Notes under the pieces: generated by a model
Databases searched by the model: none
What the model was told of the DNA's origin: nothing
What the model saw: only the letters and a program-made list of their open reading frames with translations
NCBI GenBank assembly: GCA_045863235.1
Contig: BTUM01000003.1
Span: 96,001 to 160,000 of the forward strand
Source: Candidatus Xenobia bacterium
GTDB lineage: Bacteria > Vulcanimicrobiota > Xenobia > Xenobiales > QWHO01
Reading direction: 5' to 3'
DNA length: 64,000 nucleotides
Shown: one piece after another, positions 1 through 64,000 of the stretch
Position numbering within the stretch: position 1 is the first letter of the stretch
Layout of the letters: every line of letters starts with the position of its first letter
Translations under genes and position numbers: made by a program

Positions 1-1
1 C

Positions 2-523
2 CGTCCGCGAGGAGACCAGTCGCATGGAGACCGGGTTGGTGCCCGAGAACTCCACTTGCTCGAGGTTGCGAGCCAGCACGCTGTAAGGCGCCGCACTGGT
101 TCGAAAAGACAGAACATCCAGGGTATCGGGTAGAATGGGGGCCGTGTCCAGAGGAACGGGCAAGGCTTGCTCCTTGCGCAACAGGCAGTTGACTCCGTTG
201 ATGGGAGCCAGGTAGTAGCAGATGTATTTGCGCCACATCAGGCGCCCCTGGGAGTCGACCTGCAGATTGCCGGTCAGGTCCCTGGGTGAGGCCATCACCA
301 GCCCTCCAGGCTCGGCGCGCAGACTGGCCGGGTTGCCCTCGGATAGATCTCGCGACAGCAGCGCCATGGCGGCCAGGTTGCTCTGTTGCAGCTCCAGGCT
401 GACCTCCAGGGCCCGGTGGTAGCGCACGCTCTGCACGAACAGCATGGCCAGACCGGTCAAGACCAGCGAGGCCAGGGCGCAGGCCACCAGAAGCTCAGGA
501 AGGGTCAATCCGCGGCGTCTCAT
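2..523 (-). CDS. Prepilin-type N-terminal cleavage/methylation protein (pseudopilin); 3' end runs off the window
   Basis: Own translation from ATG 523: MRRRGLTLPELLVACALASLVLTGLAMLF, a class III signal G|LTLPE. The start overlaps the upstream stop (TGATG). Confidence 0.85.
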   Translation of the reverse strand, partial: MRRRGLTLPELLVACALASLVLTGLAMLFVQSVRYHRALEVSLELQQSNLAAMALLSRDLSEGNPASLRAEPGGLVMASPRDLTGNLQVDSQGRLMWRKYICYYLAPINGVNCLLRKEQALPVPLDTAPILPDTLDVLSFRTSAAPYSVLARNLEQVEFSGTNPVSMRLVSSRT

Positions 524-903
524 CAGGGGCTCACCACCAGGGCCTCCACCTGCTCGGAGAGCGCTCGCTCACCCTCCCTCCAGCGCACTGTGACCAGCAC
601 CGAGCGAAGGTCGGGCGGCCGGTCGGCCACCACCACCTCATAGTCATAGCGCGTGCTCTGCACCACGTTGCGGATGGTGCTGTCCAGCACGATGCTGCCG
701 CTGGTCGAGCTCATGCCGGCGTACCCCTGCGACAGGGTCAGCTCGAGCTGCTGCTGGGCCAGGTGCACGGCTGCCATGCGATGGCGTCCGGTCACCGCGC
801 CTCGAGAAAGCTGAGGTAAGAGCGGAGCCAGGCTGACCAGGATCACTCCGGCCAGCACCGTTGCGACCATCATCTCCAGCAGGCTGAAGCCTCTCCCCCT
901 CAT
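523..903 (-). CDS. Prepilin-type pseudopilin (PilV/GspI-like)
   Basis: MRGRG|FSLLEMMVA prepilin motif followed by a hydrophobic helix. Confidence 0.85.
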   Translation of the reverse strand: MRGRGFSLLEMMVATVLAGVILVSLAPLLPQLSRGAVTGRHRMAAVHLAQQQLELTLSQGYAGMSSTSGSIVLDSTIRNVVQSTRYDYEVVVADRPPDLRSVLVTVRWREGERALSEQVEALVVSP

Positions 904-3173
904 GCTGGTGCCGGCAGGGCCAGCACGAAACGCGCCCCGCGCTGGCTCTCCTCCAATCGGAGCGTGCCTTCGTGGCGCTCCAGAATCTGACGGCTGACCG
1001 ACAATCCCAGACCCGTTCCCTGACCGATCGGCTTGGTGGTGAAGAACGGGTCGAAGATCTTCTCAGCCGCCTCCCTGGGCACCCCCGGACCGCTATCCTC
1101 CACCTCCAGCTCGAGCCAGGACGCTTGCTGGCGGGTGCGCACCCACACCCTACCCCCGGAGGGCAGGACATCGCGAGCGTTGAGCAACAAGTTGACCAGC
1201 ACCTGCTGGATCTCGTTGGGGCACATGCTGGTCCGGGGCAGCTCGGCCAGCTCGCACTCGACCTCCAGGCCGCTCAGACGCAGCTGATGGCCGTAGAGCT
1301 CCAGGGTATCCCGGACCACCTGGTTGAGATCGGCTTCGACCTTGCCTTCGCGTGCATCGCGAGCGTAGTAGAGGAGCTTGGCCACGATGTCGCGGGCGCG
1401 CAGGCCCGAGCGCACGGTCACATCGAGGTGCTTTCGAGCCCGCTCGGGAGAGCTCTCGACCAGCTCGGAGGCCGTCTCGGCTGCCAGCAGGATGCTGTTG
1501 AGGGGAGTGTTCAGCTCGTGGGCCACTCCGGCCGCCAGCTGGCCCACGGCCGCCAGCTTGGAGCTCTGCACCAGCTGCACCTCGGATTCTTGCAGTCGCC
1601 TCAGGGCATCGGACAGATCCTGGTAGTGACGCGCATTGTCCAGCGCCAGCCCGGCGTGACAGGCCAGCATGAAGAGCAGATCATGCTGATGACGAGGGAA
1701 AGCCTCCTTCTCGACCCGACCCAGGCAAAGCACTCCTACCGCCCCGCTCTCGGCCATCAGGGGAACCAGCAGCAGGCTCTCTTCGCCTTCCTGCAGAGGT
1801 TGCCAGCGTCCATCCAGAGCCAGGGGCCGACCGCTCTTGAGAGCCGGTCCGAGCTGAGGGCGCATCCGCTCGGCGAAGGCCAGCCCCAGCTCGGGAGGAC
1901 GAGCGCGCACCAGCTCTTCCCCTAGAAACAGCGCCAGACTGGGACAGGGAGCGCTCTCCAGGGCTTTGTCCACCAGCACGTCCAGGATGGCCCTCGAGTC
2001 CAGCGTGGAGGAGGCCGCCCGGGCTCCCTCCACCAGCCGCGACAGGCCCTCGGCCCAGGTCTCCAGGCGACGACAGGACTCCTGGTAGAGCTCCAGGGCC
2101 CGCTTCTGCTCGTCGCGTAAGAGCAGCGAGGAGGCTGCCACGGCGGCCTGGTTGGTGAGCAAGGTGATCAGGCGCAGCTCCTGGTTGGTCAGGGGGAAGT
2201 TGGGAGCCCGGCCCACGTAGACCACTCCCAGGTTCCCCAGCGGCAGGGCCACAGCCGAGCCTTCCGAGGGAAACAGGGCCCCGCCCGGACCCTGGCTGCG
2301 AGAGGCCATGGCTCTGGTCTTCCAGGCCTGCTCCACCAGCTCTTCACTCAGTCCGGTCAGCTCGGCGTTGGCCAGCTGCTCTCGGAAGGGCGAGCGAAAG
2401 GCGCGCGGCAACAACCGGCCTTCCTTCTCCATGAACACCACAGCGCTCTGGCAGTCCACCATGGAAGCCAGGCGAGCCACCAGGTTCTCGAGACAGAGAG
2501 GCAGGCTGGCGCTGGCACCCAGCTCCAGGGTGGCCTCCTCCAGCAGCACATAGTCGTGGCGGCTCTTCTCCAACTCGTGACGCAGCTCGTCCTCGAGCCG
2601 GCGTCGCGAAGGGGTGGTCTCACGCGGGGGCGCCTGAACTTGGGCGGGGGCACTGGCGCGCAGGGTCGGCACCAGGGCGGCCGCGGCCAGCAGGGCCAGC
2701 ACCGTGATCCAGCTTTGCCCCAGCGTGCCCCCCAGAGCCACCGCCAGGCCGCAGCTCACCAGGGCCCGCGGGAACGAGGGGGGGCGTTTCAGGTGCAGGG
2801 CCACGGGCAGGTAGAGGTCGACCAGCAACAAGACCTGGCCCCAGCGGGGCAGCCCCGGCCCGAGCAGTGCCAGCGGCAAGGTGGCTGCCAGCACGGGCAG
2901 GGCCTCCCCCGCCACCTCCTCCAGGCGGCCCCGGCGGAACACCATCCGGGTCGCCATCCCCAGAGTGAGCAGCAGCACCGTCCAGGCCGGACCCAGACCG
3001 GGAGCCAGAGCGACCCCAAGATAGAGGGCCGAGGCTCCCCCGACCAGCTCGAGCAGCACCGTAGCCAGCAGGAGCAGGGCCGCTTCCGGCGGAACAGGCA
3101 CAGCCCGGCCCAGGGTCAGCGCCAGGCCTCCGGCATAAAGAAGGCCAGCCAGCACCCAGGCTGTTCCGGGCAA
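900..3173 (-). CDS. Membrane sensor histidine kinase with two GAF domains (start uncertain; TTG 3173 chosen)
   Basis: H-box AAGVAHELNTPL, N-box QQVLVNLLLNARD, DSGPG, FDPFFTTK and GTGLGLS motifs; N-terminal TM helices. The longer ORF start would overlap the divergent gene. Confidence 0.85.
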   Translation of the reverse strand: MPGTAWVLAGLLYAGGLALTLGRAVPVPPEAALLLLATVLLELVGGASALYLGVALAPGLGPAWTVLLLTLGMATRMVFRRGRLEEVAGEALPVLAATLPLALLGPGLPRWGQVLLLVDLYLPVALHLKRPPSFPRALVSCGLAVALGGTLGQSWITVLALLAAAALVPTLRASAPAQVQAPPRETTPSRRRLEDELRHELEKSRHDYVLLEEATLELGASASLPLCLENLVARLASMVDCQSAVVFMEKEGRLLPRAFRSPFREQLANAELTGLSEELVEQAWKTRAMASRSQGPGGALFPSEGSAVALPLGNLGVVYVGRAPNFPLTNQELRLITLLTNQAAVAASSLLLRDEQKRALELYQESCRRLETWAEGLSRLVEGARAASSTLDSRAILDVLVDKALESAPCPSLALFLGEELVRARPPELGLAFAERMRPQLGPALKSGRPLALDGRWQPLQEGEESLLLVPLMAESGAVGVLCLGRVEKEAFPRHQHDLLFMLACHAGLALDNARHYQDLSDALRRLQESEVQLVQSSKLAAVGQLAAGVAHELNTPLNSILLAAETASELVESSPERARKHLDVTVRSGLRARDIVAKLLYYARDAREGKVEADLNQVVRDTLELYGHQLRLSGLEVECELAELPRTSMCPNEIQQVLVNLLLNARDVLPSGGRVWVRTRQQASWLELEVEDSGPGVPREAAEKIFDPFFTTKPIGQGTGLGLSVSRQILERHEGTLRLEESQRGARFVLALPAPA

Positions 3174-3188
3174 TCGCGTGGGGGGCGA

Positions 3189-4253
3189 ATGAGTGTTCAG
3201 TCTGTTCTGGGAATTGGCGCGCCGATGCCTTTGAACCTGCCTCAAATGAGCCAGCTGACCCGCCAGCTGGCCACCCTGTTCAATGCCGGAGTTCCCCTCA
3301 CGCGCAGCCTGGAAGTGTGCCGCACCGGGGAGAAGGCCGTCCAAACGGCGGTGGATCACATGGTGGCCAACCTGCGGCAAGGGCACAGTCTGTCAGAATC
3401 CATGCGACGCCAGTCCTTCCCCGAGCCGTACGTGCAGGCCGTGGCCGTAGGCGAGCGCACAGGAGGACTGGCCCTGGTGCTCGACCGGCTGGCCCTCGAT
3501 CTGGAGCGCCAGCACAACGAGCGCCGCAAACTCGTGGCCGCCCTGACCTACCCGGCCATGATGCTGGCAGTCGGGGGAGTCTTGTGCCTTCTCTTCACCT
3601 TCGTGCTACTGCCGGTGATGGAGCAGCTGTTCGTCTCCATGCGGCTGCAGCTGCCCCTGTTGACCCGCATCGTTCTGGCAGTCGGGACTGTGGCCCGCCA
3701 CCCGGCCGTGCTGGTCCCCGTTCTGCTCCTGCCCCTCAGCCTCTGGCTCAGCCGCGCTTCCATTCGCGCCTGGCTGGACGAGTCGTCACTGGGACTGCAG
3801 CTTGATAGCTTGTGGTTGCGCGTTCCCGTCGTGGAACGCCGGATTGCCAGCCGGCTGCTCTACCTGCTGGCTCTCCTGATCGATTCGGGCTGCCGCCTTT
3901 CCGAGGCGCTGGACATGCTCTCGCGCCTGAGCGGCAACCGCATGCTGGCCAGGCAGTTCCTGCAGATTCGCCAGCAGGTGTTCGAGGGCTCCAGCCTCAC
4001 CGAGGCCCTGCGCTCCTGCCAGGTCTTGCGTCAGGATACCCTGCAGCTGATCGGGGCGGGGGAAGAGTCGGCCCGCCTGGGAGCCCTGGCCCGGATGGCG
4101 GCCCGCCTGAACGAGCTGGAGGCCGATCACCTGACTGAAGTGATGACCGCCATGCTCGAGCCACTCTTGATGGTGGCCATGGGCGTGATCTCGGGGATCT
4201 TGTTCGTGGCTGTGCTGTTGCCCACCAGTATGCTGATCTCTGGGCTCACCTGA
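3189..4253 (+). CDS. Type II secretion system F family / PilC inner-membrane platform protein
   Basis: TRQLATLFNAGVPL, GERTGGL, ALTYP, GEESARL and MLEPLL duplicated T2SSF motifs; start at 3189 or 3225. Confidence 0.9.
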   Translation: MSVQSVLGIGAPMPLNLPQMSQLTRQLATLFNAGVPLTRSLEVCRTGEKAVQTAVDHMVANLRQGHSLSESMRRQSFPEPYVQAVAVGERTGGLALVLDRLALDLERQHNERRKLVAALTYPAMMLAVGGVLCLLFTFVLLPVMEQLFVSMRLQLPLLTRIVLAVGTVARHPAVLVPVLLLPLSLWLSRASIRAWLDESSLGLQLDSLWLRVPVVERRIASRLLYLLALLIDSGCRLSEALDMLSRLSGNRMLARQFLQIRQQVFEGSSLTEALRSCQVLRQDTLQLIGAGEESARLGALARMAARLNELEADHLTEVMTAMLEPLLMVAMGVISGILFVAVLLPTSMLISGLT

Positions 4254-4377
4254 GGCGCCGCTCACTCACGTTCCTGCAGGAATCGAGGCCCCTTTGGGCG
4301 AAGGCACCAGGGCACGATACGCCTTCAACACTCGAGTTCGAGACGCGTCTCCCCTGCTGCGAGAGAGGAACCTGGAC

Positions 4378-4827
4378 GTGAAACGAACTTCGTGGTGGAC
4401 GAACAATTCCTCCAGCTTGTGGACCCGAATCCGGTCTGCGCTGCACCGAGACTGGCTCCAGACCCAACTGCACTTCGGAGCTTCCCACTGTTTCGACCTC
4501 AAGCAGAACTTCAAGCACACCCTGCTCCAGGCGCTGGGGAGGCAGTCGATCCCTGTAGGCGCCAATCTGACGGGGGACGAGAAGGCCAATCGCTTCGGAG
4601 TGGCCGCTCGTCACCATTATGCCGACGTCTTTCCAGACTGGGGCCCGGAGCTCGAGCGCGAGTTGCGGCGCGAGTGGGGCAAGGACTTCGACGAGCATCA
4701 GGAGGCGATCAAGCGAGGCTGGGAGTCGCAGATCCCCCAGCGCCGGTCCCAGCCGGATAAGGTGTCATCAGGGCGCAAGATCATCAACCACGGTGTGCGC
4801 TTCGACCCCGCGGACCCCAACGCATGA
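4378..4827 (+). CDS. Hypothetical protein
   Basis: GTG preceded by GAGAGGA SD-like sequence, within ORF 4294..4827; stop overlaps next start (ATGA). Confidence 0.6.
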   Translation: MKRTSWWTNNSSSLWTRIRSALHRDWLQTQLHFGASHCFDLKQNFKHTLLQALGRQSIPVGANLTGDEKANRFGVAARHHYADVFPDWGPELERELRREWGKDFDEHQEAIKRGWESQIPQRRSQPDKVSSGRKIINHGVRFDPADPNA

Positions 4828-5207
4828 CCGGGCGCAATCGCGGAAATGCCGACCTGGTGAGCATCCTGCTGGGACTGCTGTTTTTCGTGGTCACGCTGGT
4901 GTGTGGCCTGATCTTGATGCGATTTCTGTTGCTCCTGGTGGGAGCCGAGCGGGGCCCGGGGAGCTTCGGCCTGATGATCGTCAGCCGCAGTGAGGCCCTC
5001 GTGAGCCCCTTTCTGAGCCTGGTTGGAGCTACCAGCCCCAAATTTGGCGTTGTCTTCGAGTATGCTTCCCTGCTGGCGGTGACAGTCTACGGGATGGGCG
5101 CCCTGATCGTGGTCGCCCTGGCCCGCGCGCTGTTCGCTCCCCGCAAAGCGGTCGGCTACACCTACAACGTGGGCAAAGAGCCCCGTCCCCGCCGCACCAA
5201 CCCCTGA
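4824..5207 (+). CDS. YggT-like small membrane protein
   Basis: Two TM helices flanking SEALVSPF (YggT-like TxPLxxPF). Confidence 0.6.
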   Translation: MTGRNRGNADLVSILLGLLFFVVTLVCGLILMRFLLLLVGAERGPGSFGLMIVSRSEALVSPFLSLVGATSPKFGVVFEYASLLAVTVYGMGALIVVALARALFAPRKAVGYTYNVGKEPRPRRTNP

Positions 5208-5213
5208 GGCAAG

Positions 5214-6170
5214 TTAAAGCGGGATCGTCTGCCACTCGCGAGGGGTGACGGTGTAGAGGAAGTTGGAGATGGCCCGATGGACGTCCCAGCGGTCATAGGT
5301 TTCGAGCAGGTAGTCGAGGTAGAGGCAGCGCCGCGCCACCCCATCCAACTCGAACCCCCAGTACATCGACATCAAGGGATTGATGAACTGGGGCGTGCCG
5401 TGAGTGCGGGCGGTGGCGTGATGATCGCCAAACTGGCCTTCCCCGGCAGCCACGATGGAGGTGGTCACGATGCTCTCGTGGCCGGGCATGCGCTCGCACA
5501 CGAAGCGCACCGCCTCAGCGAAGGCCTGGAACTCGGGCATGCCGGGTAGAAGCGAGAAAGCGCCCAGGAAGTCCCCCGTGGGGGTGAGATCGGCCACCGC
5601 CTCCAGCACGTGGGCGTGACACACGCCGTGGTGGGTGTCTACCCCGAACCCGAGGTTGAGCAGCAAGCGTACCGGCAGATCGAGCTTGTGCACGGCCGCG
5701 ATGCTGGACATGTCCTCGGCCGGCGAGCCCAGTCCGGGCTCATCGCCGCGCATCAGGCTATCGGTGCCCCCGTCCACCAGGACGACCGCGTCCAGATCCA
5801 GCTCTTTGACCAGGTCCTGGTAGATCTGGAGCAAGATGGCCGCGCCTGCGGTGCGGAAGGAGTAAATGGGCACATCCTCGCCCTGACTCTGGAACCACTC
5901 GGAGAGATAGCGCTCGGGGAAGTAGTGATCCTCTCCCCCGCAGCCCGGCCTCACCTCGAGGATGCGTTTGGCGCTGCCGGTCCAGCGCCCACTGGCCCTG
6001 GCCAGCTCAGAGAAGGAGAGGCTGGCCAGAAAGACCTCCTTGCCCTGGCTCTTGAGGTGATGATAGAGCGGCACCCCGGTCAGGATGTCAAACCCACCGC
6101 CGGCTCCGGCTAGCAGGACTCGCTTACAGGGGGCGAGTTTCTCGAGGAAGGGCAGGCTGCCGAGAGTCAT
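5214..6170 (-). CDS. DUF1152 domain protein
   Basis: LAGAGGGFD, LVDGGTDSLMRGDE.GLGSPAED and GFGVD.HHGVCH motifs. Confidence 0.85.
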   Translation of the reverse strand: MTLGSLPFLEKLAPCKRVLLAGAGGGFDILTGVPLYHHLKSQGKEVFLASLSFSELARASGRWTGSAKRILEVRPGCGGEDHYFPERYLSEWFQSQGEDVPIYSFRTAGAAILLQIYQDLVKELDLDAVVLVDGGTDSLMRGDEPGLGSPAEDMSSIAAVHKLDLPVRLLLNLGFGVDTHHGVCHAHVLEAVADLTPTGDFLGAFSLLPGMPEFQAFAEAVRFVCERMPGHESIVTTSIVAAGEGQFGDHHATARTHGTPQFINPLMSMYWGFELDGVARRCLYLDYLLETYDRWDVHRAISNFLYTVTPREWQTIPL

Positions 6171-6280
6171 GGCGAGCAGATCTCCTTCGCGATTGTGTGT
6201 TAACTATACACTAACTTGAGAGACAGGTCAAGTCCTGAGTTATCCTCCGGCTTTCGGTTCGATCAGACGCTGCAGCTTGA

Positions 6281-6309
6281 TCCTCACTTGTTCTTCATCC
6301 AATCCTCAT
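6281..6309 (+). promoter_or_regulatory. Three direct heptamer repeats with 11-bp period (putative OmpR/PhoB-type operator)
   Basis: TCCTCAC (6281), TCTTCAT (6292), TCCTCAT (6303) between divergent genes; GATAAT -10-like hexamer downstream near 6343. Confidence 0.5.
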
Positions 6310-6417
6310 CCACAAGGCTTACCGGCCCGGCCCGGTGGTGGGATAATCACAGCAGAGCAGGAGCCCGAGCGGTGGGGGCTGGCCCGGCCTCATGACACGG
6401 ATTCGCGAGGAGAGCGC

Positions 6418-7080
6418 ATGAGTGACCTGAACCTGGTTCGAGACGGTCTGGGGGCAGCCAATGCAGGAAAGTACGCCTACCAGGCCAGCCGAGCCGCGCA
6501 GGGATTGAGCACCACCACTCCCCTGACCGCTGGCCTGGATCTGGCGGCGGGCACATCCGGTCTGGGCGGAGCCACAGCGGCCACCGAAGCAGCTGGTGGC
6601 CTGTCCACGACCGCCAAGGGCGTCACCGGCGCCGCTCGCCTGAGCAACGCTGCCCGCATCGCCAGCTTTGCCTCTGCTGCTGCCCCGGTGGTGGCCAAAG
6701 CCTCGGCCGGCGTGGGCCTGGCCCTGGGCGGGATCGAGGTCGGGCGGGGGATCAACGACCTGACCAACGGAAAAGGCGCCGAGGGGCGAGACAAGATCAT
6801 CTCCGGCGGCGCCGACATGGTCACCGCCGGAGCGCTGGGAGTGGCCGCCGTTTCGAGCGGCACCGTGGTCGGTCTGCCCGTTGCGGCGGTCGCCCTGGGC
6901 GTGGCCGGGGTGGCCCAGGCCGGCAAGTACGCCTGGAAGTATCGCGAGAACATCGCCGACGGCGCACGCTGGACGGCCGACAAGGTGGGTGACGCCGGCG
7001 GCTGGGTCGCCGACCGCGCCAAGGACCTGGGCGGGGCCATCTCGGGCGGCGCCAGCGCCCTGAAGAACGCAATCTTCTAG
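6418..7080 (+). CDS. Ala/Gly-rich hypothetical membrane-associated protein
   Basis: GAGGAG SD before ATG 6418; hydrophobic Gly/Ala helices; C-terminal 11-mer amphipathic repeats. Confidence 0.75.
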   Translation: MSDLNLVRDGLGAANAGKYAYQASRAAQGLSTTTPLTAGLDLAAGTSGLGGATAATEAAGGLSTTAKGVTGAARLSNAARIASFASAAAPVVAKASAGVGLALGGIEVGRGINDLTNGKGAEGRDKIISGGADMVTAGALGVAAVSSGTVVGLPVAAVALGVAGVAQAGKYAWKYRENIADGARWTADKVGDAGGWVADRAKDLGGAISGGASALKNAIF

Positions 7081-7082
7081 CC

Positions 7083-7841
7083 GTGTCCTGGACCTGCCCC
7101 CACTGCTCGGCGGTCAATTCCGCGGGCGACCGTCACTGCATCGAATGCAACGCCCGCCTGCCCTTCGAGGTTCCCTCCGAGCTTCAAGAGCCCCAGGCGG
7201 AGGAGCCCTTTCTGGTGCCCCGTCGCGGCGAGCTGACCGCCGCCCTGCGCCAGGGACTTGCCGACTTCCGCGCCGGCCAGCTGCCCACTCCCGAGCTCAT
7301 CGGTCGACTGCGCCGCGCCCTCACCAACGTGCCCGCAGTCTTCGCCGCCATGGCCGGCAAGCTGGGCGAGTTGCAGGGAGAGGCGTACGCCCAGGAGGTG
7401 CTTGTTTCCCTGGGAGACAGCCAGGCTCTGTTCGAAGCCGGTCTGGCCGAGATGCTGCAGGGAGTAGAGAGCAACGACGACGGCCCTCTGCGCTTTGGCT
7501 GGCTGCTGGTGGAGAAGGGCGAGGACGAGTACATCCGCATCCTCGAGACACTGCGGCGGGACGCCGGCGGCGGTCCCTTCACCGGACAGCCGGACGCGCT
7601 GGCCCGGCTTCTGGATGCCCGCGAGCGAGGCGAGCTGGACGCAGAGGGCCTGCGCCTGGCGCTGGATCAGCTCGAGCAGCACCTGGCTCAGGTGGTCGAG
7701 GAGTCCCTGGGCGAGATCCGCCAGGGCCTGCAGCAGGCTCGCTCCTTTGACGGAGCCGACCTTCGTTCCGTGGAGCAGGCTCGCCAAAGCCTGCGCCAGG
7801 CCGCCCAGGGGTTGGCCCAGGCCTTATTGAGCGTGGGTTGA
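7083..7841 (+). CDS. Zinc-ribbon (WxCxxC...CxxC) helical hypothetical protein
   Basis: MSWTCPHCSAVNSAGDRHCIEC; starts 2 nt after the upstream stop. Confidence 0.75.
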   Translation: MSWTCPHCSAVNSAGDRHCIECNARLPFEVPSELQEPQAEEPFLVPRRGELTAALRQGLADFRAGQLPTPELIGRLRRALTNVPAVFAAMAGKLGELQGEAYAQEVLVSLGDSQALFEAGLAEMLQGVESNDDGPLRFGWLLVEKGEDEYIRILETLRRDAGGGPFTGQPDALARLLDARERGELDAEGLRLALDQLEQHLAQVVEESLGEIRQGLQQARSFDGADLRSVEQARQSLRQAAQGLAQALLSVG

Positions 7842-7842
7842 T

Positions 7843-8199
7843 CATTCGTCCCCCGCGGGGACGTCCGTTCGGTCTGACCAGGATGGGCCTCTCTGCAAGC
7901 TCGGACTTCAGTTCGGTCCGACCAGAGGACAGCGGGACGAACACGAGTTCGTCCCCCGCGGGGACAAACGTCAGTTCGGTCTGGCAAGGATGGGCCTCTT
8001 TGCAAGCTCGGGCGCCGGTTCGGTCCGACCAGAGGACAGCGGGACGAACACGCATTCGTCCCCCGCGGGGACAAACGTCCGTTCGGTCTGACCAGGATGG
8101 GCATCTCTGCAAGCTCGGGCGCCAGTTCGGTCCGACCAGAGGACAGCGGGACGAACACGCATTCGTCCCCCGCGGGGACAAACGTCAGTTCGGTCTGAC
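7843..8199. repeat. Tandem array of about 107-bp palindromic units (3 full plus 1 partial), REP/BIME-like
   Basis: TTCGTCCCCCGCGGGGAC at 7845, 7948, 8055 and 8162 with near-identical intervening sequence; lies between convergent genes. Confidence 0.95.
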
Positions 8200-8256
8200 G
8201 ATGGCCCCTCCGGTCCACCCAACCTTGGGCCAGAGCGGAGCGAGACGGCGCGAGGC

Positions 8257-8622
8257 TCAGCCCCTGGGCAACAGCGCTCCGGCGCGTCGCTCGAGCGAAG
8301 CACCCCGGGCCTTGAATAGCTCGAGCTGGAGGCGCTCGATCTGCTGCAGCAACCGGGTCTGCTCGCCCTGGCGCAGTGCCTCCTGCTCGGAGGCGACCCG
8401 CAGCGAGCGGCGTAGCTCCTCCTCGCGAGCGGCAGCGGCCTGCAGGTCGCTGGTGGCCCGGGCCAGGCTCTGGCGCAGGGCGCAGTTGTCCTGCTCGGCC
8501 GACAGGCGCAGGAACTCGCTCTCACGCAAGCTCTTCCCCAGGTCGTCGCACTCGGCCCGAGCTTTGAGGTAGGCAGCTTTCAGGCGCGCAAAACGACTGC
8601 GGATCTCTTCGCGAACGGACAT
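8257..8622 (-). CDS. Coiled-coil hypothetical protein
   Basis: MSVREEIRSRFARLKAAYLKARAE...; heptad-like E/R/L/Q-rich sequence; 13 nt downstream of the 8636..8980 gene. Confidence 0.6.
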   Translation of the reverse strand: MSVREEIRSRFARLKAAYLKARAECDDLGKSLRESEFLRLSAEQDNCALRQSLARATSDLQAAAAREEELRRSLRVASEQEALRQGEQTRLLQQIERLQLELFKARGASLERRAGALLPRG

Positions 8623-8635
8623 GACGAACCGAGAG

Positions 8636-8980
8636 CTAGCTCTCGCGCAGGATGAGCCGCACCATGCCCACCCCGGTGCCCAGGATGGCGCCCCCGATTC
8701 CACCGTAAATCCCGGCCGGCAGGCTGGCCAGCAGGCCGGCTCCCACCGCGCCGCCCAGCGAAAGGCCGGCAGCTCCGGCCACCAGGCCGGCGCCGATGCC
8801 TACCGCCGCGCCCAGCCCGATGCCGCCGATGGCAGCGCCGCACGCGGTGTGCTTGAAGATGAAGCGCAGATCGTCCTGACCGCTCTCAAAGGAATCGCCC
8901 GAGGACTGCGAACGCGGGGCCGGCGATTGGGCCGATGCGGGCCGGAAGTTACTCTGGTAGGACAGGCTCTGAATCTGCAT
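8636..8980 (-). CDS. Small glycine-zipper membrane protein
   Basis: AAGGAG SD; Ser/Pro-rich N-terminus followed by a long GxxxG array. Confidence 0.75.
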   Translation of the reverse strand: MQIQSLSYQSNFRPASAQSPAPRSQSSGDSFESGQDDLRFIFKHTACGAAIGGIGLGAAVGIGAGLVAGAAGLSLGGAVGAGLLASLPAGIYGGIGGAILGTGVGMVRLILRES

Positions 8981-9155
8981 GGTAGGTCTCCTTGTCGACG
9001 GCGCAACGCGCTCTCTCTGGGCGGCAGTCTACGCGACCTCCCAGCGATCGTTGTTTCCAACCAAGAACTGACTGTTTCCGAGATGTTGCCAGAGCGATCG
9101 TGGACTTGCTCGGGTGAGACAGGACTCGCCCGTCGACCGCCAGAACGCCCCCTCG

Positions 9156-9374
9156 ATGTGCCTGGCCATCCCGGGGAAGATCCTGTCTCTGGCCGACCAG
9201 CTGGCCACCGTGGACGTGTCGGGGGTGCGGCGCGAGGTGAACGTGGCCCTCCTGCCGGACCTGAAGGTGGGCGATTGGGTGCTGATCCACGTAGGCTTCG
9301 CTCTCTCGCGCCTCAATGAGGAGGAAGCCCGGCAGACCTTGACCTACCTCGAGCAACTGGGCGAGCTGGAATGA
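9156..9374 (+). CDS. hypC: Hydrogenase maturation chaperone HypC
   Basis: MCLAIPG N-terminus and GDWVLIHVGFA. Confidence 0.95.
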   Translation: MCLAIPGKILSLADQLATVDVSGVRREVNVALLPDLKVGDWVLIHVGFALSRLNEEEARQTLTYLEQLGELE

Positions 9375-10471
9375 ACTATCTCGACGAGTTCCGCGACCCC
9401 GCCCTGGCAGGCAGGCTGCTGTCGGAGATCAAGGCCCTGGCGGGCGATCGCCCCCTCAAGGTCATGGAGATCTGCGGCGGGCACACCCATGCCATCTACC
9501 GTCACGGCCTCGACCAGCTGTTGCCTCCCAACATCGAGCTCGTCCATGGTCCCGGCTGCCCGGTCTGCGTCATCCCGCTCGGTCGCATGGACGACGCCCT
9601 GGCCCTGGCCCGCCAGGAAGGCGTCATCTTCGCAAGCTACGGGGACATGCTGGCCGTGCCCGGGTCGCAGGGCAGCCTGACCGACGCCCGCGCAGCCGGG
9701 GCCGACGTTCGCTTCGTCTACTCCCCTCTCGACGCCCTCAAGCTGGCCCGCCAGCACCCGGAGCGCCAGGTGATCTTCCTGGCCGTGGGCTTTGAGACCA
9801 CCGCTCCGGCCACCGCCCTGACCCTGCTCCAGGCCGCCAGAGAAGAGGTCACCAACCTCAGCTTCTTCGTCAACCACGTGCTCATCATGCCGGCCATGCG
9901 AGCCCTGCTCGACTCTCCCAACCTGAGCCTCGACGGCTTCATCGGGCCCGGTCACGTCAGCACCGTGATCGGCCTGGAGCCCTACCGGGTCATTCCTGAG
10001 GAATACCGAAAGCCGATCGTGGTGGCCGGGTTCGAGCCGCTGGACATTCTGCAGGCCCTCCTGATGCTGCTGCGTCAGCTCGCGGACGGGCGCTGCGAGG
10101 TCGAGAATCAGTATGGCCGAGCCGTGACTGCGACGGGCAACCCCACGGCCCGCGCAGTTCTCTCGCAGACCATGGAGCCGCGCGAGGAATTCGAGTGGCG
10201 GGGGCTGGGCGTGATCCCCCGCAGCGCCCTGCGTCTGCGCGATGATTATGCGGCCTACGACGCCGAGCGAAGGTTCACCGTGCCGGGTCTGCGCCTGGAA
10301 GACCCCAAGGCCTGCCAGTGCGGCCAGGTCTTGCGGGGGGTGCTCAAACCCTGGCAGTGCAAAGTCTTCGGCACCGCCTGCACGCCCGAGACCCCAATCG
10401 GCACCTGCATGGTCAGCCCCGAGGGAGCCTGCGCTGCCTACTACAATTACGGCCGCCTCAGCCAGCGATGA
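9371..10471 (+). CDS. hypD: Hydrogenase maturation protein HypD
   Basis: MEICGGHTH, GPGCPVC, GFETT, PGHVS and CMVSPEGAC motifs. Confidence 0.97.
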   Translation: MNYLDEFRDPALAGRLLSEIKALAGDRPLKVMEICGGHTHAIYRHGLDQLLPPNIELVHGPGCPVCVIPLGRMDDALALARQEGVIFASYGDMLAVPGSQGSLTDARAAGADVRFVYSPLDALKLARQHPERQVIFLAVGFETTAPATALTLLQAAREEVTNLSFFVNHVLIMPAMRALLDSPNLSLDGFIGPGHVSTVIGLEPYRVIPEEYRKPIVVAGFEPLDILQALLMLLRQLADGRCEVENQYGRAVTATGNPTARAVLSQTMEPREEFEWRGLGVIPRSALRLRDDYAAYDAERRFTVPGLRLEDPKACQCGQVLRGVLKPWQCKVFGTACTPETPIGTCMVSPEGACAAYYNYGRLSQR

Positions 10472-11520
10472 GCGAAGCCGAGGTCCGAGAGAAGATCGAG
10501 CGGGCCCGGCGGGCGCGACGCGGTAAGCTCTACCTCAACGAAGAGCGCATCACCCTCAATCATGGCGCAGGCGGCAAGGCTTCCAGCGTGCTCGTCGAAG
10601 GTCTCTTCGCGGAGGCGCTGGAGATGGAGGCTCTGGAGGATGCTGCCCGGCTCGGCGACGACCTGGTTTTGACCACCGACTCCTACGTGGTCGACCCCAT
10701 CTTCTTCCCCGGGGGTGATATCGGCTCGCTGGCAGTGCACGGAACCCTGAACGATCTCGCAACCAGCGGCGCCGAGCCCATCGCCCTCTCTCTAGGAGTC
10801 ATCCTGGAGGAAGGCTTTTCGATACAGGATCTACGCCGCATCGTCCAGTCGGCCGCCGCCGCCTGCCGCTCAGAGAACGTGCGGGTGGTGACCGGGGATA
10901 CCAAGGTGGTGCCCCGCGGCAAGTGCGACAGGATTTACCTCAATACCACAGGCTTGGGTCGCATCCGCCATTCCCACCGCCTCTCCCTGGCCAGCGCCCG
11001 CCCCGGGGACGCGGTCCTGGTGAGCGGTCCGATCGGCGATCACGGCATCACTATCCTGGTGGCTCGCGGCGATCTGCACCTCGACCTCGAGCTGGCCAGC
11101 GACTCGGCCCCGGTCACCCGCCTGGCCCGGGCACTGGTGGAAGGCCTGGAGGAGGTGCACTGCCTGAAGGATCCCACCCGCGGCGGCGTGGCCACCTCGC
11201 TCAACGAGATCGCCGCCGCTTCCGACGTGGCGATCGCCCTTCGGGAGAGCGCGCTCCCCATCCGGCCGCAAGTGGCCGGGGCCTGCGAGCTGCTCGGAAT
11301 CGATCCTCTCCACGTCGCCTGCGAAGGGCGCCTGCTGGCCGTCGTGCCGGGAGCCCTGGAAGAGAAAGCCCTGGCCGTCATGCGCTCTTTCGACCCGCAG
11401 GCCGCGGTGGTCGGAGAAGTCCAGGAGAAGCCGGCCGGGACCGTCTTCTTGCGCACCCGACTGGGCGCCACCCGCGTGCTCGACATGCTGGCGGGCTCGC
11501 CGCTTCCTCGAATCTGCTGA
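10468..11520 (+). CDS. hypE: Hydrogenase maturation carbamoyl dehydratase HypE
   Basis: HGAGG, TTDSYVVDPIFFPGGDIG, GDTKVV, DPTRGG and C-terminal PRIC. Confidence 0.97.
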   Translation: MSEAEVREKIERARRARRGKLYLNEERITLNHGAGGKASSVLVEGLFAEALEMEALEDAARLGDDLVLTTDSYVVDPIFFPGGDIGSLAVHGTLNDLATSGAEPIALSLGVILEEGFSIQDLRRIVQSAAAACRSENVRVVTGDTKVVPRGKCDRIYLNTTGLGRIRHSHRLSLASARPGDAVLVSGPIGDHGITILVARGDLHLDLELASDSAPVTRLARALVEGLEEVHCLKDPTRGGVATSLNEIAAASDVAIALRESALPIRPQVAGACELLGIDPLHVACEGRLLAVVPGALEEKALAVMRSFDPQAAVVGEVQEKPAGTVFLRTRLGATRVLDMLAGSPLPRIC

Positions 11521-11544
11521 GGAATTTGCCCAGGTTCGGACGCA

Positions 11545-11625
11545 GTCAAGGGGTTTCCGGCTTCGCTCCAAGCCTGAGAACGCGCGGGCAAGAAGCTGGA
11601 ACGCTTACCGGGCCCGCGTTCCAGT
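11545..11625. repeat. Composite of degenerate intergenic repeat fragments
   Basis: GTCAAGGGGTTTCCGGCTTCGC (as at 31.7 and 40.3 kb) followed by AACGCGCGGG...CCCGCGTTCCAGTC (as at 23.3 and 25.6 kb). Confidence 0.55.
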
Positions 11626-12323
11626 CAGGGCTGCTCCCCCGCCCCCACGATCAGCGCGCTGTCGAGCCCGGCGGCGGCATAGCCAGTGGCAAAGCAGGTC
11701 AGCAGGAAGGCCTGATAGGCCGCCTTCGGAAGCCCTGAGTCGGGGATCGACCCCGCCTGCTCCACCGCTTCGGTGCCGGTGGCCTTGGCCATGAACGAGG
11801 CCTGGCGCACGGCCCACACACCCATGTCGCGCAGCCCTGCGGCGGCGCCGGCCAGGATTTCCTTGAGGCGCTTCTCGAGCTCCTCGCGGTCGGGCAGGGC
11901 CTCGGTCTCGATGGCGCTGGGGGCCACGATGGGGGCGGCCTGCAGCGCCTCGTCCTTGTGCAGCACGAAGAGCAGCGTCCCGTCGATGGCGCCGGCCAGG
12001 AGGCCCATCTGCAGGGCCTGCAGGGCCGCCTCGCGACAGGTCTCGGACAGGGCCGGCACCCGGTCGACCTGATGCAGTTGCGAGCAGAAGTTGTCCTTCA
12101 CCACCGTGCTCATGTTTTCCAGCACCGGAGTCCAGCGCGCCGGGTCTTGCTGCAGCATCTCCGAGCCCTGGGTGATGAACTGGTCGGTGTCGCGATAAAG
12201 CTCCTCGGCGCCAGCGGCCGTGGCGGGCCGGGTGCGCATCAGCGAAACGGCCGAGGGGAAGGTGTCTGCAGTGACGATCATGGGACCTCCGGGCATATTC
12301 AAACGCGGAGCGTCGTGCTCCAC
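11625..12323 (-). CDS. Hypothetical protein
   Basis: 232-aa ORF with protein-like composition; TAAACT hexamer 7 nt before the GTG (possible leaderless start). Confidence 0.7.
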   Translation of the reverse strand: MEHDAPRLNMPGGPMIVTADTFPSAVSLMRTRPATAAGAEELYRDTDQFITQGSEMLQQDPARWTPVLENMSTVVKDNFCSQLHQVDRVPALSETCREAALQALQMGLLAGAIDGTLLFVLHKDEALQAAPIVAPSAIETEALPDREELEKRLKEILAGAAAGLRDMGVWAVRQASFMAKATGTEAVEQAGSIPDSGLPKAAYQAFLLTCFATGYAAAGLDSALIVGAGEQP

Positions 12324-12370
12324 CGGAGGCAGTTTAGCCCACGATCCGAGGTCAGAACGTGAAAAAGTTG

Positions 12371-12871
12371 TTACCGCTTCTCAGGAGGGAAGACCACGAT
12401 CTGGACCGAGCGCGTGCCCCACTGGTAGCACTGGCTGGCCGACGGGAACCAGACGTCGATGAAGTTGCCCCGCACCGCGCCGCCTGTGTCCAGGGCGCGG
12501 CCCCAGCCATATCCGTGCACGTAAATCAGCGAGCCCATGGGGATCACGCGCGGATCGACCGCGATCGTGCCCAGCTCGACCCGAGTGCCGCGAGCCGTGA
12601 AGCCCTGCAGGCAGTAGGCGGTGGAGTGGACGGTCAGGCGTCGGCCGGTGCCCGGCTCGGGGGGAGGCGCCAGGCGATCGAATTTGCCCGTGGGACGGCG
12701 GTTGACGGTGTGTACCGGAAGGGCTTCCTTCACGCCCACCTCGGCGGTGGTGCGAAACCCTTGCTCGAGAAGCTGGGCGGCCCGGTCGGTCTCATCGAGA
12801 ACGGGCTCTTGCGCCACGGCGCCGGTGCTCACCAGCCCCGCCAGGGCCAGAGCCGCAAAAAGTCTCTTCAC
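12371..12871 (-). CDS. Secreted 3D (Asp-Asp-Asp) domain protein, MltA-like
   Basis: Signal peptide; TAYC, IAVDPRVIPMGS and ALDTGGAVRGNFIDVW motifs. Confidence 0.9.
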   Translation of the reverse strand: MKRLFAALALAGLVSTGAVAQEPVLDETDRAAQLLEQGFRTTAEVGVKEALPVHTVNRRPTGKFDRLAPPPEPGTGRRLTVHSTAYCLQGFTARGTRVELGTIAVDPRVIPMGSLIYVHGYGWGRALDTGGAVRGNFIDVWFPSASQCYQWGTRSVQIVVFPPEKR

Positions 12872-14172
12872 TTCGCCTCCTCGAGGACCACCTTTTCCGC
12901 ATCCCCGTTGGTCTCGACCTCGGGCGGGGGAGGCGGGGGCGGAGACTCGTCCGCCTCCTGCTCTCGGTATGCCTCTTCCATCTTCTTGACGTAGAACGTG
13001 GCCAGCACCCGCAAGATCCCCACCGTGGGGATGGCCAGGAACATTCCCATGATCCCCGCCAGCTCAGCGCCCATTAACAGAGCGATAATGACCATCAAAG
13101 AGGGTAGACCGACCGACTGCCCCAATACGGCGGGCACCACCACATGACCTTCCAACTGGTGGACGCACCACATCGCAAACAGCACCACCAGGGCCCAGAC
13201 GAAGCCATGGTTGGCCAGGGAGATAAAGAAGGCGGGGATCATGCCCAGCGCCACCCCTGCATAGGGGATGAAATCGATGACTCCGGCGAAGACGCCGATC
13301 AGGATGGCGTATTCAACGCCCATCAGGCTCAAGACCAGGGCGATCGAGCTTCCGATCATCACGCATACGAAGATCTGGCCGCGAATGTAACGGCCAAGCA
13401 CGTGGTCGATCTGGTGCAGGACCTCGGCCGCCTCCTTCTTGTGATTGGGCGGTACGAAGCTCATGAAGCCGCGATAGTAGCGGTCGGCGTCCAGCAGCAG
13501 GTAGAAGGCGAATACCGGAACCAGGAAGACGGCGGTGAGGGCTCCGGCGGCGGTCTTGACGCCGGTCACCGCGCCCGAGAACGTTCCCTTCATCAGGCCG
13601 GGGGCCACCGTTTCGATCTGGTGGCGCACCCACTCCATCCGCACCGAGCTCACATCCAGGTGAGCCACATAGGGCTGCAAGATCGGAGGCGCTTTGGCCT
13701 GGATCCAGAGGAGCGAGTTGCTCAGCACCCTCTCGGCGTTGGCCATGGTGTGGCCGAAGTTGGTGGTGAGCGAGCTGAACTGGGCGTTGAGCACCGGGAT
13801 CAGATAGGCCAGCGCCAGCCCGATCAGGATGAACAGGAGAAAATAGACGATGGTGATGGCCAGCCAGCGCGGGAAGCCCCGGCGGGTGATGCGGTAGATG
13901 CGCCGCTGCTCCCCCATCCGGATGCGCCACTCGCGCCGGAAGGGCCCAAAACCGATCCGACCGGCGTAGGCCTCGGGGATGTAGAGATAGATCGGATGGC
14001 AGAAGAAGTTGACCGAGGGGGCCAGCACATAGGCCATCAGGATGGTCAGGGCCAGCATGCTGGCGGCCACGTGCACCCGAGCGATAAAGGCGGCAAATGC
14101 GGCCACCAGCGCCACCACGATGAGGAGCAGCCCCGCCAGGTACAGGTAGCGCCGAATACTGTCAGTGCTCAA
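12868..14172 (-). CDS. AI-2E family transporter
   Basis: Multiple TM helices; YIRGQ, FIPYAG, QLEGHVVVP and GMFLAIP motifs. Confidence 0.9.
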   Translation of the reverse strand: MSTDSIRRYLYLAGLLLIVVALVAAFAAFIARVHVAASMLALTILMAYVLAPSVNFFCHPIYLYIPEAYAGRIGFGPFRREWRIRMGEQRRIYRITRRGFPRWLAITIVYFLLFILIGLALAYLIPVLNAQFSSLTTNFGHTMANAERVLSNSLLWIQAKAPPILQPYVAHLDVSSVRMEWVRHQIETVAPGLMKGTFSGAVTGVKTAAGALTAVFLVPVFAFYLLLDADRYYRGFMSFVPPNHKKEAAEVLHQIDHVLGRYIRGQIFVCVMIGSSIALVLSLMGVEYAILIGVFAGVIDFIPYAGVALGMIPAFFISLANHGFVWALVVLFAMWCVHQLEGHVVVPAVLGQSVGLPSLMVIIALLMGAELAGIMGMFLAIPTVGILRVLATFYVKKMEEAYREQEADESPPPPPPPEVETNGDAEKVVLEEAK

Positions 14173-14178
14173 CAGGCT

Positions 14179-15339
14179 TCAGGGCGACATTCCCTCCATC
14201 GGCTGGATCGAGTGGGCCTCCACGAAGCCAGCCGCATTGGACTGGCCGACAATCTGCACGTAAGAGCCTGCCTGGAGGGCCTGGGGCGGAATCGCCACCG
14301 TGGGAGGGATGAGCACGTTCTGAGCCGAGGGCATCCCCGCCGGCTGCACCACCAGCATGCGCCGGGCCGGGTCGAGCTGCAGGACGCGAGCGTTCCACTG
14401 CACGATCTTGGGCCCGGACATGTCGGAGGTGATCATGCCCGTGTCGTCTTTATCAGGATCATCGTCGTCGTTGTTCATCATGCCCGCCTGGGTGCTGACC
14501 ATGTCGCCCTGCGGGTCACCCATGCCCATCATGGTGGTGCTGTTCATGGTGCCGAAGCTGCCGGGCTGCTGTTGCTGCTGGGGATAGCCGCCAGGCTGCT
14601 GGTTGTAGTAAGGCTGTTGCTGGTTGTAGCCGCCCTGCGTGGGATAGCCGCCCGGCTGCTGGGAGGGATAGGGGGTGTTGGGGGCTGGATTCATCGCAGG
14701 GTTGGGGTTGCCGCCCTGCGGGCTCATCTGGTTGATGGCCTCGGCGGTGAAGGGGCTACCGCCCGGGCTGGGGCTGACCGGCCCGGCTCCAGGCGCCTGA
14801 TTGGTGGGGAAATTCTGGTAGGGGGTCTGATTCTGGGGCTGATTGACCCCGTGCGCGTCCGCCGGAAGCTGTCCCGGTGTGGGATTGACGGTGGAGCCGG
14901 GGAAGTTGCCCCCGTGGGCGAGCTGCCCCACCACGCTGGGGCCGGTCAGATTGGGAGTGCCCTGCGAGATGCCGCCCACTCCACCCGGCATGGCGAAGTC
15001 ACCCTGAGCCGTGTAGTAAGGCGCGCGAGCGCTAACCTGGACGTGATTTCGCGAGCTGTAGAGGTCCATCATCAGGTCGGCCTGGATGGGCTTCTCGTTC
15101 AAAGCACCCACCACTCGGACCGCGACCTGCATGCCGTCGCGGAAGGCCGAGGAGGCACTGGGACGACCGCACACCTCGTAACGGGCCTCCTTGACCAGGC
15201 GCACCCGCACCGGCTTGCCGTCCTCCCCTACCAGGGTGAAGTCGGCCTTGCCGGGAGTGAAGTCGACCAGCTTGCCCGAACGGGTAGGACCGGCCAGAGC
15301 CGGCAGAGCCAGGATCAGCAGCAGCACCAGCAAACGCAA
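14179..15339 (-). CDS. Secreted protein: two OB-fold/DUF5666-like domains joined by a Pro/Gln/Gly-rich linker
   Basis: Signal peptide; AAGGAG SD; G..V.V.G beta motifs at both ends; PGGYPQQ-type repeats. Confidence 0.7.
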   Translation of the reverse strand: MRLLVLLLILALPALAGPTRSGKLVDFTPGKADFTLVGEDGKPVRVRLVKEARYEVCGRPSASSAFRDGMQVAVRVVGALNEKPIQADLMMDLYSSRNHVQVSARAPYYTAQGDFAMPGGVGGISQGTPNLTGPSVVGQLAHGGNFPGSTVNPTPGQLPADAHGVNQPQNQTPYQNFPTNQAPGAGPVSPSPGGSPFTAEAINQMSPQGGNPNPAMNPAPNTPYPSQQPGGYPTQGGYNQQQPYYNQQPGGYPQQQQQPGSFGTMNSTTMMGMGDPQGDMVSTQAGMMNNDDDDPDKDDTGMITSDMSGPKIVQWNARVLQLDPARRMLVVQPAGMPSAQNVLIPPTVAIPPQALQAGSYVQIVGQSNAAGFVEAHSIQPMEGMSP

Positions 15340-15422
15340 AGGCTCAGCTCCTTAGGGAAGTTCCTGCTTCTATTGTAAAGGGTGGGTGCAAGCGCAATTT
15401 TGTTAACAGGTTGTCCCGAACT

Positions 15423-15448
15423 CCCCGCGGCCTGCTCAGACCGCGGGG
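15423..15448 (-). terminator. GC-rich hairpin downstream of the SPFH gene
   Basis: CCCCGCGG-N10-CCGCGGGG; no strong U-tract. Confidence 0.4.
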
Positions 15449-15456
15449 ACGGGGGG

Positions 15457-16575
15457 TCAACCCAGCTTGGTCCCGCAGTTGGCGCAGAACTTGGAGCCCG
15501 CCGGAAGCTGAGCCTGGCAACCCGAGCAGGTCACCACGGCCGGCATCGGCGCAGGCATGGCAGTGCCGCAGTTGAGGCAGAACTTCGCCCCCTGAGGCAC
15601 TTCCGTCTTGCAACTCGGACAGGCCACCCCTGGGGCCGCCACGGCCGTCGGTGCCTGCTGCATCATGGGCTGCTGCTGCATCGGCTGTTGCATCATGGGC
15701 TGCCCCATCATGGGTTGTTGCATCATGCCGCCGTACATCTGCTGCTGCATCATCTGGGGCATCATCATCCCCATTCCCATGCCGGCTCCCATCTGCATGG
15801 CCGCGCCCCCGGCGCCCGGATTCTTGGCCATGTCGCCCATGGCGTCGGCGGCCTTGAGCTGCATGTAGTTCTGCACTCCCAGCGCTCCCATCTTGGCGCG
15901 CATGCGGAAGGCTTCCTGAATCTCCTCGGGGACCGAGATATCCTCGATGAAGAAATCCCTTAGCTCGATGCCGTACTTGGCGAAGTCGTCGCGCACCTTG
16001 ACCTTCATGGCCGCGGCCAGCTCCTCGGTGTTGGAGCGAATCTTGGCGTAAGACTCGAAGGAAGTGCCGATCAGGTCGTTGAGGCGCGTGCGCAGGCTGC
16101 CCTTGAGGAACGTGTTGAGGGCCTGGGTGGTGTAGAAGCCCTGGCCACCCACCAGCGTGTTCACGAACAGGGTGGGCTCCACGATCTTGACCGAGAAGGT
16201 GCCGAAAGCCCGCAGCTGCACCCAGCCCAGGTCGGGATCCTTCATATCGATCGGGTTGGGGGTACCCCACTTGAGGTCGGTGAAGACCCGGGTGTTGACG
16301 AAGACGACCTCGGCCGGGAACACGGTCTTCCCACCGGTGAGGAAGCCCTGCAGAATGTCGGTGATCATGGGCAGGTTGGCGGTGGAGAGCGTGTGCCGCC
16401 CCGGGCCGAACACGTCGAGCGCCTTGCCGTCGCGGAAGAAAACAGCCGCCTGGGTCTCCTGCACGATCAACTGGCCGCCAAACTTGATGTCGGCCGGCCC
16501 GTCCTCGGGCACACGCTGCACGATGGCCGCCGGGTTGTAGTCGCGCCACTCGATGACGTCGATGACTTTTGGCAT
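15457..16575 (-). CDS. SPFH domain protein with C-terminal double zinc ribbon (YdjI-like)
   Basis: LIVQETQAAVFFRDGK, KWGTPNPI and LRAFG motifs; CPSC..KFCLNCG and CSGC..KFCANCG. Confidence 0.9.
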   Translation of the reverse strand: MPKVIDVIEWRDYNPAAIVQRVPEDGPADIKFGGQLIVQETQAAVFFRDGKALDVFGPGRHTLSTANLPMITDILQGFLTGGKTVFPAEVVFVNTRVFTDLKWGTPNPIDMKDPDLGWVQLRAFGTFSVKIVEPTLFVNTLVGGQGFYTTQALNTFLKGSLRTRLNDLIGTSFESYAKIRSNTEELAAAMKVKVRDDFAKYGIELRDFFIEDISVPEEIQEAFRMRAKMGALGVQNYMQLKAADAMGDMAKNPGAGGAAMQMGAGMGMGMMMPQMMQQQMYGGMMQQPMMGQPMMQQPMQQQPMMQQAPTAVAAPGVACPSCKTEVPQGAKFCLNCGTAMPAPMPAVVTCSGCQAQLPAGSKFCANCGTKLG

Positions 16576-16576
16576 G

Positions 16577-17077
16577 CTACTGAACTCCCTTCAGGATGCG
16601 GTCGCGCTCGTCGAGCCTGGTATCGAGCGCCTGCACGTTCTGCTGCAGCTCTCCGAGCAGGCCACCCGGATCGGCCGAGCCGGTCAGGCTGTTGACGGTG
16701 CTCTCGAGCACGGTGATCAGGTTGATCAAGCCCAGATCGTGCTCATAGACGGCCTGCAGCTCAGCTTCGTTGACCTCGTGAGCGTCGAAGAAGCCGGCGT
16801 AGCCATAACTGGCGTGGCCAATGCGCTCCACCACGCGGTCGAGCTTGTTGCCCACCTTGTCGAAGCGCTCCACCAGCGAGAGGTTGCCAGAGGCCAGCAT
16901 GTCCTCCTGGGCGGCCTGCATCTTGCGCTTGATGGTGCCCAGCTGTTTGGCCATGAAATCGCGCTGAAGCTTATCGGCGTCGCGCCGGCGCTCGCGGTCG
17001 AGATAACCGGAAAAGCCCGGTATGCTGCGCATGAGGCGCTCTAAAGTGCCTTCCTGAGGCGACTGAAGGTCGGTCAT
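16577..17077 (-). CDS. Conserved helical hypothetical protein, in an operon with SPFH
   Basis: IPGFSGY.DRERRRDADK motif; GGAGGAGG SD; 1 nt from the next gene. Confidence 0.8.
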   Translation of the reverse strand: MTDLQSPQEGTLERLMRSIPGFSGYLDRERRRDADKLQRDFMAKQLGTIKRKMQAAQEDMLASGNLSLVERFDKVGNKLDRVVERIGHASYGYAGFFDAHEVNEAELQAVYEHDLGLINLITVLESTVNSLTGSADPGGLLGELQQNVQALDTRLDERDRILKGVQ

Positions 17078-17213
17078 TCGTTCCTCCTCCTGGAGATTCC
17101 CAAGCGCACGGGTTGAGCGTTACGTGCTGCTGGTCTTGCCTGCCTCCGTCGGCGCCCGTTCCTGCAAAACCTTGAGCACTCCACTTCAAGATGCGCGACA
17201 ATGTATACGCTGC

Positions 17214-19229
17214 TCAGGCGGTTACGGCCTGCTCGGCAGAGGCAATCGGAGCGTGAGTTGCTCCGTTGTCCGGGTGAGCCTGCGGGAGCGCCGGCCAGAA
17301 GCGCTTCAGGAAACGTGCCAGGGCCACGACGACCAGAGCCGCCAGAAGCCCGATAGCCCAGCCCACCAGCAGGCCCAGAAAGGTGCGCACCAGGGACACA
17401 GCCACGGGGGTGTGCAGGTGAGCGAAAGTATCCACCAGGCTGGCCTGGCCCACGGCTGCGGCCACGAGGGCCAGCCACACGAGCCGACGCCAGCCCACCC
17501 AGAGCAGCACCGGAGCCAGCATCATGGCCGGATGGCCCAGCACGAACTCCTTGAAGCGCGGGCGCACTCCCATGACGGCGTCCAGAAAGCGGCGCAGGGC
17601 CCGCTCCATCTCCATGGCCGCTCCTTCCGAACCGGGAGCGCCCACGTTGCCGGTGCGCAGCACATAGAGCAGGCCCAGCATGGCCAGCAACCCGAGTCCG
17701 AGGGCGTGCCACAGCTTGAGATCGAGGTTGAGCACCTGCATCAGCTCCTTGCGACCTCCCAGCCGGGCCACATAGAAAGCCAGCACCGCCAGCGGCACGG
17801 CCAGGCTCAGCAGCTTGACCCCGCGAAAGAGCGTCAACCCGAGCAGGACGGGCGTTTCGTAGAGCAAAGCGGCCGACATCAGGGCTCCGGCCAGGGAAAT
17901 CATGGTCACCCGGATCGTCAGTGCCATCGAGCCGCTCAGCACCGAGCCCAGTGATCTGCGCGCCCCCACCGCCTCCAGGAAGGGGAAGCTGACCACCATC
18001 CCCAGCACCGGCAGGGCGATGGACGAAAGCAAGCAGAGCAGCAGTCGACCCACCGGTGGCAGGCCCAGGAAGCTCCAGGCCGCCACGCCTCCGGCTCCCA
18101 GGCCGATCAGGCCGTAGACCAGAGTGGGCCTCAGAGGCACAACCTCGAGCAACAACAGGAAGGCCCCGGACAAGATCCCCATGCTCACCAATCCCAGTCC
18201 CAGGGCCAGCAGAGGGCCGGGGCGCTGGTCCGAGAGAGGGAAGGTGGAGGCCAGCCCGGTACGGCCGGCCAGCTCCTGACTCAACCCCTGGATCAGGGCC
18301 TGGTTGGTAGCGGTCAGATCGCCCACCTCGCGCCAGGGGGCCGTGTAGGGGCGCAGATAGAGCAGGCGCAGATTGCGCTCGCGCGCCCCCAGACTGTACA
18401 TCGAAACCACCGTCTCGGGCATCAGGCGGGCCTGGTGGGCCGGCACCACGGCCATCACGCGCACCACCCGGTGGGGGATGGTGCGGGCCACGGTCTGGAT
18501 GCCTTTCTGCTGCACCTCGGGTGAGAGCTCCACATAGCCCACCCGCAGGTTGTGGGCGTCGAGCCAGAGGGCAGCCTCCTTCAGCTCGCGCGGATAGCCC
18601 ACCGCCTCGTTGGGCAGTCCGCCGAAAATCACCCCGCGCACGTTGCGGATGTCCGTCAGGTTCTCCAGAATCCGGGTGGCCGGGATGGGCTTGTTCTCGG
18701 GCCGCAGCCACAGCTGCCAGCCCTGATCGGCCAGGGCGTTGAGCCGCTCGGGCAAGAAACCGAGCCCCATGCCGCGCAGGGTGGGCAGATCGATGGCCAC
18801 ATCCAGCACCATCCCGCGGCTCTGCACACGCTCCTTGCCCAGGGCCAGGGTCAGGTTGCGCTCGATGGCCGCCCGCTCGCCCTCCTGCTCGAAGACCAGG
18901 TAGACGTGGCCGGGACGGGCCGCCACGCTCACCTCGCTCAGGGCGCGCAATTGCAGCCCGTTGAACACCCGGGCCACACCTTCGAGCTCGAGGTCGTCCA
19001 GGGTCCATTCGGGCACCGCCAGCGAGCTCACGCCCAGCGAGCGATAGTGAGCGAGCAGGTCTCGCCCGTGCTCTTCCTGACCGGTGGCCCGGGCCAGGTC
19101 GATGACCGCCTGGTAGTCGAGCAGCAGCTCGGTGCTGCGGTTGAGCTCTTCGAGGTGGTGGCGGCGCACCAGCAGGGCGCCGGCGGCCACCAGGCCGACC
19201 AGCAAGAAAACCCAGAGGGTGCGTTTCAG
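17214..19229 (-). CDS. DUF5693 family membrane protein (probable CTG start)
   Basis: ERNLRLLYL, FRGVKL, RTGN, RPRFKEF..GHP and DTFAHLHTP motifs. CTG at 19229 overlaps the upstream TGA and gives MKRTLWVFLLVG. Confidence 0.85.
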   Translation of the reverse strand: MKRTLWVFLLVGLVAAGALLVRRHHLEELNRSTELLLDYQAVIDLARATGQEEHGRDLLAHYRSLGVSSLAVPEWTLDDLELEGVARVFNGLQLRALSEVSVAARPGHVYLVFEQEGERAAIERNLTLALGKERVQSRGMVLDVAIDLPTLRGMGLGFLPERLNALADQGWQLWLRPENKPIPATRILENLTDIRNVRGVIFGGLPNEAVGYPRELKEAALWLDAHNLRVGYVELSPEVQQKGIQTVARTIPHRVVRVMAVVPAHQARLMPETVVSMYSLGARERNLRLLYLRPYTAPWREVGDLTATNQALIQGLSQELAGRTGLASTFPLSDQRPGPLLALGLGLVSMGILSGAFLLLLEVVPLRPTLVYGLIGLGAGGVAAWSFLGLPPVGRLLLCLLSSIALPVLGMVVSFPFLEAVGARRSLGSVLSGSMALTIRVTMISLAGALMSAALLYETPVLLGLTLFRGVKLLSLAVPLAVLAFYVARLGGRKELMQVLNLDLKLWHALGLGLLAMLGLLYVLRTGNVGAPGSEGAAMEMERALRRFLDAVMGVRPRFKEFVLGHPAMMLAPVLLWVGWRRLVWLALVAAAVGQASLVDTFAHLHTPVAVSLVRTFLGLLVGWAIGLLAALVVVALARFLKRFWPALPQAHPDNGATHAPIASAEQAVTA

Positions 19230-20269
19230 GGCTGCTTGTCCCCCTCAGGATGGTCAGGACGGGTCAGATCGTGGGGATCTTCCCCCTCCTCGGTGGCCGC
19301 CTTCATGTCGGCCACGAAGGCCCGGGCCGCCTCGATAGCTGCCTTGCTGGCCTGCTTGCGAATCTGGGTCGGGGCGGCGTGGGTGTGCTCGTAGTAGAGG
19401 CGGGCCGCTTCCCCCACGGCCCAGGTGCCCGAGTAGGCCACCCCGGCTTTGAAGGCCCAGCCAGCTCCCGGCACGACCCCCACCAGTTCGCGGGCCAGGG
19501 CGCGCCACCCGAAGGCGCTGCCCACCACCGGCCAGAGCTCGCCGACCCGGTCAAAAAAGTCGATCGAGCGCCCGTACAGGGCCGCCATCAGCAAGCAGAG
19601 GCGAAGCTGCGAGGCGGTGATCACCAGCGTCTCGCCGGCCGTGGCCAGCAGGGTGATCAGAAAGCCCACCGCCGGGATGGACGAGGTCACGCTGGAAGCC
19701 GCCGCCAGCAGCGCGTTGCGAGCCGCCGTGCGACCCATCATGCGACGGGCGCACTCGAAGCGCACCCGGGGAAAGTCCCGGGCCAGGCGGATGGAGAGAT
19801 CGGGGAAAGCCTTCAAAACCAGGCGGCACAGCTGGGGCGATGCTTTGGATGCCTCCAACACGTGCACCGAGGGCAGGGTGGTATCGGGCCCGTCTGCACC
19901 TTCGGGTTTGGGCGTCTTCAGGCCCTCGCGCACCCACAGGCAGTTGACACCCAGCGGGATCTTCTCAGCGATGGCCCGCAGCTCCTCATCCGGGCGCTCC
20001 TCCGAGCCCAGGTGCACGATGGCCGAGCTGCATTCCTTGAGCGAGTCGTGATCGCTCTCCTGGAGAGGCAGGCGGAAGTAACGCACCTCCTCGGCGGGCG
20101 GATCTTGCCCGGCCTCCAGAGGCGCTCCCCCCAGCATGTGGCGCACCATTTCGGGATGCTCCCCCTCTCCGATCAGGGCCAGCAGATACTCCTGACCCAT
20201 GCCCTCCTGAATTTTGCTCAAGGAGTAACGCGCGCGATAAACCTGGTAAAGGATCTCGAAGGTGTTCAT
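19226..20269 (-). CDS. DUF697/YcjF-like protein
   Basis: C-terminal Q..L...MAALYG, FGWRALARELV and K.GVAYSGTWAVG pattern. Confidence 0.7.
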   Translation of the reverse strand: MNTFEILYQVYRARYSLSKIQEGMGQEYLLALIGEGEHPEMVRHMLGGAPLEAGQDPPAEEVRYFRLPLQESDHDSLKECSSAIVHLGSEERPDEELRAIAEKIPLGVNCLWVREGLKTPKPEGADGPDTTLPSVHVLEASKASPQLCRLVLKAFPDLSIRLARDFPRVRFECARRMMGRTAARNALLAAASSVTSSIPAVGFLITLLATAGETLVITASQLRLCLLMAALYGRSIDFFDRVGELWPVVGSAFGWRALARELVGVVPGAGWAFKAGVAYSGTWAVGEAARLYYEHTHAAPTQIRKQASKAAIEAARAFVADMKAATEEGEDPHDLTRPDHPEGDKQP

Positions 20270-20344
20270 CGGGGCAGATTTCCCGCTCTCTGGTCAGTAC
20301 CCTGCGCCCTCGAGCTGAAAGCCGCCAATGCTGGACCTGCACGA

Positions 20345-21214
20345 CTACCTTGCCTCCAGACAACCTTCCAGCGCCCGGCAGGCCTCCAGCAGGCGCTGGG
20401 CACAGACCCGGTGGACCGGATCATCGGAGTAATCCCCCGTGGGCCACTCGGGCGGAGCGTCCACCCCGTGCATGCGTCCGGCCAGCGTTTTCAGCCCCTG
20501 GGCCACCTGCGGCAGAAAACCCGTTGGGTCAGGCGCCTGCGAAAGGATGTAGAGATAGCGGAAGGCGCGCCGCTCGGCGATCATGAAGCGCTCGAACTCC
20601 TCCGGGCCCAACAGCTCTCCCTCCATGCGCGCCTCCGGGGCCAGCTTGCGCTGCTCGGAGAGGCTGGACACGATGCGGGCCTCGAGGGCCTCACTGGGAC
20701 CCGACTCGCGGGCCATCTCGGACAGATCTTCCAGCACCGCGGCGAGGGAGCGCCGCAGGCGGGTGCGAGCGTGGTCGGGCAGCACGAGCTGTGAGACGAT
20801 CAGCACCACCCCCAGGCCCAGCACGATCTGGAGCACTCGCTTGAGAGCAAAGAACAGGTCGCTGGTGGGCTCGAGGAGCACCATGACCAGGGTCACCGCC
20901 GCCATCACGCCCACGTAGCTCTGGTCGGGTCGGGCCGAGAGGGCGCCGAAGGCGAGCAGGGCGGGCAAGGAGCAGAGAAGTCCCCACTCGCGCTGCTGGG
21001 GGAACAGGGCCAGCAAGGCCATGGCTACGGCCGCTCCCAGCACGGTGCCCGAGAAGCGCTGCAGGGACTTTCGCACGATTCCGCCCGTGCGTGACTCGGT
21101 GCACAGCACCATGACCACGGTGATGACCACCCAGGTGCTCCCCTGCAGGTCGAGCGCGATCGAGAGCAGATAGCCGAGGGTGGACCCGACAGCGATGCGC
21201 AGGCCGGTGCTCAT
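20345..21214 (-). CDS. FUSC family (aromatic acid exporter-like) membrane protein
   Basis: W.VITVVMV, KSLQRFSGTVLG and R...IVLG motifs. Confidence 0.85.
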   Translation of the reverse strand: MSTGLRIAVGSTLGYLLSIALDLQGSTWVVITVVMVLCTESRTGGIVRKSLQRFSGTVLGAAVAMALLALFPQQREWGLLCSLPALLAFGALSARPDQSYVGVMAAVTLVMVLLEPTSDLFFALKRVLQIVLGLGVVLIVSQLVLPDHARTRLRRSLAAVLEDLSEMARESGPSEALEARIVSSLSEQRKLAPEARMEGELLGPEEFERFMIAERRAFRYLYILSQAPDPTGFLPQVAQGLKTLAGRMHGVDAPPEWPTGDYSDDPVHRVCAQRLLEACRALEGCLEAR

Positions 21215-21256
21215 GGCCGGGGGGGTTCGGCCCCGGGCTCAGCGAACCTCGCGGGC

Positions 21257-21736
21257 ATGGACGACAACAAGCGCCGCGACTTCATCCTGCATGTCATCCA
21301 GCCCGGCCTGGCCGGACTGATGGACGGTTCGGTCTCTTCCCTGGCCCCGCTCTTCGCGGCCGCCTTCTCCACCCAGGACAGCCGCACCACCTTCCTGGTG
21401 GGCCTGGCCACGGCCGTAGGGGCCGGCATCAGCATGGCCTTCTCGGAGGCCCTCTCCGACGACGGCAAGCTGAGCGGCCGCGGGAGCCCCTGGGTGCGGG
21501 GACTGGTCTGCGGAGGCATGACCTTCCTGGGCGCCGTGGGCCATACCCTGCCCTTCCTGCTCTCGGATTTCCGCACCGCCATGGTCGCCGCCATCACCGT
21601 GGTGGTGCTCGAGCTCTTGATCATCGCCTGGGTGCGCCACCGCTACATGGATACCCCGCTGGTCTCGGCCGCGCTGCAGATCATCCTGGGCGGGGTGATC
21701 GTGTTCGGAGCGGGGATCCTGATCGGGAGCAGCTGA
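21257..21736 (+). CDS. VIT1/CCC1 family iron transporter (MbfA C-terminal-like)
   Basis: IQPGLAGLMDGSVSSLAPLFAAAF and GAGISMAFSEALSDDG. Confidence 0.9.
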   Translation: MDDNKRRDFILHVIQPGLAGLMDGSVSSLAPLFAAAFSTQDSRTTFLVGLATAVGAGISMAFSEALSDDGKLSGRGSPWVRGLVCGGMTFLGAVGHTLPFLLSDFRTAMVAAITVVVLELLIIAWVRHRYMDTPLVSAALQIILGGVIVFGAGILIGSS

Positions 21737-21751
21737 GCGCAGGCCCCCAGC

Positions 21752-22516
21752 TCACCTGAGCTGGGAAGCCAGCCAGCGGAACAGGCCCAGCATGTCCAGG
21801 GCCGAGAGGACGACCACGCCCACCACCACCCGGTGCACCAGACGGGCGCCGTGCTTTTGGGCCACCCGGGCGGCCACCCAGGCGCCCGGCATGCTGCCCA
21901 GGCCCAGCACCACCCCCACCAGCCAGTCCACCTGGCCGTGGGCGACGAAGACCCACATCGACAGGGCCGTGAACCAGAGCACGATCCAGTTCTTGACCCC
22001 GTTGGCCCGCACCAGGTCGGTGCCCAATCCCAGCACCAGCCCCGCCAGGAGAAAGATGCCCACCCCCCCCTGGATGAACCCACCGTAAACCCCGATGGCA
22101 AAAAACAACAGCGCGTGGTACCAGCGCCAGGGACGCGGAGCGTGGGTGGTCCAGGCCCTGGGATTGAGCAACATGAAGGGCACCAGCAACAGCATCAGGA
22201 CCGCCAGGCTGAAGGTCAGGTGGCGCGCGTCCATGCGAGCGGCCAGCTCGGCTCCGCCAAAGGAGCCCAGGATGGCCCACAGAGTGGGCCAGAAGGCGCG
22301 GCCCAGCTCCAGATTGCCCTGGCGGCGGAAACTGTAGACCGCCACCACGTTCTGCATCAGCACCGAGATACGGTTGGTGCCGTTGGCCAGGTGCACGGGC
22401 ATGCCCAGCCAGAGCAAGAGCGGGAGCGTCAACAGCGAGCCGCTGCCGGCCAGCGTGTTCACGAAGCCGGCCATGAATCCCACGGCCACCAGCGCCGCCC
22501 AGTGAGCGAGGGTCAT
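21752..22516 (-). CDS. Sulfite exporter TauE/SafE family protein
   Basis: AGFVNTLAGSGSLLTLP, ANGTN and GVYGGFIQGGVG motifs. Confidence 0.9.
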   Translation of the reverse strand: MTLAHWAALVAVGFMAGFVNTLAGSGSLLTLPLLLWLGMPVHLANGTNRISVLMQNVVAVYSFRRQGNLELGRAFWPTLWAILGSFGGAELAARMDARHLTFSLAVLMLLLVPFMLLNPRAWTTHAPRPWRWYHALLFFAIGVYGGFIQGGVGIFLLAGLVLGLGTDLVRANGVKNWIVLWFTALSMWVFVAHGQVDWLVGVVLGLGSMPGAWVAARVAQKHGARLVHRVVVGVVVLSALDMLGLFRWLASQLR

Positions 22517-22543
22517 CTTGCAGGCCCCGTCGAAGGGGCCGCC

Positions 22544-23278
22544 ATGCTACGCCTGATCACCATGCCTCCCAGTCACTTCTCCGAAAAGGCCCGCTGGGCC
22601 CTGGACCGCTCCGGACTTCCCTACGTGGAGGAGCGCCACGCTCCCCTCTTCCACCGCTTCGCCCTCAAGTTGGTGGGGGCCCGCAACACCGTGCCCGCCC
22701 TGGTCACCGACAGCGGCACCCTGAGCGATTCGTGCGAGATCCTTCGCTACGTGGACGCCAACTCAGCCTTCAAGCTCTACCCCGAGGGAGAGCTGGGCCA
22801 AAAGGTGGGAGAGTTCGAGCAGGAAGTCAGCAGCAAGTTCGGACCGGCCATTCCGCGCTGGGCCTACTTCTACATCATCCCTCACCGCTCGCTGTACGTG
22901 CGTATGTGCTGCCAGGGAGCGCCCGGCAAGGAGCGACTGGCCTTCGGGATGATGGCTCCCATCATCGGGCTGGGCATGAAGAAGGGGCTGAACATCAACC
23001 GCGAGGCGGCGGACCGGGCCACCGCTCGCATCCAGGAGTATGTGGACAAGGTCAGCGAGATGCTCGCTGACGGCCGTCGGTACCTGTTTGGGGATCAGTT
23101 CACGGCCGCCGACCTGACCTGGGCCGCGCTGGCCGCTCCCCCCACGGGAGCGACCGGATTTCGAGGCAGCACCGCCACCGAAGCGGAAGTTCCGGCTGAG
23201 ATGCGCTCTCAGGCGGAGAAGTGGCGCGACACCCCGGCCGGGCAGTTCGTGCATCGGATGTACCGCGAGCACCGCTAG
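22544..23278 (+). CDS. Glutathione S-transferase family protein
   Basis: SHFSEKARWAL, TVPAL, DSCEI and YLFGDQFTAADL motifs. Confidence 0.9.
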   Translation: MLRLITMPPSHFSEKARWALDRSGLPYVEERHAPLFHRFALKLVGARNTVPALVTDSGTLSDSCEILRYVDANSAFKLYPEGELGQKVGEFEQEVSSKFGPAIPRWAYFYIIPHRSLYVRMCCQGAPGKERLAFGMMAPIIGLGMKKGLNINREAADRATARIQEYVDKVSEMLADGRRYLFGDQFTAADLTWAALAAPPTGATGFRGSTATEAEVPAEMRSQAEKWRDTPAGQFVHRMYREHR

Positions 23279-23365
23279 GGCGCCGCGCGTTGCCGCGGCG
23301 CCGCTCAACGGATTGTCTACACTCCCGCGCGTTCCAGTCCTGAACAGGTCAACGCGCGGGAGTGT
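23274..23365. repeat. Double-hairpin intergenic element, copy 1
   Basis: GGCGCCGCG/CGCGGCGCC stem, then ACACTCCCGCGCGTT-17nt-AACGCGCGGGAGTGT; direct-repeat copy at 25575..25684. Confidence 0.9.
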
Positions 23366-23394
23366 CACCCGGGTCGTCTTTTTGGGCCAGGTGG

Positions 23395-25419
23395 TCAGGG
23401 CGTCTTCGTTCTCAAGACGACCCCGCCCACCCGCAGTTGGCCCTCCTGCACCTCGAGCGCGCTGGCCGTTCCGGCCGAGCGCAGCAGGTCGTCCGGGCTG
23501 CGGCCCAGGGCCAGCGACTCCAGAGCCGAGCGCAGGGCGGCCGGGAAGGCATCCCCCGGGTAGGCCTGCTTGAGCTCGGTGAAAACTTCCGTGGCGCGCT
23601 CCTGGTGACCGTCCGGGGTCAGGTGCTCGAGCAAGAGCAGGAAGTCTTTGAGGTCTTGCTCGGTCTTGACCTGGGCGAAGACGGCCCGGGCCTGGGACGC
23701 CTGGCGGCTGGGCACCAGGCCCTCCACCAGCTTCAGGTAGCGCTCGGCGGCAGGGGCGGCCGCCTCCCCCGGGCCGGCGCCCGAGACCAGGGCGGCCAGA
23801 TCTGCTTCCGGCTTGACCCCTTCGTAACGACCCAGGCGCTCCACGGCCTGGCACAGGACGGCGGCATCCCAGCCCCGCAGCTCGGCCACCGTCATGGCCG
23901 GCACGTGCTCGGTGCCCCCGTTGAGGAGGGCCAGGTCGGCCACCTTCTTGTAGGCCGACAAGGTGCGCTCCAGGTCGTGCTCGGCCAGAAGCTTGTAGTC
24001 GCGCTCGACCGAGTAGGTCGAAATGGAGAAGCCGTCCAGCTTCTCGCTGGCCGCCAGGCGGGTCAGCAGTTCGACCCGACCGGCCACCTCGCTGGCATTC
24101 ATGGGCTTGTCCAGCAGGGCCAGCAGAGTGCGCGCGTCGCGCGCACCGGCGCGGCGCGCCAGCGTCTGGAAGTGTCGGCTGCGCTCGGGCAGAGGCAGAG
24201 CCCACAGCCCCTGGCTGTGCTTGGAGCTGTCCAGGAACTCCAGGCTCTCCGGGGCTTCGCTCTGGAAGCAACCCACCAGCTCGATGAGGGTGTCCACGCG
24301 ATCGGTCTTCTTCTGATCCAGAAGCTTGCCGAACTGGGCTGCCGCGAACTGGCCTGGCTGACCATTGGAGAGCGAGCGGGCGTGGGGAATCGAGGCCTCC
24401 ACCAGGCGCATCAGGTCTTTGACGTCGCAATCCGGACGCTGGGCCGTGGCCAGCACGCTGGCGGCATCCGTCCCGCTCAGCCGACCTGACTTGACCAGCG
24501 GAACCAGGATACGGTCAGCCAGCTCGCAGGCTGGCCGGGCCCTCTCCAAAGCCCCCTGAACCGCCTCGGCGCTGGCCTCATTCAAGCTCGCCACGGGGAT
24601 CTTCTGGTAGAAGAGGTTGACCTTGTTTCTGCCATGGAGCGCGTTGTAGGTCGCCTCCGCATCCTCGACCCAACCCTGCGCCTGCAGGTCGCGCAGCGAC
24701 TGGCCAAAATCGGCGTCGCTGAGCGAGCGCGGATCGTGGGTCACGTGGAAGAAGTCCGCCTTCTGGTAGTGGTCGGGCTTGTGGTTCCAGCCCCCCAGCC
24801 GGGTGGGCCCCTTCAGCTCGGTGCTGCGATAGCTCGCGGAGTGAGCCGCTTCGAAGGCCTCCAGGCGCGAGAGCTTCTTCTTGTCCTCGACCACCTCGTA
24901 GCCGTGGTCATACAGGTTGCGCAGGCTGTTCTCGGTGGGCCCGGTGGGATCGGCCCTGAAGTAGAGCGTGTCCAGGGCGGCCAGGGTGGCGATCGAGCGG
25001 ATCTTTGTCGGGCTCGACTCGCCCGGAGGCTGGCAGAGCAGGTTGTCGATCTGACGAGGGTTGGCCGTCACTTTGTCCAGGGCCTCGCCGGGCGTCAGAT
25101 CCTGGTAAGCGCTTCCGTTCCACTGGCGGCCCAACCAGCTGCGCTCGGCCAGAAACTTGCCCCCCTCGGCCTGCACCTGCTGAAGCTGGGCCAGCAGCCC
25201 CTTGCGCTGCTCGGCCGAGAGCACCACCCCGGTCGGCCCTGGAGTCTGCCTGGCCGAAAGAAATCCGGCCGTCGCCAGCGAGCTCCACAGCCAGGCCCTC
25301 GAGCTGGATCCGGTGCCGGACAGGCTGACCTGATCGCCGCTGGCGGGGCTGCTGGCCGTCGGCACGGCCGCCCGGGGGCGGCTGAAAGGCACGCAGTGAC
25401 TCAGAGGGGTGACCCGCAT
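23395..25419 (-). CDS. Large orphan helical protein with C-terminal VGGV tag
   Basis: 674-aa ORF; Ser/Pro-rich N-terminus with GDQVSLS; ends LEVQEGQLRVGGVVLRTKTP. Confidence 0.8.
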   Translation of the reverse strand: MRVTPLSHCVPFSRPRAAVPTASSPASGDQVSLSGTGSSSRAWLWSSLATAGFLSARQTPGPTGVVLSAEQRKGLLAQLQQVQAEGGKFLAERSWLGRQWNGSAYQDLTPGEALDKVTANPRQIDNLLCQPPGESSPTKIRSIATLAALDTLYFRADPTGPTENSLRNLYDHGYEVVEDKKKLSRLEAFEAAHSASYRSTELKGPTRLGGWNHKPDHYQKADFFHVTHDPRSLSDADFGQSLRDLQAQGWVEDAEATYNALHGRNKVNLFYQKIPVASLNEASAEAVQGALERARPACELADRILVPLVKSGRLSGTDAASVLATAQRPDCDVKDLMRLVEASIPHARSLSNGQPGQFAAAQFGKLLDQKKTDRVDTLIELVGCFQSEAPESLEFLDSSKHSQGLWALPLPERSRHFQTLARRAGARDARTLLALLDKPMNASEVAGRVELLTRLAASEKLDGFSISTYSVERDYKLLAEHDLERTLSAYKKVADLALLNGGTEHVPAMTVAELRGWDAAVLCQAVERLGRYEGVKPEADLAALVSGAGPGEAAAPAAERYLKLVEGLVPSRQASQARAVFAQVKTEQDLKDFLLLLEHLTPDGHQERATEVFTELKQAYPGDAFPAALRSALESLALGRSPDDLLRSAGTASALEVQEGQLRVGGVVLRTKTP

Positions 25420-25459
25420 GGGGCCAGCCTAGTCGCTCATGCTTAAGAATTCCTGATAG
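25420..25459 (-). promoter_or_regulatory. Tandem-heptamer promoter, leaderless
   Basis: Minus strand: CTATCAG-gaat-TCTTAAG-N10-TAGGCT-N6-ATG. Confidence 0.65.
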
Positions 25460-25574
25460 CCTTGCAACGTCGCGGTTCCGGATTGGAAGCCGCCCTGGAG
25501 GATCAGATTGCAGCCACCCGAATCCTCTGGCAGAGTGATGCAAAAGCTCTCAAAGAGGGCTTTTGCATCAGCCT

Positions 25575-25684
25575 GCTAAGGCGCCGCGCGTTGAACACTT
25601 CAGGAATGGGCGCGGCGCCGTTCAGCAGATTGTCTACACTCCCGCGCGTTCCAATTCTGAACAGGTCAACGCGCGGGAGTGTAG
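25575..25684. repeat. Double-hairpin intergenic element, copy 2
   Basis: GGCGCCGCGC-20nt-GCGCGGCGCC, then perfect 17-bp inverted repeat CTACACTCCCGCGCGTT-17nt-AACGCGCGGGAGTGTAG. Confidence 0.9.
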
Positions 25685-25703
25685 GACTCGCAGGAGGCAC
25701 TTC

Positions 25704-25790
25704 ATGCTCAAGCGCCAGGGCCAGCGCGGCAAAACATCCGCCGACAGTCGCATCGGCACCAGGACCCGGAGAGGCGAGAGCGAGCCCTGA
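25704..25790 (+). CDS. Possible 28-aa basic leader peptide/uORF
   Basis: AGGAGG SD 6 nt before ATG; MLKRQGQRGKTSADSRIGTRTRRGESEP; its TGA overlaps the CTG of the next gene. Confidence 0.35.
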   Translation: MLKRQGQRGKTSADSRIGTRTRRGESEP

Positions 25791-27328
25791 GGGCCCATTT
25801 CTGCCCCAGTTGCGGGGCCAGGCTGCGCCGTCCCACCAGCCGAGAGCTGACCTGCGAGTATTGCGAGACCGTGCTCTGGGTGGAACCAGAAGCGATTCAG
25901 GAGGCTCCCCGCCCGCTCGACCCGGAGCCCGAGGCCTATCCCGAGCCGCCCGCGCGGCTCTGGCAGCAGTCCACGCCGCGGGTGGAGGTCTCGCTGATCG
26001 AGCAGGAGGTCCCCGACAGCCCGCCGGAGGCCTTCCTCGCCGAGCCGCTGCCCGACGAGCTGCTGGCCCTCGTCTACCTGCGCCTGGTGGATGACGACAA
26101 CCGCCCGGTGCGGGACTGGCCGCTGCCCCTCGAGCCCGTGCTGGAGAGCCTGCGACTGCATCGCGACCCCGGTCTCGCTGCCAACGCCGGGCTGCAGTGG
26201 TTGTGTGACCAGCCCCGGGGTTTCCCGCACCGACTCGAGATCGTCGTGGCCCTCTTCGACCCCACCCGCGCGTCGCTCCTCAGCTATGGCGCTGGTTGTC
26301 ACGACGCGCTCATCTGGCTCGACTGCGAAAGCGCCAGCACGGTGACCCTGAGCGCTCGGCCGCAGGGCCTGGATCGCAAGGTTCTGCGGGGCCGTGGGGA
26401 GGCGTTCGAGAACTGTCGGGCCGTGCTACTCGGCCCGGGGGACGCGGTCGTGCTGCTCTCGGCTGGAGTCCTGGGACGGCAGGGCGGCTCCAGCGAGGCT
26501 GCCCACGCCGTCTTCGAGGTGCTGCGCGAGGTGAGCGGGGAAGACCCGCTGCGCGTGGTGACGCTCGTCAAGAAGGCCTACTGGGAGCACGGCCGCCGCC
26601 GGGACCCGGCGCTCGCCCCCGTCGGCCCCGTGCGCGTCGCCGCGCTGCAGCCCGTGGCTCCGGCCCTGGCCGCCCTGCCCCCGTCGCGGCTCGTGCAGTT
26701 CGGCACGGCGCGCTTCCAGCTCGACCTCTGGGCCAACCCCCTGGACGAGCTCGAGATCCTGCCCCTGCATGGAGAGCGCTGGGTTCTGGTGTGGCTCTCG
26801 GGGGACGGCCTGGAGATTGCGAACGAGACGTTGAGTACGGTCCGGGAACGGGTGCTCGAGGTCCTGGACCGACGCGACCACGGGGACAACGAGGACCCGC
26901 GCGTGGCCGGGCGACGAGCTCTGGAAGGGCTGAACCTGCGGCTCACCCTGGTGCTCCTCTCCGACCGCTACGGCCGCGCCCACTACTATCGGGCCGGCCT
27001 CCAGCCTCCGATCTACCTCTCCCCGCGGGGCAACGGCACCCGCGGGGGATCCCTGCAGAGCTACGACGAGGGCGGCAGCGCCACGCTCGATCCCGGCGCC
27101 CGGCTGTTCTTTTTGGGTCGGCTTCCCATCGCGCGCGAGGTGCACCATGCCGACGACCTGGCCGAGCAATGGCCGGGGGGCAAGACCTCGCGACTGTACG
27201 CCGGCCTGAGCGAGCACTGGAAGACTCCCCCCGGCGAACAGGCGCTCTCTCGCCTGGCCCAGGCGGCACTGTCGGACCGCCCCGGGGTCGCGCTCGAGGG
27301 CCTCGGGTTGGTCACCGGGAGGCCGTGA
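25787..27328 (+). CDS. Zinc ribbon plus two degenerate SpoIIE/PP2C-like domains (probable CTG start)
   Basis: In-frame extension upstream of GTG 25871 encodes FCPSCGA...TCEYCET; LLGPGDAVVLLSAGV and LDPGARLFFLG resemble SpoIIE LxxGDxLxLxTDG. Confidence 0.65.
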   Translation: MRAHFCPSCGARLRRPTSRELTCEYCETVLWVEPEAIQEAPRPLDPEPEAYPEPPARLWQQSTPRVEVSLIEQEVPDSPPEAFLAEPLPDELLALVYLRLVDDDNRPVRDWPLPLEPVLESLRLHRDPGLAANAGLQWLCDQPRGFPHRLEIVVALFDPTRASLLSYGAGCHDALIWLDCESASTVTLSARPQGLDRKVLRGRGEAFENCRAVLLGPGDAVVLLSAGVLGRQGGSSEAAHAVFEVLREVSGEDPLRVVTLVKKAYWEHGRRRDPALAPVGPVRVAALQPVAPALAALPPSRLVQFGTARFQLDLWANPLDELEILPLHGERWVLVWLSGDGLEIANETLSTVRERVLEVLDRRDHGDNEDPRVAGRRALEGLNLRLTLVLLSDRYGRAHYYRAGLQPPIYLSPRGNGTRGGSLQSYDEGGSATLDPGARLFFLGRLPIAREVHHADDLAEQWPGGKTSRLYAGLSEHWKTPPGEQALSRLAQAALSDRPGVALEGLGLVTGRP

Positions 27329-27378
27329 GCTCCGTCCATGTCCGTACGGGCCCTGACCCGAGCACGCCCTCTGAGCTG

Positions 27379-29997
27379 TCAGAACCCCGGCCCGAGCGGA
27401 CGCACCGGGTACTCCGGATCGTTGGTGGCCAGCGCGATCCCGTTCTTGTAGGACGTTTCCCACTTGATGCTGCGCGTGGCGGGCTGGTACAGGCCAGCGA
27501 TGCCACTCTTATAGGAAGTTCGCCACTGCATCCCGGCCTGAGTGGGATCGTAAACTCCCGCCACGCCGTTCTGGTAGGACGTCTGCCACTCAACCTGGCC
27601 GGTGGACGGGTTGAAAGCCGCCCCTACGCCATTCTTGTAGGACGTTTGCCACTCCACCGTCCCGGTCTCGGGCACGAACACGCCCCCGACCCCGTTCTTG
27701 TAAGAGGTCTTCTCCTCGAACTCTCCGCTGATCGGGTTGTAGACCACCGCGATGCCGTTCATATAGGCTGTCTTCCGCTCCAGGCGGACCTGCTCGCCGG
27801 GCTCAGGGGGCGGCCCGAGCTGGAGCGCGGGAGTGATCCGGGGCGCCACCGGCCTGGTTGCCGAAGGTTCTGCGGGGGGGGAGTGGGCAGTCCCGGCGTT
27901 GCGCTTGCCCACCCGCACTCCGGCCACCACCAGATGGGTGGGAGTCTCGGCGATGGCGGCCACGGGCCGCTCCTCGCTGACGGCCGAGAGAATCGGGTCA
28001 TCGAGCAGCACGGCCAGTCCGTCCAGGTCGCCCGAGCCACGCACCACGGCTCCCAGCTTGCCGGGCGTCTGCTCGAGCGCGTGGTGCAGATTGGCGCGCC
28101 ACTGGGGACCGGCCCAGCTGCGAGCGGCCAGGGACACGGTCTCGAGCACGGGACGAAGCCCGCTGGAGCCCTCGGCCGTCAGACAGCGCAGCGCACCCAG
28201 GGCCAGGGCCGCCTGGCTCCAGGTGGCATTGGGCCCATCCACCGTGGTCAGCCGCAGCAGCACGGGGGCGGCCGGGTGGTCCATGGCCTTCAGCCCGGCC
28301 CGCGCCAGCCACAGCTTCTCGTTGATGTCGGGGGTAGCGCGAGCCATCATCAGGGCCACCTGGGCCGTGCGCCGGATGGGGTCAGCGGGAGCCTGCTCGA
28401 GCGCCCGGCAGCCGGCCAGCACCACGGCCGCCTGGTTGGCGGCCTGAGGCCAGGGCTGGCTGCGGACCGCCTCCAGCAGCGGGTCGTCCGAGCTGACCAG
28501 GGCCACCACCTCGGCAGGAGGCAGGAGCGGGCTCAGGTTCTCAAGCAGGGTGATAGGGTCTTCCAGGTGCTGCAGGCCGACCCGGAGGACCTCGGGATCG
28601 CTCACCCTGCCCAGCACCGTCAGGGCCGGGGAGGCCTCGGCCGCGGACAGGGCGGCCACCAGCCGCTCGGGCGGGAGGTGCTCGCTCAGATCTCGGGCCG
28701 CCTGGGCGGGCGAGAAGGGCTGGTCGAGCTGGGCCGCCGCCGCCCGGTAGACCGCTGCCTGCGGCTCGGCCTGGACCAGCCGCGTCACCGCCTGAGGGGG
28801 GCTCTGCTCCAGCATCCACTGGCCCAGCCGGACGGCATCCTCATCCGAGAGCGGGGTCTTGCCCAGCAGCTCGGCGGCCCGGCTTGCATGCGGCTGATCG
28901 GTGGTTGAGAGAGCCTGCAGAGCCAGGTTGGCGCGTCCTTCGAGCTCGGGGACCTGGTCGAGGAACTCGCGCGTGGCGGGCGTGGCCAGTTGGCGCGCCA
29001 GCGCCTCGCTCTCGGAGGGGGCAAGCAGGGGGTGGATCTTCTCCAGCAGCGCTCTGGGCTCGAGCTCGACATGGTCGAGCCCGGCCTGCAGGGCCGGAAG
29101 CTGGGAGACCTGACCCAGCAGCGTCAGGGTGGGATTCTCCGGCTCCACCGCCGCCAGGGCCTCCACCAGCTGACGCTCGGACACCCGGTGCTTGAGCTCT
29201 CGGCTGGCCCCGCTCAGGGTGAACTCGGGCTGCAGCAAGAGGTGGCCCGCGGCCTCATAGGGCGGCTCCGGCAAGGCCTTGAACAGCCTGCTGACGGGAT
29301 GAGCGTCCGGGAGCTGCTCGAGCATCCACGACCCCAGCACCTGCACGTCCTTGGGGGGCAGTTCGTCCAGAAGGTGCGCCAACGGGGGCTTCGACTCGAG
29401 GTTGGTCAGGCACCACCGCTCGGCCGTAAAGCGGCCTTCCCGGGTGAGCTCCAGGCCATCGAGGGAGCGGAGGAAGCTCTTCAGCTCGGGGTCGGCCAGC
29501 TCGTTCAGGGCCGGGCGCACGGGCAGATCGTGCAGCGCCCGGCTCCACTCGGCGCCCGTGCGGGGCTCGGGACGAGCGGCCTGGTGCAGCAGCCAGTCCG
29601 CCGAGGGGGCCGACGCCTTGAGGGCAGGATGAGCCGGCAGCACCTGCTCCAGCCCTCTCTCCACCTGACCGCGCAGGGCCGGGTCGGACAGGTCGCGCAG
29701 CGCCAGAGCCAGCCCCGCCAACCCCGTCAGGCTGGCACTCGTGTCCAGAGCCAGCGCCTGCAGCGAGCGCCGCATCACTGCCAGGCGGCTCGTCGGCGTG
29801 GCTTCGGGGGGCGATGCCACCCGGGCCATGGCCAGCATCACCTGCTTCTCTGAAGGGGTCTCCATCTGCTCGAGCCGGGTCAGGCAATCCTCGCCGGCCT
29901 GGAGCTGCAGCTCTTGCTTCTTCCAAAATTGCAGCCGCCACGAGCTGCACGCCTGCAGCCCGCGGTTGGCTTCCTGGGAGAATCGGCTCAGCTCCAC
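27379..29997 (-). CDS. Large helical-repeat protein with internal VAGV tag and C-terminal 21-aa repeat domain
   Basis: 872-aa ORF; duplicated LG.WMLEQ segment; six T[SA]YxxG[IV] repeats. Confidence 0.85.
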   Translation of the reverse strand: MELSRFSQEANRGLQACSSWRLQFWKKQELQLQAGEDCLTRLEQMETPSEKQVMLAMARVASPPEATPTSRLAVMRRSLQALALDTSASLTGLAGLALALRDLSDPALRGQVERGLEQVLPAHPALKASAPSADWLLHQAARPEPRTGAEWSRALHDLPVRPALNELADPELKSFLRSLDGLELTREGRFTAERWCLTNLESKPPLAHLLDELPPKDVQVLGSWMLEQLPDAHPVSRLFKALPEPPYEAAGHLLLQPEFTLSGASRELKHRVSERQLVEALAAVEPENPTLTLLGQVSQLPALQAGLDHVELEPRALLEKIHPLLAPSESEALARQLATPATREFLDQVPELEGRANLALQALSTTDQPHASRAAELLGKTPLSDEDAVRLGQWMLEQSPPQAVTRLVQAEPQAAVYRAAAAQLDQPFSPAQAARDLSEHLPPERLVAALSAAEASPALTVLGRVSDPEVLRVGLQHLEDPITLLENLSPLLPPAEVVALVSSDDPLLEAVRSQPWPQAANQAAVVLAGCRALEQAPADPIRRTAQVALMMARATPDINEKLWLARAGLKAMDHPAAPVLLRLTTVDGPNATWSQAALALGALRCLTAEGSSGLRPVLETVSLAARSWAGPQWRANLHHALEQTPGKLGAVVRGSGDLDGLAVLLDDPILSAVSEERPVAAIAETPTHLVVAGVRVGKRNAGTAHSPPAEPSATRPVAPRITPALQLGPPPEPGEQVRLERKTAYMNGIAVVYNPISGEFEEKTSYKNGVGGVFVPETGTVEWQTSYKNGVGAAFNPSTGQVEWQTSYQNGVAGVYDPTQAGMQWRTSYKSGIAGLYQPATRSIKWETSYKNGIALATNDPEYPVRPLGPGF

Positions 29998-30037
29998 GAG
30001 ACCAGGTTAACCCGGGGGGCTGAAAGATTGTTGACCC
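29998..30037 (-). promoter_or_regulatory. Tandem-heptamer promoter, leaderless
   Basis: Minus strand: GGGTCAA-caat-CTTTCAG-N10-TAACCT-N6-GTG. Confidence 0.65.
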
Positions 30038-30082
30038 GTCGTGCTAAGAATAGGGGGCAACTTTGAACAGGGGTGAAAACCG

Positions 30083-31585
30083 TTGATCGCTTTGAGAAGG
30101 CTCCTCCCCATGCTGTTCCTGGCTTTGCTGCTGGGATGCCAGCAGACGCCTGGACCCACGCCCGCCCCCACCGCGAGCAAGCTCGTGCCCAGCACCACTG
30201 CGAGCCCCGCAGCCTCTCCCACGGTCAGTGCCGAGCCGGTGGACGTCTTGATCGTCGGAGCCGGTCTCGCCGGACTGACCACGGCCTACCAGCTCAAGCA
30301 GGCGGGCATCAGCTTCCGGGTGCTCGAGCTGACTCCCCGGGTAGGTGGACGCGCCCGCACCGCCAGCTACCCTGACGAGACCCAGGCCGAGGTGGGCCTG
30401 GCCGAATTCTGGACCGGCAATCCCGCCATCGATCTGGCCAAAGAGCTGAATGTCGAGCTCGAGCTCGTCGAGCCCGGCATGTCCAGTTTCATGGTGGACG
30501 GAAAGCTCTACCCCTTCACCGACTACGACTCCAACCAGGACTTCATCAAAGCCACTCTGGGCAAGGACTACCCGGAATACCAGGCCTGGGACAAGCGGAT
30601 GGAGGGTCTGGTGCACCAGGTCGAATCCGGCAAGATCCCGCCCGAGCTCATGAAGCTCAAAGACGAATCCTTCGAGGACTGGCTGGAGAAGGAGAAGCTC
30701 TCCCCCTTCGCCCGCAAGCTGGTGAAAGCCGTCATCGAGCCCGAGATCGGAACCAGCATCAAGAGGATCAGCGCCCTGGACGGCATCGCCGAGTGGCATC
30801 TCTTCGTCGGCAAAGGCGCCACGCCACAGCACTGCGTGGGCGGCAACGAGAAGCTCCCCCTGGCCCTGGCCAAAGCCATCGGCGAGGAGAACATCTCCCT
30901 CAACACCCAGGTCACCAACGTCATCGACGGCCCCGACGGCGTCGAAGTGCGGGCCGTGGACACCGCCAACTTCGACGGTAAGGTCTTCAAAGCAAAGTAC
31001 GTCGTGCTGACCGTCCCGCTCTATCGGTTGTTCGAGATCCAGTTTGTGCCGCGGCTAGACGACAAGGTGTATCAGGCCATTCACACCCAGTCGTGGGGCG
31101 CCTACTTCACCGCCCACTGCTTGCTGGATAGGGCCGCCGAGAAGTACTGGACCGTGGACGGCAACATCGTGCTGCCCATCCTGAGCGGGGGGGCGCTGGG
31201 GTGCATCTACCCCGGCCACGACGTCGGTCCCAAGGACTCGGTGATGCTCAACTTCCTGGTCACCGGGCCGCACGCGGAGGAGTTCAACAGCCGCACCAAG
31301 TCGCTCGACGACGTGCAAACCGCGATGGAGACGGCCATGGAGGAGACCTGGCCGGGGAGCAAGGCGATGATCAAGCGGTGGACGTTCTATCGCTATCACC
31401 CGCGGGCCATCGCTTCGTGGCCGGTGGGGCGGTCGAGGTTTGATGAGCTTTCCGAGGGGCTGCGCAAGCCGCACGGGCGCATCTACTTCGGGGGAGATTT
31501 CACGGAGAGCAGCCACTCGGATGGGGCCATGCGATCAGCCATTCGAATGAGTGGGCAGATCAAAGCCGTGCTGGGGAAGAAGTAG
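30083..31585 (+). CDS. Flavin monoamine oxidase family lipoprotein
   Basis: Lipobox LLLGC; VLIVGAGLAGL and RVGGR FAD motifs; C-terminal GRIYFGGDFT. Confidence 0.88.
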   Translation: MIALRRLLPMLFLALLLGCQQTPGPTPAPTASKLVPSTTASPAASPTVSAEPVDVLIVGAGLAGLTTAYQLKQAGISFRVLELTPRVGGRARTASYPDETQAEVGLAEFWTGNPAIDLAKELNVELELVEPGMSSFMVDGKLYPFTDYDSNQDFIKATLGKDYPEYQAWDKRMEGLVHQVESGKIPPELMKLKDESFEDWLEKEKLSPFARKLVKAVIEPEIGTSIKRISALDGIAEWHLFVGKGATPQHCVGGNEKLPLALAKAIGEENISLNTQVTNVIDGPDGVEVRAVDTANFDGKVFKAKYVVLTVPLYRLFEIQFVPRLDDKVYQAIHTQSWGAYFTAHCLLDRAAEKYWTVDGNIVLPILSGGALGCIYPGHDVGPKDSVMLNFLVTGPHAEEFNSRTKSLDDVQTAMETAMEETWPGSKAMIKRWTFYRYHPRAIASWPVGRSRFDELSEGLRKPHGRIYFGGDFTESSHSDGAMRSAIRMSGQIKAVLGKK

Positions 31586-31760
31586 CGAAGAACTTGTTCC
31601 GAGCGGCCCCAAGATCAAGGGCCCGACTTCTGCGCGCAGCGATCATCAGGTCAAGAATTCTGGAAAGACCTCTGCGTGTTGCGCGAGCACAACATGCTGG
31701 GCGTCGCGCAGCCGGAAAACCGTGTCAAGGGGTTCCCGACCGGGAGTTTCCCTTGATTGC
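31586..31760. repeat. Intergenic repeat family shared with 40318..40497 and 11545..11566
   Basis: AGAACTTGTTCCGAGCGGCCC (about 31589) and TGGGCGTCGCGCAGCCGGAAAACCGTGTCAAGGGGTTCC (31698..31736). Confidence 0.8.
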
Positions 31761-31882
31761 CTGGAAATTCGATCGCTCAGCAGGGTTTTCGTCCTCGAGG
31801 CGAAAACATGCACTCCTGGTTGTCCGTCGTTTCATTTTGTGACCGTCGATAGCCTCATTCTCATTCAACTCAAGGAGGCTAT

Positions 31883-32263
31883 ATGACGTATAGCGACAAG
31901 ACCCTGACCTGTTCTGATTGCCAACAGTCCTTCACGTTCACTGCCGGCGAGCAGGAGTTTCACGCATCCAAAGGCTTCACCAACCAGCCGGGCCGTTGCC
32001 CGGATTGCCGCGCCGCCCGCAAGCGGAGCGGCGGTGGCGACCGCGGTGGGTATTCCGACAGCCGCGGTGGCGGTGGTTACGGTGGCGGTGGAGCCCGCGA
32101 AATGCACCCGGCCACCTGCGCCGAGTGTGGCAAGCAGACCGAGGTTCCCTTCGTTCCCACCGGCGCCCGCCCGGTTTACTGCCGCGACTGCTTCTCCCGT
32201 CAGGGCGGCGGTGGCGGTGGGGGTGGCCGCCGTGGCGGCGGTGGCGGTCGCGACCGCTACTAA
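31883..32263 (+). CDS. Zinc-ribbon / CxxC-x17-CxxC domain protein with RGG-rich linkers
   Basis: DKTLTCSDC...FTAGEQEF...P.RCPDCR and CAECG..TEVPF.P...RPVYCRDCF; AAGGAGG SD. Confidence 0.92.
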   Translation: MTYSDKTLTCSDCQQSFTFTAGEQEFHASKGFTNQPGRCPDCRAARKRSGGGDRGGYSDSRGGGGYGGGGAREMHPATCAECGKQTEVPFVPTGARPVYCRDCFSRQGGGGGGGGRRGGGGGRDRY

Positions 32264-32345
32264 GAGAGGGAAGGCCTGAGGCGCCCTACGCGCCTATCAA
32301 TCTGGACTGTAGGGTCTCATTCCCGGCCCAGAGAACAGACCCCCC

Positions 32346-35141
32346 ATGACGAGCGCGCTGCTCATCGGCCGCAGTTCCGATCTGGAAGTGCTGGCCGGCC
32401 TCTGCCGCTCCGACCGGGGGGTCGGTTTGTTGTTGGTGGGCGCGAGCGAGATCGGCCGCAGCTCGGTCATGGGCGAGCTGGCCGAGCAACTGCGCTCGAG
32501 CAGGAAAGTGCTCGAGCTCGGTCCCAACACCTGCGTGGGCGAGTTGCTCGAGGCTCTGGCCGTCAAGGCCGAGCACCCCACCCGGCCGGCCTCGCTGGCC
32601 GGGGCTCTCCGGCGAGGTCTGGCCGGCAGCCAATGCGTCTTGCTGGTGGACGACTTCGAGCGGCTCGACTCGCTAACCCGGCGCACCCTCGAGCAACTGG
32701 CCCGGCTCACGCCGCCGGCCGGGTCGAGCTGGATCATCTCCGTCACCCCGCCCGCGGCGGTGCGCTTTCCCCGTTGCGCGCGTCAGACTTTGCCGCCTCT
32801 CTCCAACAGCGACATGTCCACCCTCATTCGCATGGAGCTCAAGGGCGAGCCCGGTGAAAGCCTGGAGGAGTGGCTGGTCGCCCGATCAGGCGGCTCTCCT
32901 CGCCGCCTGCGGCTGCTGGCCCTGATCCTGGCCGTGACCGGGCTCCTCAAGAAGCGAGGGGGACAGTTGGAGGCCTCCCGCTTGCCCACCGACCCCATGG
33001 CCGACGTGCTGTCCGCCCTCGAGTCGCTGGACGAGGATGCTCGTCTGCTGCTCGAGCTGGGCTGTCTGGCGGACGAGCCCTTTTCCTTCGAGGTCCTGGT
33101 CCACGCCAGCGGCCTGAGCCGCGATCGCGCCGAGCGCGCGGCCAGGCTGCTCAGCGACGGCGGCTTGCTGGAAGGCTTCCGCATCGGGCCCACCGAGCTG
33201 CGCAAGCTGGTGTCCACCGGCCTGCCGGACCGGACCCGACGCCGTCATCACGGACGCCTGGCCGATGCCCTGGAGGCGCTTGCAGGCACCGCGGCCGAGC
33301 GCGGAAGGCAGCTGGCCCGAGCCGGCAAGAGCTCGGATGCCGCCTGGTTGCTGATGGAGGCGGGGCGGCAGGCTCACGACCGGGGGCTCCTGGAGGAGGC
33401 CCTGCAGCTGTGGGAGACGGCGGCGAGCTGCCTGCTGCTTGGCGACCCCATCCCGGGGGTGGCCCGGGCCGACACCCTGCTTGCGCTCGGCCGCGCCGAG
33501 GAAGCCGAACGAGCTCTGGCCCGCCTGAACGATTCGCCCGAGGTGCGCCGGGCCCAGATCGACGCCCTCATCGCCAGGGAAGAATGGGACGAGGCCGGGC
33601 GGCTCTGCGAGCAAGCCCTGGAGACCACCCCAACGAAGGGCGAGCTCGAGCTCCGGCTGGCCCGGGTGCTGACCCACCGAGGCGACCGCGAGGGGGCCAT
33701 CGCGGCGCTGGAGCGCGCCCTGCCCGAGGTGGGTCCGGAGGCTCGCCTGTCGCTGGGGCGCCTCTCGCTGGCCACAGGAGACGTGCGTCGGCTGCGCGCC
33801 AGCGTCCAACCCCTGCTCGAACATCCCGAGCTGCGCTTCGAGGCGCTGCTGCTGCTGGCCGAAGGTGAGCAGATGGGCGGGCGGGGCTCGGCCGGGCGTG
33901 AGCGCTTGCAGGAGGCGGCCGCGCTGGCGAACCAGGAGAAGGTGCCCGAGCGCGAGGCCAGGGTGCATCTCTTGCAGGCCGGCTCCCTGCGCGACGAGGG
34001 GGACCTCGTCTGGGCAGCCGAAGCCTGCGAGCAAGCCGTGACCCTGCTGCGGCCGGCGGGAGAGAGCCTGGTCCTGACCGAGGCCCTGGAGCAGCTCCTG
34101 CGTTTGCGGTTGGAGCAAAACAAGCCTTCCGAGGCCGAGACCGTTCTGCGCGAGCTGGTGGCCGTCAGCGACGTCCTGGACGAATCGGGGCCCCGGGCCC
34201 GGGCGCGCCTGCGGCTGGGGCGCCTTCAGATCGAAAACGGACGAGCTGCCGAGGCGGTGGACTCATTGAGCCAGGCGGCTGAGCTGGCCCGGGGAAGCGA
34301 GCAGGCCGAGATCCTGACTGTGCTGGCGACCGCCAAACGCCTCCAGGGAAACAGCCAGGAGGCCATTGCGGTGGCCGAGCAGGCCGTTACCCGGGCCCGC
34401 GAGGCGGCCTCCAGCGAGCTGCTGGCCGCCTCGCTGGTGACTGTGGGAGAGCTCTCGGTGGACGCCCAGCAGTGGAGCCGGGCCCGGGAAGCCCTCGAGG
34501 AAGCCCGAGGACTGCTCCCCGAGGACCCCGGGTTGTCGAAGGCTCTGGCACGCCTGCACGAGCAGGGGGCTCTGCACCAGGTGCCCGGGCTGAGCGCGGA
34601 GGAGGCCCGGCGGATCCGACGCACGACCCGCACGCGCGCGCAACTTCCCGTCAATCCTCGCAGGATTCTCCCCTGGCTGGGGGCTGCGGTGGCCCTGGCT
34701 CTCTTCATGCTCTGGCCGCGCCCGGGCATCGTGCAGGTGGAGTCCCACCCGCCCGGCGCAGCGGTGGTGGTAGACGGAAAGCGCCACCAGGCGCCCTGCA
34801 CGCTCAAGCTCTCGCCCGGCAGCCACGAAGTCAAGGTGGCCCTGCAGGGATACAAGTCCCATGTCGAGCGGGTGGAACTGAGCGCTGGTCAGAGCTTCAA
34901 GCTGGTGGCCCGGCTCGAGAGCGCCTCGGGCGCGGTCCGTTTCTCCACCCAACCCAAAGGGGCCAGGATCTACCTCGAGGGGCGCCTCAAGGGGGTCTCT
35001 CCGTTGGAGCTCAAGGGCCTGCCACCCAGGCGCTTCCAGGTCCTGGTGGTCAAACCTGGTTATCTCGATTACCTGGGAGCGGTGGACGTGGTCGCCGGCA
35101 AGACCCGCAACCTGTCGGTCAACCTGAAACAAGCGCGATGA
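32346..35141 (+). CDS. AAA/STAND-like ATPase plus TPR, TM helix and two PEGA domains
   Basis: IGR..DL, Walker-like GASEIGRSS and LLVDD; TPR-like helices; VESHPPGA.V.VDG and STQPKGA.IYLEG PEGA motifs. Confidence 0.8.
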   Translation: MTSALLIGRSSDLEVLAGLCRSDRGVGLLLVGASEIGRSSVMGELAEQLRSSRKVLELGPNTCVGELLEALAVKAEHPTRPASLAGALRRGLAGSQCVLLVDDFERLDSLTRRTLEQLARLTPPAGSSWIISVTPPAAVRFPRCARQTLPPLSNSDMSTLIRMELKGEPGESLEEWLVARSGGSPRRLRLLALILAVTGLLKKRGGQLEASRLPTDPMADVLSALESLDEDARLLLELGCLADEPFSFEVLVHASGLSRDRAERAARLLSDGGLLEGFRIGPTELRKLVSTGLPDRTRRRHHGRLADALEALAGTAAERGRQLARAGKSSDAAWLLMEAGRQAHDRGLLEEALQLWETAASCLLLGDPIPGVARADTLLALGRAEEAERALARLNDSPEVRRAQIDALIAREEWDEAGRLCEQALETTPTKGELELRLARVLTHRGDREGAIAALERALPEVGPEARLSLGRLSLATGDVRRLRASVQPLLEHPELRFEALLLLAEGEQMGGRGSAGRERLQEAAALANQEKVPEREARVHLLQAGSLRDEGDLVWAAEACEQAVTLLRPAGESLVLTEALEQLLRLRLEQNKPSEAETVLRELVAVSDVLDESGPRARARLRLGRLQIENGRAAEAVDSLSQAAELARGSEQAEILTVLATAKRLQGNSQEAIAVAEQAVTRAREAASSELLAASLVTVGELSVDAQQWSRAREALEEARGLLPEDPGLSKALARLHEQGALHQVPGLSAEEARRIRRTTRTRAQLPVNPRRILPWLGAAVALALFMLWPRPGIVQVESHPPGAAVVVDGKRHQAPCTLKLSPGSHEVKVALQGYKSHVERVELSAGQSFKLVARLESASGAVRFSTQPKGARIYLEGRLKGVSPLELKGLPPRRFQVLVVKPGYLDYLGAVDVVAGKTRNLSVNLKQAR

Positions 35142-35188
35142 GGACGCGTGCGGAAACTCTCCCATCCCTGGCCGGTTTCACCTCCATC

Positions 35189-36151
35189 ATGAAGCTCCGC
35201 GCTCTGCTCGTGATCGTGCTCGCCCTGGCGGTGGCCCGGGCGGCACCGCCCTACGACCCGCTCCGGCTCCCGGCCGGCGAGACGACCACCCTCGAGCTCG
35301 AAGTGGCCGGAGAGCGCGAGCTGCCCCTGTTGATCTACCTGCCTTTCGATCGCTCACCGGCCCCGGTGGTGCTGTTCAGTCACGGTCTGGGAGGCTCGCG
35401 ATATGGCAGCAGCTTCCTGGGCAAGCACTGGTCCGGACGAGGCTACGTGGTGGTCTATCTCCAGCATCCCGGCAGCGATGACTCGGTCTGGAAGGAGCAG
35501 CAGAGGGGTCGACGTCTGGCGGCCATGAAGAGCGCAGCCAGCGCCGAGAACCTGCGCCTGCGGATCGCGGACGTGCCGCGCGTGCTCGATCAGCTCACCG
35601 CCTGGAGCCAGGAGCCCGGCCACCCACTATCCGGTCGGCTGGACCTGACTCGGATCGGCATGTCCGGCCACTCCTTTGGAGCCCTCACCACCCAGGCCGT
35701 GGGCGGACAGAGCTTTCCCCTGCTGGGAGCGAGGGGGACGGACAGCCGCATCCGGGCCGCCCTGCCGATGAGCCCGAGCGCCCCCCGAGCCGGCGATGTC
35801 CAGAAGGCCTTCGGACAGGTCGCGATCCCCTGGATGCTGATGACCGGAACCGAGGACACCTCGCGCATCGTCAACCTCACCGTCGAAGAGCGGCTGGCCG
35901 TCTACCCTGCCCTGCCGCCGGGCGGGAAGTACGAGCTGGTGCTGAACCGGGCGAAGCACTCAGCCTTCACCAACCGTCCTCTGCCAGGCGACGGCGGAGG
36001 GCGCAATCCCAACCACCACCGCTCCATTCTGGCCCTGAGCACGGCCTTCTGGGACGCCTACCTCAAGGAAGATCCAGCCGCTCGCGAGTGGCTGGACGGG
36101 GCGGGTCCGCGGGATGTGCTCGATCCCGAGGACCGCTGGCAGCACAAGTAA
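35189..36151 (+). CDS. Secreted alpha/beta hydrolase (dienelactone hydrolase/PAF-AH-like)
   Basis: FSHGLGG, nucleophile GHSFG, GTED and AKHSAF; signal peptide; alternative start at 35138. Confidence 0.9.
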   Translation: MKLRALLVIVLALAVARAAPPYDPLRLPAGETTTLELEVAGERELPLLIYLPFDRSPAPVVLFSHGLGGSRYGSSFLGKHWSGRGYVVVYLQHPGSDDSVWKEQQRGRRLAAMKSAASAENLRLRIADVPRVLDQLTAWSQEPGHPLSGRLDLTRIGMSGHSFGALTTQAVGGQSFPLLGARGTDSRIRAALPMSPSAPRAGDVQKAFGQVAIPWMLMTGTEDTSRIVNLTVEERLAVYPALPPGGKYELVLNRAKHSAFTNRPLPGDGGGRNPNHHRSILALSTAFWDAYLKEDPAAREWLDGAGPRDVLDPEDRWQHK

Positions 36152-36155
36152 TGCC

Positions 36156-36194
36156 CTTCCAAATTCTTTGAGGGTCAGCCCCTACCATTCCCCC
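36156..36194 (+). promoter_or_regulatory. Tandem-heptamer promoter, leaderless
   Basis: CTTCCAA-att-CTTTGAG-N10-TACCAT-N6-ATG. Confidence 0.65.
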
Positions 36195-37964
36195 ATGGTG
36201 GTGCACTCCTCGACCTGTGCCCTCTTCGTCCGGCCCACCCGGGCGACGGCGCCGCCTGAGCGCGATCCTGTGAGTGAAGCCCTGGCTGAGGTGGATGCCT
36301 CGGCGCGCAACGAGAAGCTCCTCAAACTGTGCTCTGAAGCCCGCACCAACCCTGATCTCTCGGCATGCCTGGGACGCCGTCAAGCCGAGCTGTGGAGCCT
36401 TCCCCTCAGCAGCGACTACGCTTGCATCGACCTGGTGGAACGTCTGGCCCCGCACTGTCCTCCTCCCGAGAGCCTGGACTGGCTCTTCCAGAAATATGGT
36501 CAACGGTTAGCGGTGGAGGGCCCGAGTATCGGAGCAGCCCGCCGCTCCCTGGAGCAAATCCTGACCAATCGCCCCGACTTCGTGGACGAAGCCGCTGCCC
36601 GGCTCCTCGAGCCCTCGCCGGAAACAGGCTTCACGCCCGCCCAGCTGGTCTGTCTGAAGGACCTGGTCAGCGATCGCGGCTGGCGACCGGACGTCGAGCA
36701 GAAGGGCAGGCTACTGGAGCGCCTGGACACCGTCGACCTTCTGGGCAGAGAAGGCCAGGATCTTCTCAAGGTGCTGGTGGAGCTGAAAAAGGCTTGCCCT
36801 GAAGAGGTCCCGCCCGGTCTGGGTCGCGAGCTGCTCGAGAGGCTTCTGGCTGAGCCCGAACCGCCTCTTTACACCGTGGCAGGCGGCCCAAATGTGGGCT
36901 TCCTGTCTCAGCCCATCTACCAGATGGCCTTCCCGGACGAGAAGCTGGAGGGCGAGTTGCTGTCGCAGGTGGGTCAGGGAAGCCAGAATGCTCTGCTCGT
37001 GCTGGCGGGCTCGATGACTCTGACCGGAGGAGCCGCACGACTGGGCCGCCAGCTCGAGGCCGAGTTCGGACGAGCCCACGAGCCCGCCTGGATGGACCAG
37101 GTCTTGCTGCACGTGTTGGACCATTGGCTCGAGCAGCCCTGTGCTACCGCAGACGACGCTCTCGAGCCCCACCTGGCGCTGGGCAGGCGCTATGAGGCGC
37201 TGGCTGCCCGCGAGGAGCCCCTCTCGCCCCGCTGCAAACCCGCCCCGGTGAGCGTGGCGCCCGAGTGGCTGGCCGGGATGTCCGACTCGATGGACACGGT
37301 GGAGTCGCAGGCCCGGCTGGTGGTCGCCTTCCGGGCCGCCGGGCAAGATCCGGCACTGGCCGGAGCGCTGCTCGGCGAGCTGACCGAGTGGCTCAACCAG
37401 AATCGGTCTCCTGCCTGGACGGAAGCAGCCGCGGCCTTCCGCGGCCTCAAGGACCTCCAGGTGCGAGAGCAACTGCGCCAGGCGACCGACCTGCGCGAGC
37501 TGCTGACCGCCTTCAGCCCGGACGCCACCTGGATGAATGCGGCCCAGGAGCGCTACCCGGCCGAATTGGCCCATCTCAAGCCCCTGCTCAAGGGATTGTC
37601 CCAAGAAGAGCAAGTTGCTCTCGCCCACTCTCTGGCCCACCGCAAGGAGCTGGAAGGCGACCTCGGATGCCTGGCCAGCCTGGCCAATCTGCCAGCCTCC
37701 GAGCGCCCGGAGGCCATCGCGCAGGTCCTGCGCGCACCCGCCTTCTTCACGCGGCTCGACCAGATCGCTCCTCTGCGCGTCAGCTTGCCGGCCCACCAGG
37801 AGCTGTGCCGCCGGATCGAAAGCGGGATGGAGCCCGAGGTCGCCTATCAGCAGGTGGCCGCTCCCCTGCTGCTGGACTGCGTGGCAGGCGACTGCTGCAA
37901 GGCGGTGGGAACGGTGGACGGCTACCTGGTGGTCGGGGGCTCGCGGCTGCGCAACCGCTGCTGA
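36195..37964 (+). CDS. Large orphan helical protein with C-terminal VGG tag
   Basis: Leu/Glu/Ala-rich ORF ending VGTVDGYLVVGGSRLRNRC. Confidence 0.8.
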   Translation: MVVHSSTCALFVRPTRATAPPERDPVSEALAEVDASARNEKLLKLCSEARTNPDLSACLGRRQAELWSLPLSSDYACIDLVERLAPHCPPPESLDWLFQKYGQRLAVEGPSIGAARRSLEQILTNRPDFVDEAAARLLEPSPETGFTPAQLVCLKDLVSDRGWRPDVEQKGRLLERLDTVDLLGREGQDLLKVLVELKKACPEEVPPGLGRELLERLLAEPEPPLYTVAGGPNVGFLSQPIYQMAFPDEKLEGELLSQVGQGSQNALLVLAGSMTLTGGAARLGRQLEAEFGRAHEPAWMDQVLLHVLDHWLEQPCATADDALEPHLALGRRYEALAAREEPLSPRCKPAPVSVAPEWLAGMSDSMDTVESQARLVVAFRAAGQDPALAGALLGELTEWLNQNRSPAWTEAAAAFRGLKDLQVREQLRQATDLRELLTAFSPDATWMNAAQERYPAELAHLKPLLKGLSQEEQVALAHSLAHRKELEGDLGCLASLANLPASERPEAIAQVLRAPAFFTRLDQIAPLRVSLPAHQELCRRIESGMEPEVAYQQVAAPLLLDCVAGDCCKAVGTVDGYLVVGGSRLRNRC

Positions 37965-38106
37965 ACGCTTTTCGACGCCAGACAGGGAACCTGACCCCCC
38001 GAGGGAGTATAATAGGCCCTCACGACGCTCTCAAGTAGGCATCCCCAGCTGAGTCTGGAGTGCCTGCCAGTCGTGGGGGGCACAAAATCTGACTTAGGGA
38101 AGTTGA

Positions 38107-40296
<2,190 letters not shown>

Positions 40297-40317
40297 AGGC
40301 CCAGCCCCACCAGAGGT

Positions 40318-40497
40318 TGGGCGTCGCGCAGCCGGAAAACCCGTGTCAAGGGGGTTCCGGCTGCGCTTTCATCTGGCAGAGTCAGCAAAGCACGCTTCGA
40401 GCGGGCCGGCGAGGTCTTGCTGGGGAAATGCGGGTGGTGAGCGTTTCCTCTCTCCGCGCGCCGTAGCTTGCCGCGCAGAACTTGTTCTGAGCTGCCC
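40318..40497. repeat. Intergenic repeat/hairpin shared with 31586..31760
   Basis: 12-bp stem GCGCAGCCGGAA (40326) / TTCCGGCTGCGC (40355); AGAACTTGTTCTGAGCTGCCC near 40477. Confidence 0.8.
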
Positions 40498-40521
40498 GCC
40501 CGAGGGCATTTTAGCAGCCGA

Positions 40522-42048
40522 TCAGGAGCGACGGCGCGCGTCCAGGAAGTGCCATTCGGAAGACTCACCAAACTGGAGCCGGTCCCCATGGCGCAGGCGC
40601 GTCTCGGACTCGACCACGATCCCGTTGACCAGAGTCAGGCCGCCGCCCAGTTTGCGCACGCAGTAGTTTCCCTCCGAGCGCACCACCAGGCAATGGCGCC
40701 GAGACACGGTCTCGTCGGCAAGCACCAGGTCGCAGTCAGGAGCCCGCCCGACCAGAGTCTGAGAGCGGTCGAGAGAAAACCGCTGGTCCCCGCCCGCGAG
40801 CTCGAGCCAGTAGCGGCTGGCAGCCGGAAGCGGGGTGGGCGCAGGAGGAGTAGCGGCTGAACGCGAGCGGCGTTCGCAAACTTCGAACCGCATCAGGGTC
40901 TGTCCCACCTCCACCAGCTCCCCGCCCTCCAGAGCCAGCTTGCCCACGACGGGCAGTCCGTTGACCAGCACCCCACCGCTCAGCAACAAACGGCCCTCCT
41001 GTCCTTCGAGCCAGAAGCAACGGCAGGGGATCGAGCTGTCATCCAGATCGATGTCGTTGTCGTGAGGTCCCGGTCCCCCTACTGCCAGTGGGCGACCGGC
41101 CGAGAGCAGGGCCGCGAACAAGGGCACGGTCTTGCCCGCCTCGGGCCCCTCCAGGAAGTGCAGAAGGTAGGCGGGGCGAACCTGGGCCGAGCGGGTTCGA
41201 GACTGGTCCAGCCGGCTGGGGCGAAGATCCCGAAGAGCAAGCCGCGGATTGCCCAGGAGCCAGAAGGCCAGATCGGTGCGCCAGGAATCGCGAAACTTTT
41301 CCCGAGAACCGCCCACGGCCTCACCCAGCTCGGCGCCCTCGCGCATCTGGGCCAGGATGTCGCTCACGAAAGCCGCGCAGCACTCCCAGGGCACCTCCCA
41401 CTGGGAAGCGAGGATGGCATCGACGCCGAGATTGGACAGCCCCCGGGTCAATGCTTCCGAGCCGGGCCCGTGCAAGACCACCAGCCGGGGCACGTAGTGT
41501 CTTCCCACCGAGCGAAAGGGCTCAAAGCTGCCCGAGGCCAGGACCACGGCATACTCCTCTGAGGAGAGCACGGAGCGGAACGCGGCGGCCGGGTGCCTGG
41601 AAACCTGAAAGTGGGCGTCCAGGCCGGCCGGAGCCGGGTCGGCGCTATCGGCCACCAGGGCCGCCAGGGCGGCCCCCTCGACTCGCGGCACGACCTCTTC
41701 CCCGGCCCGCCGCACCCTTCGCGCCGTCGAGCGACGGTAAGCCAGGGGAACCCCCGCGATGCGGGCCAGCTCCCAGGGCGTCTCTCCAGCCAGCCAGCAG
41801 TTCACCGGCTCCTTACATAGCACCTGAGTGAGATTGGCGGGAAAGCAGTTCCCCAGCGAGTCGCCCAGTCGGTCCAGAGCCTCGGAGAATCCGCCGGCAG
41901 CCTGCTGAAGGGCGACCAGCGACTCCTTCTGGCTGCGCATCTCGACCGGCAGACGCCGGGCTTCAAAATGGCTCTCCTGGCCGTCGCGAAGGAGGCGCCA
42001 ACGAATCGAATCGGGCAGGGGCTCCTCGAAGAACAGGTCGAGGCTCAT
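40522..42048 (-). CDS. Degenerate CHAT-like domain plus two FHA domains
   Basis: PWEL, ASQWEV and LLGNP CHAT-like motifs; canonical FHA VGRAPDCD...VSRRHC...TLVNG; the first FHA lacks the GR/SRxH residues. Confidence 0.8.
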   Translation of the reverse strand: MSLDLFFEEPLPDSIRWRLLRDGQESHFEARRLPVEMRSQKESLVALQQAAGGFSEALDRLGDSLGNCFPANLTQVLCKEPVNCWLAGETPWELARIAGVPLAYRRSTARRVRRAGEEVVPRVEGAALAALVADSADPAPAGLDAHFQVSRHPAAAFRSVLSSEEYAVVLASGSFEPFRSVGRHYVPRLVVLHGPGSEALTRGLSNLGVDAILASQWEVPWECCAAFVSDILAQMREGAELGEAVGGSREKFRDSWRTDLAFWLLGNPRLALRDLRPSRLDQSRTRSAQVRPAYLLHFLEGPEAGKTVPLFAALLSAGRPLAVGGPGPHDNDIDLDDSSIPCRCFWLEGQEGRLLLSGGVLVNGLPVVGKLALEGGELVEVGQTLMRFEVCERRSRSAATPPAPTPLPAASRYWLELAGGDQRFSLDRSQTLVGRAPDCDLVLADETVSRRHCLVVRSEGNYCVRKLGGGLTLVNGIVVESETRLRHGDRLQFGESSEWHFLDARRRS

Positions 42049-42088
42049 CGCGAGCAACTTTGCTGGAGTCTCCGGGGAACCCTCCAGG

Positions 42089-43825
42089 TCAGCCCTTGCG
42101 CTTGAGGCGCACCGAGCCCACCTGCACTCCCCGGGGGGTCAGCTCCACGCGCTGGGCCGGGTCACTCCTGCCGGGCACCAGGTAGTCGAAGGTGGCCCGC
42201 TGGCGGGCCTGATCGGCCGGCACGCCCTGCTCGATCAGACGCTCCACTTCGGTGCAGGCGCGCAGGATGGCCTCATGTTCGGCCTCCCCGCCCAGGCGGG
42301 CGCTGAACTCGCGGAACTGGTCGCCGCCATAATAGGCGGCGTATCGCCTGGCAGGGTCGGCGGAGTAGTGCGCGGCCCAATTGTCATCGGGCAAGCGCTG
42401 GCTCCACAGCTCGTGCGCATCAGGCACCTGACAGGCCAGCAGGCGCTCCACCAGCGGTCGGGCCTGCTCGACAGGCGTGCCAGCGAGCTGCTCTTTCAGC
42501 TGGGCTATCTCCTGGCGGCGAGCCTCGGAGGTGAGAGCCTGGACGGGCCCGCTCAAGGCGTGCGCCAGGTAAGGCTGGAGGGCCTGCGTGACGCCGGTCG
42601 AGCCCAGCATGTGAGCAAGCCAGAGAGCCTCCTGGGCCGAGCGAGGCAGGTCGGAGAGGTCGGCCTTGCTGGTCCGGGCCGCCTGGACGAACTCCTCGAG
42701 CAGCTCGCTCGCCTGCTGAGCCTTCTCCTCGGGGGTGAGCTGGGGGCCCAGACGCTCGAGCACGGGACGGGTCTGGAACTCCAGGCTACTGGGGATGACC
42801 CGGTGCACCACGCTGCGCAGATACTCTCGGGCCGCCTGGATCTTCCCGGTCACGTCTGGAGCGTCGCCCATGCGGCGCATCTGGGCGTTCTGGTGCTCGC
42901 TGCGGAACGTGTCCACCAGGCTGTCCAGGGCGGCGTTGTCGTGGCGCCTCTCCAGCTCTTGCATGGCGATGGGGCGAATCAGCTCGCGGTGGCGGCTCAC
43001 CGAGCCCAGCGCCACCAGGGCCCGCTGGTCGGCCGGCGAGAGTTTCTGGATGTCGCCCTGGTAGTTGCTCTGGAGCCTTTCAGCCAGACTTTGCGAGAAC
43101 TCCTGATCGAGCAGGGCGGCATAAGCCTGGCTGGTCACCCCCACGGCCATCACGTCCCCGGCGTACAGTCGGCGCAACTCGGGCTCGAGCAGAAGGCGGT
43201 CGAACAGGTTCTGGCGCAGGCCGTCCAGCCCGTTGGGGATCCGCCCCAGCGCCTCCAGGCCCTGCCAGAACTCGGGCCCCGGCTTGCCGGGCTGAAGCAG
43301 CCGGGCGGCCAGCCAGGGACGATGTCGGGGGGCGGCGGTCTGGCTGAGCACGCGCCAGTCCTCCAGGCTCTGATTGTGGTTCCGCGACAGGATGCAATCG
43401 GCCACGCGCTCGCCCCACTCGGGATGCTGCTCGAGCTGCTCGAGCACCACCCGGGCGCCGCCCTCGTTGGGAAGCACCTCCAGGACCAGCAACTCGGGGC
43501 TGACCGTTTCGGGAAAGCGCTCCAGCAGGGAGCGGTAGAACTCCGCCTGGCCCTCGCGCGCTCCGTGACGGCTGGTGGTGCTCAACAGCGCCTCTTTGTG
43601 AGGGGCGAAGTGCCGGCTCACCTGGGGCCTCTGGCTGGCCAGGATGGCACTCAGCGCCTGAAAGGCCCGGCGGTCACCCGCCTGGTTGGTCAACTCGAAG
43701 GCCACCTGATCGGCCAGGCCCTGGTCAGTCCAGGTCAGCCGGTCAAACGTCTCAGCCGCCTGCTCGCGCTTGAGCGAGCGGCACAGAAACCTGGCCCGAG
43801 GACTGCTGAGCTGCACGGAGTCCAT
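42089..43825 (-). CDS. Large orphan helical protein with C-terminal VGSV tag
   Basis: ORF from ATG 43825 (MDSVQLSS) ending VELTPRGVQVGSVRLKRKG. Confidence 0.8.
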   Translation of the reverse strand: MDSVQLSSPRARFLCRSLKREQAAETFDRLTWTDQGLADQVAFELTNQAGDRRAFQALSAILASQRPQVSRHFAPHKEALLSTTSRHGAREGQAEFYRSLLERFPETVSPELLVLEVLPNEGGARVVLEQLEQHPEWGERVADCILSRNHNQSLEDWRVLSQTAAPRHRPWLAARLLQPGKPGPEFWQGLEALGRIPNGLDGLRQNLFDRLLLEPELRRLYAGDVMAVGVTSQAYAALLDQEFSQSLAERLQSNYQGDIQKLSPADQRALVALGSVSRHRELIRPIAMQELERRHDNAALDSLVDTFRSEHQNAQMRRMGDAPDVTGKIQAAREYLRSVVHRVIPSSLEFQTRPVLERLGPQLTPEEKAQQASELLEEFVQAARTSKADLSDLPRSAQEALWLAHMLGSTGVTQALQPYLAHALSGPVQALTSEARRQEIAQLKEQLAGTPVEQARPLVERLLACQVPDAHELWSQRLPDDNWAAHYSADPARRYAAYYGGDQFREFSARLGGEAEHEAILRACTEVERLIEQGVPADQARQRATFDYLVPGRSDPAQRVELTPRGVQVGSVRLKRKG

Positions 43826-43869
43826 AGCTTCCCGCAGCGTACTCGGACGCGATGAAAGGGGGTTGAAAG
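43826..43869 (-). promoter_or_regulatory. Tandem-heptamer promoter
   Basis: Minus strand: CTTTCAA-cccc-CTTTCAT-N10-TACGCT-N10-ATG. Confidence 0.7.
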
Positions 43870-43975
43870 GCTCTCCGGGACACGTCGGGTGCACCTGGGC
43901 ACACCGAGCACCAGTTCTGCCCACGCGGGATGCAGGGATTGCCGGCACAAGGGCACCTCACTCGGGCCCCAGACG

Positions 43976-46531
43976 TCAGCGAGCCACCGGAACGAGCAGC
44001 TCCGCCCGACCGCTCTCCGGTCCGAAGCGAAGCTCGAGCCCGTCGCTGGCGGGCCCGGCCGCGACGTCCCCGGCGGTCGCCGAGCCGGCCGCCCCGCCCA
44101 CCAACCGCAGGCGGTAGCGCTGACCCGGACGGCCCTCCACCACCAACCGCAGACCGGTGGGGCCAGAAACGCTGCGCAGCACGCGCAACCCCTGGCTGGC
44201 GGCTCCGAGCGCGGGGGGAGGATGCTGCACGACCACCTCGGCACCGCCGCGCACGCCGATGCGCACCTCGCCCCGAGCCGGGGCGGCGCTCACTTCCACC
44301 AGCACCCGCTGGCCGTCCCCGAACGGCCTCCCCGCAGGCTCGGTGACCGCATCGCGCGGCGCCACCACGCCCAGCGTCAGGTCCAGCCTGGGGGCGGTGT
44401 GCTGCCAGGCGATCACGCGAGCCTCGCCTTCCCGCCGGTAGCTCAACTGCAGCGTCCCTCCGGCCACCGGAACGCGAGCCACGCTGAAAGCCTCCCAGTC
44501 GGCCGGAGGCTGGGGCACAAAGCGCGCGTGGCTGCCCGCACGATCCACCTCCAGCCCCAGCAGTCCGCGAACCACCGGGCTGGCGACCATGGCCTGAGAC
44601 CAGACCTGGTGGTGAGAAGAGCGTCCAAAGGGAGCCAGAAAGTCTCCCGAGATCAGCTCGGTCACGTAGCCCAGCGCCCCGCTGGTGGACAGGTGCACGT
44701 TGGCCTGCAGAGCCTGCCAGCCCACGTGGGGGCGTCCGTAGCGGTAGGCGGCCATACTGACCCAGCCGGTAAAGAGCGGCCAGACCGACCCGTAGTGGTA
44801 GCTGAGCGGGTCGTAGAGCTTGCTCTGGTTGCTCAGAATGCGATGGCCCCAGTCGGTGGCCATGGCGCGGCTGCCCAGATGGTCGAGCGTGCTCTGGGCC
44901 CGCCCGTCTTCCAGCAGTCCCCACCAGAGGGGCACGGCGCTCAGCACGGTATCCTCCCCTACCGGCCCCCCACTGGCCAGCTCATTCAGGCGGGCCTGAC
45001 GGCGAGCCAGGTAAGGCCCTGGCTCGGCCTTGCGAGCCGCGTGGGGACGGTCGATCGAGAAGGCGTAGTAGCCCTGAGAAGGCAACCAGTAGCGCGCCTC
45101 CACCGCCTTGCGGGTGGTCTCGGCGCGGGAGCGAGCCTCGGCGGCCAGCTGCCTGTCGCCCCGGGCCTCGGCCAGCTCGGCCAGGCTGCGGCAGGCCTCC
45201 ATCCAGCAGCCCTGCAGGTAGAGCTCGGCGTCGGGGGGATAGAGCGCGCCCCCCTCGACCCAGGCGTGTCCCACGCCGGTGTTCTCGACCAGACCGTCGC
45301 CGTCTTTGTCGGTGGCGGCGGTGAAGCGCCAGGCCTTGAGGGCTGCCTCCCAGCTCTTGTCCAGGAACGCCCGGTCGCCCGAGGCCCGATAGTAGTCGGC
45401 CAGGGCGATGACGTAGAGCGGGGTGGCGTCGGAGGAGGCCCAGCCGAAGGGATAGGCGTTCCACCAGTCCACCAGCGAAGCGCTCTGGGAGATCTCGTGG
45501 GGCACCTTGCCGTCGGCTCGCTGGAACTTGCGCAGAAACTCGAGAGCGGTGCGGGTGGTGGCGAAGTCGCCGTAGGCGGTGCTGGCCAGCACCGTCCAGA
45601 GGGCGTCGCGCCCGAAGAACCAGGCGTAGCCGGGACGCTCGGAGTCGCCCGAGGTGCGAAAGCCGGCTACCAGACCGGTGCCCAGCAGGGGATTGGCCAC
45701 CAGCCCCTTGTCGATACCCACCTTGGACCACTGGTAGGCCTGGTCGAGCTCGCGGTCAGGAGTATCCACCTGCACCGTATCCTGCAAGAGCCGGCGGTAG
45801 TGAGCCACGTTGGCATTGTAGTCGGCGGTGAGCCCCTGCAGCAGGCGGTCGTTGGCAGCCCTCGCCTCCTTGAGGCCCTTCACGCTGCCGGTGATGACGA
45901 TGGGGAGCGGACCCGCGCCCACGGGCAGATCCACCAGAAAGCGGGCCGGCTGATCGCGCGGCTCTTCCTGGTAGGGCATCAGGGTGACGTCGCGCGAGCC
46001 GGGACAGGCGATCACGGCCGCAAAGCGCCCGGACTCCTCGGTCAAGCTGTAGCGCCCGTCGGCAAAAGAGAGGTTGCCGGTCTGGATGCCGGCCGGCCAC
46101 ATCAGCTTGAGGCGGGGACGAAACTCGCCGGTCACGGTCATGGGCAGGAGCGTGTCCACTTCCAAAAGCATGGCCACGCCCGGCTCGTTGCGCGCGGCAA
46201 ACAGGATGTGGCGGGCGGTGAAGGCGCTGTGGGAATAGGTGAGGATGGTGGCCTCGGGGCGCACGGTGATCTGTTTGACCAGCTCGGTGGAGGGGACCGG
46301 GCTGGGATAGCCCTCGAGCGAGAAGTGGAGCTGGAAGTCCTCCAGCACTTTCATGGGATAGACCCAGGCCTCCAGCTTGCGCCCCTCGTAGCCGAACAGG
46401 GCGGCCCGGGGACCGCACACGTCCATGAAGGTGCCGACGTGGATGGGGCGCGAGAGCTCCAGGCCGCTCTCCTCCAGCGGCGCCGCGCTGGCCTGCGAAA
46501 GCAGCAAGAGCGCCAGGACCAGCCGTCTCAT
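43976..46531 (-). CDS. Secreted (alpha/alpha)6 glycoside hydrolase (amylo-alpha-1,6-glucosidase/GDE-like)
   Basis: Signal peptide; PGYAWFFGRDA, GKVPHE, DATPLY and YHYGSVWP motifs. Confidence 0.85.
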   Translation of the reverse strand: MRRLVLALLLLSQASAAPLEESGLELSRPIHVGTFMDVCGPRAALFGYEGRKLEAWVYPMKVLEDFQLHFSLEGYPSPVPSTELVKQITVRPEATILTYSHSAFTARHILFAARNEPGVAMLLEVDTLLPMTVTGEFRPRLKLMWPAGIQTGNLSFADGRYSLTEESGRFAAVIACPGSRDVTLMPYQEEPRDQPARFLVDLPVGAGPLPIVITGSVKGLKEARAANDRLLQGLTADYNANVAHYRRLLQDTVQVDTPDRELDQAYQWSKVGIDKGLVANPLLGTGLVAGFRTSGDSERPGYAWFFGRDALWTVLASTAYGDFATTRTALEFLRKFQRADGKVPHEISQSASLVDWWNAYPFGWASSDATPLYVIALADYYRASGDRAFLDKSWEAALKAWRFTAATDKDGDGLVENTGVGHAWVEGGALYPPDAELYLQGCWMEACRSLAELAEARGDRQLAAEARSRAETTRKAVEARYWLPSQGYYAFSIDRPHAARKAEPGPYLARRQARLNELASGGPVGEDTVLSAVPLWWGLLEDGRAQSTLDHLGSRAMATDWGHRILSNQSKLYDPLSYHYGSVWPLFTGWVSMAAYRYGRPHVGWQALQANVHLSTSGALGYVTELISGDFLAPFGRSSHHQVWSQAMVASPVVRGLLGLEVDRAGSHARFVPQPPADWEAFSVARVPVAGGTLQLSYRREGEARVIAWQHTAPRLDLTLGVVAPRDAVTEPAGRPFGDGQRVLVEVSAAPARGEVRIGVRGGAEVVVQHPPPALGAASQGLRVLRSVSGPTGLRLVVEGRPGQRYRLRLVGGAAGSATAGDVAAGPASDGLELRFGPESGRAELLVPVAR

Positions 46532-46890
46532 GCCTTCTGATAGAGGGCTGCCACGGCTCCAGCCGGGTCGCGCACGACGGCAAAGCGATCCTGACCGGCC
46601 GCTCCCCGCACTCCCCCGATCAGCTCGCCCCCCCGTCGACGGGCGGCCTCCAGGCTCTGGTCCAGGTCGCTGACCACAAAGTAGGGAATCCACATCGGCG
46701 GAAGCTCGGCGTTGCTCCCCCGCGCGTGGCAGATTCCCGCCACACCCTGCCCCTGAGGATCTTGCATGACGTAGTCGTCGTAGTCGCCCATGCTCAGCCC
46801 TTCGGCCTTCCACCCCACAACCTCAGCGTAGAAGTCGCGCAGGGTGGTGGCGTCCTCCACGGTGATATCCAGCCATCCGATGGTGCTCAT
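46528..46890 (-). CDS. VOC/glyoxalase family protein
   Basis: IGWLDITV..A..LRDFY, WIPYFVVSDLD and FAVVRDPAGA motifs. Confidence 0.92.
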   Translation of the reverse strand: MSTIGWLDITVEDATTLRDFYAEVVGWKAEGLSMGDYDDYVMQDPQGQGVAGICHARGSNAELPPMWIPYFVVSDLDQSLEAARRRGGELIGGVRGAAGQDRFAVVRDPAGAVAALYQKA

Positions 46891-46960
46891 GGAGGGGCCT
46901 TCGGGTCGTCGCGGCCAGCTCTCCTTCTCAGATGGAGGCGCAAACGAAGCGGCCAGACCA

Positions 46961-47404
46961 TTACGGCCACAGTGGAATGCTGTGCCTTTCCGGCTCGGTC
47001 TTGGCCGTGAATGGCTTTCGATCCAGAGTGCCTTTGATCACGTAGCGAGTCTGAATGACCGTGATGGTGCCCATGTAGGTATAGGTCCAGAAGCACTCGC
47101 GCGATTTCCCCTTATCAAGAGAGGCAGGGAGATCGGTCACCTGAAGAGCCATCGGCACCATGGAGCCATCGATGTCTTGCAGCTTGATGGGCTGGCCATT
47201 TCCGTCCAGGAACTCGACCGTCACCTGCAAGCCGCTCAACTTGCCCGAGCCCAGGTTGTTCAGGGTAAAATGGCCGTCGAGAGAGCGGTTTTCCCGACCG
47301 CGCACAACGGACGTATCGGTCACTTTCACCGGGCTGTCCTGGGCCGGCAGGGGGCTGCCAACCATCCCGAGCAGGGTAATGAAGAAAAGCCACCACGATT
47401 TCAT
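46961..47404 (-). CDS. Secreted beta-sandwich protein (FxLYD-like)
   Basis: Signal peptide; G..TLNNLG...L..V.VEFLDGNG pattern; AAGAGG SD. Confidence 0.65.
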   Translation of the reverse strand: MKSWWLFFITLLGMVGSPLPAQDSPVKVTDTSVVRGRENRSLDGHFTLNNLGSGKLSGLQVTVEFLDGNGQPIKLQDIDGSMVPMALQVTDLPASLDKGKSRECFWTYTYMGTITVIQTRYVIKGTLDRKPFTAKTEPERHSIPLWP

Positions 47405-47694
47405 TTGGGCCTCCGCCTCTTACAGTCCCTCGCATTGGTTGTGCGATGAATTCTCAACAGGTTGAACTTCGTCGCATCGCCCGTGCCACAACACTTTGGA
47501 AGCGGTTCGAAACAAGTTTCTCACCGCACGTTACGTGGCACGGTCAATGCGACGAAGTTTAAGCGCATCTGGGGCATTCCCTGTTCTTCCTGGCCTGCTG
47601 GCTCTCCTCGGCCAAGAAGCGCGGGCAAGCCTTCAAGCCCCCCTCCCTCGTGGTTGGTCAGCTCTCCGGGCTCAGGACTTCCCATCCCGCCGAC

Positions 47695-47735
47695 CTTTCA
47701 GGTTTCTTTTCAGCCACTTACGGCATACTCCAGGC
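47695..47735 (+). promoter_or_regulatory. Tandem-heptamer promoter, leaderless
   Basis: CTTTCAG-gtttc-TTTTCAG-N10-CATACT-N6-GTG. Confidence 0.7.
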
Positions 47736-50096
47736 GTGATCGTGGGTCATTCCATGCCTTTCTCCAGAGCGCCCGTGCCGGCGGCTGCGACCGCATCTGT
47801 TCCTGAGCAGAGCGCGGTCGAGCCGGTCGACGGCTTCAGCCCGGTCTCAAAGTCGCCACCGGCCCTGCCGGCGTCGGTGGGTCCGGCCAGCGAGCTGGCC
47901 TTCCGGCTCCTGGGCGGCAGCCTGGGGCCGACCGTGCAGGCCGCCACCCGCACGGTGCTCGACGAGCTCGACTACAACCTGCGGCGCACCGCGCCGGGGC
48001 GAGAACTGGCCAGGGACCTCGCGCTCGAGCAGCCCGATCGGCCGAGCAACGCCATTCCGGTCGGGTCCGAGCTGACCCGGGGGCTGCGTGACAGGCTGAT
48101 CGGCGGTCGCACCCTGAGCTCCAGCCAGAGCTCGCTGCTGGCCCGCTCTCTGGTCATGACCAGCAAGTACCTTGGCCTGGACGACCGGCCGCTGATCGCT
48201 CCCCGGTCGGTCGAGGCCGCGCCACCCCCTGCCGATGCCAGGCTCGAGCCGGGGTACCACTGCGAAGTGACGCAAGTGGCGGTGGACCAGGTGCGCTGGC
48301 GGGGAGTCAGCGATTACGCCCCCTCCCGGCTCGGTCCCGTGGCGGTCCTGCTCGACGACCTCGGCCCAGAAGACCGAGTGCGCTTCTCCAACCTGCCCCT
48401 GGAGCAGTCGCTGCAGGGCTTGCCAGCCCCCACAGCCGCCGTGCGCTTGAACCTGCCCGTAAGCTCGTGGGCGCGGAGCCTGGACCTCGTCGAGCACCAG
48501 GATGGGTCGAAAACGCTGGTCGTGGGCGAGCTGCCCGGCCGCATCGCGCATCGCCACTACCAGCTGCTGGTCAAGAAGTACATGCATGGCAAGCCAGACG
48601 CTCCTGCCATGTCGGTGGTGGAGGCCCCCTCCGCCTATCAGGCCAGCTACGGTCAGCTGGCCGAATTCTTCGCCCGCAACGCCTCCGAGCTCGGCCAGGT
48701 GGATGCCGTGGCCGTGGGCTACGCGCGCACCTTCCGGGAGACCTGGACCGAGGTTCCCCGTCAACGAGTGTTCGATTCGACTTCGCCCTGGAAGGCGGAT
48801 GTCTATACCCTCCCCAACGGGAAACGACTGGCCGCCCTGACCAGCCAGGGCAACTTCCAGGGGGAGATTCTAGGGGAGGCGCTCAAGCGGCTGATTCAGG
48901 ATCATCCCTCCATCCGCCAGGTCTTTCTGGCTGGATCGGGGGGCTCGCTTCACGTTCGCGATCCTTATAGCATCGTCATCCCGGACCGGATCGGAGAGAC
49001 AGAGAACCTCCTCTCCACCCGGACCACCAACCTGGTCCACGAGAGCGTGCTCTCGCCCCTGGCGGAAACGCCCGAGGCCCTCAGCGATGCTGCCCGTCGC
49101 GGAGTGACCACCCTGGATATGGAGTTCGGCCACGCGGCCAGGGCCCTGCAGGGGCTGGGCGTGGAGCTCGGGGTGGGGGTGCTGGCCACCGACTTCCCTG
49201 TCGAGCGTCGTTTCAGCCCCGACGCCAGTCTCACGCGCCAGGACACCGAGCGCAAGTACTCCCACATCCATCGCTACACCCGGGCCGTCTACGAGGCGCT
49301 CACCTCCGGCCAGCCCCCGCTGGAGCACCCCCTGGAGCAGCACCTGGGTCGCCCTCTGGGAGCGCTTTCTCGCGAGAACCTCCAGCGCGAGCTGCAGATC
49401 ATGGGAGAGCTGGGCGAGGCAGAACGGGGACTCTTCGAGCGCCTGCTGGAGCTCAAGCCGCACTATTCGTTCCGCATGACCGAAGCGCGCCTGCGGCGCG
49501 TGCTGGAAGATGGCGTTTTGCTCTCCACGGGCCAGGTGTCGCGCCTGCTCGAGCGTCCCGTCTCGCCTTACACCCCCGGCGTGGAGGACGAGATGTTCGG
49601 TGCTTACGAGCACACCTTCGGTGCGCTCGGCTTCGGACAGGGCGACGAACGCTACGGCCCGGTCGAGGTTCGCCTGCGCCCAGAGGTGTGGAAGGCGCGC
49701 TCCTGGGCCTCGTTTGCCTCGGGGTGGAAGGCGCTGAGCCGGGTCAGCGAGGAGCCGCTCGAATATGATCGGGCTGACCCCGAGCTGCTCTCGGCCGCAC
49801 GCGAGCGGTTCTCCCACTGGGTGGTGACCCCGCCCGACTATAACGCCACGGTTGCTGCCGGGATCGTGGGCCGCCTCGGGAAGCTTCCGCCCGAAGTCCG
49901 CGAAGAGCTGCTCAAGGCCTCCTCGGTAGAGCTTCCGGCCCTGCTCGTCAAGCACCGACTGTGGTATCTGGAAGGAAAGATCCATGGCGCCCTCAACCTC
50001 GAAGATATCGAGCGGCTGATCGTGGAGCCGACCTTTCCCGAATCCCTGCGCGAGCTCTGTCTCCAGCGGGGCATTGCGGTGGAGGTCCGCTCCTGA
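47736..50096 (+). CDS. Multidomain protein: low-complexity N-terminus, nucleoside phosphorylase-like domain, DUF3626-like C-terminus
   Basis: FLAGSGGSL, TTLDMEF and LATDFP (PNP fold); VLEDGVLLS, FGAL, RYGPV and YLEGKIHG...DIE (DUF3626-like). Confidence 0.7.
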   Translation: MIVGHSMPFSRAPVPAAATASVPEQSAVEPVDGFSPVSKSPPALPASVGPASELAFRLLGGSLGPTVQAATRTVLDELDYNLRRTAPGRELARDLALEQPDRPSNAIPVGSELTRGLRDRLIGGRTLSSSQSSLLARSLVMTSKYLGLDDRPLIAPRSVEAAPPPADARLEPGYHCEVTQVAVDQVRWRGVSDYAPSRLGPVAVLLDDLGPEDRVRFSNLPLEQSLQGLPAPTAAVRLNLPVSSWARSLDLVEHQDGSKTLVVGELPGRIAHRHYQLLVKKYMHGKPDAPAMSVVEAPSAYQASYGQLAEFFARNASELGQVDAVAVGYARTFRETWTEVPRQRVFDSTSPWKADVYTLPNGKRLAALTSQGNFQGEILGEALKRLIQDHPSIRQVFLAGSGGSLHVRDPYSIVIPDRIGETENLLSTRTTNLVHESVLSPLAETPEALSDAARRGVTTLDMEFGHAARALQGLGVELGVGVLATDFPVERRFSPDASLTRQDTERKYSHIHRYTRAVYEALTSGQPPLEHPLEQHLGRPLGALSRENLQRELQIMGELGEAERGLFERLLELKPHYSFRMTEARLRRVLEDGVLLSTGQVSRLLERPVSPYTPGVEDEMFGAYEHTFGALGFGQGDERYGPVEVRLRPEVWKARSWASFASGWKALSRVSEEPLEYDRADPELLSAARERFSHWVVTPPDYNATVAAGIVGRLGKLPPEVREELLKASSVELPALLVKHRLWYLEGKIHGALNLEDIERLIVEPTFPESLRELCLQRGIAVEVRS

Positions 50097-50707
50097 GACG
50101 CTGGCTGGCACTTGCTCTCCTGCTGACGCTGCCGGTCGCGGCCCAAAGCGAGCTTCCCCCCGGCTACAAGGTCATGCGCCAGTTCGGCAAGCCGGCCCGC
50201 TGGCGCCGAGAGTTGCTCCCCATCCGCCTCTTCTCGAGCGCTCAATTGCGCCTGGTGGATCACTGCCTCGCCCAGTGGAACCAGGCCGGACAGGGCCAGC
50301 TCTATGCGCGTTCCTCGGCCGAGGAGGCGGACGTGCGCCTCGACTGGAGCTCGCCCCGCCTGCCCGCCGGGCGGGCAGGAGCAGTGTGGTGGAACCCGGT
50401 GATGGGCCACCTGCTCATTGAGGGCATGGCCGTGGACGGCGCCTGGAACGTGTCGGAGGGAGTGCGGGCCCGGGTGCTCTTGCAGGAGCTGGGCCACTGC
50501 CTGGGCCTGAGCGATTCGACCGACCCCGGCGACGTGATGTACACGGTGGTGGTCAACCGGCGCCGCCGGCCCCTCGCCCTGGACGCGGCCCGCCTTTCCA
50601 GCCGCGACCGCCAGGCGCTGGGGTGGCTGTATGCCCAGGAGGATTTTGTGCCCATCTGTGTGCACTTGCCCGACCCGGCCGCTCCCACGCCTGTCCCGAT
50701 GCGTTAA
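50093..50707 (+). CDS. Matrixin-like (M10) metallopeptidase with variant zinc motif (probable CTG start)
   Basis: Signal peptide MRRWLALALLLTLPVAA; QELGHCLGLSD plus Met-turn DVMY. Confidence 0.75.
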   Translation: MRRWLALALLLTLPVAAQSELPPGYKVMRQFGKPARWRRELLPIRLFSSAQLRLVDHCLAQWNQAGQGQLYARSSAEEADVRLDWSSPRLPAGRAGAVWWNPVMGHLLIEGMAVDGAWNVSEGVRARVLLQELGHCLGLSDSTDPGDVMYTVVVNRRRRPLALDAARLSSRDRQALGWLYAQEDFVPICVHLPDPAAPTPVPMR

Positions 50708-50774
50708 CATCACCGCAACGATTCCCCTGGGCCGGCCGCATATAATCCTCCCAGCCACATCAGGGAGGCCTGTC

Positions 50775-52739
50775 ATGAACGTCACCACAGCCAGTCTGGC
50801 CTATACGGGAGCCGAGGCCCGTCGCATCGGAGCCGGCGAAGGAAAGCCGAAGCCGATCGGAGCCGGCGGGAACTCGCCCGCTCCGGCGCAGCCCCAGCAG
50901 CCCGCCCAACCCCCGGCGGGTCAGACGGGCCAGAAGGCCCCGGTCACTCCGCTCGAGCCCGAGAAGGAGTGGACCGTGCTGATGTATATGAACGGAAACA
51001 ACGGCCTCTCCAGCTCGGTCATCAGCAACCTGCGCCAGCTCGAGTATGTGGGCTCGGACAAGAACATCAACTGGGTGGCCCAGGCCTCCCGCTCCAAGGG
51101 CCTGATGGACGGCTGGAAGGGCGACTGGACGGGCGTGCGCCGCTACAACATGGTGCACAACGGCGAGAAGCTCACCCCCTCGGTGATCATCTCCACCGCG
51201 CTGCTGGGCTGGTTGCCCGGCAGCTCCACCAAGATCGAGTCCCCGGTCGTGCAGGACCTGGGCGACAAGAACATGGGCAAGGCCCAGACACTGCAGGAGT
51301 TCCTCGAGTGGGGCATGGCCGCCTACCCGGCCAAGCGCTACATGGTCGTGATGCAGGGCCCCTCCACCGGCCTGTCGGGCATGATGAACGACGAAGTGCA
51401 CGGCTCCAAGATGAAGATCAGCGAAGTGGGCCAGGTGTTCGAGAACGTCAAGGCCTCCACCGGCAAGAAGATCGACGTGGTGGCCATCGACGGCTCCACC
51501 TCGACCACCATGGAGCTGGCCTACGAGCTCAAGGACAGCGTCAACTACATGATCGGCTCGCAGGGTATCCAGGCCGGCGGCGGCATGTTCATCGGCCAGA
51601 TCGCCAACGAGATCAAGAACCTCAACCAGGATCACGTGCAGGATCCGGTCACGATGACCCGCATGTGGTGCTTGATGAACTCGATGGGCTCGGGGATGGC
51701 CAACATCTCCAGCACCATCTCGGCCATCGACCTGACCAAAATGGACGCCGTCAAGCAGAGCTGGGACGAGATGTCCCAGAAGATCCTGGCGGCCAACATC
51801 CCGGGCGAGACGCTCAACCGGATTCTGGACGACACTCAGGACTTCCAGGGCCGCTCCAAAAACGAGGCCTACCAGAACCAGCGCGACGCTTTCGACTTCG
51901 CCAAGCGCATCTCCGAGCACCCCGAGATCACCGATCAGGGCGTGAAGGACGCTGCCAAGGCCACCATGGCCGCCATCGAGGGCGCCCTGGTGGGCGACGC
52001 CGCGGTGGGCAAGTACGTCAAGAACGCCCACGGCCTCTCGGTGTTCGCTCCCACCCACTACGGCTATTTCCGCCCCGACGGCACGCCGGTGGCCAACCGC
52101 TCCATCAAGGACGCCGACTACTCGAGCACCAAGTTCGCTCAGGACACGGTGTGGGACGACGTGCTCACGGCCGGTGCCCAGGACTCGGGCTTCAACAACG
52201 CCCTCAAGAAGCTCGGCTTCTCGGAGAACGCGCTGGACAAGTGGAGCGACTTCTCCGGCAAACACGCCGGTAAGGTCAGCTTCGTGGGCAACATCGCCTC
52301 GATGGCCGGCTGGTTCAATGCCATCAACGCCTGGCGCGGAGCCGAGGCCAGCGGCTTCTTGGGTATTCCGGCCGCCTACACGCCTTACGTCGGTATGGTG
52401 GGCGCCGGTTATGACGCCATCAACGCCGCCAAGAACATCCACTACAGCGCCACCGAGCTGCAAGACACCGACGCCGTGGTGAGCGCCGCCTTCGACGTGG
52501 GTCGGGCCGGCCTCAAAGCCGTCGCCAACCTGGGCTACATCAACCCCGCCCTCAAGGGCGTGGCCGGCACGGCCGGTATGGTGATGTTCTTCTCGCCCTG
52601 GATTCGCGACATCTACGGGGTCTACTCGAACTACAAGCAGATCCGCGACAACATCGAGCTCTCGAACCAGCCGAGCAGCACCAAGTGGGCGATGGCGGCT
52701 TACGGCTACTGGGCCAACAACCACCTGCAGGACAAGTAA
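50775..52739 (+). CDS. Clostripain (C11)-fold protein, catalytic dyad apparently absent, with C-terminal helical extension
   Basis: EWTVLMYMNGNNGL, NMG...TL..FL.WG...YPAKRY, ELAYEL, TISAIDL and GLSVFAP; GGGAGG SD and TATAAT at 50740. Confidence 0.85.
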   Translation: MNVTTASLAYTGAEARRIGAGEGKPKPIGAGGNSPAPAQPQQPAQPPAGQTGQKAPVTPLEPEKEWTVLMYMNGNNGLSSSVISNLRQLEYVGSDKNINWVAQASRSKGLMDGWKGDWTGVRRYNMVHNGEKLTPSVIISTALLGWLPGSSTKIESPVVQDLGDKNMGKAQTLQEFLEWGMAAYPAKRYMVVMQGPSTGLSGMMNDEVHGSKMKISEVGQVFENVKASTGKKIDVVAIDGSTSTTMELAYELKDSVNYMIGSQGIQAGGGMFIGQIANEIKNLNQDHVQDPVTMTRMWCLMNSMGSGMANISSTISAIDLTKMDAVKQSWDEMSQKILAANIPGETLNRILDDTQDFQGRSKNEAYQNQRDAFDFAKRISEHPEITDQGVKDAAKATMAAIEGALVGDAAVGKYVKNAHGLSVFAPTHYGYFRPDGTPVANRSIKDADYSSTKFAQDTVWDDVLTAGAQDSGFNNALKKLGFSENALDKWSDFSGKHAGKVSFVGNIASMAGWFNAINAWRGAEASGFLGIPAAYTPYVGMVGAGYDAINAAKNIHYSATELQDTDAVVSAAFDVGRAGLKAVANLGYINPALKGVAGTAGMVMFFSPWIRDIYGVYSNYKQIRDNIELSNQPSSTKWAMAAYGYWANNHLQDK

Positions 52740-52762
52740 GACCTCTCCTGCTCGACGCTCGA

Positions 52763-52788
52763 GAAGGGCGGCCGCGAGGTCGCCCTTC
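52763..52788 (+). terminator. Hairpin after the clostripain-like gene
   Basis: GAAGGGCGGCC-GCGA-GGTCGCCCTTC with a GNRA loop. Confidence 0.6.
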
Positions 52789-52844
52789 GTGCTTTGCGCG
52801 ATCGTCAGAGGCGGCGGGAGCGATCGGCTCGAACTCAGTGGTGG

Positions 52845-53156
52845 ATGAATCCGCACCAGCGAATCGACGACTGGACCCTGGCCATGATGCGCGAAATCGT
52901 AGCTCGCATCGATGCCGACCCGGCTCGAAGCGGACTCGAGAAAGCGCGCGCCACGGCCCGACGCTGGCACTCGCAACATCCCAACCGGGCTGTGGCCGAA
53001 TGGTTGGGTCTGCTCGAGCTTTCCTGGGAAGAGCTGCGCCCCATCTTGCTCGACGAGGGCGAGGAGGGCCAGCGGTTGCGATCCAGTGCCCCCTTCGCCG
53101 GCATCCTCAGCCCCCGCGAGCGTCTGGACCTGTTTCGGAGCTATCGTGCTCCGTAG
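52845..53156 (+). CDS. Small helical protein, putative antitoxin partner
   Basis: RLRSSAPFAGIL motif; overlaps the downstream nucleotidyltransferase gene. Confidence 0.7.
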   Translation: MNPHQRIDDWTLAMMREIVARIDADPARSGLEKARATARRWHSQHPNRAVAEWLGLLELSWEELRPILLDEGEEGQRLRSSAPFAGILSPRERLDLFRSYRAP

Positions 53157-53661
53157 CCAGCTCGAGCACATCCTGCGAGCCTCGGGGGCTATCGCTGACG
53201 AGGGAGTCTTTATCGTCATCGGCAGCCAGGCGATCCTGGCCTCGCTCGACGAGCCACCGGCCGAGTTGACGGTCTCGCTCGAAGCCGACCTCTATCCTCG
53301 CGACGCGCCCGAGAAGGCCGACTTGATCACCGGCTCCATCGGTGAGTTCTCGCTCTTCTCCGAGACCTTCGGTTACCATGCTGACGGGGTTTCTCCGTCC
53401 ACGGCCGTGCTGCCACCCTCGTGGCCGGCGCGCCTGGTCACCCTACAAAATGAGAATACGGGAGGGGTTACGGGTCTTTGCCTCAGCCCGGCAGACATCG
53501 CCATCAGCAAGCTCGCCGCCGGCCGCACCAAGGACCTCGACTACGTGAGCGCCCTGTTGCGCCACCGAATCGTGACCCGCCCGACTCTGGAGCAACTGCT
53601 CGAGGAACTGACCCCCGAGCAGCGCATCCTGGTCGAACCGCGACTGCGGGCCATGTCCTGA
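53146..53661 (+). CDS. DUF6036 family nucleotidyltransferase-fold protein
   Basis: VIGSQAI, S.EAD, GE.S.F..TFGY.ADGV and SKLAAGR.KD motifs. Confidence 0.8.
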   Translation: MLRSQLEHILRASGAIADEGVFIVIGSQAILASLDEPPAELTVSLEADLYPRDAPEKADLITGSIGEFSLFSETFGYHADGVSPSTAVLPPSWPARLVTLQNENTGGVTGLCLSPADIAISKLAAGRTKDLDYVSALLRHRIVTRPTLEQLLEELTPEQRILVEPRLRAMS

Positions 53662-53787
53662 AGGATGGTTACAAAAGGTCACAGATTTTAGTCCCGACTT
53701 GGGGCCGAGCGGGCTGAGCATTAGTCTCGCGGCGAATCGATGCAAGCTCGCAGAGCCTGAGCCAGGCCCAGCAGCGGGCCGGCCTGA

Positions 53788-53817
53788 GACAAACATCCAC
53801 TCGTTCCCGCCGGGAAC
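53788..53817. repeat. Diverged solo copy of the 7.8-8.2 kb repeat hairpin
   Basis: GACAAACATCCACTCGTTCCCGCCGGGAAC matches GACGAACACGCATTCGTCCCCCGCGGGGAC at 22/30 positions; TGCAAGCTCG at 53741 is also shared. Confidence 0.6.
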
Positions 53818-53856
53818 CTCCAAAGGGCCTCCTGCCAGCACGTTGAAGCAGGGCAG

Positions 53857-54258
53857 ATGAACGATCTGTCGCTCTTCATCCTGCGCTTCGTGGCCGGGGT
53901 GATCCTGGCCGCCCACGGCGCCCAGAAACTGTTCGGGGTCTTCGGGGGCCAGGGGATGGCCGGCATGGTGCAGATGCTCGGCCCGGTGGTGGGTTACCTG
54001 GTGGCCATCGGAGAGTGCTTTGGAGGGCTGGGGCTCGTCGTGGGGGTGCTGACCCGCTTTTCGGCCGCCTCCAACATCCTCATCATGCTGGGCGCCATCG
54101 CGATGGTGCACGGCAAGAACGGGTTCTTCCTGCATAACAGCGGCTTTGAGTATAACCTGGCCCTGATCGGGCTGCTCGCCCCCGTCGCGCTGTGCGGGCC
54201 CGGGAACTGGGCGGTGGGCCGATTTCTCCCCCTCCTGCGCGCAAAGCTCCTGGAGTAG
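53857..54258 (+). CDS. DoxX family membrane protein
   Basis: LR...G.....HGAQKLFG.FGG.G, GFEYNL and GPG..A motifs. Confidence 0.92.
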   Translation: MNDLSLFILRFVAGVILAAHGAQKLFGVFGGQGMAGMVQMLGPVVGYLVAIGECFGGLGLVVGVLTRFSAASNILIMLGAIAMVHGKNGFFLHNSGFEYNLALIGLLAPVALCGPGNWAVGRFLPLLRAKLLE

Positions 54259-54259
54259 G

Positions 54260-56311
54260 TCAGCGCAGGTACGGCTCGTAGCTGTTGGGCAAGATGGCCC
54301 GGTCGGTCACCGGGCCGATCTGGGGCTGCTGCAGAGGGAAGGCTTTGAGCGAGAACTGGAAGTAGACCTCGTTCTGCACTCCCCGATAGACCACGCTGGC
54401 CATCCAGTCGTGCTCCTCGTAGTTGAGCTGGTAGTCCTGGTAGGTCATGCGCTCATTGACCAGGTCGTAAAGATTCCAACTGCCCACCGAGACCGAGTCG
54501 GTGAGGTCGAATCGAATCTGCGAGTCCACGCTGCGCCACAGCTTGAAGTTGGGGTCGAAGTTGGAGGAAGCCACCACCCGAACCCCTTCCAGGGGATGAA
54601 TGTCGAGCCGGGGGATCAGATCGTGCAGCCGGTCGCCATTGAGGTCGTAGCCCGCCAGGGCTCCCAGCTTCCACCTGTCGGTTTCGTAGAACTCCAGGCC
54701 CCCGGTCAGGGTCTGATACTGGAACTGGAGGTCGTGCTGGAAGGGCGAGTAGCCTTCCGGGTCCTGCCAGTTGTAATCGATTCGGGCCACTGCGTTGGAG
54801 CCAAGGTTCTGCAAGTAAGACCCGCGCGCGGCCAGCAGGTACTGGGCATCGCCGCTGCCATACAGCATCTGGCGTGCGCCCGCTCCAGCCAGAATACGAC
54901 CGGAGCCGAACTCGACGGTCTGGTCAGGGATGGTGAAACGCAGGTCGCCGCGGGTGGTGCCGTACATGCTGGGTGACTCGAACAGGTTGCCGAAACTGCC
55001 CGCCACCTGGATGGGGACCGGCCCGACATAGAGCGACTTGGAGCGTACGCTGACCTCGGGGCTGCGGTTGAGGTAGTAGAAGGTGGCGTCCCCTCCGCTG
55101 CGTTCCAGGTCGAGGGCGGAGTCGAACAGCTCGCTGGTGTGCAGCAGGCTGCCCAGCACGTGGTAGCGGCTGGTGGGTCCTCCGATGGGGGTGGTGGAGC
55201 GGTAGTAGTCGGCCGACCAGCGAGTGGCCAGCTCGGGCGTCATGTGCAGGTGGTAGAACAGGCGGGTGACGATGTTCTGGTTGTCGCCGATCCGGCTGTA
55301 ATTGCCCAGCACCTGCAGGTGCTGGCGCTCGGTATCTCGCTGGTAGTTGATCTGGGCGTTCTCCTGGGCGGGTGAGACGAACCCGGGCAACTCGAACTTG
55401 TTGGCGCTATAGTTGAGGGTCAGGTTGGAGGAATCGTCTGGGCGCAGTACCGTGTTGCTGTTGATCTGATAGCGCGAGCGTGTGGACTGGCGCCCCCGCA
55501 GCTGGTAGAGGTAGAAGTCTCCGGCCAGGAGGTCGCCCACCTCGTAATGGTGCTTGAGGCCCGCCCCGATACCGCTCTTCTGGTAGATATCGAACAAGAT
55601 CTGACCGTAGTTGGTGTCTCCCAGAGTATAGTCGAAGGAGTTCCGCAGAAAGACCCCGTCAATGCCATTGTGGCCGGGCAGAGGGAAGAAGGTCTGGATC
55701 CGCTGAGGAGCCCGGCTGGTCAGGGAGAGGTTGACGGTGGGCAGCGTGTAGATAGGGGTCTCCCCCAGCACCAGGCGCACGTCTTGCGCGATCATGCGCG
55801 ACCCGGGCAAGATCTCCAGGCGGGCCGACTCGAGCATGTAGTCGGTGCGACCGGGTGGAAGGTCGCAGCTTGTCACGCTGGCCTTCAACAGCTCGATGCT
55901 GTCGGGACGCCACTGCACCGTGTCGGCCCAGAGGAAGAGGTCTTCCTGCACGTTGCGCTGATCCACCACGAAGTCGCGGGCCCGCCCGGAAACTTTGGTC
56001 ATGTGGGCCATTCGGGCGCGGGTGTTGAAGTCGATGGTCTCGGCGGCCAGAAAGCTGTCCTGGAAGAAGAACACGCAATCGCCCCGGGCGGCTACGATGC
56101 CCGAGTTCTCGTCGTACTCGAGGTAGTCGCAGTCGAGTCGAACCCCGGCGATCTCGGCCCGCACGTGACCGGACGCGACGACCTTGCCGCCCTCACGCTT
56201 GACCGCGTCGGCCTGCAGAAAGAGCCGCTCCTTGCTTTGCGCCATTCCCATCCCCGTCAAGACGGCGCAGAGCCAGACCACAAAGAAAAAATGGCGCACC
56301 CGGGGGAGCAT
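54260..56311 (-). CDS. LPS-assembly protein LptD-like outer-membrane beta-barrel
   Basis: Signal peptide; OstA-like N-terminus (ASGHVR, TSCD); aromatic-rich beta strands ending VYFQFSL. Confidence 0.75.
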   Translation of the reverse strand: MLPRVRHFFFVVWLCAVLTGMGMAQSKERLFLQADAVKREGGKVVASGHVRAEIAGVRLDCDYLEYDENSGIVAARGDCVFFFQDSFLAAETIDFNTRARMAHMTKVSGRARDFVVDQRNVQEDLFLWADTVQWRPDSIELLKASVTSCDLPPGRTDYMLESARLEILPGSRMIAQDVRLVLGETPIYTLPTVNLSLTSRAPQRIQTFFPLPGHNGIDGVFLRNSFDYTLGDTNYGQILFDIYQKSGIGAGLKHHYEVGDLLAGDFYLYQLRGRQSTRSRYQINSNTVLRPDDSSNLTLNYSANKFELPGFVSPAQENAQINYQRDTERQHLQVLGNYSRIGDNQNIVTRLFYHLHMTPELATRWSADYYRSTTPIGGPTSRYHVLGSLLHTSELFDSALDLERSGGDATFYYLNRSPEVSVRSKSLYVGPVPIQVAGSFGNLFESPSMYGTTRGDLRFTIPDQTVEFGSGRILAGAGARQMLYGSGDAQYLLAARGSYLQNLGSNAVARIDYNWQDPEGYSPFQHDLQFQYQTLTGGLEFYETDRWKLGALAGYDLNGDRLHDLIPRLDIHPLEGVRVVASSNFDPNFKLWRSVDSQIRFDLTDSVSVGSWNLYDLVNERMTYQDYQLNYEEHDWMASVVYRGVQNEVYFQFSLKAFPLQQPQIGPVTDRAILPNSYEPYLR

Positions 56312-56490
56312 TTGAAGCCCATTCTGCTAGCGGGCAAGGGTTCCTCTCTGGAAGCAGAATCCCGTCGTGATAAGCTTGAGCCCAATCAAAGAAGGCCCGC
56401 CCAAGACCTCCTCAGAGGATCGAAAACCGCTCGAAACTTGAACTTCATTCCATTCCAGGAGTCCGGGGATGAATTGCCTAAAGCGGCCTC

Positions 56491-57108
56491 GTGGCACGCA
56501 TCGGACTGCTGGGAGGCACGTTCAACCCCATCCATCTCGGGCATCTGCGCCTGGCCGAGGAGGCCCGCGAGCAGTACAGGCTCGAGCGGGTGTGGTTCAT
56601 CCCCAACCCCTCCCCACCCCACCGGGCCCGGGGCAGCGTGCTGGCCCCCGCCGAGGAGCGCTTCCGGCTCGTCGAGCTGGCGGTGGAGTCCAATCCCGAC
56701 TTCGAGGTCTCGCGGATCGAGCTCGATCACTCCGGCCTGGCTTACACTGTGGAGACCGTCGAGCGCCTGCGCTCGCTCCATCCCGAGCACACGTTCCACT
56801 TTCTGACCGGGGCCGACTCGCTGCTGAGGAATCGCTGGCGGGAGTTGGACCGACTGTTGGGCATGCTGGGCTCCTTCGTGGCCGCGCGCCGGCCGGGCTT
56901 TGACTGGAGTGAGCTCGAACGCCACCTCGATAGCCTGCAGTTGAAGAATCGGGAGCGCATCGTGCGCTTCGACATGCCCGCCCTGGAGATCTCGGCCTCC
57001 GACCTGCGCCTGCGCCGTCGAGAGGGGCGATCGATCCGATACCTGGTGCCCGAAGCGGTGCGCCTGCGCATCCTGGAGGCCGGTCTTTACAGCGGCCTGG
57101 AGGAGTGA
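56491..57108 (+). CDS. nadD: Nicotinate-nucleotide adenylyltransferase
   Basis: GGTFNPIHLGH, YTVET, GADS and ISAS.LR motifs. Confidence 0.95.
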   Translation: MARIGLLGGTFNPIHLGHLRLAEEAREQYRLERVWFIPNPSPPHRARGSVLAPAEERFRLVELAVESNPDFEVSRIELDHSGLAYTVETVERLRSLHPEHTFHFLTGADSLLRNRWRELDRLLGMLGSFVAARRPGFDWSELERHLDSLQLKNRERIVRFDMPALEISASDLRLRRREGRSIRYLVPEAVRLRILEAGLYSGLEE

Positions 57109-57210
57109 ACCCACTGAGCCACGTATCTGCAAGCGAAGCGCGCAGCGAGCCGCAGGCGAGCGTAGTGCGTTTGAGCGATTCCCCACCGAGAACAGACGGA
57201 GCAGGCTGAA

Positions 57211-57609
57211 TTGGAACCCATCGACATCGCCCGGTTGGCGGCCCAGGTGGCCGAAGACAAGCTCGGTCGCGGAGTGCTCATCCTGGACCTGAGCCAGATC
57301 TCGATCATGTGCGACTACTTCGTGGTGGTCAGCGCTCCCACGCGCATCCAGACCCGCGACATCGCCCGGGCCATCGAAGAGAAGCTCAGCCAGCAGCAAG
57401 TCGCTGGGAAGCCCCTGCAGGGGATGCGCGAAGGCTCCTGGATCCTGATGGACTTTGGCACCGTGGTGGTGCACATCTTCCTCGAGGCCGAGCGCCGCTT
57501 CTACGACCTGGAGGGTCTCTGGAGCCAGGCCCGGGTCATCTACGAATCCAGCGATCACGACTATCCCGAGACCACGACGGCCAGCGCCGGCCGCCGCAGC
57601 AACCAGTAA
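57211..57609 (+). CDS. rsfS: Ribosome silencing factor
   Basis: DYFVV and WILMDFGTVVVHIF..ER.FYDLE.LW motifs; follows nadD. Confidence 0.95.
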   Translation: MEPIDIARLAAQVAEDKLGRGVLILDLSQISIMCDYFVVVSAPTRIQTRDIARAIEEKLSQQQVAGKPLQGMREGSWILMDFGTVVVHIFLEAERRFYDLEGLWSQARVIYESSDHDYPETTTASAGRRSNQ

Positions 57610-57622
57610 GGAGAACGAAACC

Positions 57623-59884
57623 ATGAACCCAGCCGACCTGAAACGGATCCAGGCCCTCTACGAATCCTTCCCTGCCCGCCAGGAGGCCATCCGCAAAGTG
57701 CTGGGCCGAGATTCGCTCACCGCTACCGAGAAGATTCTCTACAGCCACCTCATCCCCAGCCAGGCCCCACCCAGGGTGCGCGGAGAGAGCATGCTGCTGC
57801 TCAACCCCGACCGGGTGGCTCTTCAGGATGCCACCGCCCAGATGGCCATGCTGCAATTCATGCAGGCCCAGCGCGAGGAGGCAGCGGTGCCCAGCACCAT
57901 CCACTGCGACCATCTCATCCGCGCCCAGGCCGGGGCCGGGCCGGACCTCGAGAAGGCTCTGGAGGAGAACAACGAGGTCTACGCCTTCCTCAAATCGGCC
58001 GCGGCCCGCTACGGGCTGGGCTTCTGGAAGCCGGGCAGCGGCATCATCCACCAGGTGGTGCTGGAAAAGTATGCCTTCCCAGGCGGGCTGATGATCGGCA
58101 CTGACAGTCACACTCCCAACGCCGGCGGCCTGGGTATGCTGGCCATCGGGGTGGGTGGAGCCGACGCCGCCGAGGTCATGGCCGGGCTGCCCTGGGAGGT
58201 CCGCTCGCCCAAACTGGTGGGCGTGCACCTCAAGGGCAAGCTGAGCGGCTGGACTTCGCCCAAGGACGTTATCTTGTGGGTTTGCGGCAAGCTCACCACC
58301 GCCGGCGGCACCAACAAGATCGTGGAGTATTTCGGGGAGGGCGCGCGCAGCATCAGCGCCACCGGACGAGGCACCATCACCAACATGGGCGCCGAGCTGG
58401 GCGCTACCACCTCGGTCTTCGCCTTCGACGAGCGCACCGCCGCCTATCTACGCGCCACTGAGCGGGCCGGGGTGGCTGAGCTGGCCGAGAAGTATCGCGA
58501 ATTCCTGACCGCCGATCCGGATGTGGAGGCCCACCCCGAGAAATACTTCGACGAGCTGCTGGTGCTGGATCTGTCCACCCTCGAGCCCTACATCGTCGGC
58601 CCTCACTCGCCCGACCGGGCGCGTCCCCTCTCCGAGCTCAAAGCCGAGGTCGCGAAAGAAGGCTGGCCTCAAACCTACAAAGCCTGCCTCATCGGCAGCT
58701 GCACCAACTCGAGCTACGAGGACATGGAGCGGGCCGCCAACATCGCCCGTCAGGCCGCCGCCAAAGGACTCAAGGCCCGCTCCAACCTGATGGTTACGCC
58801 TGGTTCGCAGCAGATCTTCGAGACCATCCAGCGCGACGGACAGATGAAGGCTTTCCACGAGGTGGGCGCGGTGGTGCTGGCCAACGCCTGTGGCCCCTGC
58901 ATCGGAATGTGGAACCGCCAGGACGTGGCTCCAGGCGAGACCAACGCCATCCTGACCAGCTACAACCGTAACTTCCCCAAGCGAAACGACGGCAACCCCG
59001 ACACCCTGGCCTTCATCGCCAGCCCCGAGCTGGTGATGGCTGCGGCTCTGGCCGGCCGACTCGACTTCAACCCGGTCCAGGACTCGCTGGACGGACTCAA
59101 GTTCGAGCCACCCACCGCCCCCGAGCTGCCTCCGAACGGATTCGTGATCAGCTGGGACGGCTTCGTGGCCCCGCCCGAGGACCGCAAATCGGTCACTGTC
59201 AAAGTCGACCCCGGCTCGAGCCGATTGGAGATTCTCGAGCCCTTCGACCCCTGGCACGGCAAGGACTATGTCGACCTGCCCGTGCTGGTGAAGACCCAGG
59301 GGCAGACCACCACCGACCACATCTCCCCGGCCGGTAAGGTGTGGCTGCCCCTGCGCGGTCACCTCACCGGCATCAGCCACAACATGCTGCACGGGGCGGT
59401 GGACGCCGCCACCGGCAAGGTGGCCGACCCCGTCACCATGAAGGTGGCCGGAGTGGAGCGGCCCGCCTCCCCCTGGGCTCTCAAGGCCCTGGAGCTCAAG
59501 CAGAGCGTCATCGTGGGCGACCGCAACTACGGCGAGGGCTCCTCGCGCGAGCACGCGGCCATGTCGCCGCGCCTGCTGGGCGTGAAGGCGGTCATCACGC
59601 GCAGTTTCGCCCGCATTCACGAGACCAACCTCAAGAAGCAGGGCATCCTGCCGCTGACCTTCTCCTCCCCCGAGGACTACGACAAGATCCACAAGGACGA
59701 CAAGATCAGCCTGCTCGAGCTGGACAAGCTCGCCCCCGGCAAACCGGTCAAGGCGGTGGTCACCGACAAGGACGGCAACAAGCACGAGCTGAGCTTGAAT
59801 CACACCATGACCGCCGAGCAGATCGACTGGTTCAAAGCCGGCTCAGCCATGAACTCCGTGCGCCAGCGCGAGAAGGTCGGCTAA
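57623..59884 (+). CDS. Aconitate hydratase (mitochondrial-type clade)
   Basis: QDATAQMA, HCDHLI, DSHTPN, IGSCTNSSYED, ANACGPCIG and NYGEGSSREHAA motifs; AAGGAG SD. Confidence 0.95.
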   Translation: MNPADLKRIQALYESFPARQEAIRKVLGRDSLTATEKILYSHLIPSQAPPRVRGESMLLLNPDRVALQDATAQMAMLQFMQAQREEAAVPSTIHCDHLIRAQAGAGPDLEKALEENNEVYAFLKSAAARYGLGFWKPGSGIIHQVVLEKYAFPGGLMIGTDSHTPNAGGLGMLAIGVGGADAAEVMAGLPWEVRSPKLVGVHLKGKLSGWTSPKDVILWVCGKLTTAGGTNKIVEYFGEGARSISATGRGTITNMGAELGATTSVFAFDERTAAYLRATERAGVAELAEKYREFLTADPDVEAHPEKYFDELLVLDLSTLEPYIVGPHSPDRARPLSELKAEVAKEGWPQTYKACLIGSCTNSSYEDMERAANIARQAAAKGLKARSNLMVTPGSQQIFETIQRDGQMKAFHEVGAVVLANACGPCIGMWNRQDVAPGETNAILTSYNRNFPKRNDGNPDTLAFIASPELVMAAALAGRLDFNPVQDSLDGLKFEPPTAPELPPNGFVISWDGFVAPPEDRKSVTVKVDPGSSRLEILEPFDPWHGKDYVDLPVLVKTQGQTTTDHISPAGKVWLPLRGHLTGISHNMLHGAVDAATGKVADPVTMKVAGVERPASPWALKALELKQSVIVGDRNYGEGSSREHAAMSPRLLGVKAVITRSFARIHETNLKKQGILPLTFSSPEDYDKIHKDDKISLLELDKLAPGKPVKAVVTDKDGNKHELSLNHTMTAEQIDWFKAGSAMNSVRQREKVG

Positions 59885-59905
59885 CCTCTCGCCTGGACCG
59901 GGGAC

Positions 59906-61102
59906 TCAGGGCGTGAGGTGGAGCATCGAGTTGCGATAGACCTCGAGGTTCGCCTCGGTGATCTCCGGGGTCCCGCGGACCGAGTAATAGCGAGAGAAGG
60001 CGTCGGCGGCCGGGGAGCCCGGGACCAGCATCGCCTCCAACCTGGCGATGTCCAGGGTCGGTAGCCCGTAGGTCTCGTGGAAGTCGTACTCGAGCTTCCA
60101 GGTCGGGTTGTCCAGGTCCAGGTAGTAAGCCTGGTAGTTCGTCAGATCAACTCGGTAGACCAGAAAGGCGGGGTTGTTGCCGTACACCGGGCTCACGGCC
60201 GGGACGATCTTGCAGGGGACGTCCGGCAAGATCAGGCGGAAGTCGTCGCGGTGGGTGTGGCCGGCGAAGGCCACCTCCACAAGGCCGGAATGGCGTTCCA
60301 GGACTTGGAGGAACCCGGCCAGGTACTCCGGCCGCCAGAGCTCGAGCGGGTCGGGACGTCCCGCTTCGAAGGCGCGGGCGGTGTAATAGTTGTCCAGGCC
60401 GGGCGGAATGTGCATCGCCAGCCAAACCCGCTTGCCGGAAGAGGCGGCCCGCGTTAGCTCCTCGTCGAGCCACTGAAGCTCGCGCGAGCCGTCGTCCACC
60501 CCGACCCGGTTGGCCGAGAAGAACACCGTGTTCAGCCCGATGAGCTGGCGATCCGGGCGACCCGGCATCGGGAACGAGCTGTAGCCCCCTTCGGCCAGCG
60601 TCTCGCGCACGAGGAGAGGAGAGCCCGACAGCGGCGCCCAGATCTCGCTGAAGCGCTTCAGGAACTGCCCGCCCGGACGAACCTGGTAGTTCCCGTCGAA
60701 CGAGTCGTCATTGCCGGGGACGGTCAGAACCGGCGTGTCCGGCCAGCGCTCCTGGATCTCCGAGGCGATGTCCGCGACCGTCTGCACCGTGAACTCGTCG
60801 AACCCGGGGTGGGGCTTGTGCTCGGCATAGAGTTCCTCCCAGCGGTGGGCCAGAAGGTCGCCCGTGACCAGGATGAACTGCGGTTGGGGACACTGGCGCC
60901 GCGCCTCGTCCAGCGCGCTCTCGACCAGCTGGGCGCTCGAGTCCTGGCCCCGCTTCGGAAGGCCTCCCTTCTCGAACGGGTTGAGGTGCAGATCGGACAG
61001 AATCAGAAAGACCGGTGCCGGCTGGCCCCGCAGGGGCAGTGCGAACCAGACCAGAAGCGCAAGCAGGACGAGTAGCCTGCGCGCGGCGGACCCCTCGATC
61101 AA
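59906..61102 (-). CDS. Secreted calcineurin-like metallophosphoesterase (acid sphingomyelinase-like)
   Basis: SDLH, TGD..AH, GNDD, MHIPPG, GHTHRD and PAVSP...NNPAF motifs. Confidence 0.88.
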   Translation of the reverse strand: MIEGSAARRLLVLLALLVWFALPLRGQPAPVFLILSDLHLNPFEKGGLPKRGQDSSAQLVESALDEARRQCPQPQFILVTGDLLAHRWEELYAEHKPHPGFDEFTVQTVADIASEIQERWPDTPVLTVPGNDDSFDGNYQVRPGGQFLKRFSEIWAPLSGSPLLVRETLAEGGYSSFPMPGRPDRQLIGLNTVFFSANRVGVDDGSRELQWLDEELTRAASSGKRVWLAMHIPPGLDNYYTARAFEAGRPDPLELWRPEYLAGFLQVLERHSGLVEVAFAGHTHRDDFRLILPDVPCKIVPAVSPVYGNNPAFLVYRVDLTNYQAYYLDLDNPTWKLEYDFHETYGLPTLDIARLEAMLVPGSPAADAFSRYYSVRGTPEITEANLEVYRNSMLHLTP

Positions 61103-63195
61103 AGACTGAGCCGCGCCGTCTCGTAGGCTCGCAACAGCTCGATGGGGGGCTCCAGGCCCAGGTCACGCTGCAAGAGCTTGCGGCAGCTTTCGAAGCGGCG
61201 CACCGCCTCGGCCGGGCGCTTCAAGGCTAGATAGGCATTGAGCAGCCGCAACCAGGCGTCCTGGTGGTAGGGGTCGAGCTCCAGCGTGCGCTCGGCCAGC
61301 TCGACCACCGAGGCCGGATCGGTCTCGTGGGCCAGCAATGCCTCGAGGGCTGTGAGCACCAGCCGCTCGACACGGGTCCGGCGCAGCAGCACCCAGTCGG
61401 CGTACTGGCCCTCCAGGTAGGGGCCGCGGTACAGATCCACCACCCTGCGGCAGGCCTCCGGCTCCCGGGCGCCGGCCGCGGCCCGCTCGAGCTCATCATA
61501 GTCGTGCCAGCGAGGCAGCTCGGGATTGAGCTGGATGCCCTGGGAGGCGCGCACCACGTAATTCAGCTCGCCCGGCCAGCCGGGCGGGCGCAGGTTGTTG
61601 CGCAGGTGCGAGAGCGTGGCCGACAGGTTTCGCTTGCCGCGCGGCTCCTCGGGCCAGAAGACCTCGGTGAGCAGGTCCTCGCTGACGGGGCGGCCCTGCT
61701 GGGCTGCCAGAAAGGCCAGCATCAGGCGCACTTTGGGGCTCTTCCACTGACGGTCCTCAAGCCGGGTATCCCCGTGGAACACCTCGAACGGGCCCAGCGA
61801 AAAGAGCCGCAGCATGGGCGGTCCAACCGCACCGCTGCGCGGTTTGGCCGCCTGGCGCACCTCGGGATCGGGATCCTCGACCAGCAGACGCAGGCCTTCC
61901 TCGGCCCACATCCCCCACGACCCGGACAGGGCCCGGGCTGCCGCCCGGCGAGCTGGAACGGAGAGCTGACCGCGCAACAAGAGCGCGTTGAACTCGCGGG
62001 GTGCCTCGCGGGCCAGGCTGGCCAGTAACGACTCGCAGCCCGGCTCGAGCAAGAGCCAGTCCAATCCCCAGCGAGCCAGGTCGGCTCGAGCCTGCAGCTG
62101 CTCGGGCTCGAGCAGGGTGGCCAGGGCTCCCTCGGGAGGTGGGTGGGCTCTCCAGCGGGCCTCCACCAGGGCGGCCAGAGCTGCTTGAGGACGCAGACCG
62201 AGCCGACTCGAGAGACCCGCTGCCTCGCGAGCCAGCTCGCCGGCCTCGTTCCCACCCAGCAACAGAGCCGCTTCCAGGGATGCCCGGGCGGTCGCCAGAG
62301 GACCCACCTGGCGAGCCAGCTCCACAGCTCGGCGAGCCTGCTCGGCATCGCCCAGACGGGCCAGGCCCAGCAGGGCTTCGACCTGCTCGCGAGTCGACCC
62401 GGTGTCAGCCAGGCTTTCATAGGCAAGGCGTGCGCTCTCGGGGGACTGCGACCGCTCCAGGGCACGAGCCACCGAGAGCACACTCACGCCCTTGCCGCTC
62501 GGCTCGGGCAGGGCGGCCTGATCGAGGGCGGCCAGGATCTCCGGGTCGGCCTCCTCCTCCAGCCCGTCGGCCCGGGCCTGGCAGGTGGCCGCGATGCGCT
62601 GCTGCAGGTCGGTCGGTTGGCCGGGGCCGGCCTTGCCCAGGGCCCGGGCCAGGGTGAGCAATCGGGTCTCCAGAGCGGGCCCGGCTGCCATCCCGAGAGC
62701 CAGGGCAACGGTCTCGGCAAGACGTCCGGCTTCCCGGGCCGAGCCGTGAGCTTCGAGAGCCTGCTCCAGGCCCCAGACCGCGGTCTGGAGCAGATCAAGC
62801 TCGCGCTGGCTGACGACCCGGGCCAGGCGGCAGCGCTCGGCCTGACGCTCGACGGCCTCCATGAACTCCCCCACCCGGAAGGGCTTCTTGAGATAGTCCC
62901 CTACCCCGAGACGGATGGCGCGGATCGAGTCGGCCTCGGTGGAGTAGCCCGTGATCACGATGCTGCGGATGTCGGGCTGCTGGCTCTTCACCTGACCTAA
63001 CGCGGTCAGGCCGTCGGTGCCTTCCATCCGCACGTCGGCGATGATCAGGTCGAACTGCCCCTGGCGACCGCGCTCGATGGCTTCGTCACCGCGGCCCACC
63101 GCCACCACCCGATAGCCCCGACCAGCCAGCGTGCCCTCGAGCAGTTCGCGCAACGTCTCGTCGTCTTCCAGCAGCAGGATGCTCAGCGGATCCAT
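61099..63195 (-). CDS. Response regulator: REC, helical/HEAT region, wHTH and BTAD (SARP-like)
   Basis: ILLLEDD, IADVRMEG and YLKKPF; LFSLGPFEV, WPE, LYRGPYLEG..ADW and LELDPYHQ motifs. Confidence 0.88.
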   Translation of the reverse strand: MDPLSILLLEDDETLRELLEGTLAGRGYRVVAVGRGDEAIERGRQGQFDLIIADVRMEGTDGLTALGQVKSQQPDIRSIVITGYSTEADSIRAIRLGVGDYLKKPFRVGEFMEAVERQAERCRLARVVSQRELDLLQTAVWGLEQALEAHGSAREAGRLAETVALALGMAAGPALETRLLTLARALGKAGPGQPTDLQQRIAATCQARADGLEEEADPEILAALDQAALPEPSGKGVSVLSVARALERSQSPESARLAYESLADTGSTREQVEALLGLARLGDAEQARRAVELARQVGPLATARASLEAALLLGGNEAGELAREAAGLSSRLGLRPQAALAALVEARWRAHPPPEGALATLLEPEQLQARADLARWGLDWLLLEPGCESLLASLAREAPREFNALLLRGQLSVPARRAAARALSGSWGMWAEEGLRLLVEDPDPEVRQAAKPRSGAVGPPMLRLFSLGPFEVFHGDTRLEDRQWKSPKVRLMLAFLAAQQGRPVSEDLLTEVFWPEEPRGKRNLSATLSHLRNNLRPPGWPGELNYVVRASQGIQLNPELPRWHDYDELERAAAGAREPEACRRVVDLYRGPYLEGQYADWVLLRRTRVERLVLTALEALLAHETDPASVVELAERTLELDPYHQDAWLRLLNAYLALKRPAEAVRRFESCRKLLQRDLGLEPPIELLRAYETARLSL

Positions 63196-63250
63196 TGCCG
63201 ACCCACTTCGAAACCATGCCAGAGCAACCCTATTTGCAGAACACTTGGAG

Positions 63251-63811
63251 CTAAGCCTCTTGCTGTAGCGGCGCTGACAGAGCCTGCACGACCTCCACTG
63301 CCCGGTTGATCGCGTCCAGCACCACCGCGCTTCCTCCCACGTGGGCTGACACGACTTTGAACACGGCCCCATGCTGGCTGACCAGGGAGCAACCCTGGCC
63401 GGCGCGGATGAACTCGCGCACCCTCTCTCGCACCGCGGGAAAGGCCAGCAGGGCCAGAAGTTGCTCGGGAGTCGAGCTCTGCAACTCGCACACCCGGTTG
63501 AAAGCTTCGTCGTCCGGCAGGCGGCAATGGCGGATCGGCCAGGCTCCCGCTTGAGCGATCTGGAATTCGAACTCGGGCGGCGTGATGAAACGCGCTACCA
63601 CGGCCAGATGGTTGAGGGGTGCGCCCTCCACCACGGTCACTCCGATTCCCAGCTCGACCGGGATTCCCCGCACAGGTCCCCGGTAGGTGTCGGGACCCAC
63701 TGATTGCAGACCGAGCTTCTGAGCGGCTTCCTGGCACGCGGCTCGGCGTCGGGAGCTGACGCGGGCCAGGAACCAGCCCCCCGCTCCCAGCAGGCCTCCC
63801 AAGCCCAGCAA
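63251..63811 (-). CDS. Hypothetical protein with N-terminal TM anchor (start uncertain)
   Basis: Hydrophobic N-terminus followed by EAAQKLGL; co-oriented with the regulator gene. Confidence 0.55.
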   Translation of the reverse strand: MLGLGGLLGAGGWFLARVSSRRRAACQEAAQKLGLQSVGPDTYRGPVRGIPVELGIGVTVVEGAPLNHLAVVARFITPPEFEFQIAQAGAWPIRHCRLPDDEAFNRVCELQSSTPEQLLALLAFPAVRERVREFIRAGQGCSLVSQHGAVFKVVSAHVGGSAVVLDAINRAVEVVQALSAPLQQEA

Positions 63812-64000
63812 AAAGGCTATCCCTCCGAGGTCCAGGGCTCACCCCCAACTCAGGTCGACTGATTCTTTGCGCTCAAAACCACGAGACGTTAAGCAGATCC
63901 CGCAAAGGGGACTTCCGGCCGGCCCCGGGCTTGATCCTTCTCGCAATGCCTCCGGGTGCACAAGACCGTGGGCAGGTCTTTCAAGCCGCCCCTTGCTGAT

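Follow-up and report, generated by a model that had tools for sequence, protein, structure and literature searches.

A stretch of 64,000 nucleotides from an uncultured Eremiobacterota bacterium (the window) contains five unlinked genes for which an earlier note had claimed one promoter layout and, in four of them, a common 18-residue motif, and which it had interpreted as a regulon of exported cargo. This raises the question of whether the five genes belong to one set and, if so, where their products go. The observation holds up, and its scale far exceeds what was first seen, in that the five genes are part of a set of over a hundred; the interpretation is partly supported, since a single promoter-defined set and a portable tag stand, whereas export and the machine that would carry it out are inferred.

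Results

The shared layout is TTCAG-N6-TTTCAG-N10-TAnnnT-N6/7-ATG. The core pattern of this promoter occurs at 176 sites genome-wide, versus 35 in the reversed sequence, and 100 of the 176 open ORFs of at least 80 aa. A weight matrix was trained on 100 genome-wide sites, among which that of the gene starting at 29997(-) is the only one to lie in the window, and a scan of both strands of the 64 kb with this matrix returned exactly five sites of at least 15 bits, each upstream of one of the five genes and at the start codons claimed for them. The geometry is rigid: the spacer between the box and the -10 hexamer is 10 nt in 93 of the 100 sites, the -10 hexamer stands 6 nt from the start codon in 46 of them and 7 nt from it in 26, and an upstream half-site lies 11 bp ahead of the main box. 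The start codons that follow are ATG in 79 cases, GTG in 20 and TTG in one. Within the window, four genes have 6 nt between the end of the -10 hexamer and the start codon, and the fifth has 10 nt. Given that only 6-7 nt separate the -10 hexamer from the ATG, transcription of the promoter set is predicted to be leaderless.

The gene at 23395..25419(-) encodes an orphan protein of 674 aa with the leader MRVTPL...GDQVSLS, which matches no Pfam or NCBIfam family and whose only known homologues are close ones, three proteins at 86-90% identity, all 'hypothetical'. Its promoter (25426..25459(-), 19.5 bits with the weight matrix) combines a degenerate direct-repeat box, ATCAG...TTCTTAAG, with a 10-nt spacer, TAGGCT and 6 nt before the ATG, and its C-terminal tag, ALEVQEGQLRVGGVVLRTK (23404..23472(-), 19.3 bits with the tag HMM), is followed by two residues. 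The 872-aa protein at 27379..29997(-) differs in that its tag, AIAETPTHLVVAGVRVGKR (27901..27969(-), 19.4 bits), is internal, 173 residues before the end, and is followed by a linker and SYKNG (MORN-like) repeats; the promoter (30004..30037(-), 27.4 bits) is a match to the core pattern and reads TCAAC...TTTCAG-N10-TAACCT, then 6 nt and a GTG start. This protein is a member of a small paralogue family that is kept, promoter included, in another family of the order (homologue L144 in genome G013). On the opposite strand, 36195..37964(+) encodes a tagged orphan of 589 aa, counted from the promoter-defined ATG, with a faint, sub-cut-off HEAT match and no other family match; its promoter (36155..36188(+), 17.5 bits) is TTCCAA...TTTGAG-N10-TACCAT with 6 nt to the ATG, and its tag, AVGTVDGYLVVGGSRLRNR (37890..37958(+), 18.2 bits), is followed by a single residue. 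The tagged orphan at 42089..43825(-), of 578 aa, likewise ends one residue after its tag, RVELTPRGVQVGSVRLKRK (42095..42163(-), 18.2 bits), and is preceded by TTTCAA-N5-TTTCAT-N10-TACGCT (43836..43869(-), 23.9 bits), with 10 nt to the ATG. The fifth gene, at 47736..50096(+), encodes a member of 786 aa that matches no Pfam family and in which no tag was found; its leader reads MIVGHSMPFSRAP...VDGFSP, and its promoter (47696..47729(+), 18.5 bits) is TTTCAG-N6-TTTCAG-N10-CATACT, then 6 nt and a GTG start. Four of the five therefore carry the motif, as had been claimed, although the unit is about 23 residues long and one of the four copies is internal. The claim that the proteins are mostly helical is weakly checked: an Atlas model of the 578-aa protein (pLDDT 0.66) has HEAT/ARM-like solenoids as structural neighbours, which at TM scores of 0.30-0.49, below 0.5, may serve as a lead only. 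Between the five genes lie those for an amine oxidase, a TPR/PEGA protein, KatG, an FHA protein, a glycosidase and others. The machine had been expected elsewhere, and it is not encoded beside the five genes.

Genome-wide, the tag is a unit of 23 residues, V/I-x-E-x4-V-x-V-G-G-V-R-V-R/K-R/K-R, which no Pfam or NCBIfam model matches and of which no published description was found. The pattern has 152 matches in 52,419 six-frame ORFs, 85 of them within 8 residues of the stop codon, and the tag HMM identifies 142 ORFs, with conservation of 97% at G16, 100% at V/L/I20 and 89% at R/K23. Most copies are followed by 0-12 residues. The tagged proteins, which reach 1,838 aa, form 81 unrelated core clusters, supporting the view that the tag is a portable module. 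Some are paralogous, in clusters of 23 and 13 members, and this would be expected if the shared ends were a mere trace of recent gene-family expansion or cassette recombination with no sorting function. However, such an origin is scarcely credible for three reasons: first, the tag is found on so many unrelated clusters; second, it is held at the extreme C-terminus with near-invariant positions; and third, its copy number is similar in all five genomes of the genus, at 89-142 matches per genome.

The DNA and protein signals pick out overlapping sets of genes well beyond the window, in line with what had been proposed from the five. Among 5,631 gene-like ORFs, 39 of the 100 promoter ORFs are found among the 142 tagged ones, an overlap far above chance (odds ratio 33.7, p=4.9e-38). 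The promoter score exceeds the 99th percentile of controls in 71 of the 142 tagged genes, and in 34 of the 103 that lay outside matrix training; the other half (71/142) have no recognisable box. A real co-regulated set of more than 100 genes, scattered over the genome and bearing a functional portable tag, is very probable. The tag is restricted almost wholly to one genus (g1): family f2 has no match in 13 genomes, family f3 has two, both in one of 13 genomes, leaving 12 with none, and in a sample of the phylum 4 of 196 genomes outside the genus have a single match each. The promoter and leader extend to a second family, which has a variant tag, while in most of the 13 f3 genomes the promoter pattern is near its control count.

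The N-termini of the promoter-defined proteins differ from those of ordinary genes. The absence of an obvious Sec signal, noted for the five, extends to the set, since a Sec-like hydrophobic N-terminus is present in 1 of 100 promoter-defined proteins versus 13% of 1,974 Shine-Dalgarno-led control genes. A start of the form M-x-I/V/L is found in 58 of the 100 versus 21.5% of controls, and a D-x-V/F-x-L/P-S-like motif, at a median position of 31, in 21 of the 100 versus 8.4%. Conservation of the leader is loose, with this second motif in just those 21. A hydrophobic segment at residues 25-110 is seen in 24/100; such a segment might serve as an anchor that depends on Sec/YidC and follows an extended N-region.

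The products rather probably leave the cytoplasm, given that the untagged members are of enzyme kinds that are usually exported and that the tagged ones hold MAM, discoidin and beta-propeller domains. Pfam matches were obtained for 27 of 60 untagged promoter genes, among the families being endonuclease I, 5'-nucleotidase, trehalase, alpha-amylase, GDPD, C11, C92 and C26 peptidases, LOG and histidine phosphatase, and several of these enzymes sit behind long N-terminal extensions. No family could be assigned to 46 of the 60 strongest tagged proteins, whereas 10 of the 60 are beta-propellers and three have MAM domains; discoidin domains also occur among the tagged proteins. It is very improbable that the proteins instead stay inside, with leader and tag addressing an intracellular compartment or scaffold, or acting as a conditional degradation or storage signal in a stress- or development-induced set. 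The 46 proteins without a recognisable family would suit such a role, as would the helical-repeat or coiled-coil-like character of several tagged proteins, and the tag bears a superficial likeness to encapsulin cargo-loading peptides, which are likewise short and C-terminal with a hydrophobic-Gly-small-hydrophobic core and a basic end. However, the encapsulin shell gene (Linocin_M18) was not found, 142 different proteins of up to the length given above are a misfit for a nanocompartment, and extracytoplasmic proteins are where endonuclease I, 5'-nucleotidase, trehalase and amylase, as well as MAM and discoidin domains, are typically found.

If the products are exported, the two ends of the proteins need not have the same role. 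The N-terminal leader may be the export signal, by any route, and the tag a post-export docking or retention module that the secretion machine does not read, fixing the protein to the cell surface, a filament or a partner through an added beta-strand. The tag is optional, in that enzymes with the same promoter have the leader without it, and in five proteins it is internal with another domain after it. An AlphaFold model of a tagged propeller predicts a confident propeller, disorder over N-terminal residues 1-23 and a linker of low confidence, with the tag as short strands or a small beta-meander, detached from the domain on this flexible linker, as a docking module might be. The end of the tag also varies by lineage, being basic in genus g1 and acidic in G013, while promoter and leader are unchanged. 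Nevertheless, this separation of roles is unlikely: the tag lies at most 16 residues from the C-terminus in 137 of 142 tagged ORFs, the usual placement of a signal that is read at a free end, and an electrostatic anchor to an anionic envelope is at odds with the acidic variant.

A search by marker families for secretion loci, a class of locus that the earlier note had proposed to look for, found a flagellar type III system, while VirB4 and TssC were each found in none of the 31 genomes of the order searched (0/31). A full FlhA is present in 31/31, and the type III locus of this genome (G000) comprises FlgB/C, FliF/G/H/I/J, a FliK-like protein, a short FlgE-like protein, FliM/N/O/P/Q, FlhB and FlhA. 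Flagellin was found neither in G000 nor in 24 of the 30 other genomes. A conserved 81-aa gene adjoins flhA, and one copy of it carries the promoter box; under the leaderless model, no box was found at the structural genes of the type III system, at FlhA and its FlhA-C paralogues, or at nine SARP genes. Read by eye, ordinary Shine-Dalgarno leaders precede the genome's flagellar structural genes, and flgB seemingly has a sigma-28-like -10 element. The route across the outer membrane is not evident, given that the P-ring protein FlgI was not found and that all three secretins are encoded on contigs other than those of the type III system. The expected link in phyletic pattern between secretion locus and regulon did not emerge: the core is present in all 31 genomes, including those of f3 that have no tag or promoter, so the pattern gives the type III route no specific support. 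That the type III system is the export route, a reading drawn from analogy, is possible but doubtful.

An alternative is that the tag is a type I-like C-terminal signal read by its own ABC exporter, which would work with a membrane-fusion protein and an outer-membrane channel, and that the type III system has no part in this. Type I substrates have uncleaved C-terminal signals and no Sec peptides and are sometimes very large, as tagged proteins of up to 1,838 aa would be, and the missing phyletic link between type III core and tag is in keeping with this alternative. It is nonetheless quite improbable, given that a search of the whole genome found no RTX repeats, the 60 untagged promoter genes scanned included no gene for an ABC or membrane-fusion protein, and C39 peptidase domains occur in two short ORFs only; furthermore, the shared N-terminal features and the untagged members would be left unexplained.

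Discussion

The best explanation of these data joins a leaderless direct-repeat-box set, a SARP/OmpR-type activator, exported tagged cargo and a flagellin-less type III route, and as a whole its chance of being correct is a little under even. In this scheme the activator would bind the direct-repeat box and switch the promoter on, giving mRNAs that begin at or close to a start codon 6-7 nt past the -10 hexamer. The products, having no Sec peptide, would most likely leave through the flagellar type III system that lacks flagellin. On the model of early flagellar subunits, the type III gate would read two signals, the small hydrophobic residues at positions 2-5 and the hydrophobic motif around residue 31, and the optional C-terminal tag would be a targeting signal bound by FlhA, FlhB or a stand-alone FlhA-C paralogue. 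The activator is a putative SARP-family protein, because 11-bp-period direct repeats abut the -10 hexamer and G000 encodes 19 SARP DNA-binding modules. A response regulator in the window that joins a REC domain to a SARP-type (BTAD) DNA-binding module (61099..63372(-)) is an example of the proposed class and a candidate only.

SARP-dependent promoters are described as having direct repeats whose period is 11 or 22 bp, with the 3' repeat placed 8 bp away from the -10 element; in the Streptomyces AfsR afs box two 11-bp-period direct repeats abut the -10 and replace the -35 (PMC10936776). The present promoters share this arrangement, with a -10 of the TAnnnT type, a 3' repeat 8-10 bp from it depending on how the repeat is framed, and many SARP-domain proteins in the genome. 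Unlike the afs box, the repeat is TTTCAG, the phylum is Eremiobacterota, SARP binding is putative, and the targets are more than 100 predicted-leaderless genes rather than a biosynthetic cluster.

Published accounts of early flagellar subunits describe an N-terminal hydrophobic signal, followed after at least 26 residues by a gate-recognition motif and, in only some subunits, a C-terminal signal for which binding to FlhA or FlhB has been proposed (PMC8983047, PMC10936197). As in the export signals of Salmonella FlgD, FlgE, FlgC and FlgG described there (PMC8983047, PMC10936197), there is no Sec peptide and small hydrophobic residues stand at the extreme N-terminus; a second hydrophobic motif follows at around residue 30, the genome encodes an export gate of the flagellar type, and a candidate C-terminal targeting signal with a critical hydrophobic residue and an arginine is present on some substrates only. 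The cargo, however, would be more than 100 unrelated non-flagellar proteins and enzymes, whose export is predicted only, the second N-terminal motif is confined to a minority (21/100), and at the C-terminus a conserved Gly-Gly, beta-hairpin-like tag stands in place of a D0 helix.

As a lineage-restricted tag with a basic end that closes many unrelated proteins, it resembles those of the PEP-CTERM/exosortase, LPXTG/sortase and GlyGly-CTERM/rhombosortase systems and the T9SS domain. Unlike these, it has no transmembrane helix between motif and basic cluster, and the tagged proteins have none of the Sec signals that these systems require; at 23 residues it is also far shorter than the T9SS C-terminal domain (~80-100).

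The Dot/Icm system of Legionella and Coxiella has hundreds of dispersed, mostly orphan effector genes, whose products carry a C-terminal signal of acidic residues upstream of hydrophobic ones, and in the PmrA regulon a response-regulator direct-repeat box lies next to the -10 of many effector genes. Dispersed orphan genes, a C-terminal signal and a direct-repeat box by the -10 recur here, but the type IV marker VirB4 was found in none of the 31 genomes and the tag is far more sharply conserved.

Flagellar type III systems also take part in non-flagellar export, as with the Cia and Fed proteins of Campylobacter and the basal bodies of Buchnera, and the present system would resemble these in having a flagellar-type gate that lacks a flagellin filament or also exports non-flagellar proteins. 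It would differ in its dedicated tags and promoter and in a scale some hundred-fold larger: if export by this route holds true, over 100 proteins, many with a genus-specific tag for which there is no published model, would be carried by a flagellum-type machine without flagellin.

Five genes of the window and their surroundings

The genome under study is assembled to 8.36 Mb (65.8% G+C, 166 contigs; 97.6% complete), and the window covers 96001-160000 of its contig C3. Sources named for close homologues of one protein of the genome include 'Candidatus Eremiobacterota', 'Candidatus Xenobium' and 'Candidatus Bruticola'. Scanning both strands of the 64 kb with a genome-wide weight matrix gave five sites that reach 15 bits or more and no others, and these belong to the five genes that the earlier note had grouped by a common promoter layout (starts 25419(-), 29997(-), 36195(+), 43825(-) and 47736(+)), indicating the same start codons as had been chosen there. 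The upstream DNA common to all five consists of two TTCAG-like half-sites, a spacer of about 10 nt and TAnnnT, followed by the start codon. The protein motif, previously read on four of the five products, is present in those four, with three terminal copies in the translated ORFs (LEVQEGQLRVGGVVLRTKTP, VGTVDGYLVVGGSRLRNRC and VELTPRGVQVGSVRLKRKG) and one internal copy in the 872-aa protein, where IAETPTHLVVAGVRVGKRN sits 173 residues from the end with SYKNG repeats after it; the fifth translated ORF is without the tag.

Pfam and NCBIfam searches found no family for any of the five proteins. A deep alignment of the 674-aa protein gathered three homologues only, at 86-90% identity, and the Atlas structure neighbours of the 578-aa protein are HEAT-like at TM < 0.5, a lead only. 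Assembled contigs from four RNA-library runs overlap the genes at 25419(-) and 29997(-), contigs of this kind showing no transcription, starts or levels. The interspersed genes encode an amine oxidase, a TPR/PEGA protein, KatG, an FHA protein, a glycosidase and a C11 peptidase. The FHA gene (40522-42057, minus strand) directly adjoins the tagged gene 42089-43825, and its 511-aa product, which carries the FHA domain at its C-terminus, is also matched by the YscD cytoplasmic-domain model. A separate observation concerns a family with a '...RFWK...' helical N-terminus, SYKNG/MORN-like repeats at the C-end and, in this genome, an internal tag. Its members lie at 27379-29997 (minus strand) of the window, on contigs C3 (76161-78410), C32 (68044-70242) and C135 (163-2361), and at locus L144 of G013, a relative in genus g5 of family f2; promoter and gene have been kept together across two families of the order.

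A portable C-terminal tag

A loose tag pattern gave 152 matches in the 52,419 six-frame ORFs of the genome, 85 of them no more than 8 residues from the stop. An HMM built from 83 seeds, applied at 13 bits or more with the tag ending within 30 residues of the C-terminus, retained 142 ORFs, and in five further ORFs the tag lies 170-220 residues before the end. The profile opens with a G/P/A/S-rich linker and conserves V/I6 (87%), E8 (60%), V/L13 (93%), V/I15 (89%), G16 (97%), G17 (83%), V18 (77%), R19 (54%) and V/L/I20 (100%), with R/K at 21-23; in most tagged ORFs 0-12 residues lie beyond it. When both ends of 203 tagged or promoter-bearing proteins were masked, BLAST separated the cores into 128 clusters, and because 81 of these contain a tagged protein the tag is regarded as a portable module.

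Among the 60 strongest tagged proteins, 46 are without a Pfam family, 10 are PQQ/WD40 beta-propellers, one gave a sub-threshold match, and three have InhA-like MAM domains, with a discoidin domain also in one. In an AlphaFold model of a tagged propeller (alignment of 12 paralogues, mean pLDDT 76.7) the propeller is confidently predicted, residues 1-23 and the linker 342-361 fall below 50, and the tag is modelled at low confidence as three short strands away from the domain. No Pfam or NCBIfam model for the tag matched the 60 strongest tagged proteins, nor five strong ones at lenient thresholds, and a full-text literature search found no paper on such a C-terminal tag or on the regulon.

The promoter box and its association with the tag

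The hexamer most enriched near the starts of tagged ORFs is TTTCAG, seen at 70 of 142 where long ORFs have it at 434 of 5,060. Alignment on it (positions 0-5) places TTcAG upstream at -10 to -6, TAnnCT at 16-21 and ATG near 28-30. The pattern TTTCA[GA]-N9-11-TAnnnT occurs at 176 sites genome-wide, compared with 35 in the reversed sequence, and at 100 of the 176 an ORF of at least 80 aa starts 3-12 nt downstream. The spacer between box and -10 element is 10 nt in 93 of these 100, and the -10 element is separated from the start by 6 nt in 46 and by 7 nt in another 26. Given this spacing, the mRNAs of the box genes are predicted to begin at or beside the start codon and so to be leaderless; ordinary Shine-Dalgarno leaders, read by eye, precede this genome's flagellar structural genes. 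Many of the 76 remaining sites stand ahead of genes with 30-60-nt leaders and similar N-termini, and the set must therefore be larger than 100 genes. Good copies of the box are also found before small ORFs of 64-71 aa (MIDNN...LRVSSSNQYLMSS..., MTNQTENFYQVL...) with leaders of 9-126 nt, at positions 16895 of contig C27, 45225 of C51, and 509 and 2470 of C133.

Measured against 5,631 gene-like ORFs of the genome, tag and promoter overlap well above chance, with 39 tagged ORFs among the 100 behind a promoter (odds ratio 33.7, p=4.9e-38); weaker versions of the tag, judged by eye, end 10 more. By weight matrix, 71 of the 142 tagged genes score above the 99th percentile of controls, as do 34 of the 103 tagged genes outside the matrix training; the other half of the tagged genes are without a box. 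The observation is genuine, has strong statistical backing and extends across the genome.

Leaders and untagged members

The proteins had also been described as having no obvious Sec signal, and this extends to the promoter-defined set: a hydrophobic N-terminus was found in 1 of 100, against 13% of 1,974 Shine-Dalgarno-led controls, by a test of simple hydropathy (17-residue window, Kyte-Doolittle at least 1.8, first 30 aa) and not a signal-peptide predictor. Since leader length is too variable for a strict HMM, simple motif statistics were used. A start of the form M-x-I/V/L is present in 58 of the 100 compared with 21.5% of controls, P, Q, S, D and R are over-represented in residues 2-40, and the motif D/E-x-V/F/I/Y-x-L/P/I/V-S/T/G/R occurs in 21 of the 100 against 8.4% of controls (p=2e-4) at a median position of 31; the segments GDQVSLS and VDGFSP, singled out at first reading, are instances of a D-x-V/F-x-L/P-S-like motif. 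A hydrophobic segment lies within residues 25-110 in 24 of the 100.

Of 60 promoter genes scanned that are without a strong tag, 27 gave Pfam matches at E <=1e-4, some below curated cut-offs. The matches comprise glycerol-3-phosphate-oxidase-like DAO, acyltransferase, DHH phosphoesterase, trehalase, GDPD, alpha-amylase, a PAD-like domain, C11, C92 and C26 peptidases, CHAD, 5'-nucleotidase, LOG, endonuclease I, a thioredoxin-reductase-like protein, histidine phosphatase and PGA_cap; a protein kinase match is probably due to a chance site within a gene. Many of these kinds of enzyme usually carry Sec signals.

Distribution among relatives

The tag, in the form described, belongs to genus g1, that of the genome under study: the HMM gave at least 89-142 matches per genome in five g1 genomes, none among the matches listed for 13 genomes of family f2, and two among the 13 genomes of f3, both in a single genome. 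Among 201 genomes of the phylum (E <=1e-6), many matches were found only in the five g1 genomes, with one each in four others. The promoter pattern is distributed more widely, with 45-102 matches in g1 against 1-4 for a backwards control, 49-77 in g5 and 37-50 in g4 (both of family f2), and counts near the control in g2 and most of f3. In G013, the genes behind twenty box sites likewise start with such a leader, as in MKIQPVRTF...DRVTLS and MKVQALLNS...DQVSLGS, and 5 of 19 ORFs behind a box end in a related, acidic-ended tag such as EEDTVTIGDQVLFLEPLQE or EEDRLKVGEREVPVRQD. Promoter and leader occur there together with a variant tag and thus predate the tag in its g1 form. The variant reads E-E-x-V-x-V-G-D/N/E-x-x-V...D, with an acidic end instead of a basic one (loci L133, L134, L136, L143 and L145, all in G013).

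A candidate activator

SARP-dependent promoters, as described in one account (PMC10936776), contain direct repeats of 11-bp or 22-bp period whose 3' repeat is 8 bp away from the -10 element, with the activator replacing recognition of the -35 element. The box resembles them in its 11-bp period: counted from the first T of TTTCAG, TTCAG lies at -10 to -6 and the main box occupies +1 to +5. Its repeats end 8-10 bp before TAnnnT, the value of 8 bp requiring that the repeat be read as the heptamer TTCAGnn. SARP DNA-binding modules (Trans_reg_C plus BTAD) are strongly expanded and number 19 in the genome, mostly in receiver-domain proteins some 800 aa long; one is in the window (61099-63372, minus strand) and another adjoins the rod genes on contig C74. 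Genomes of f1 and f2 have 4-30 modules each; among the 13 small genomes of f3, with a promoter pattern near background, 11 have one. By analogy, a SARP-type protein is a candidate activator of the box. The leaderless-model box was found before none of nine SARP genes, five paralogues of the FlhA cytoplasmic domain or flhA, and autoregulation or co-regulation by the box, under that model, was set aside.

A candidate export machine

Outside the window, contig C27 (58000-80000; loci L121 and L122) encodes FlhA, FlhB, FliP, FliQ, FliI, FliH, FliJ, FliF, FliG, FliM and FliN, the flhA locus also holding FlgB, FlgC, FliO, a lytic transglycosylase, a FliK-like protein and a 271-aa FlgE/F/G-like protein; FlgF, FlgG and a FlgJ-like rod-binding protein are on contig C74 (1-4200; L123). 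Full-length FlhA is present in 31 of 31 genomes of the order. Flagellin was found neither in the genome under study (97.6% complete) nor in 24 of the 30 others, and the six flagellin-bearing genomes all have a second full FlhA. FlgI was likewise not found, and the three secretins all lie on contigs other than those of the type III genes. A full-text literature search found no paper on type III secretion in Eremiobacterota.

Several features near this gene set are recorded for their own sake. The sequence upstream of flgB (L122, about 13364-13450, contig C27) has GCCGATA with TAA-rich sequence before it, giving by eye the look of a sigma-28-type promoter, and next to the rod genes, at the start of contig C74, there is a fragment of sigma-70 region 2. 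Five stand-alone FlhA cytoplasmic-domain paralogues (C80:28012-29544, C3:26973-28325, C1:377631-379007, C106:14839-16857 and C107:13658-15910), of which two carry a fused FliG N-terminal domain, might serve as additional docking platforms; relatives have from 1 to about 16 per genome. An 81-aa protein is encoded by three identical tandem genes (C27:55989-57051, equal to L121:9989-11051), with further matches on C69 and C78 and at C3:179399, C74:12719 and C27:54351. The family has 70% mean column identity, is present in 27 of 31 relatives, repeatedly 1-6 kb from the conserved flhA, and has 199 public homologues, all 'hypothetical'. The final segment of a 533-aa neighbour is homologous to the family, and one gene copy has a TTTCAG box followed by a Shine-Dalgarno leader. 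A PDB sequence search with the 81-aa protein gave nothing below E=0.47, and AlphaFold predicts one continuous helix (residues 3-80, pLDDT 83), for which reason a needle-type helical hairpin was dropped; the protein is a candidate exported structural subunit.

The type III machine is the only Sec-independent protein exporter detected, and every genome of the order has one, whether or not the regulon is there. Type IV and type VI effector routes were set aside, as VirB4 and TssC were each found in 0 of 31 genomes. Early flagellar subunits, according to two papers (PMC8983047, PMC10936197), have a small hydrophobic signal at residues 2-5 and a gate-recognition motif at least 26-30 residues past it, a subset having in addition a C-terminal targeting signal with proposed binding to FlhA/FlhB. 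The M-x-I/V/L start, the motif near residue 31 as a possible counterpart of the gate-recognition motif, and the optional C-terminal tag share this layout, a resemblance and not a test, and because of it type III export is the first-choice route. Next in order stands a docking role for the tag after export. It is also conceivable, though placed lower, that the proteins leave by a type I exporter; against this, HemolysinCabind is without a match in the genome, C39 domains occur in two short ORFs only, and no ABC or membrane-fusion domain was found among the 120 proteins scanned (the 60 strongest tagged and 60 untagged promoter genes), a negative that covers type I substrates of the RTX kind. Last comes intracellular targeting. 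The idea that the tag is an encapsulin cargo peptide was set aside, as Linocin_M18, the model for the shell gene, gave no match in the genome.

Implications and comparison with sorting signals

In summary, the reading with the best support is a regulon of cargo proteins inferred to be exported, with type III as the first candidate for the route. Beyond this, a fuller scheme is offered tentatively and is considered rather doubtful as a whole: that the Xenobia use a flagellin-less type III machine as a mass exporter with a three-part cargo code and one SARP-type switch. The order would have kept its flagellum-derived machine after loss of flagellin, and in large-genome lineages this machine would export 150-200 effectors and exoenzymes. 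The cargo address would be built of three modules: hydrophobic residues at the extreme N-terminus, a motif for the gate around residue 30, and at the C-terminus a portable hairpin tag, the last co-evolving with its receptor genus by genus; a single SARP-type switch would fire the whole arsenal as leaderless mRNAs.

If this were true, it would constitute a third functional branch of type III secretion besides flagella and injectisomes, and a natural case of the flagellar gate being re-used in general protein export. About 2-3% of the genes in an 8.4-Mb genome would form one switchable arsenal whose address signals match no database model or paper found, and a sequence-readable catalogue of the secretome or effectorome would be gained for a phylum with one cultured member. 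Secretion signals would be seen to diversify between genera, the tag end being basic or acidic while promoter and leader stay constant, and SARP-type 'sigma adaptation' would reach beyond actinobacterial antibiotic clusters to a genome-wide, predicted leaderless set. The portable tag would be testable as an export or docking handle. Even without the type III route, three coinciding signals pose a tractable, undescribed sorting problem.

The tag was compared with known C-terminal sorting signals, and no NCBIfam model matched it. Sortase and exosortase signals consist of a motif, a transmembrane helix and a basic cluster, and are carried by proteins with Sec signals, whereas in the tag only 3-4 residues separate the G-G pair from the basic cluster and Sec-like N-termini are found in just 1 of 100 promoter-defined proteins.

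Follow-up and report, generated by a model that had tools for sequence, protein, structure and literature searches.

An 18-residue protein tag shared by candidate cargo of a flagellum-derived export machine in a Candidatus Xenobia bacterium

The window (the whole 64,000-nucleotide stretch of contig BTUM01000003.1 that was analyzed) contains four genes whose products share an 18-residue motif, hereafter the tag (Table 1). A sequence-only reading had reported four such 18-mers, three of them near the C-terminus, and both the frames and the positions were reproduced. The same promoter, a TTCAG direct repeat followed by a −10 element, precedes all four genes. The 674-aa protein has a Ser/Pro/Ala-rich N-terminus with a D-x-V-x-L-S motif and three direct paralogues in the genome, and its mRNA is predicted to be leaderless, as the ATG lies 6 nt downstream of the promoter. 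In the 872-aa protein, the 21-aa repeats recur at 63-nt spacing (27433–27779), and the internal position of the tag is kept in all three homologues checked, which come from two other species. The 589-aa gene had been given a start at 36114; its start is most likely 36195, by the position of its promoter. Copy 4 is identical at 13 of 18 residues in a homologue that has 47% identity over the rest of the protein.

Table 1. Tagged genes, tag copies, and promoters in the window
Feature	Position	Strand	Remarks
674-aa tagged protein	23395..25419	-	No Pfam match
Tag copy 1	23404..23457	-	29.8 bits; stop 2 residues on
Promoter of 674-aa gene	25426..25458	-	TTCAG-type direct repeat, 10 nt, TAnnCT; 25.7 bits
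872-aa tagged protein	27379..29997	-	Internal tag, then linker, then six 21-aa repeats
Tag copy 2	27901..27954	-	30.2 bits; internal, stop 173 residues on
Promoter of 872-aa gene	30004..30036	-	27.2 bits; GTG start 6 nt downstream
Promoter of 589-aa gene	36156..36188	+	20.8 bits; ATG 6 nt downstream
589-aa tagged protein	36195..37964	+	No Pfam match; genome singleton
Tag copy 3	37905..37958	+	26.1 bits; stop 1 residue on
578-aa tagged protein	42089..43825	-	Belongs to a 13-protein passenger family
Tag copy 4	42095..42148	-	31.3 bits; stop 1 residue on
Promoter of 578-aa gene	43836..43868	-	24.4 bits; ATG 10 nt downstream

A profile search of the genome gave 191 tag matches at ≥18 bits, corresponding to 2.6% of the 7,431 called genes, and the 190 carrier proteins fall into 97 passenger families. 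Most matches (175) end within 15 aa of the stop codon, a zone that holds 15% of all scanned windows; nine lie at 16 to 50 aa and seven are internal, and tandem copies also occur. Two whole-ORF shuffles gave no match at the same threshold, which rules out a chance origin and bears out the expected C-terminal enrichment over shuffled sequence. The pattern first proposed for the tag matched 105 times among 108,809 six-frame ORFs, with 86 of these matches within nine residues of the stop. In a further pattern scan, 67 of 91 matches did not end within 10 residues of the stop; most were in other phyla and had the look of chance frames. Synonymous codon usage in the tag DNA is close to the genome average (0.466 versus 0.438 expected), and the highest nucleotide identity between two copies is 0.83, with no pair above 85%, which rules out a repetitive DNA element such as a REP- or MITE-derived tail. 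Because the codons are free to vary, the constraint is at the protein level.

The AlphaFold model of a 42-residue tag peptide is a three-stranded meander (strands 23–26, 29–32, and 35–38, with pLDDT 80–86 there) instead of the β-hairpin suggested earlier. Positions 1, 8, 10, 13, and 15 are hydrophobic in 82 to 100% of the copies, and the net charge runs from −1.0 at the start to +2.8 over positions 12–18. Similar helices do precede the tag in two window proteins, as had been noted, but no upstream column is conserved across the family; the best is 25% Leu at −11. A gapped HMM added only three weak matches and a complementary partner was not found, so that the idea of a split domain was rejected. 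The sequence-only reading could not match the tag to a named family, and database searches gave no match either: no Pfam family was matched at E ≤ 1 by 46 tag peptides, no NCBIfam family at E ≤ 0.1 by four, and no PDB sequence at E ≤ 10, the last with a very short query. With the similarly short 42-residue model, the best fold match reached only a VIA Z of 2.2, and a feature search of the Atlas with the tag yielded no usable match (TM < 0.5, again for a very short query). A CsrA-like hairpin, considered as a possible related shape, likewise had no PDB sequence match.

The promoter was found upstream of 123 of the 191 tagged genes versus 253 of 7,240 other genes, using a matrix built from untagged sites; a fixed-pattern search gave 96 of 191 versus 202 of 7,240. 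Across the genome there are 361 sites, versus 10 in the reversed genome. We infer from these sequences that the regulon is transcribed in common from this promoter. Of the genes with the promoter and the N-terminal features described below, roughly half lack the tag, and the regulon includes clearly cellular genes such as those for transporters and glycosyltransferases. A σ28 promoter was rejected, as the enriched upstream words are TTCAG repeats with no σ28 box. A Pho regulon was also rejected, as pstS, phoU, and phoA were not found with Escherichia coli queries; the promoter does occur before a PhoD-like gene and a GDPD gene. The promoter may resemble the HilA box, and a search among regulators found no OmpR-like gene with a promoter site.

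None of 190 tagged proteins has a hydrophobic N-terminus, versus 27% of 6,198 background proteins, by a hydrophobicity proxy for signal peptides. Instead, tagged and untagged regulon proteins alike have Ser/Pro/Thr-rich, type III-like N-termini. MAM, CUB, and F5/8 domains and β-propellers occur among the tagged passengers in Pfam searches, and by eye many passengers resemble coiled coils or propeller heads. Enzyme families were matched in none of the 93 tagged proteins scanned but in 23 of the 69 untagged members of the regulon (Fisher p = 2e-10); the proteins compared were a non-random set, selected through genomic clustering, and paralogues among them are not independent. The untagged enzymes comprise proteases, nucleases, phosphatases, and amylases. 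As 72 of the 93 have no Pfam match, enzymes may be hidden among them. Propeller families are sometimes catalytic. One tagged protein has a sub-cut-off match to DUF885.

The genome encodes a complete export locus (FlhA/B, FliP/Q/R/O, FliH/I/J, and FliF/G/M/N) together with FlgB/C/F/G and FliE, and FlhA and FliI score above the flagellar cut-offs. In this 97.6% complete genome, flagellin, FlgK/L, FliD, FlgD, FliS, and MotA/B were not found, which argues against a motile flagellum, as the filament, hook–filament junction, cap, and stators would all be missing. Within the export locus, a regulon promoter of 22.4 bits lies before one pilin-like gene but before neither of the other two pilin copies in the triplet; the export genes have no strong site (14.3 bits before flgB). 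The pilin-like product is an 81-aa single long helix. Its Atlas feature scores for Hrp pilin (PF09589) are 0.90 to 0.91, for a family found on 23 to 24% of cluster members, and in Pfam 1 of 20 members matched PF09589 (E = 0.042); the likeness to HrpA is a lead only. Five paralogues consisting of the FlhA cytoplasmic domain only and a 40-member acidic protein family, one member of which adjoins the export locus, were also found.

The other known routes fit the tagged proteins poorly. VirD4 (PF02534) and VirB4 (PF03135) were not found in the 97.6% complete genome with positive controls, and a conserved core of 18 aa with unconserved upstream columns is also unlike a type IV effector signal. Type VI cargo was rejected because the sheath gene TssC (PF05943) was not found in the same genome, again with a positive control. 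A type I C-terminal signal is contradicted by the internal copies, by the lack of an HlyD-type adaptor above the TIGR01843 cut-off in this genome, and by the lack of an RTX family in the 93 scanned proteins. The hydrophobicity proxy and a membrane segment near the tag in only 1 of 190 proteins speak against type II, type IX, or sortase cargo. The features of type III cargo, in contrast, are present: an export apparatus, Ser/Thr/Pro-rich N-termini, no signal-peptide-like start, and a shared promoter. Since the tagged proteins have no normal export signal and mostly share one promoter, they are likely cargo of the machine built of flagellar parts, although the type III link, drawn from sequence, is correlative.

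Among 151 genomes, the pilin-like gene occurs in 44 and any tag match in 20, so that many genomes with the gene show no tag; all 10 other genomes with at least four tag matches carry the pilin-like gene. Two genera of family f3 (g4 and g5) have the promoter with almost no tag matches. In genus g6, proteins end in an acidic variant of the tag, which in two genomes shows no change of register or position, so that the basic tail of the earlier reading is not required. A free C-terminus is likewise not required, because internal copies are conserved. Proteins of the acidic-tag genome are often more acidic overall, and the variant may reflect a proteome-wide shift. A comparison of basic-tag and acidic-tag genomes for a receptor with reversed charge showed nothing convincing in FlhA, FlhB, or FliH/I/J/M/N/G/F.

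Here, we propose that the tag is a portable docking module by which non-enzymatic cargo, exported by the type III route, is clipped onto one shared partner; we give this reading a probability of roughly 0.45. One direct-repeat promoter (~360 sites) would drive two-thirds of the tagged genes and ~250 untagged ones, as well as one pilin-like gene. The Ser/Pro/Thr-rich N-terminus may then serve as the export signal, read by the FlhA/FliI machine devoid of flagellin and stators. A Gly/Ser/Pro linker precedes the tag, which is predicted to fold into a three-stranded sheet that is hydrophobic on one side. Such a small sheet would probably not be stable by itself, and its core would be completed on the partner; candidates for this role are the pilin-like filament, a scaffold on the cell surface, and other tags. 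Propellers, MAM/CUB-domain proteins, and helical proteins would be tethered as a binding array, whereas the untagged enzymes would be set free. Of the docking or sorting signal originally envisaged, the portable β-rich module on exported-looking proteins is retained; its hairpin, basic tail, and free C-terminus are not. In view of the internal copies, the acidic variant, and the untagged half of the regulon, the tag is unlikely to be what primarily directs secretion.

The tag could instead act in the cytoplasm, where a multi-cargo chaperone or coupling component would feed a subclass of proteins to the export gate or order their secretion. This is nearest to the signal first imagined and to the XVIPCD–VirD4 pair, and 92% of the tag copies are C-terminal; propellers and proteins of 1,300 to 1,800 aa may need help to stay unfolded, and the FlhA cytoplasmic-domain paralogues and the acidic family offer candidate receptors. 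However, both the signals and the chaperone sites of type III secretion lie at the N-terminus (PMC8047123), untagged regulon members share the N-terminal features, and the core export proteins do not follow the acidic variant in charge. A search for CesT was empty, though its positive control gave no match either, and the exclusion of enzymes is left unexplained; we consider this account doubtful. Self-association as a foldon-like module that oligomerizes its passenger after export is less probable still. The amphipathic meander with an acidic start and a basic end, and the coiled-coil- or propeller-head-like passengers, would suit it, but in g6 the all-acidic variant no longer has complementary charges within the tag, and tandem and internal copies suit a single end-foldon poorly.

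The basic end and the hydrophobic face would also be compatible with binding to anionic membranes or anionic polymers of the wall, whether the cell's own or those of prey, or with a nuclear localization signal. That is very unlikely, as the acidic variant keeps its register and position and only 9 of the 191 copies contain the pattern K-[KR]-x-[KR]. The least credible account keeps the proteins inside the cell, in the cytoplasm, with the tag serving as a degron or as a module for intracellular localization; it would agree with the missing signal peptides, as judged by the proxy, and with the cellular genes in the regulon. MAM, CUB, and F5/8 domains, however, are typical of extracellular proteins, the N-termini are type III-like, and tails of 0 to 29 residues and internal copies misfit a C-terminal degron.

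A docking module on type III cargo would have partial precedents. Dockerin–cohesin pairs, S-layer homology modules, and the type IX C-terminal domain likewise tether or sort many exported proteins by a small appended module, but their cargoes carry Sec signal peptides and frequently have enzymatic activity, whereas the tag has no sequence match to these modules and its carriers no signal-peptide-like start. XVIPCD, the C-terminal module of Xanthomonadales type IV effectors, also sits on unrelated cargo without signal peptides and has a common partner, as proposed here; it is ~120 aa long with a Gln-rich tail, is carried by toxic enzymes, and binds VirD4 (PMC8740702), in contrast to an 18-aa tag on non-enzymes. 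Type III effector regulons of the HrpL/HrpB type similarly combine scattered genes, one promoter motif, and Ser/Thr/Pro-rich N-termini without a signal peptide (PMC8047123), but the present machine has flagellar-scoring FlhA and FliI and retains rod genes. In Myxococcales, the non-flagellar type III system is another flagellum-derived apparatus that lost its motility parts; it lacks FlgBCDEK, FliE/G, and a needle (PMC3459982), whereas the present one retains FlgB/C/F/G and FliE/G/M/N, and its pilin-like gene is present in several copies. In Campylobacter, a motile flagellum is reported to export non-flagellar proteins by an N-terminal signal (PMC2764114), as predicted here for a machine in which filament and stator were not found and whose predicted cargo numbers in the hundreds.

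Our literature search found no published description of the tag, promoter, or cargo, and the effector-signal section of PMC8047123 (section 3.3.2) names no shared C-terminal module on type III cargo. As most tagged genes of this uncultured sludge bacterium have no annotation, the tag and promoter make it possible to list candidate cargo at once for an uncharacterized flagellum-derived machine that occurs across much of an uncultured phylum. If export is true, the machine would be an extant intermediate form between flagellum and injectisome whose substrates are known, and the tag could serve as an 18-residue portable element for protein display. A bolder scenario, which we hold to be speculative and rather unlikely, is that in Vulcanimicrobiota a flagellum became a delivery machine independently of the known injectisomes, with an Hrp-like pilin, and that in the present lineage it serves ~360 cargo promoters. 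The cargo would be addressed in two parts: all of it by a signal for export at the N-terminus, and ~190 binding proteins also by the C-terminal β-meander, which would gather them on one scaffold as a cellulosome-like display array fed by type III secretion. Contigs from RNA libraries of four studies, which are not counted as support because carry-over of DNA may explain them and their depth does not rank the genes, contain parts of one tagged gene and of the pilin and tip genes.

The tag is a real and uncatalogued feature. All four copies claimed by the sequence-only reading were found in frame, three of them 1–2 residues from the C-terminus as it had described (see the table). Its pattern gave 105 matches in the 108,809 six-frame ORFs of the whole genome (8.36 Mb, 97.6% complete), 86 of them ≤9 residues from a stop codon. 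In the comparison with shuffled sequences that it had proposed, an iterated profile gave 191 genome-wide matches at ≥18 bits (175 at ≤15 residues from the stop, 9 at 16–50, and 7 internal), versus none in two shuffles. Lowering the threshold to 16 bits gave 193 tagged ORFs, and 191 of these belong to our set of 7,431 genes called by a simple in-house gene finder; a gapped HMM search added just three weak matches. Tandem copies also occur, and the internal tag of the window is kept in 3/3 homologues (40–46% identity). With the tags masked, 190 carriers fell into 97 families, including 76 singletons. Synonymous codon use in the tags is that of the genome as a whole, and the nucleotide identity between any two tags is at most 83%; the tag is thus a protein module. 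Searches of Pfam, PDB sequences, folds, and the Atlas gave no match to it, the query being very short for the structural comparisons, and the four window proteins likewise had none in Pfam or NCBIfam.

Features of the window
Feature	Position	Strand	Remark
Tag copy 1	23404-23457	-	in frame; tail 2 residues
Tag copy 2	27901-27954	-	in frame; tail 173 residues
Tag copy 3	37905-37958	+	in frame; tail 1 residue
Tag copy 4	42095-42148	-	in frame; tail 1 residue
Additional regulon promoter	47697-47729	+	upstream of untagged gene
Untagged gene	8639-8980	-	similar kind of N-terminus
Untagged gene	50775-52736	+	similar kind of N-terminus
Acidic-family member	7083-7838
72-nt palindromic repeat	23294-23365; 25611-25682		two copies
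Six 21-aa repeats	27433-27779	-	after internal tag
Small Cys-rich protein	31883-32263	+	Gly/Arg-rich

The profile consensus is [VIL]-x-E-x-x-[GD]-x-[VL]-x-[VI]-G-G-V-R-[VLI]-[RKP]-[RK]-R. Positions 1, 8, 10, 13, and 15 are hydrophobic in 82–100% of the copies, and the net charge is −1.0 over positions 1–7 and +2.8 over positions 12–18. A Gly/Ser/Pro/Ala linker precedes the tag, and no upstream column is conserved across the family. The AlphaFold model (46-member alignment, pTM 0.37) consists of a helix, the linker, and three strands, with pLDDT values of 80–86 in the strand blocks. In this prediction the β-structure proposed earlier is retained, but as three strands and not as a hairpin. The proposed basic tail holds in the source genome and fails in genus g6 of the phylum, where an acidic variant keeps the register of the tag and has a G-D turn. 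This variant has 19 matches in one genome and 7 in another; of the 24 loci fetched, 23 (four of them seeds) end ≤6 residues from the stop.

TTCAG words are enriched upstream of the tagged genes. The promoter model is TTCAG-N6-TTCAG, 10 nt, TAnnCT, and then the start codon. The spacer is 10 nt in 114/118 sites, and the start codon lies 6–7 nt downstream in 94/118, which suggests that the regulon messages are leaderless. Sites of ≥18 bits number 361 in the genome versus 10 in its reverse. Since the first matrix had been trained on tagged genes, a second was built from 235 untagged sites; it placed the promoter at 123/191 tagged versus 253/7,240 other genes, and a fixed pattern at 96/191 versus 202/7,240. 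All four tagged window genes are preceded by it. Of 36 chosen genomes, 21 contain a strict form of the promoter, and copies are numerous in families f1, f3, and f4. The geometry resembles that of OmpR/PhoB-type boxes; pstS, phoU, and phoA were not found in the 8.4-Mb genome using E. coli queries.

A hydrophobic start, the proxy for a signal peptide, was seen in 0/190 tagged proteins versus 27% of 6,198 background proteins. Ser, Pro, and Thr make up 24–27% of tagged N-termini versus 17% of the background. A start pattern common to leaderless regulon members occurs in 72% of tagged (n = 116) and 56% of untagged (n = 121) proteins versus 17%, and D-x-[VFIL]-x-[LIP]-[SG] near residue 25 in 17% and 13% versus 1.6%; the 473-aa protein encoded at the export locus has a stretch like the latter, as does E. 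coli FlgM. Such features are listed for type III substrates in section 3.3.2 of PMC8047123. Judged by sequence, the tagged cargo looks like type III cargo.

Contig C27 encodes FlgB/C, FliE/F/G/H/I/J, a transglycosylase, FliK, a short FlgE-like protein, FliM/N/N/O/P/Q/Q/R, FlhB, and FlhA, and contig C74 encodes FlgF/G. Flagellin, FlgK/L, FliD, FlgD, FliS, MotA/B, and CheW were not found in this 97.6% complete genome. Three identical 81-aa pilin-like genes, syntenic across the phylum, lie downstream of flhA; their product is a predicted single long helix with weak likeness to HrpA pilins. One copy has the regulon promoter (22.4 bits), and the flgB operon has just a 14.3-bit site. VirD4, VirB4, and TssC were not found in the genome, where HlyD had no match above its cut-off; the two clear secretins are both in type II/type IV pilus loci, systems whose cargo needs signal peptides. 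Extra pilin-like copies of the source genome (C69:19357, C78:33079, C3:179378, and C74:12551) lack the regulon promoter. Five stand-alone FlhA cytoplasmic-domain paralogues lie outside the export locus (G000 C80, C1, C3, C106, and C107; L002–L004), one of which begins with a FliG-like segment. Candidate secretion chaperones are found in a family of 40 strongly acidic proteins that lack signal peptides; it has a member in the window and one adjoining the export locus in several genomes (G000:C27:53833-54276; L005:8834-9277).

A Pfam scan covered 93/191 tagged and 69 untagged leaderless regulon proteins. No clear enzyme family was found among the 93: 16 are β-propellers, 4 have InhA-like MAM domains, accompanied in two of these by CUB or F5/8 domains, 1 matches DUF885 below the cut-off, and 72 have no match. 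Enzyme families occur in 23 of the 69, comprising peptidases C11, C26, C92, and M48, endonuclease I, amylases, PhoD, GDPD, and acyl- and glycosyltransferases. The Fisher p value of this split (2e-10) is inflated by paralogues, and it compares sets picked by genomic clustering at unequal E-value limits (0.01 to 0.0001). Sub-threshold tags are present in 5/69 untagged proteins, none of them among the 23 enzymes.

From the observed tag, promoter, N-terminal bias, machine genes, and enzyme split, we propose that cargo would leave through the flagellum-derived machine by its N-terminus, and that the hydrophobic face of the tag may dock on a putative shared partner, holding non-enzymatic cargo together. 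We give these two parts jointly a probability of about 0.45. A tag read by a cytoplasmic chaperone or the export gate is conceivable, if rather unlikely: in the acidic-tag genome, no charge reversal was seen in the core export proteins, which argues against it. We doubt more strongly that the tag is a self-oligomerisation module, and regard a membrane or nuclear targeting signal as improbable and a cytoplasmic degron as marginally more so.

No description of the tag or its regulon was found in the literature searched. The available part of PMC9259500 describes varied secretion systems in a related family, for which predation is predicted, and does not name cargo signals; that of PMC11484240 has no passage on secretion. 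Going by the portions available, the closest analogues include XVIPCD, the C-terminal module of Xanthomonadales type IV effectors (PMC8740702), and the Myxococcales intermediate, a non-flagellar type III system (PMC3459982), but by their membership tests the tag is not an XVIPCD and the present system is not the Myxococcales one.

The search of the phylum covered 150 further genomes: 10 have at least four tag matches (families f1, f2, f4, f10, and f17) and nine more have one or two. The pilin-like gene is present in all 10 of the former, in 44/151 genomes overall, and in 0/81 of family f14. Checks of distant copies in 11 ORFs placed the tag at the C-terminus, with tails of 1–20 residues. A strict DNA pattern gave 91 matches in a species-level genome collection, 24 of them ≤10 residues from the stop; the 20 titled stop-proximal matches without an upstream stop are confined to four genomes, all with the pilin-like gene at 81–100% identity, two being titled Vulcanimicrobiota or Eremiobacteraeota. 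In two genomes titled Burkholderiales (G151 and G152; L148 and L185), the tag occurs together with the pilin-like gene at this identity, and these titles are therefore probably wrong. Sequencing runs with matching DNA are chiefly from sludge, digesters, and bioreactors.

The 72-nt palindromic repeat, probably a MITE-like element, lies on either side of the first tagged gene and has 54 matches of at least 50 nt genome-wide. The 21-aa repeats are common to a four-member family without a Pfam match. Two metatranscriptomes each contain a single contig that covers the gene for the small Cys-rich protein.
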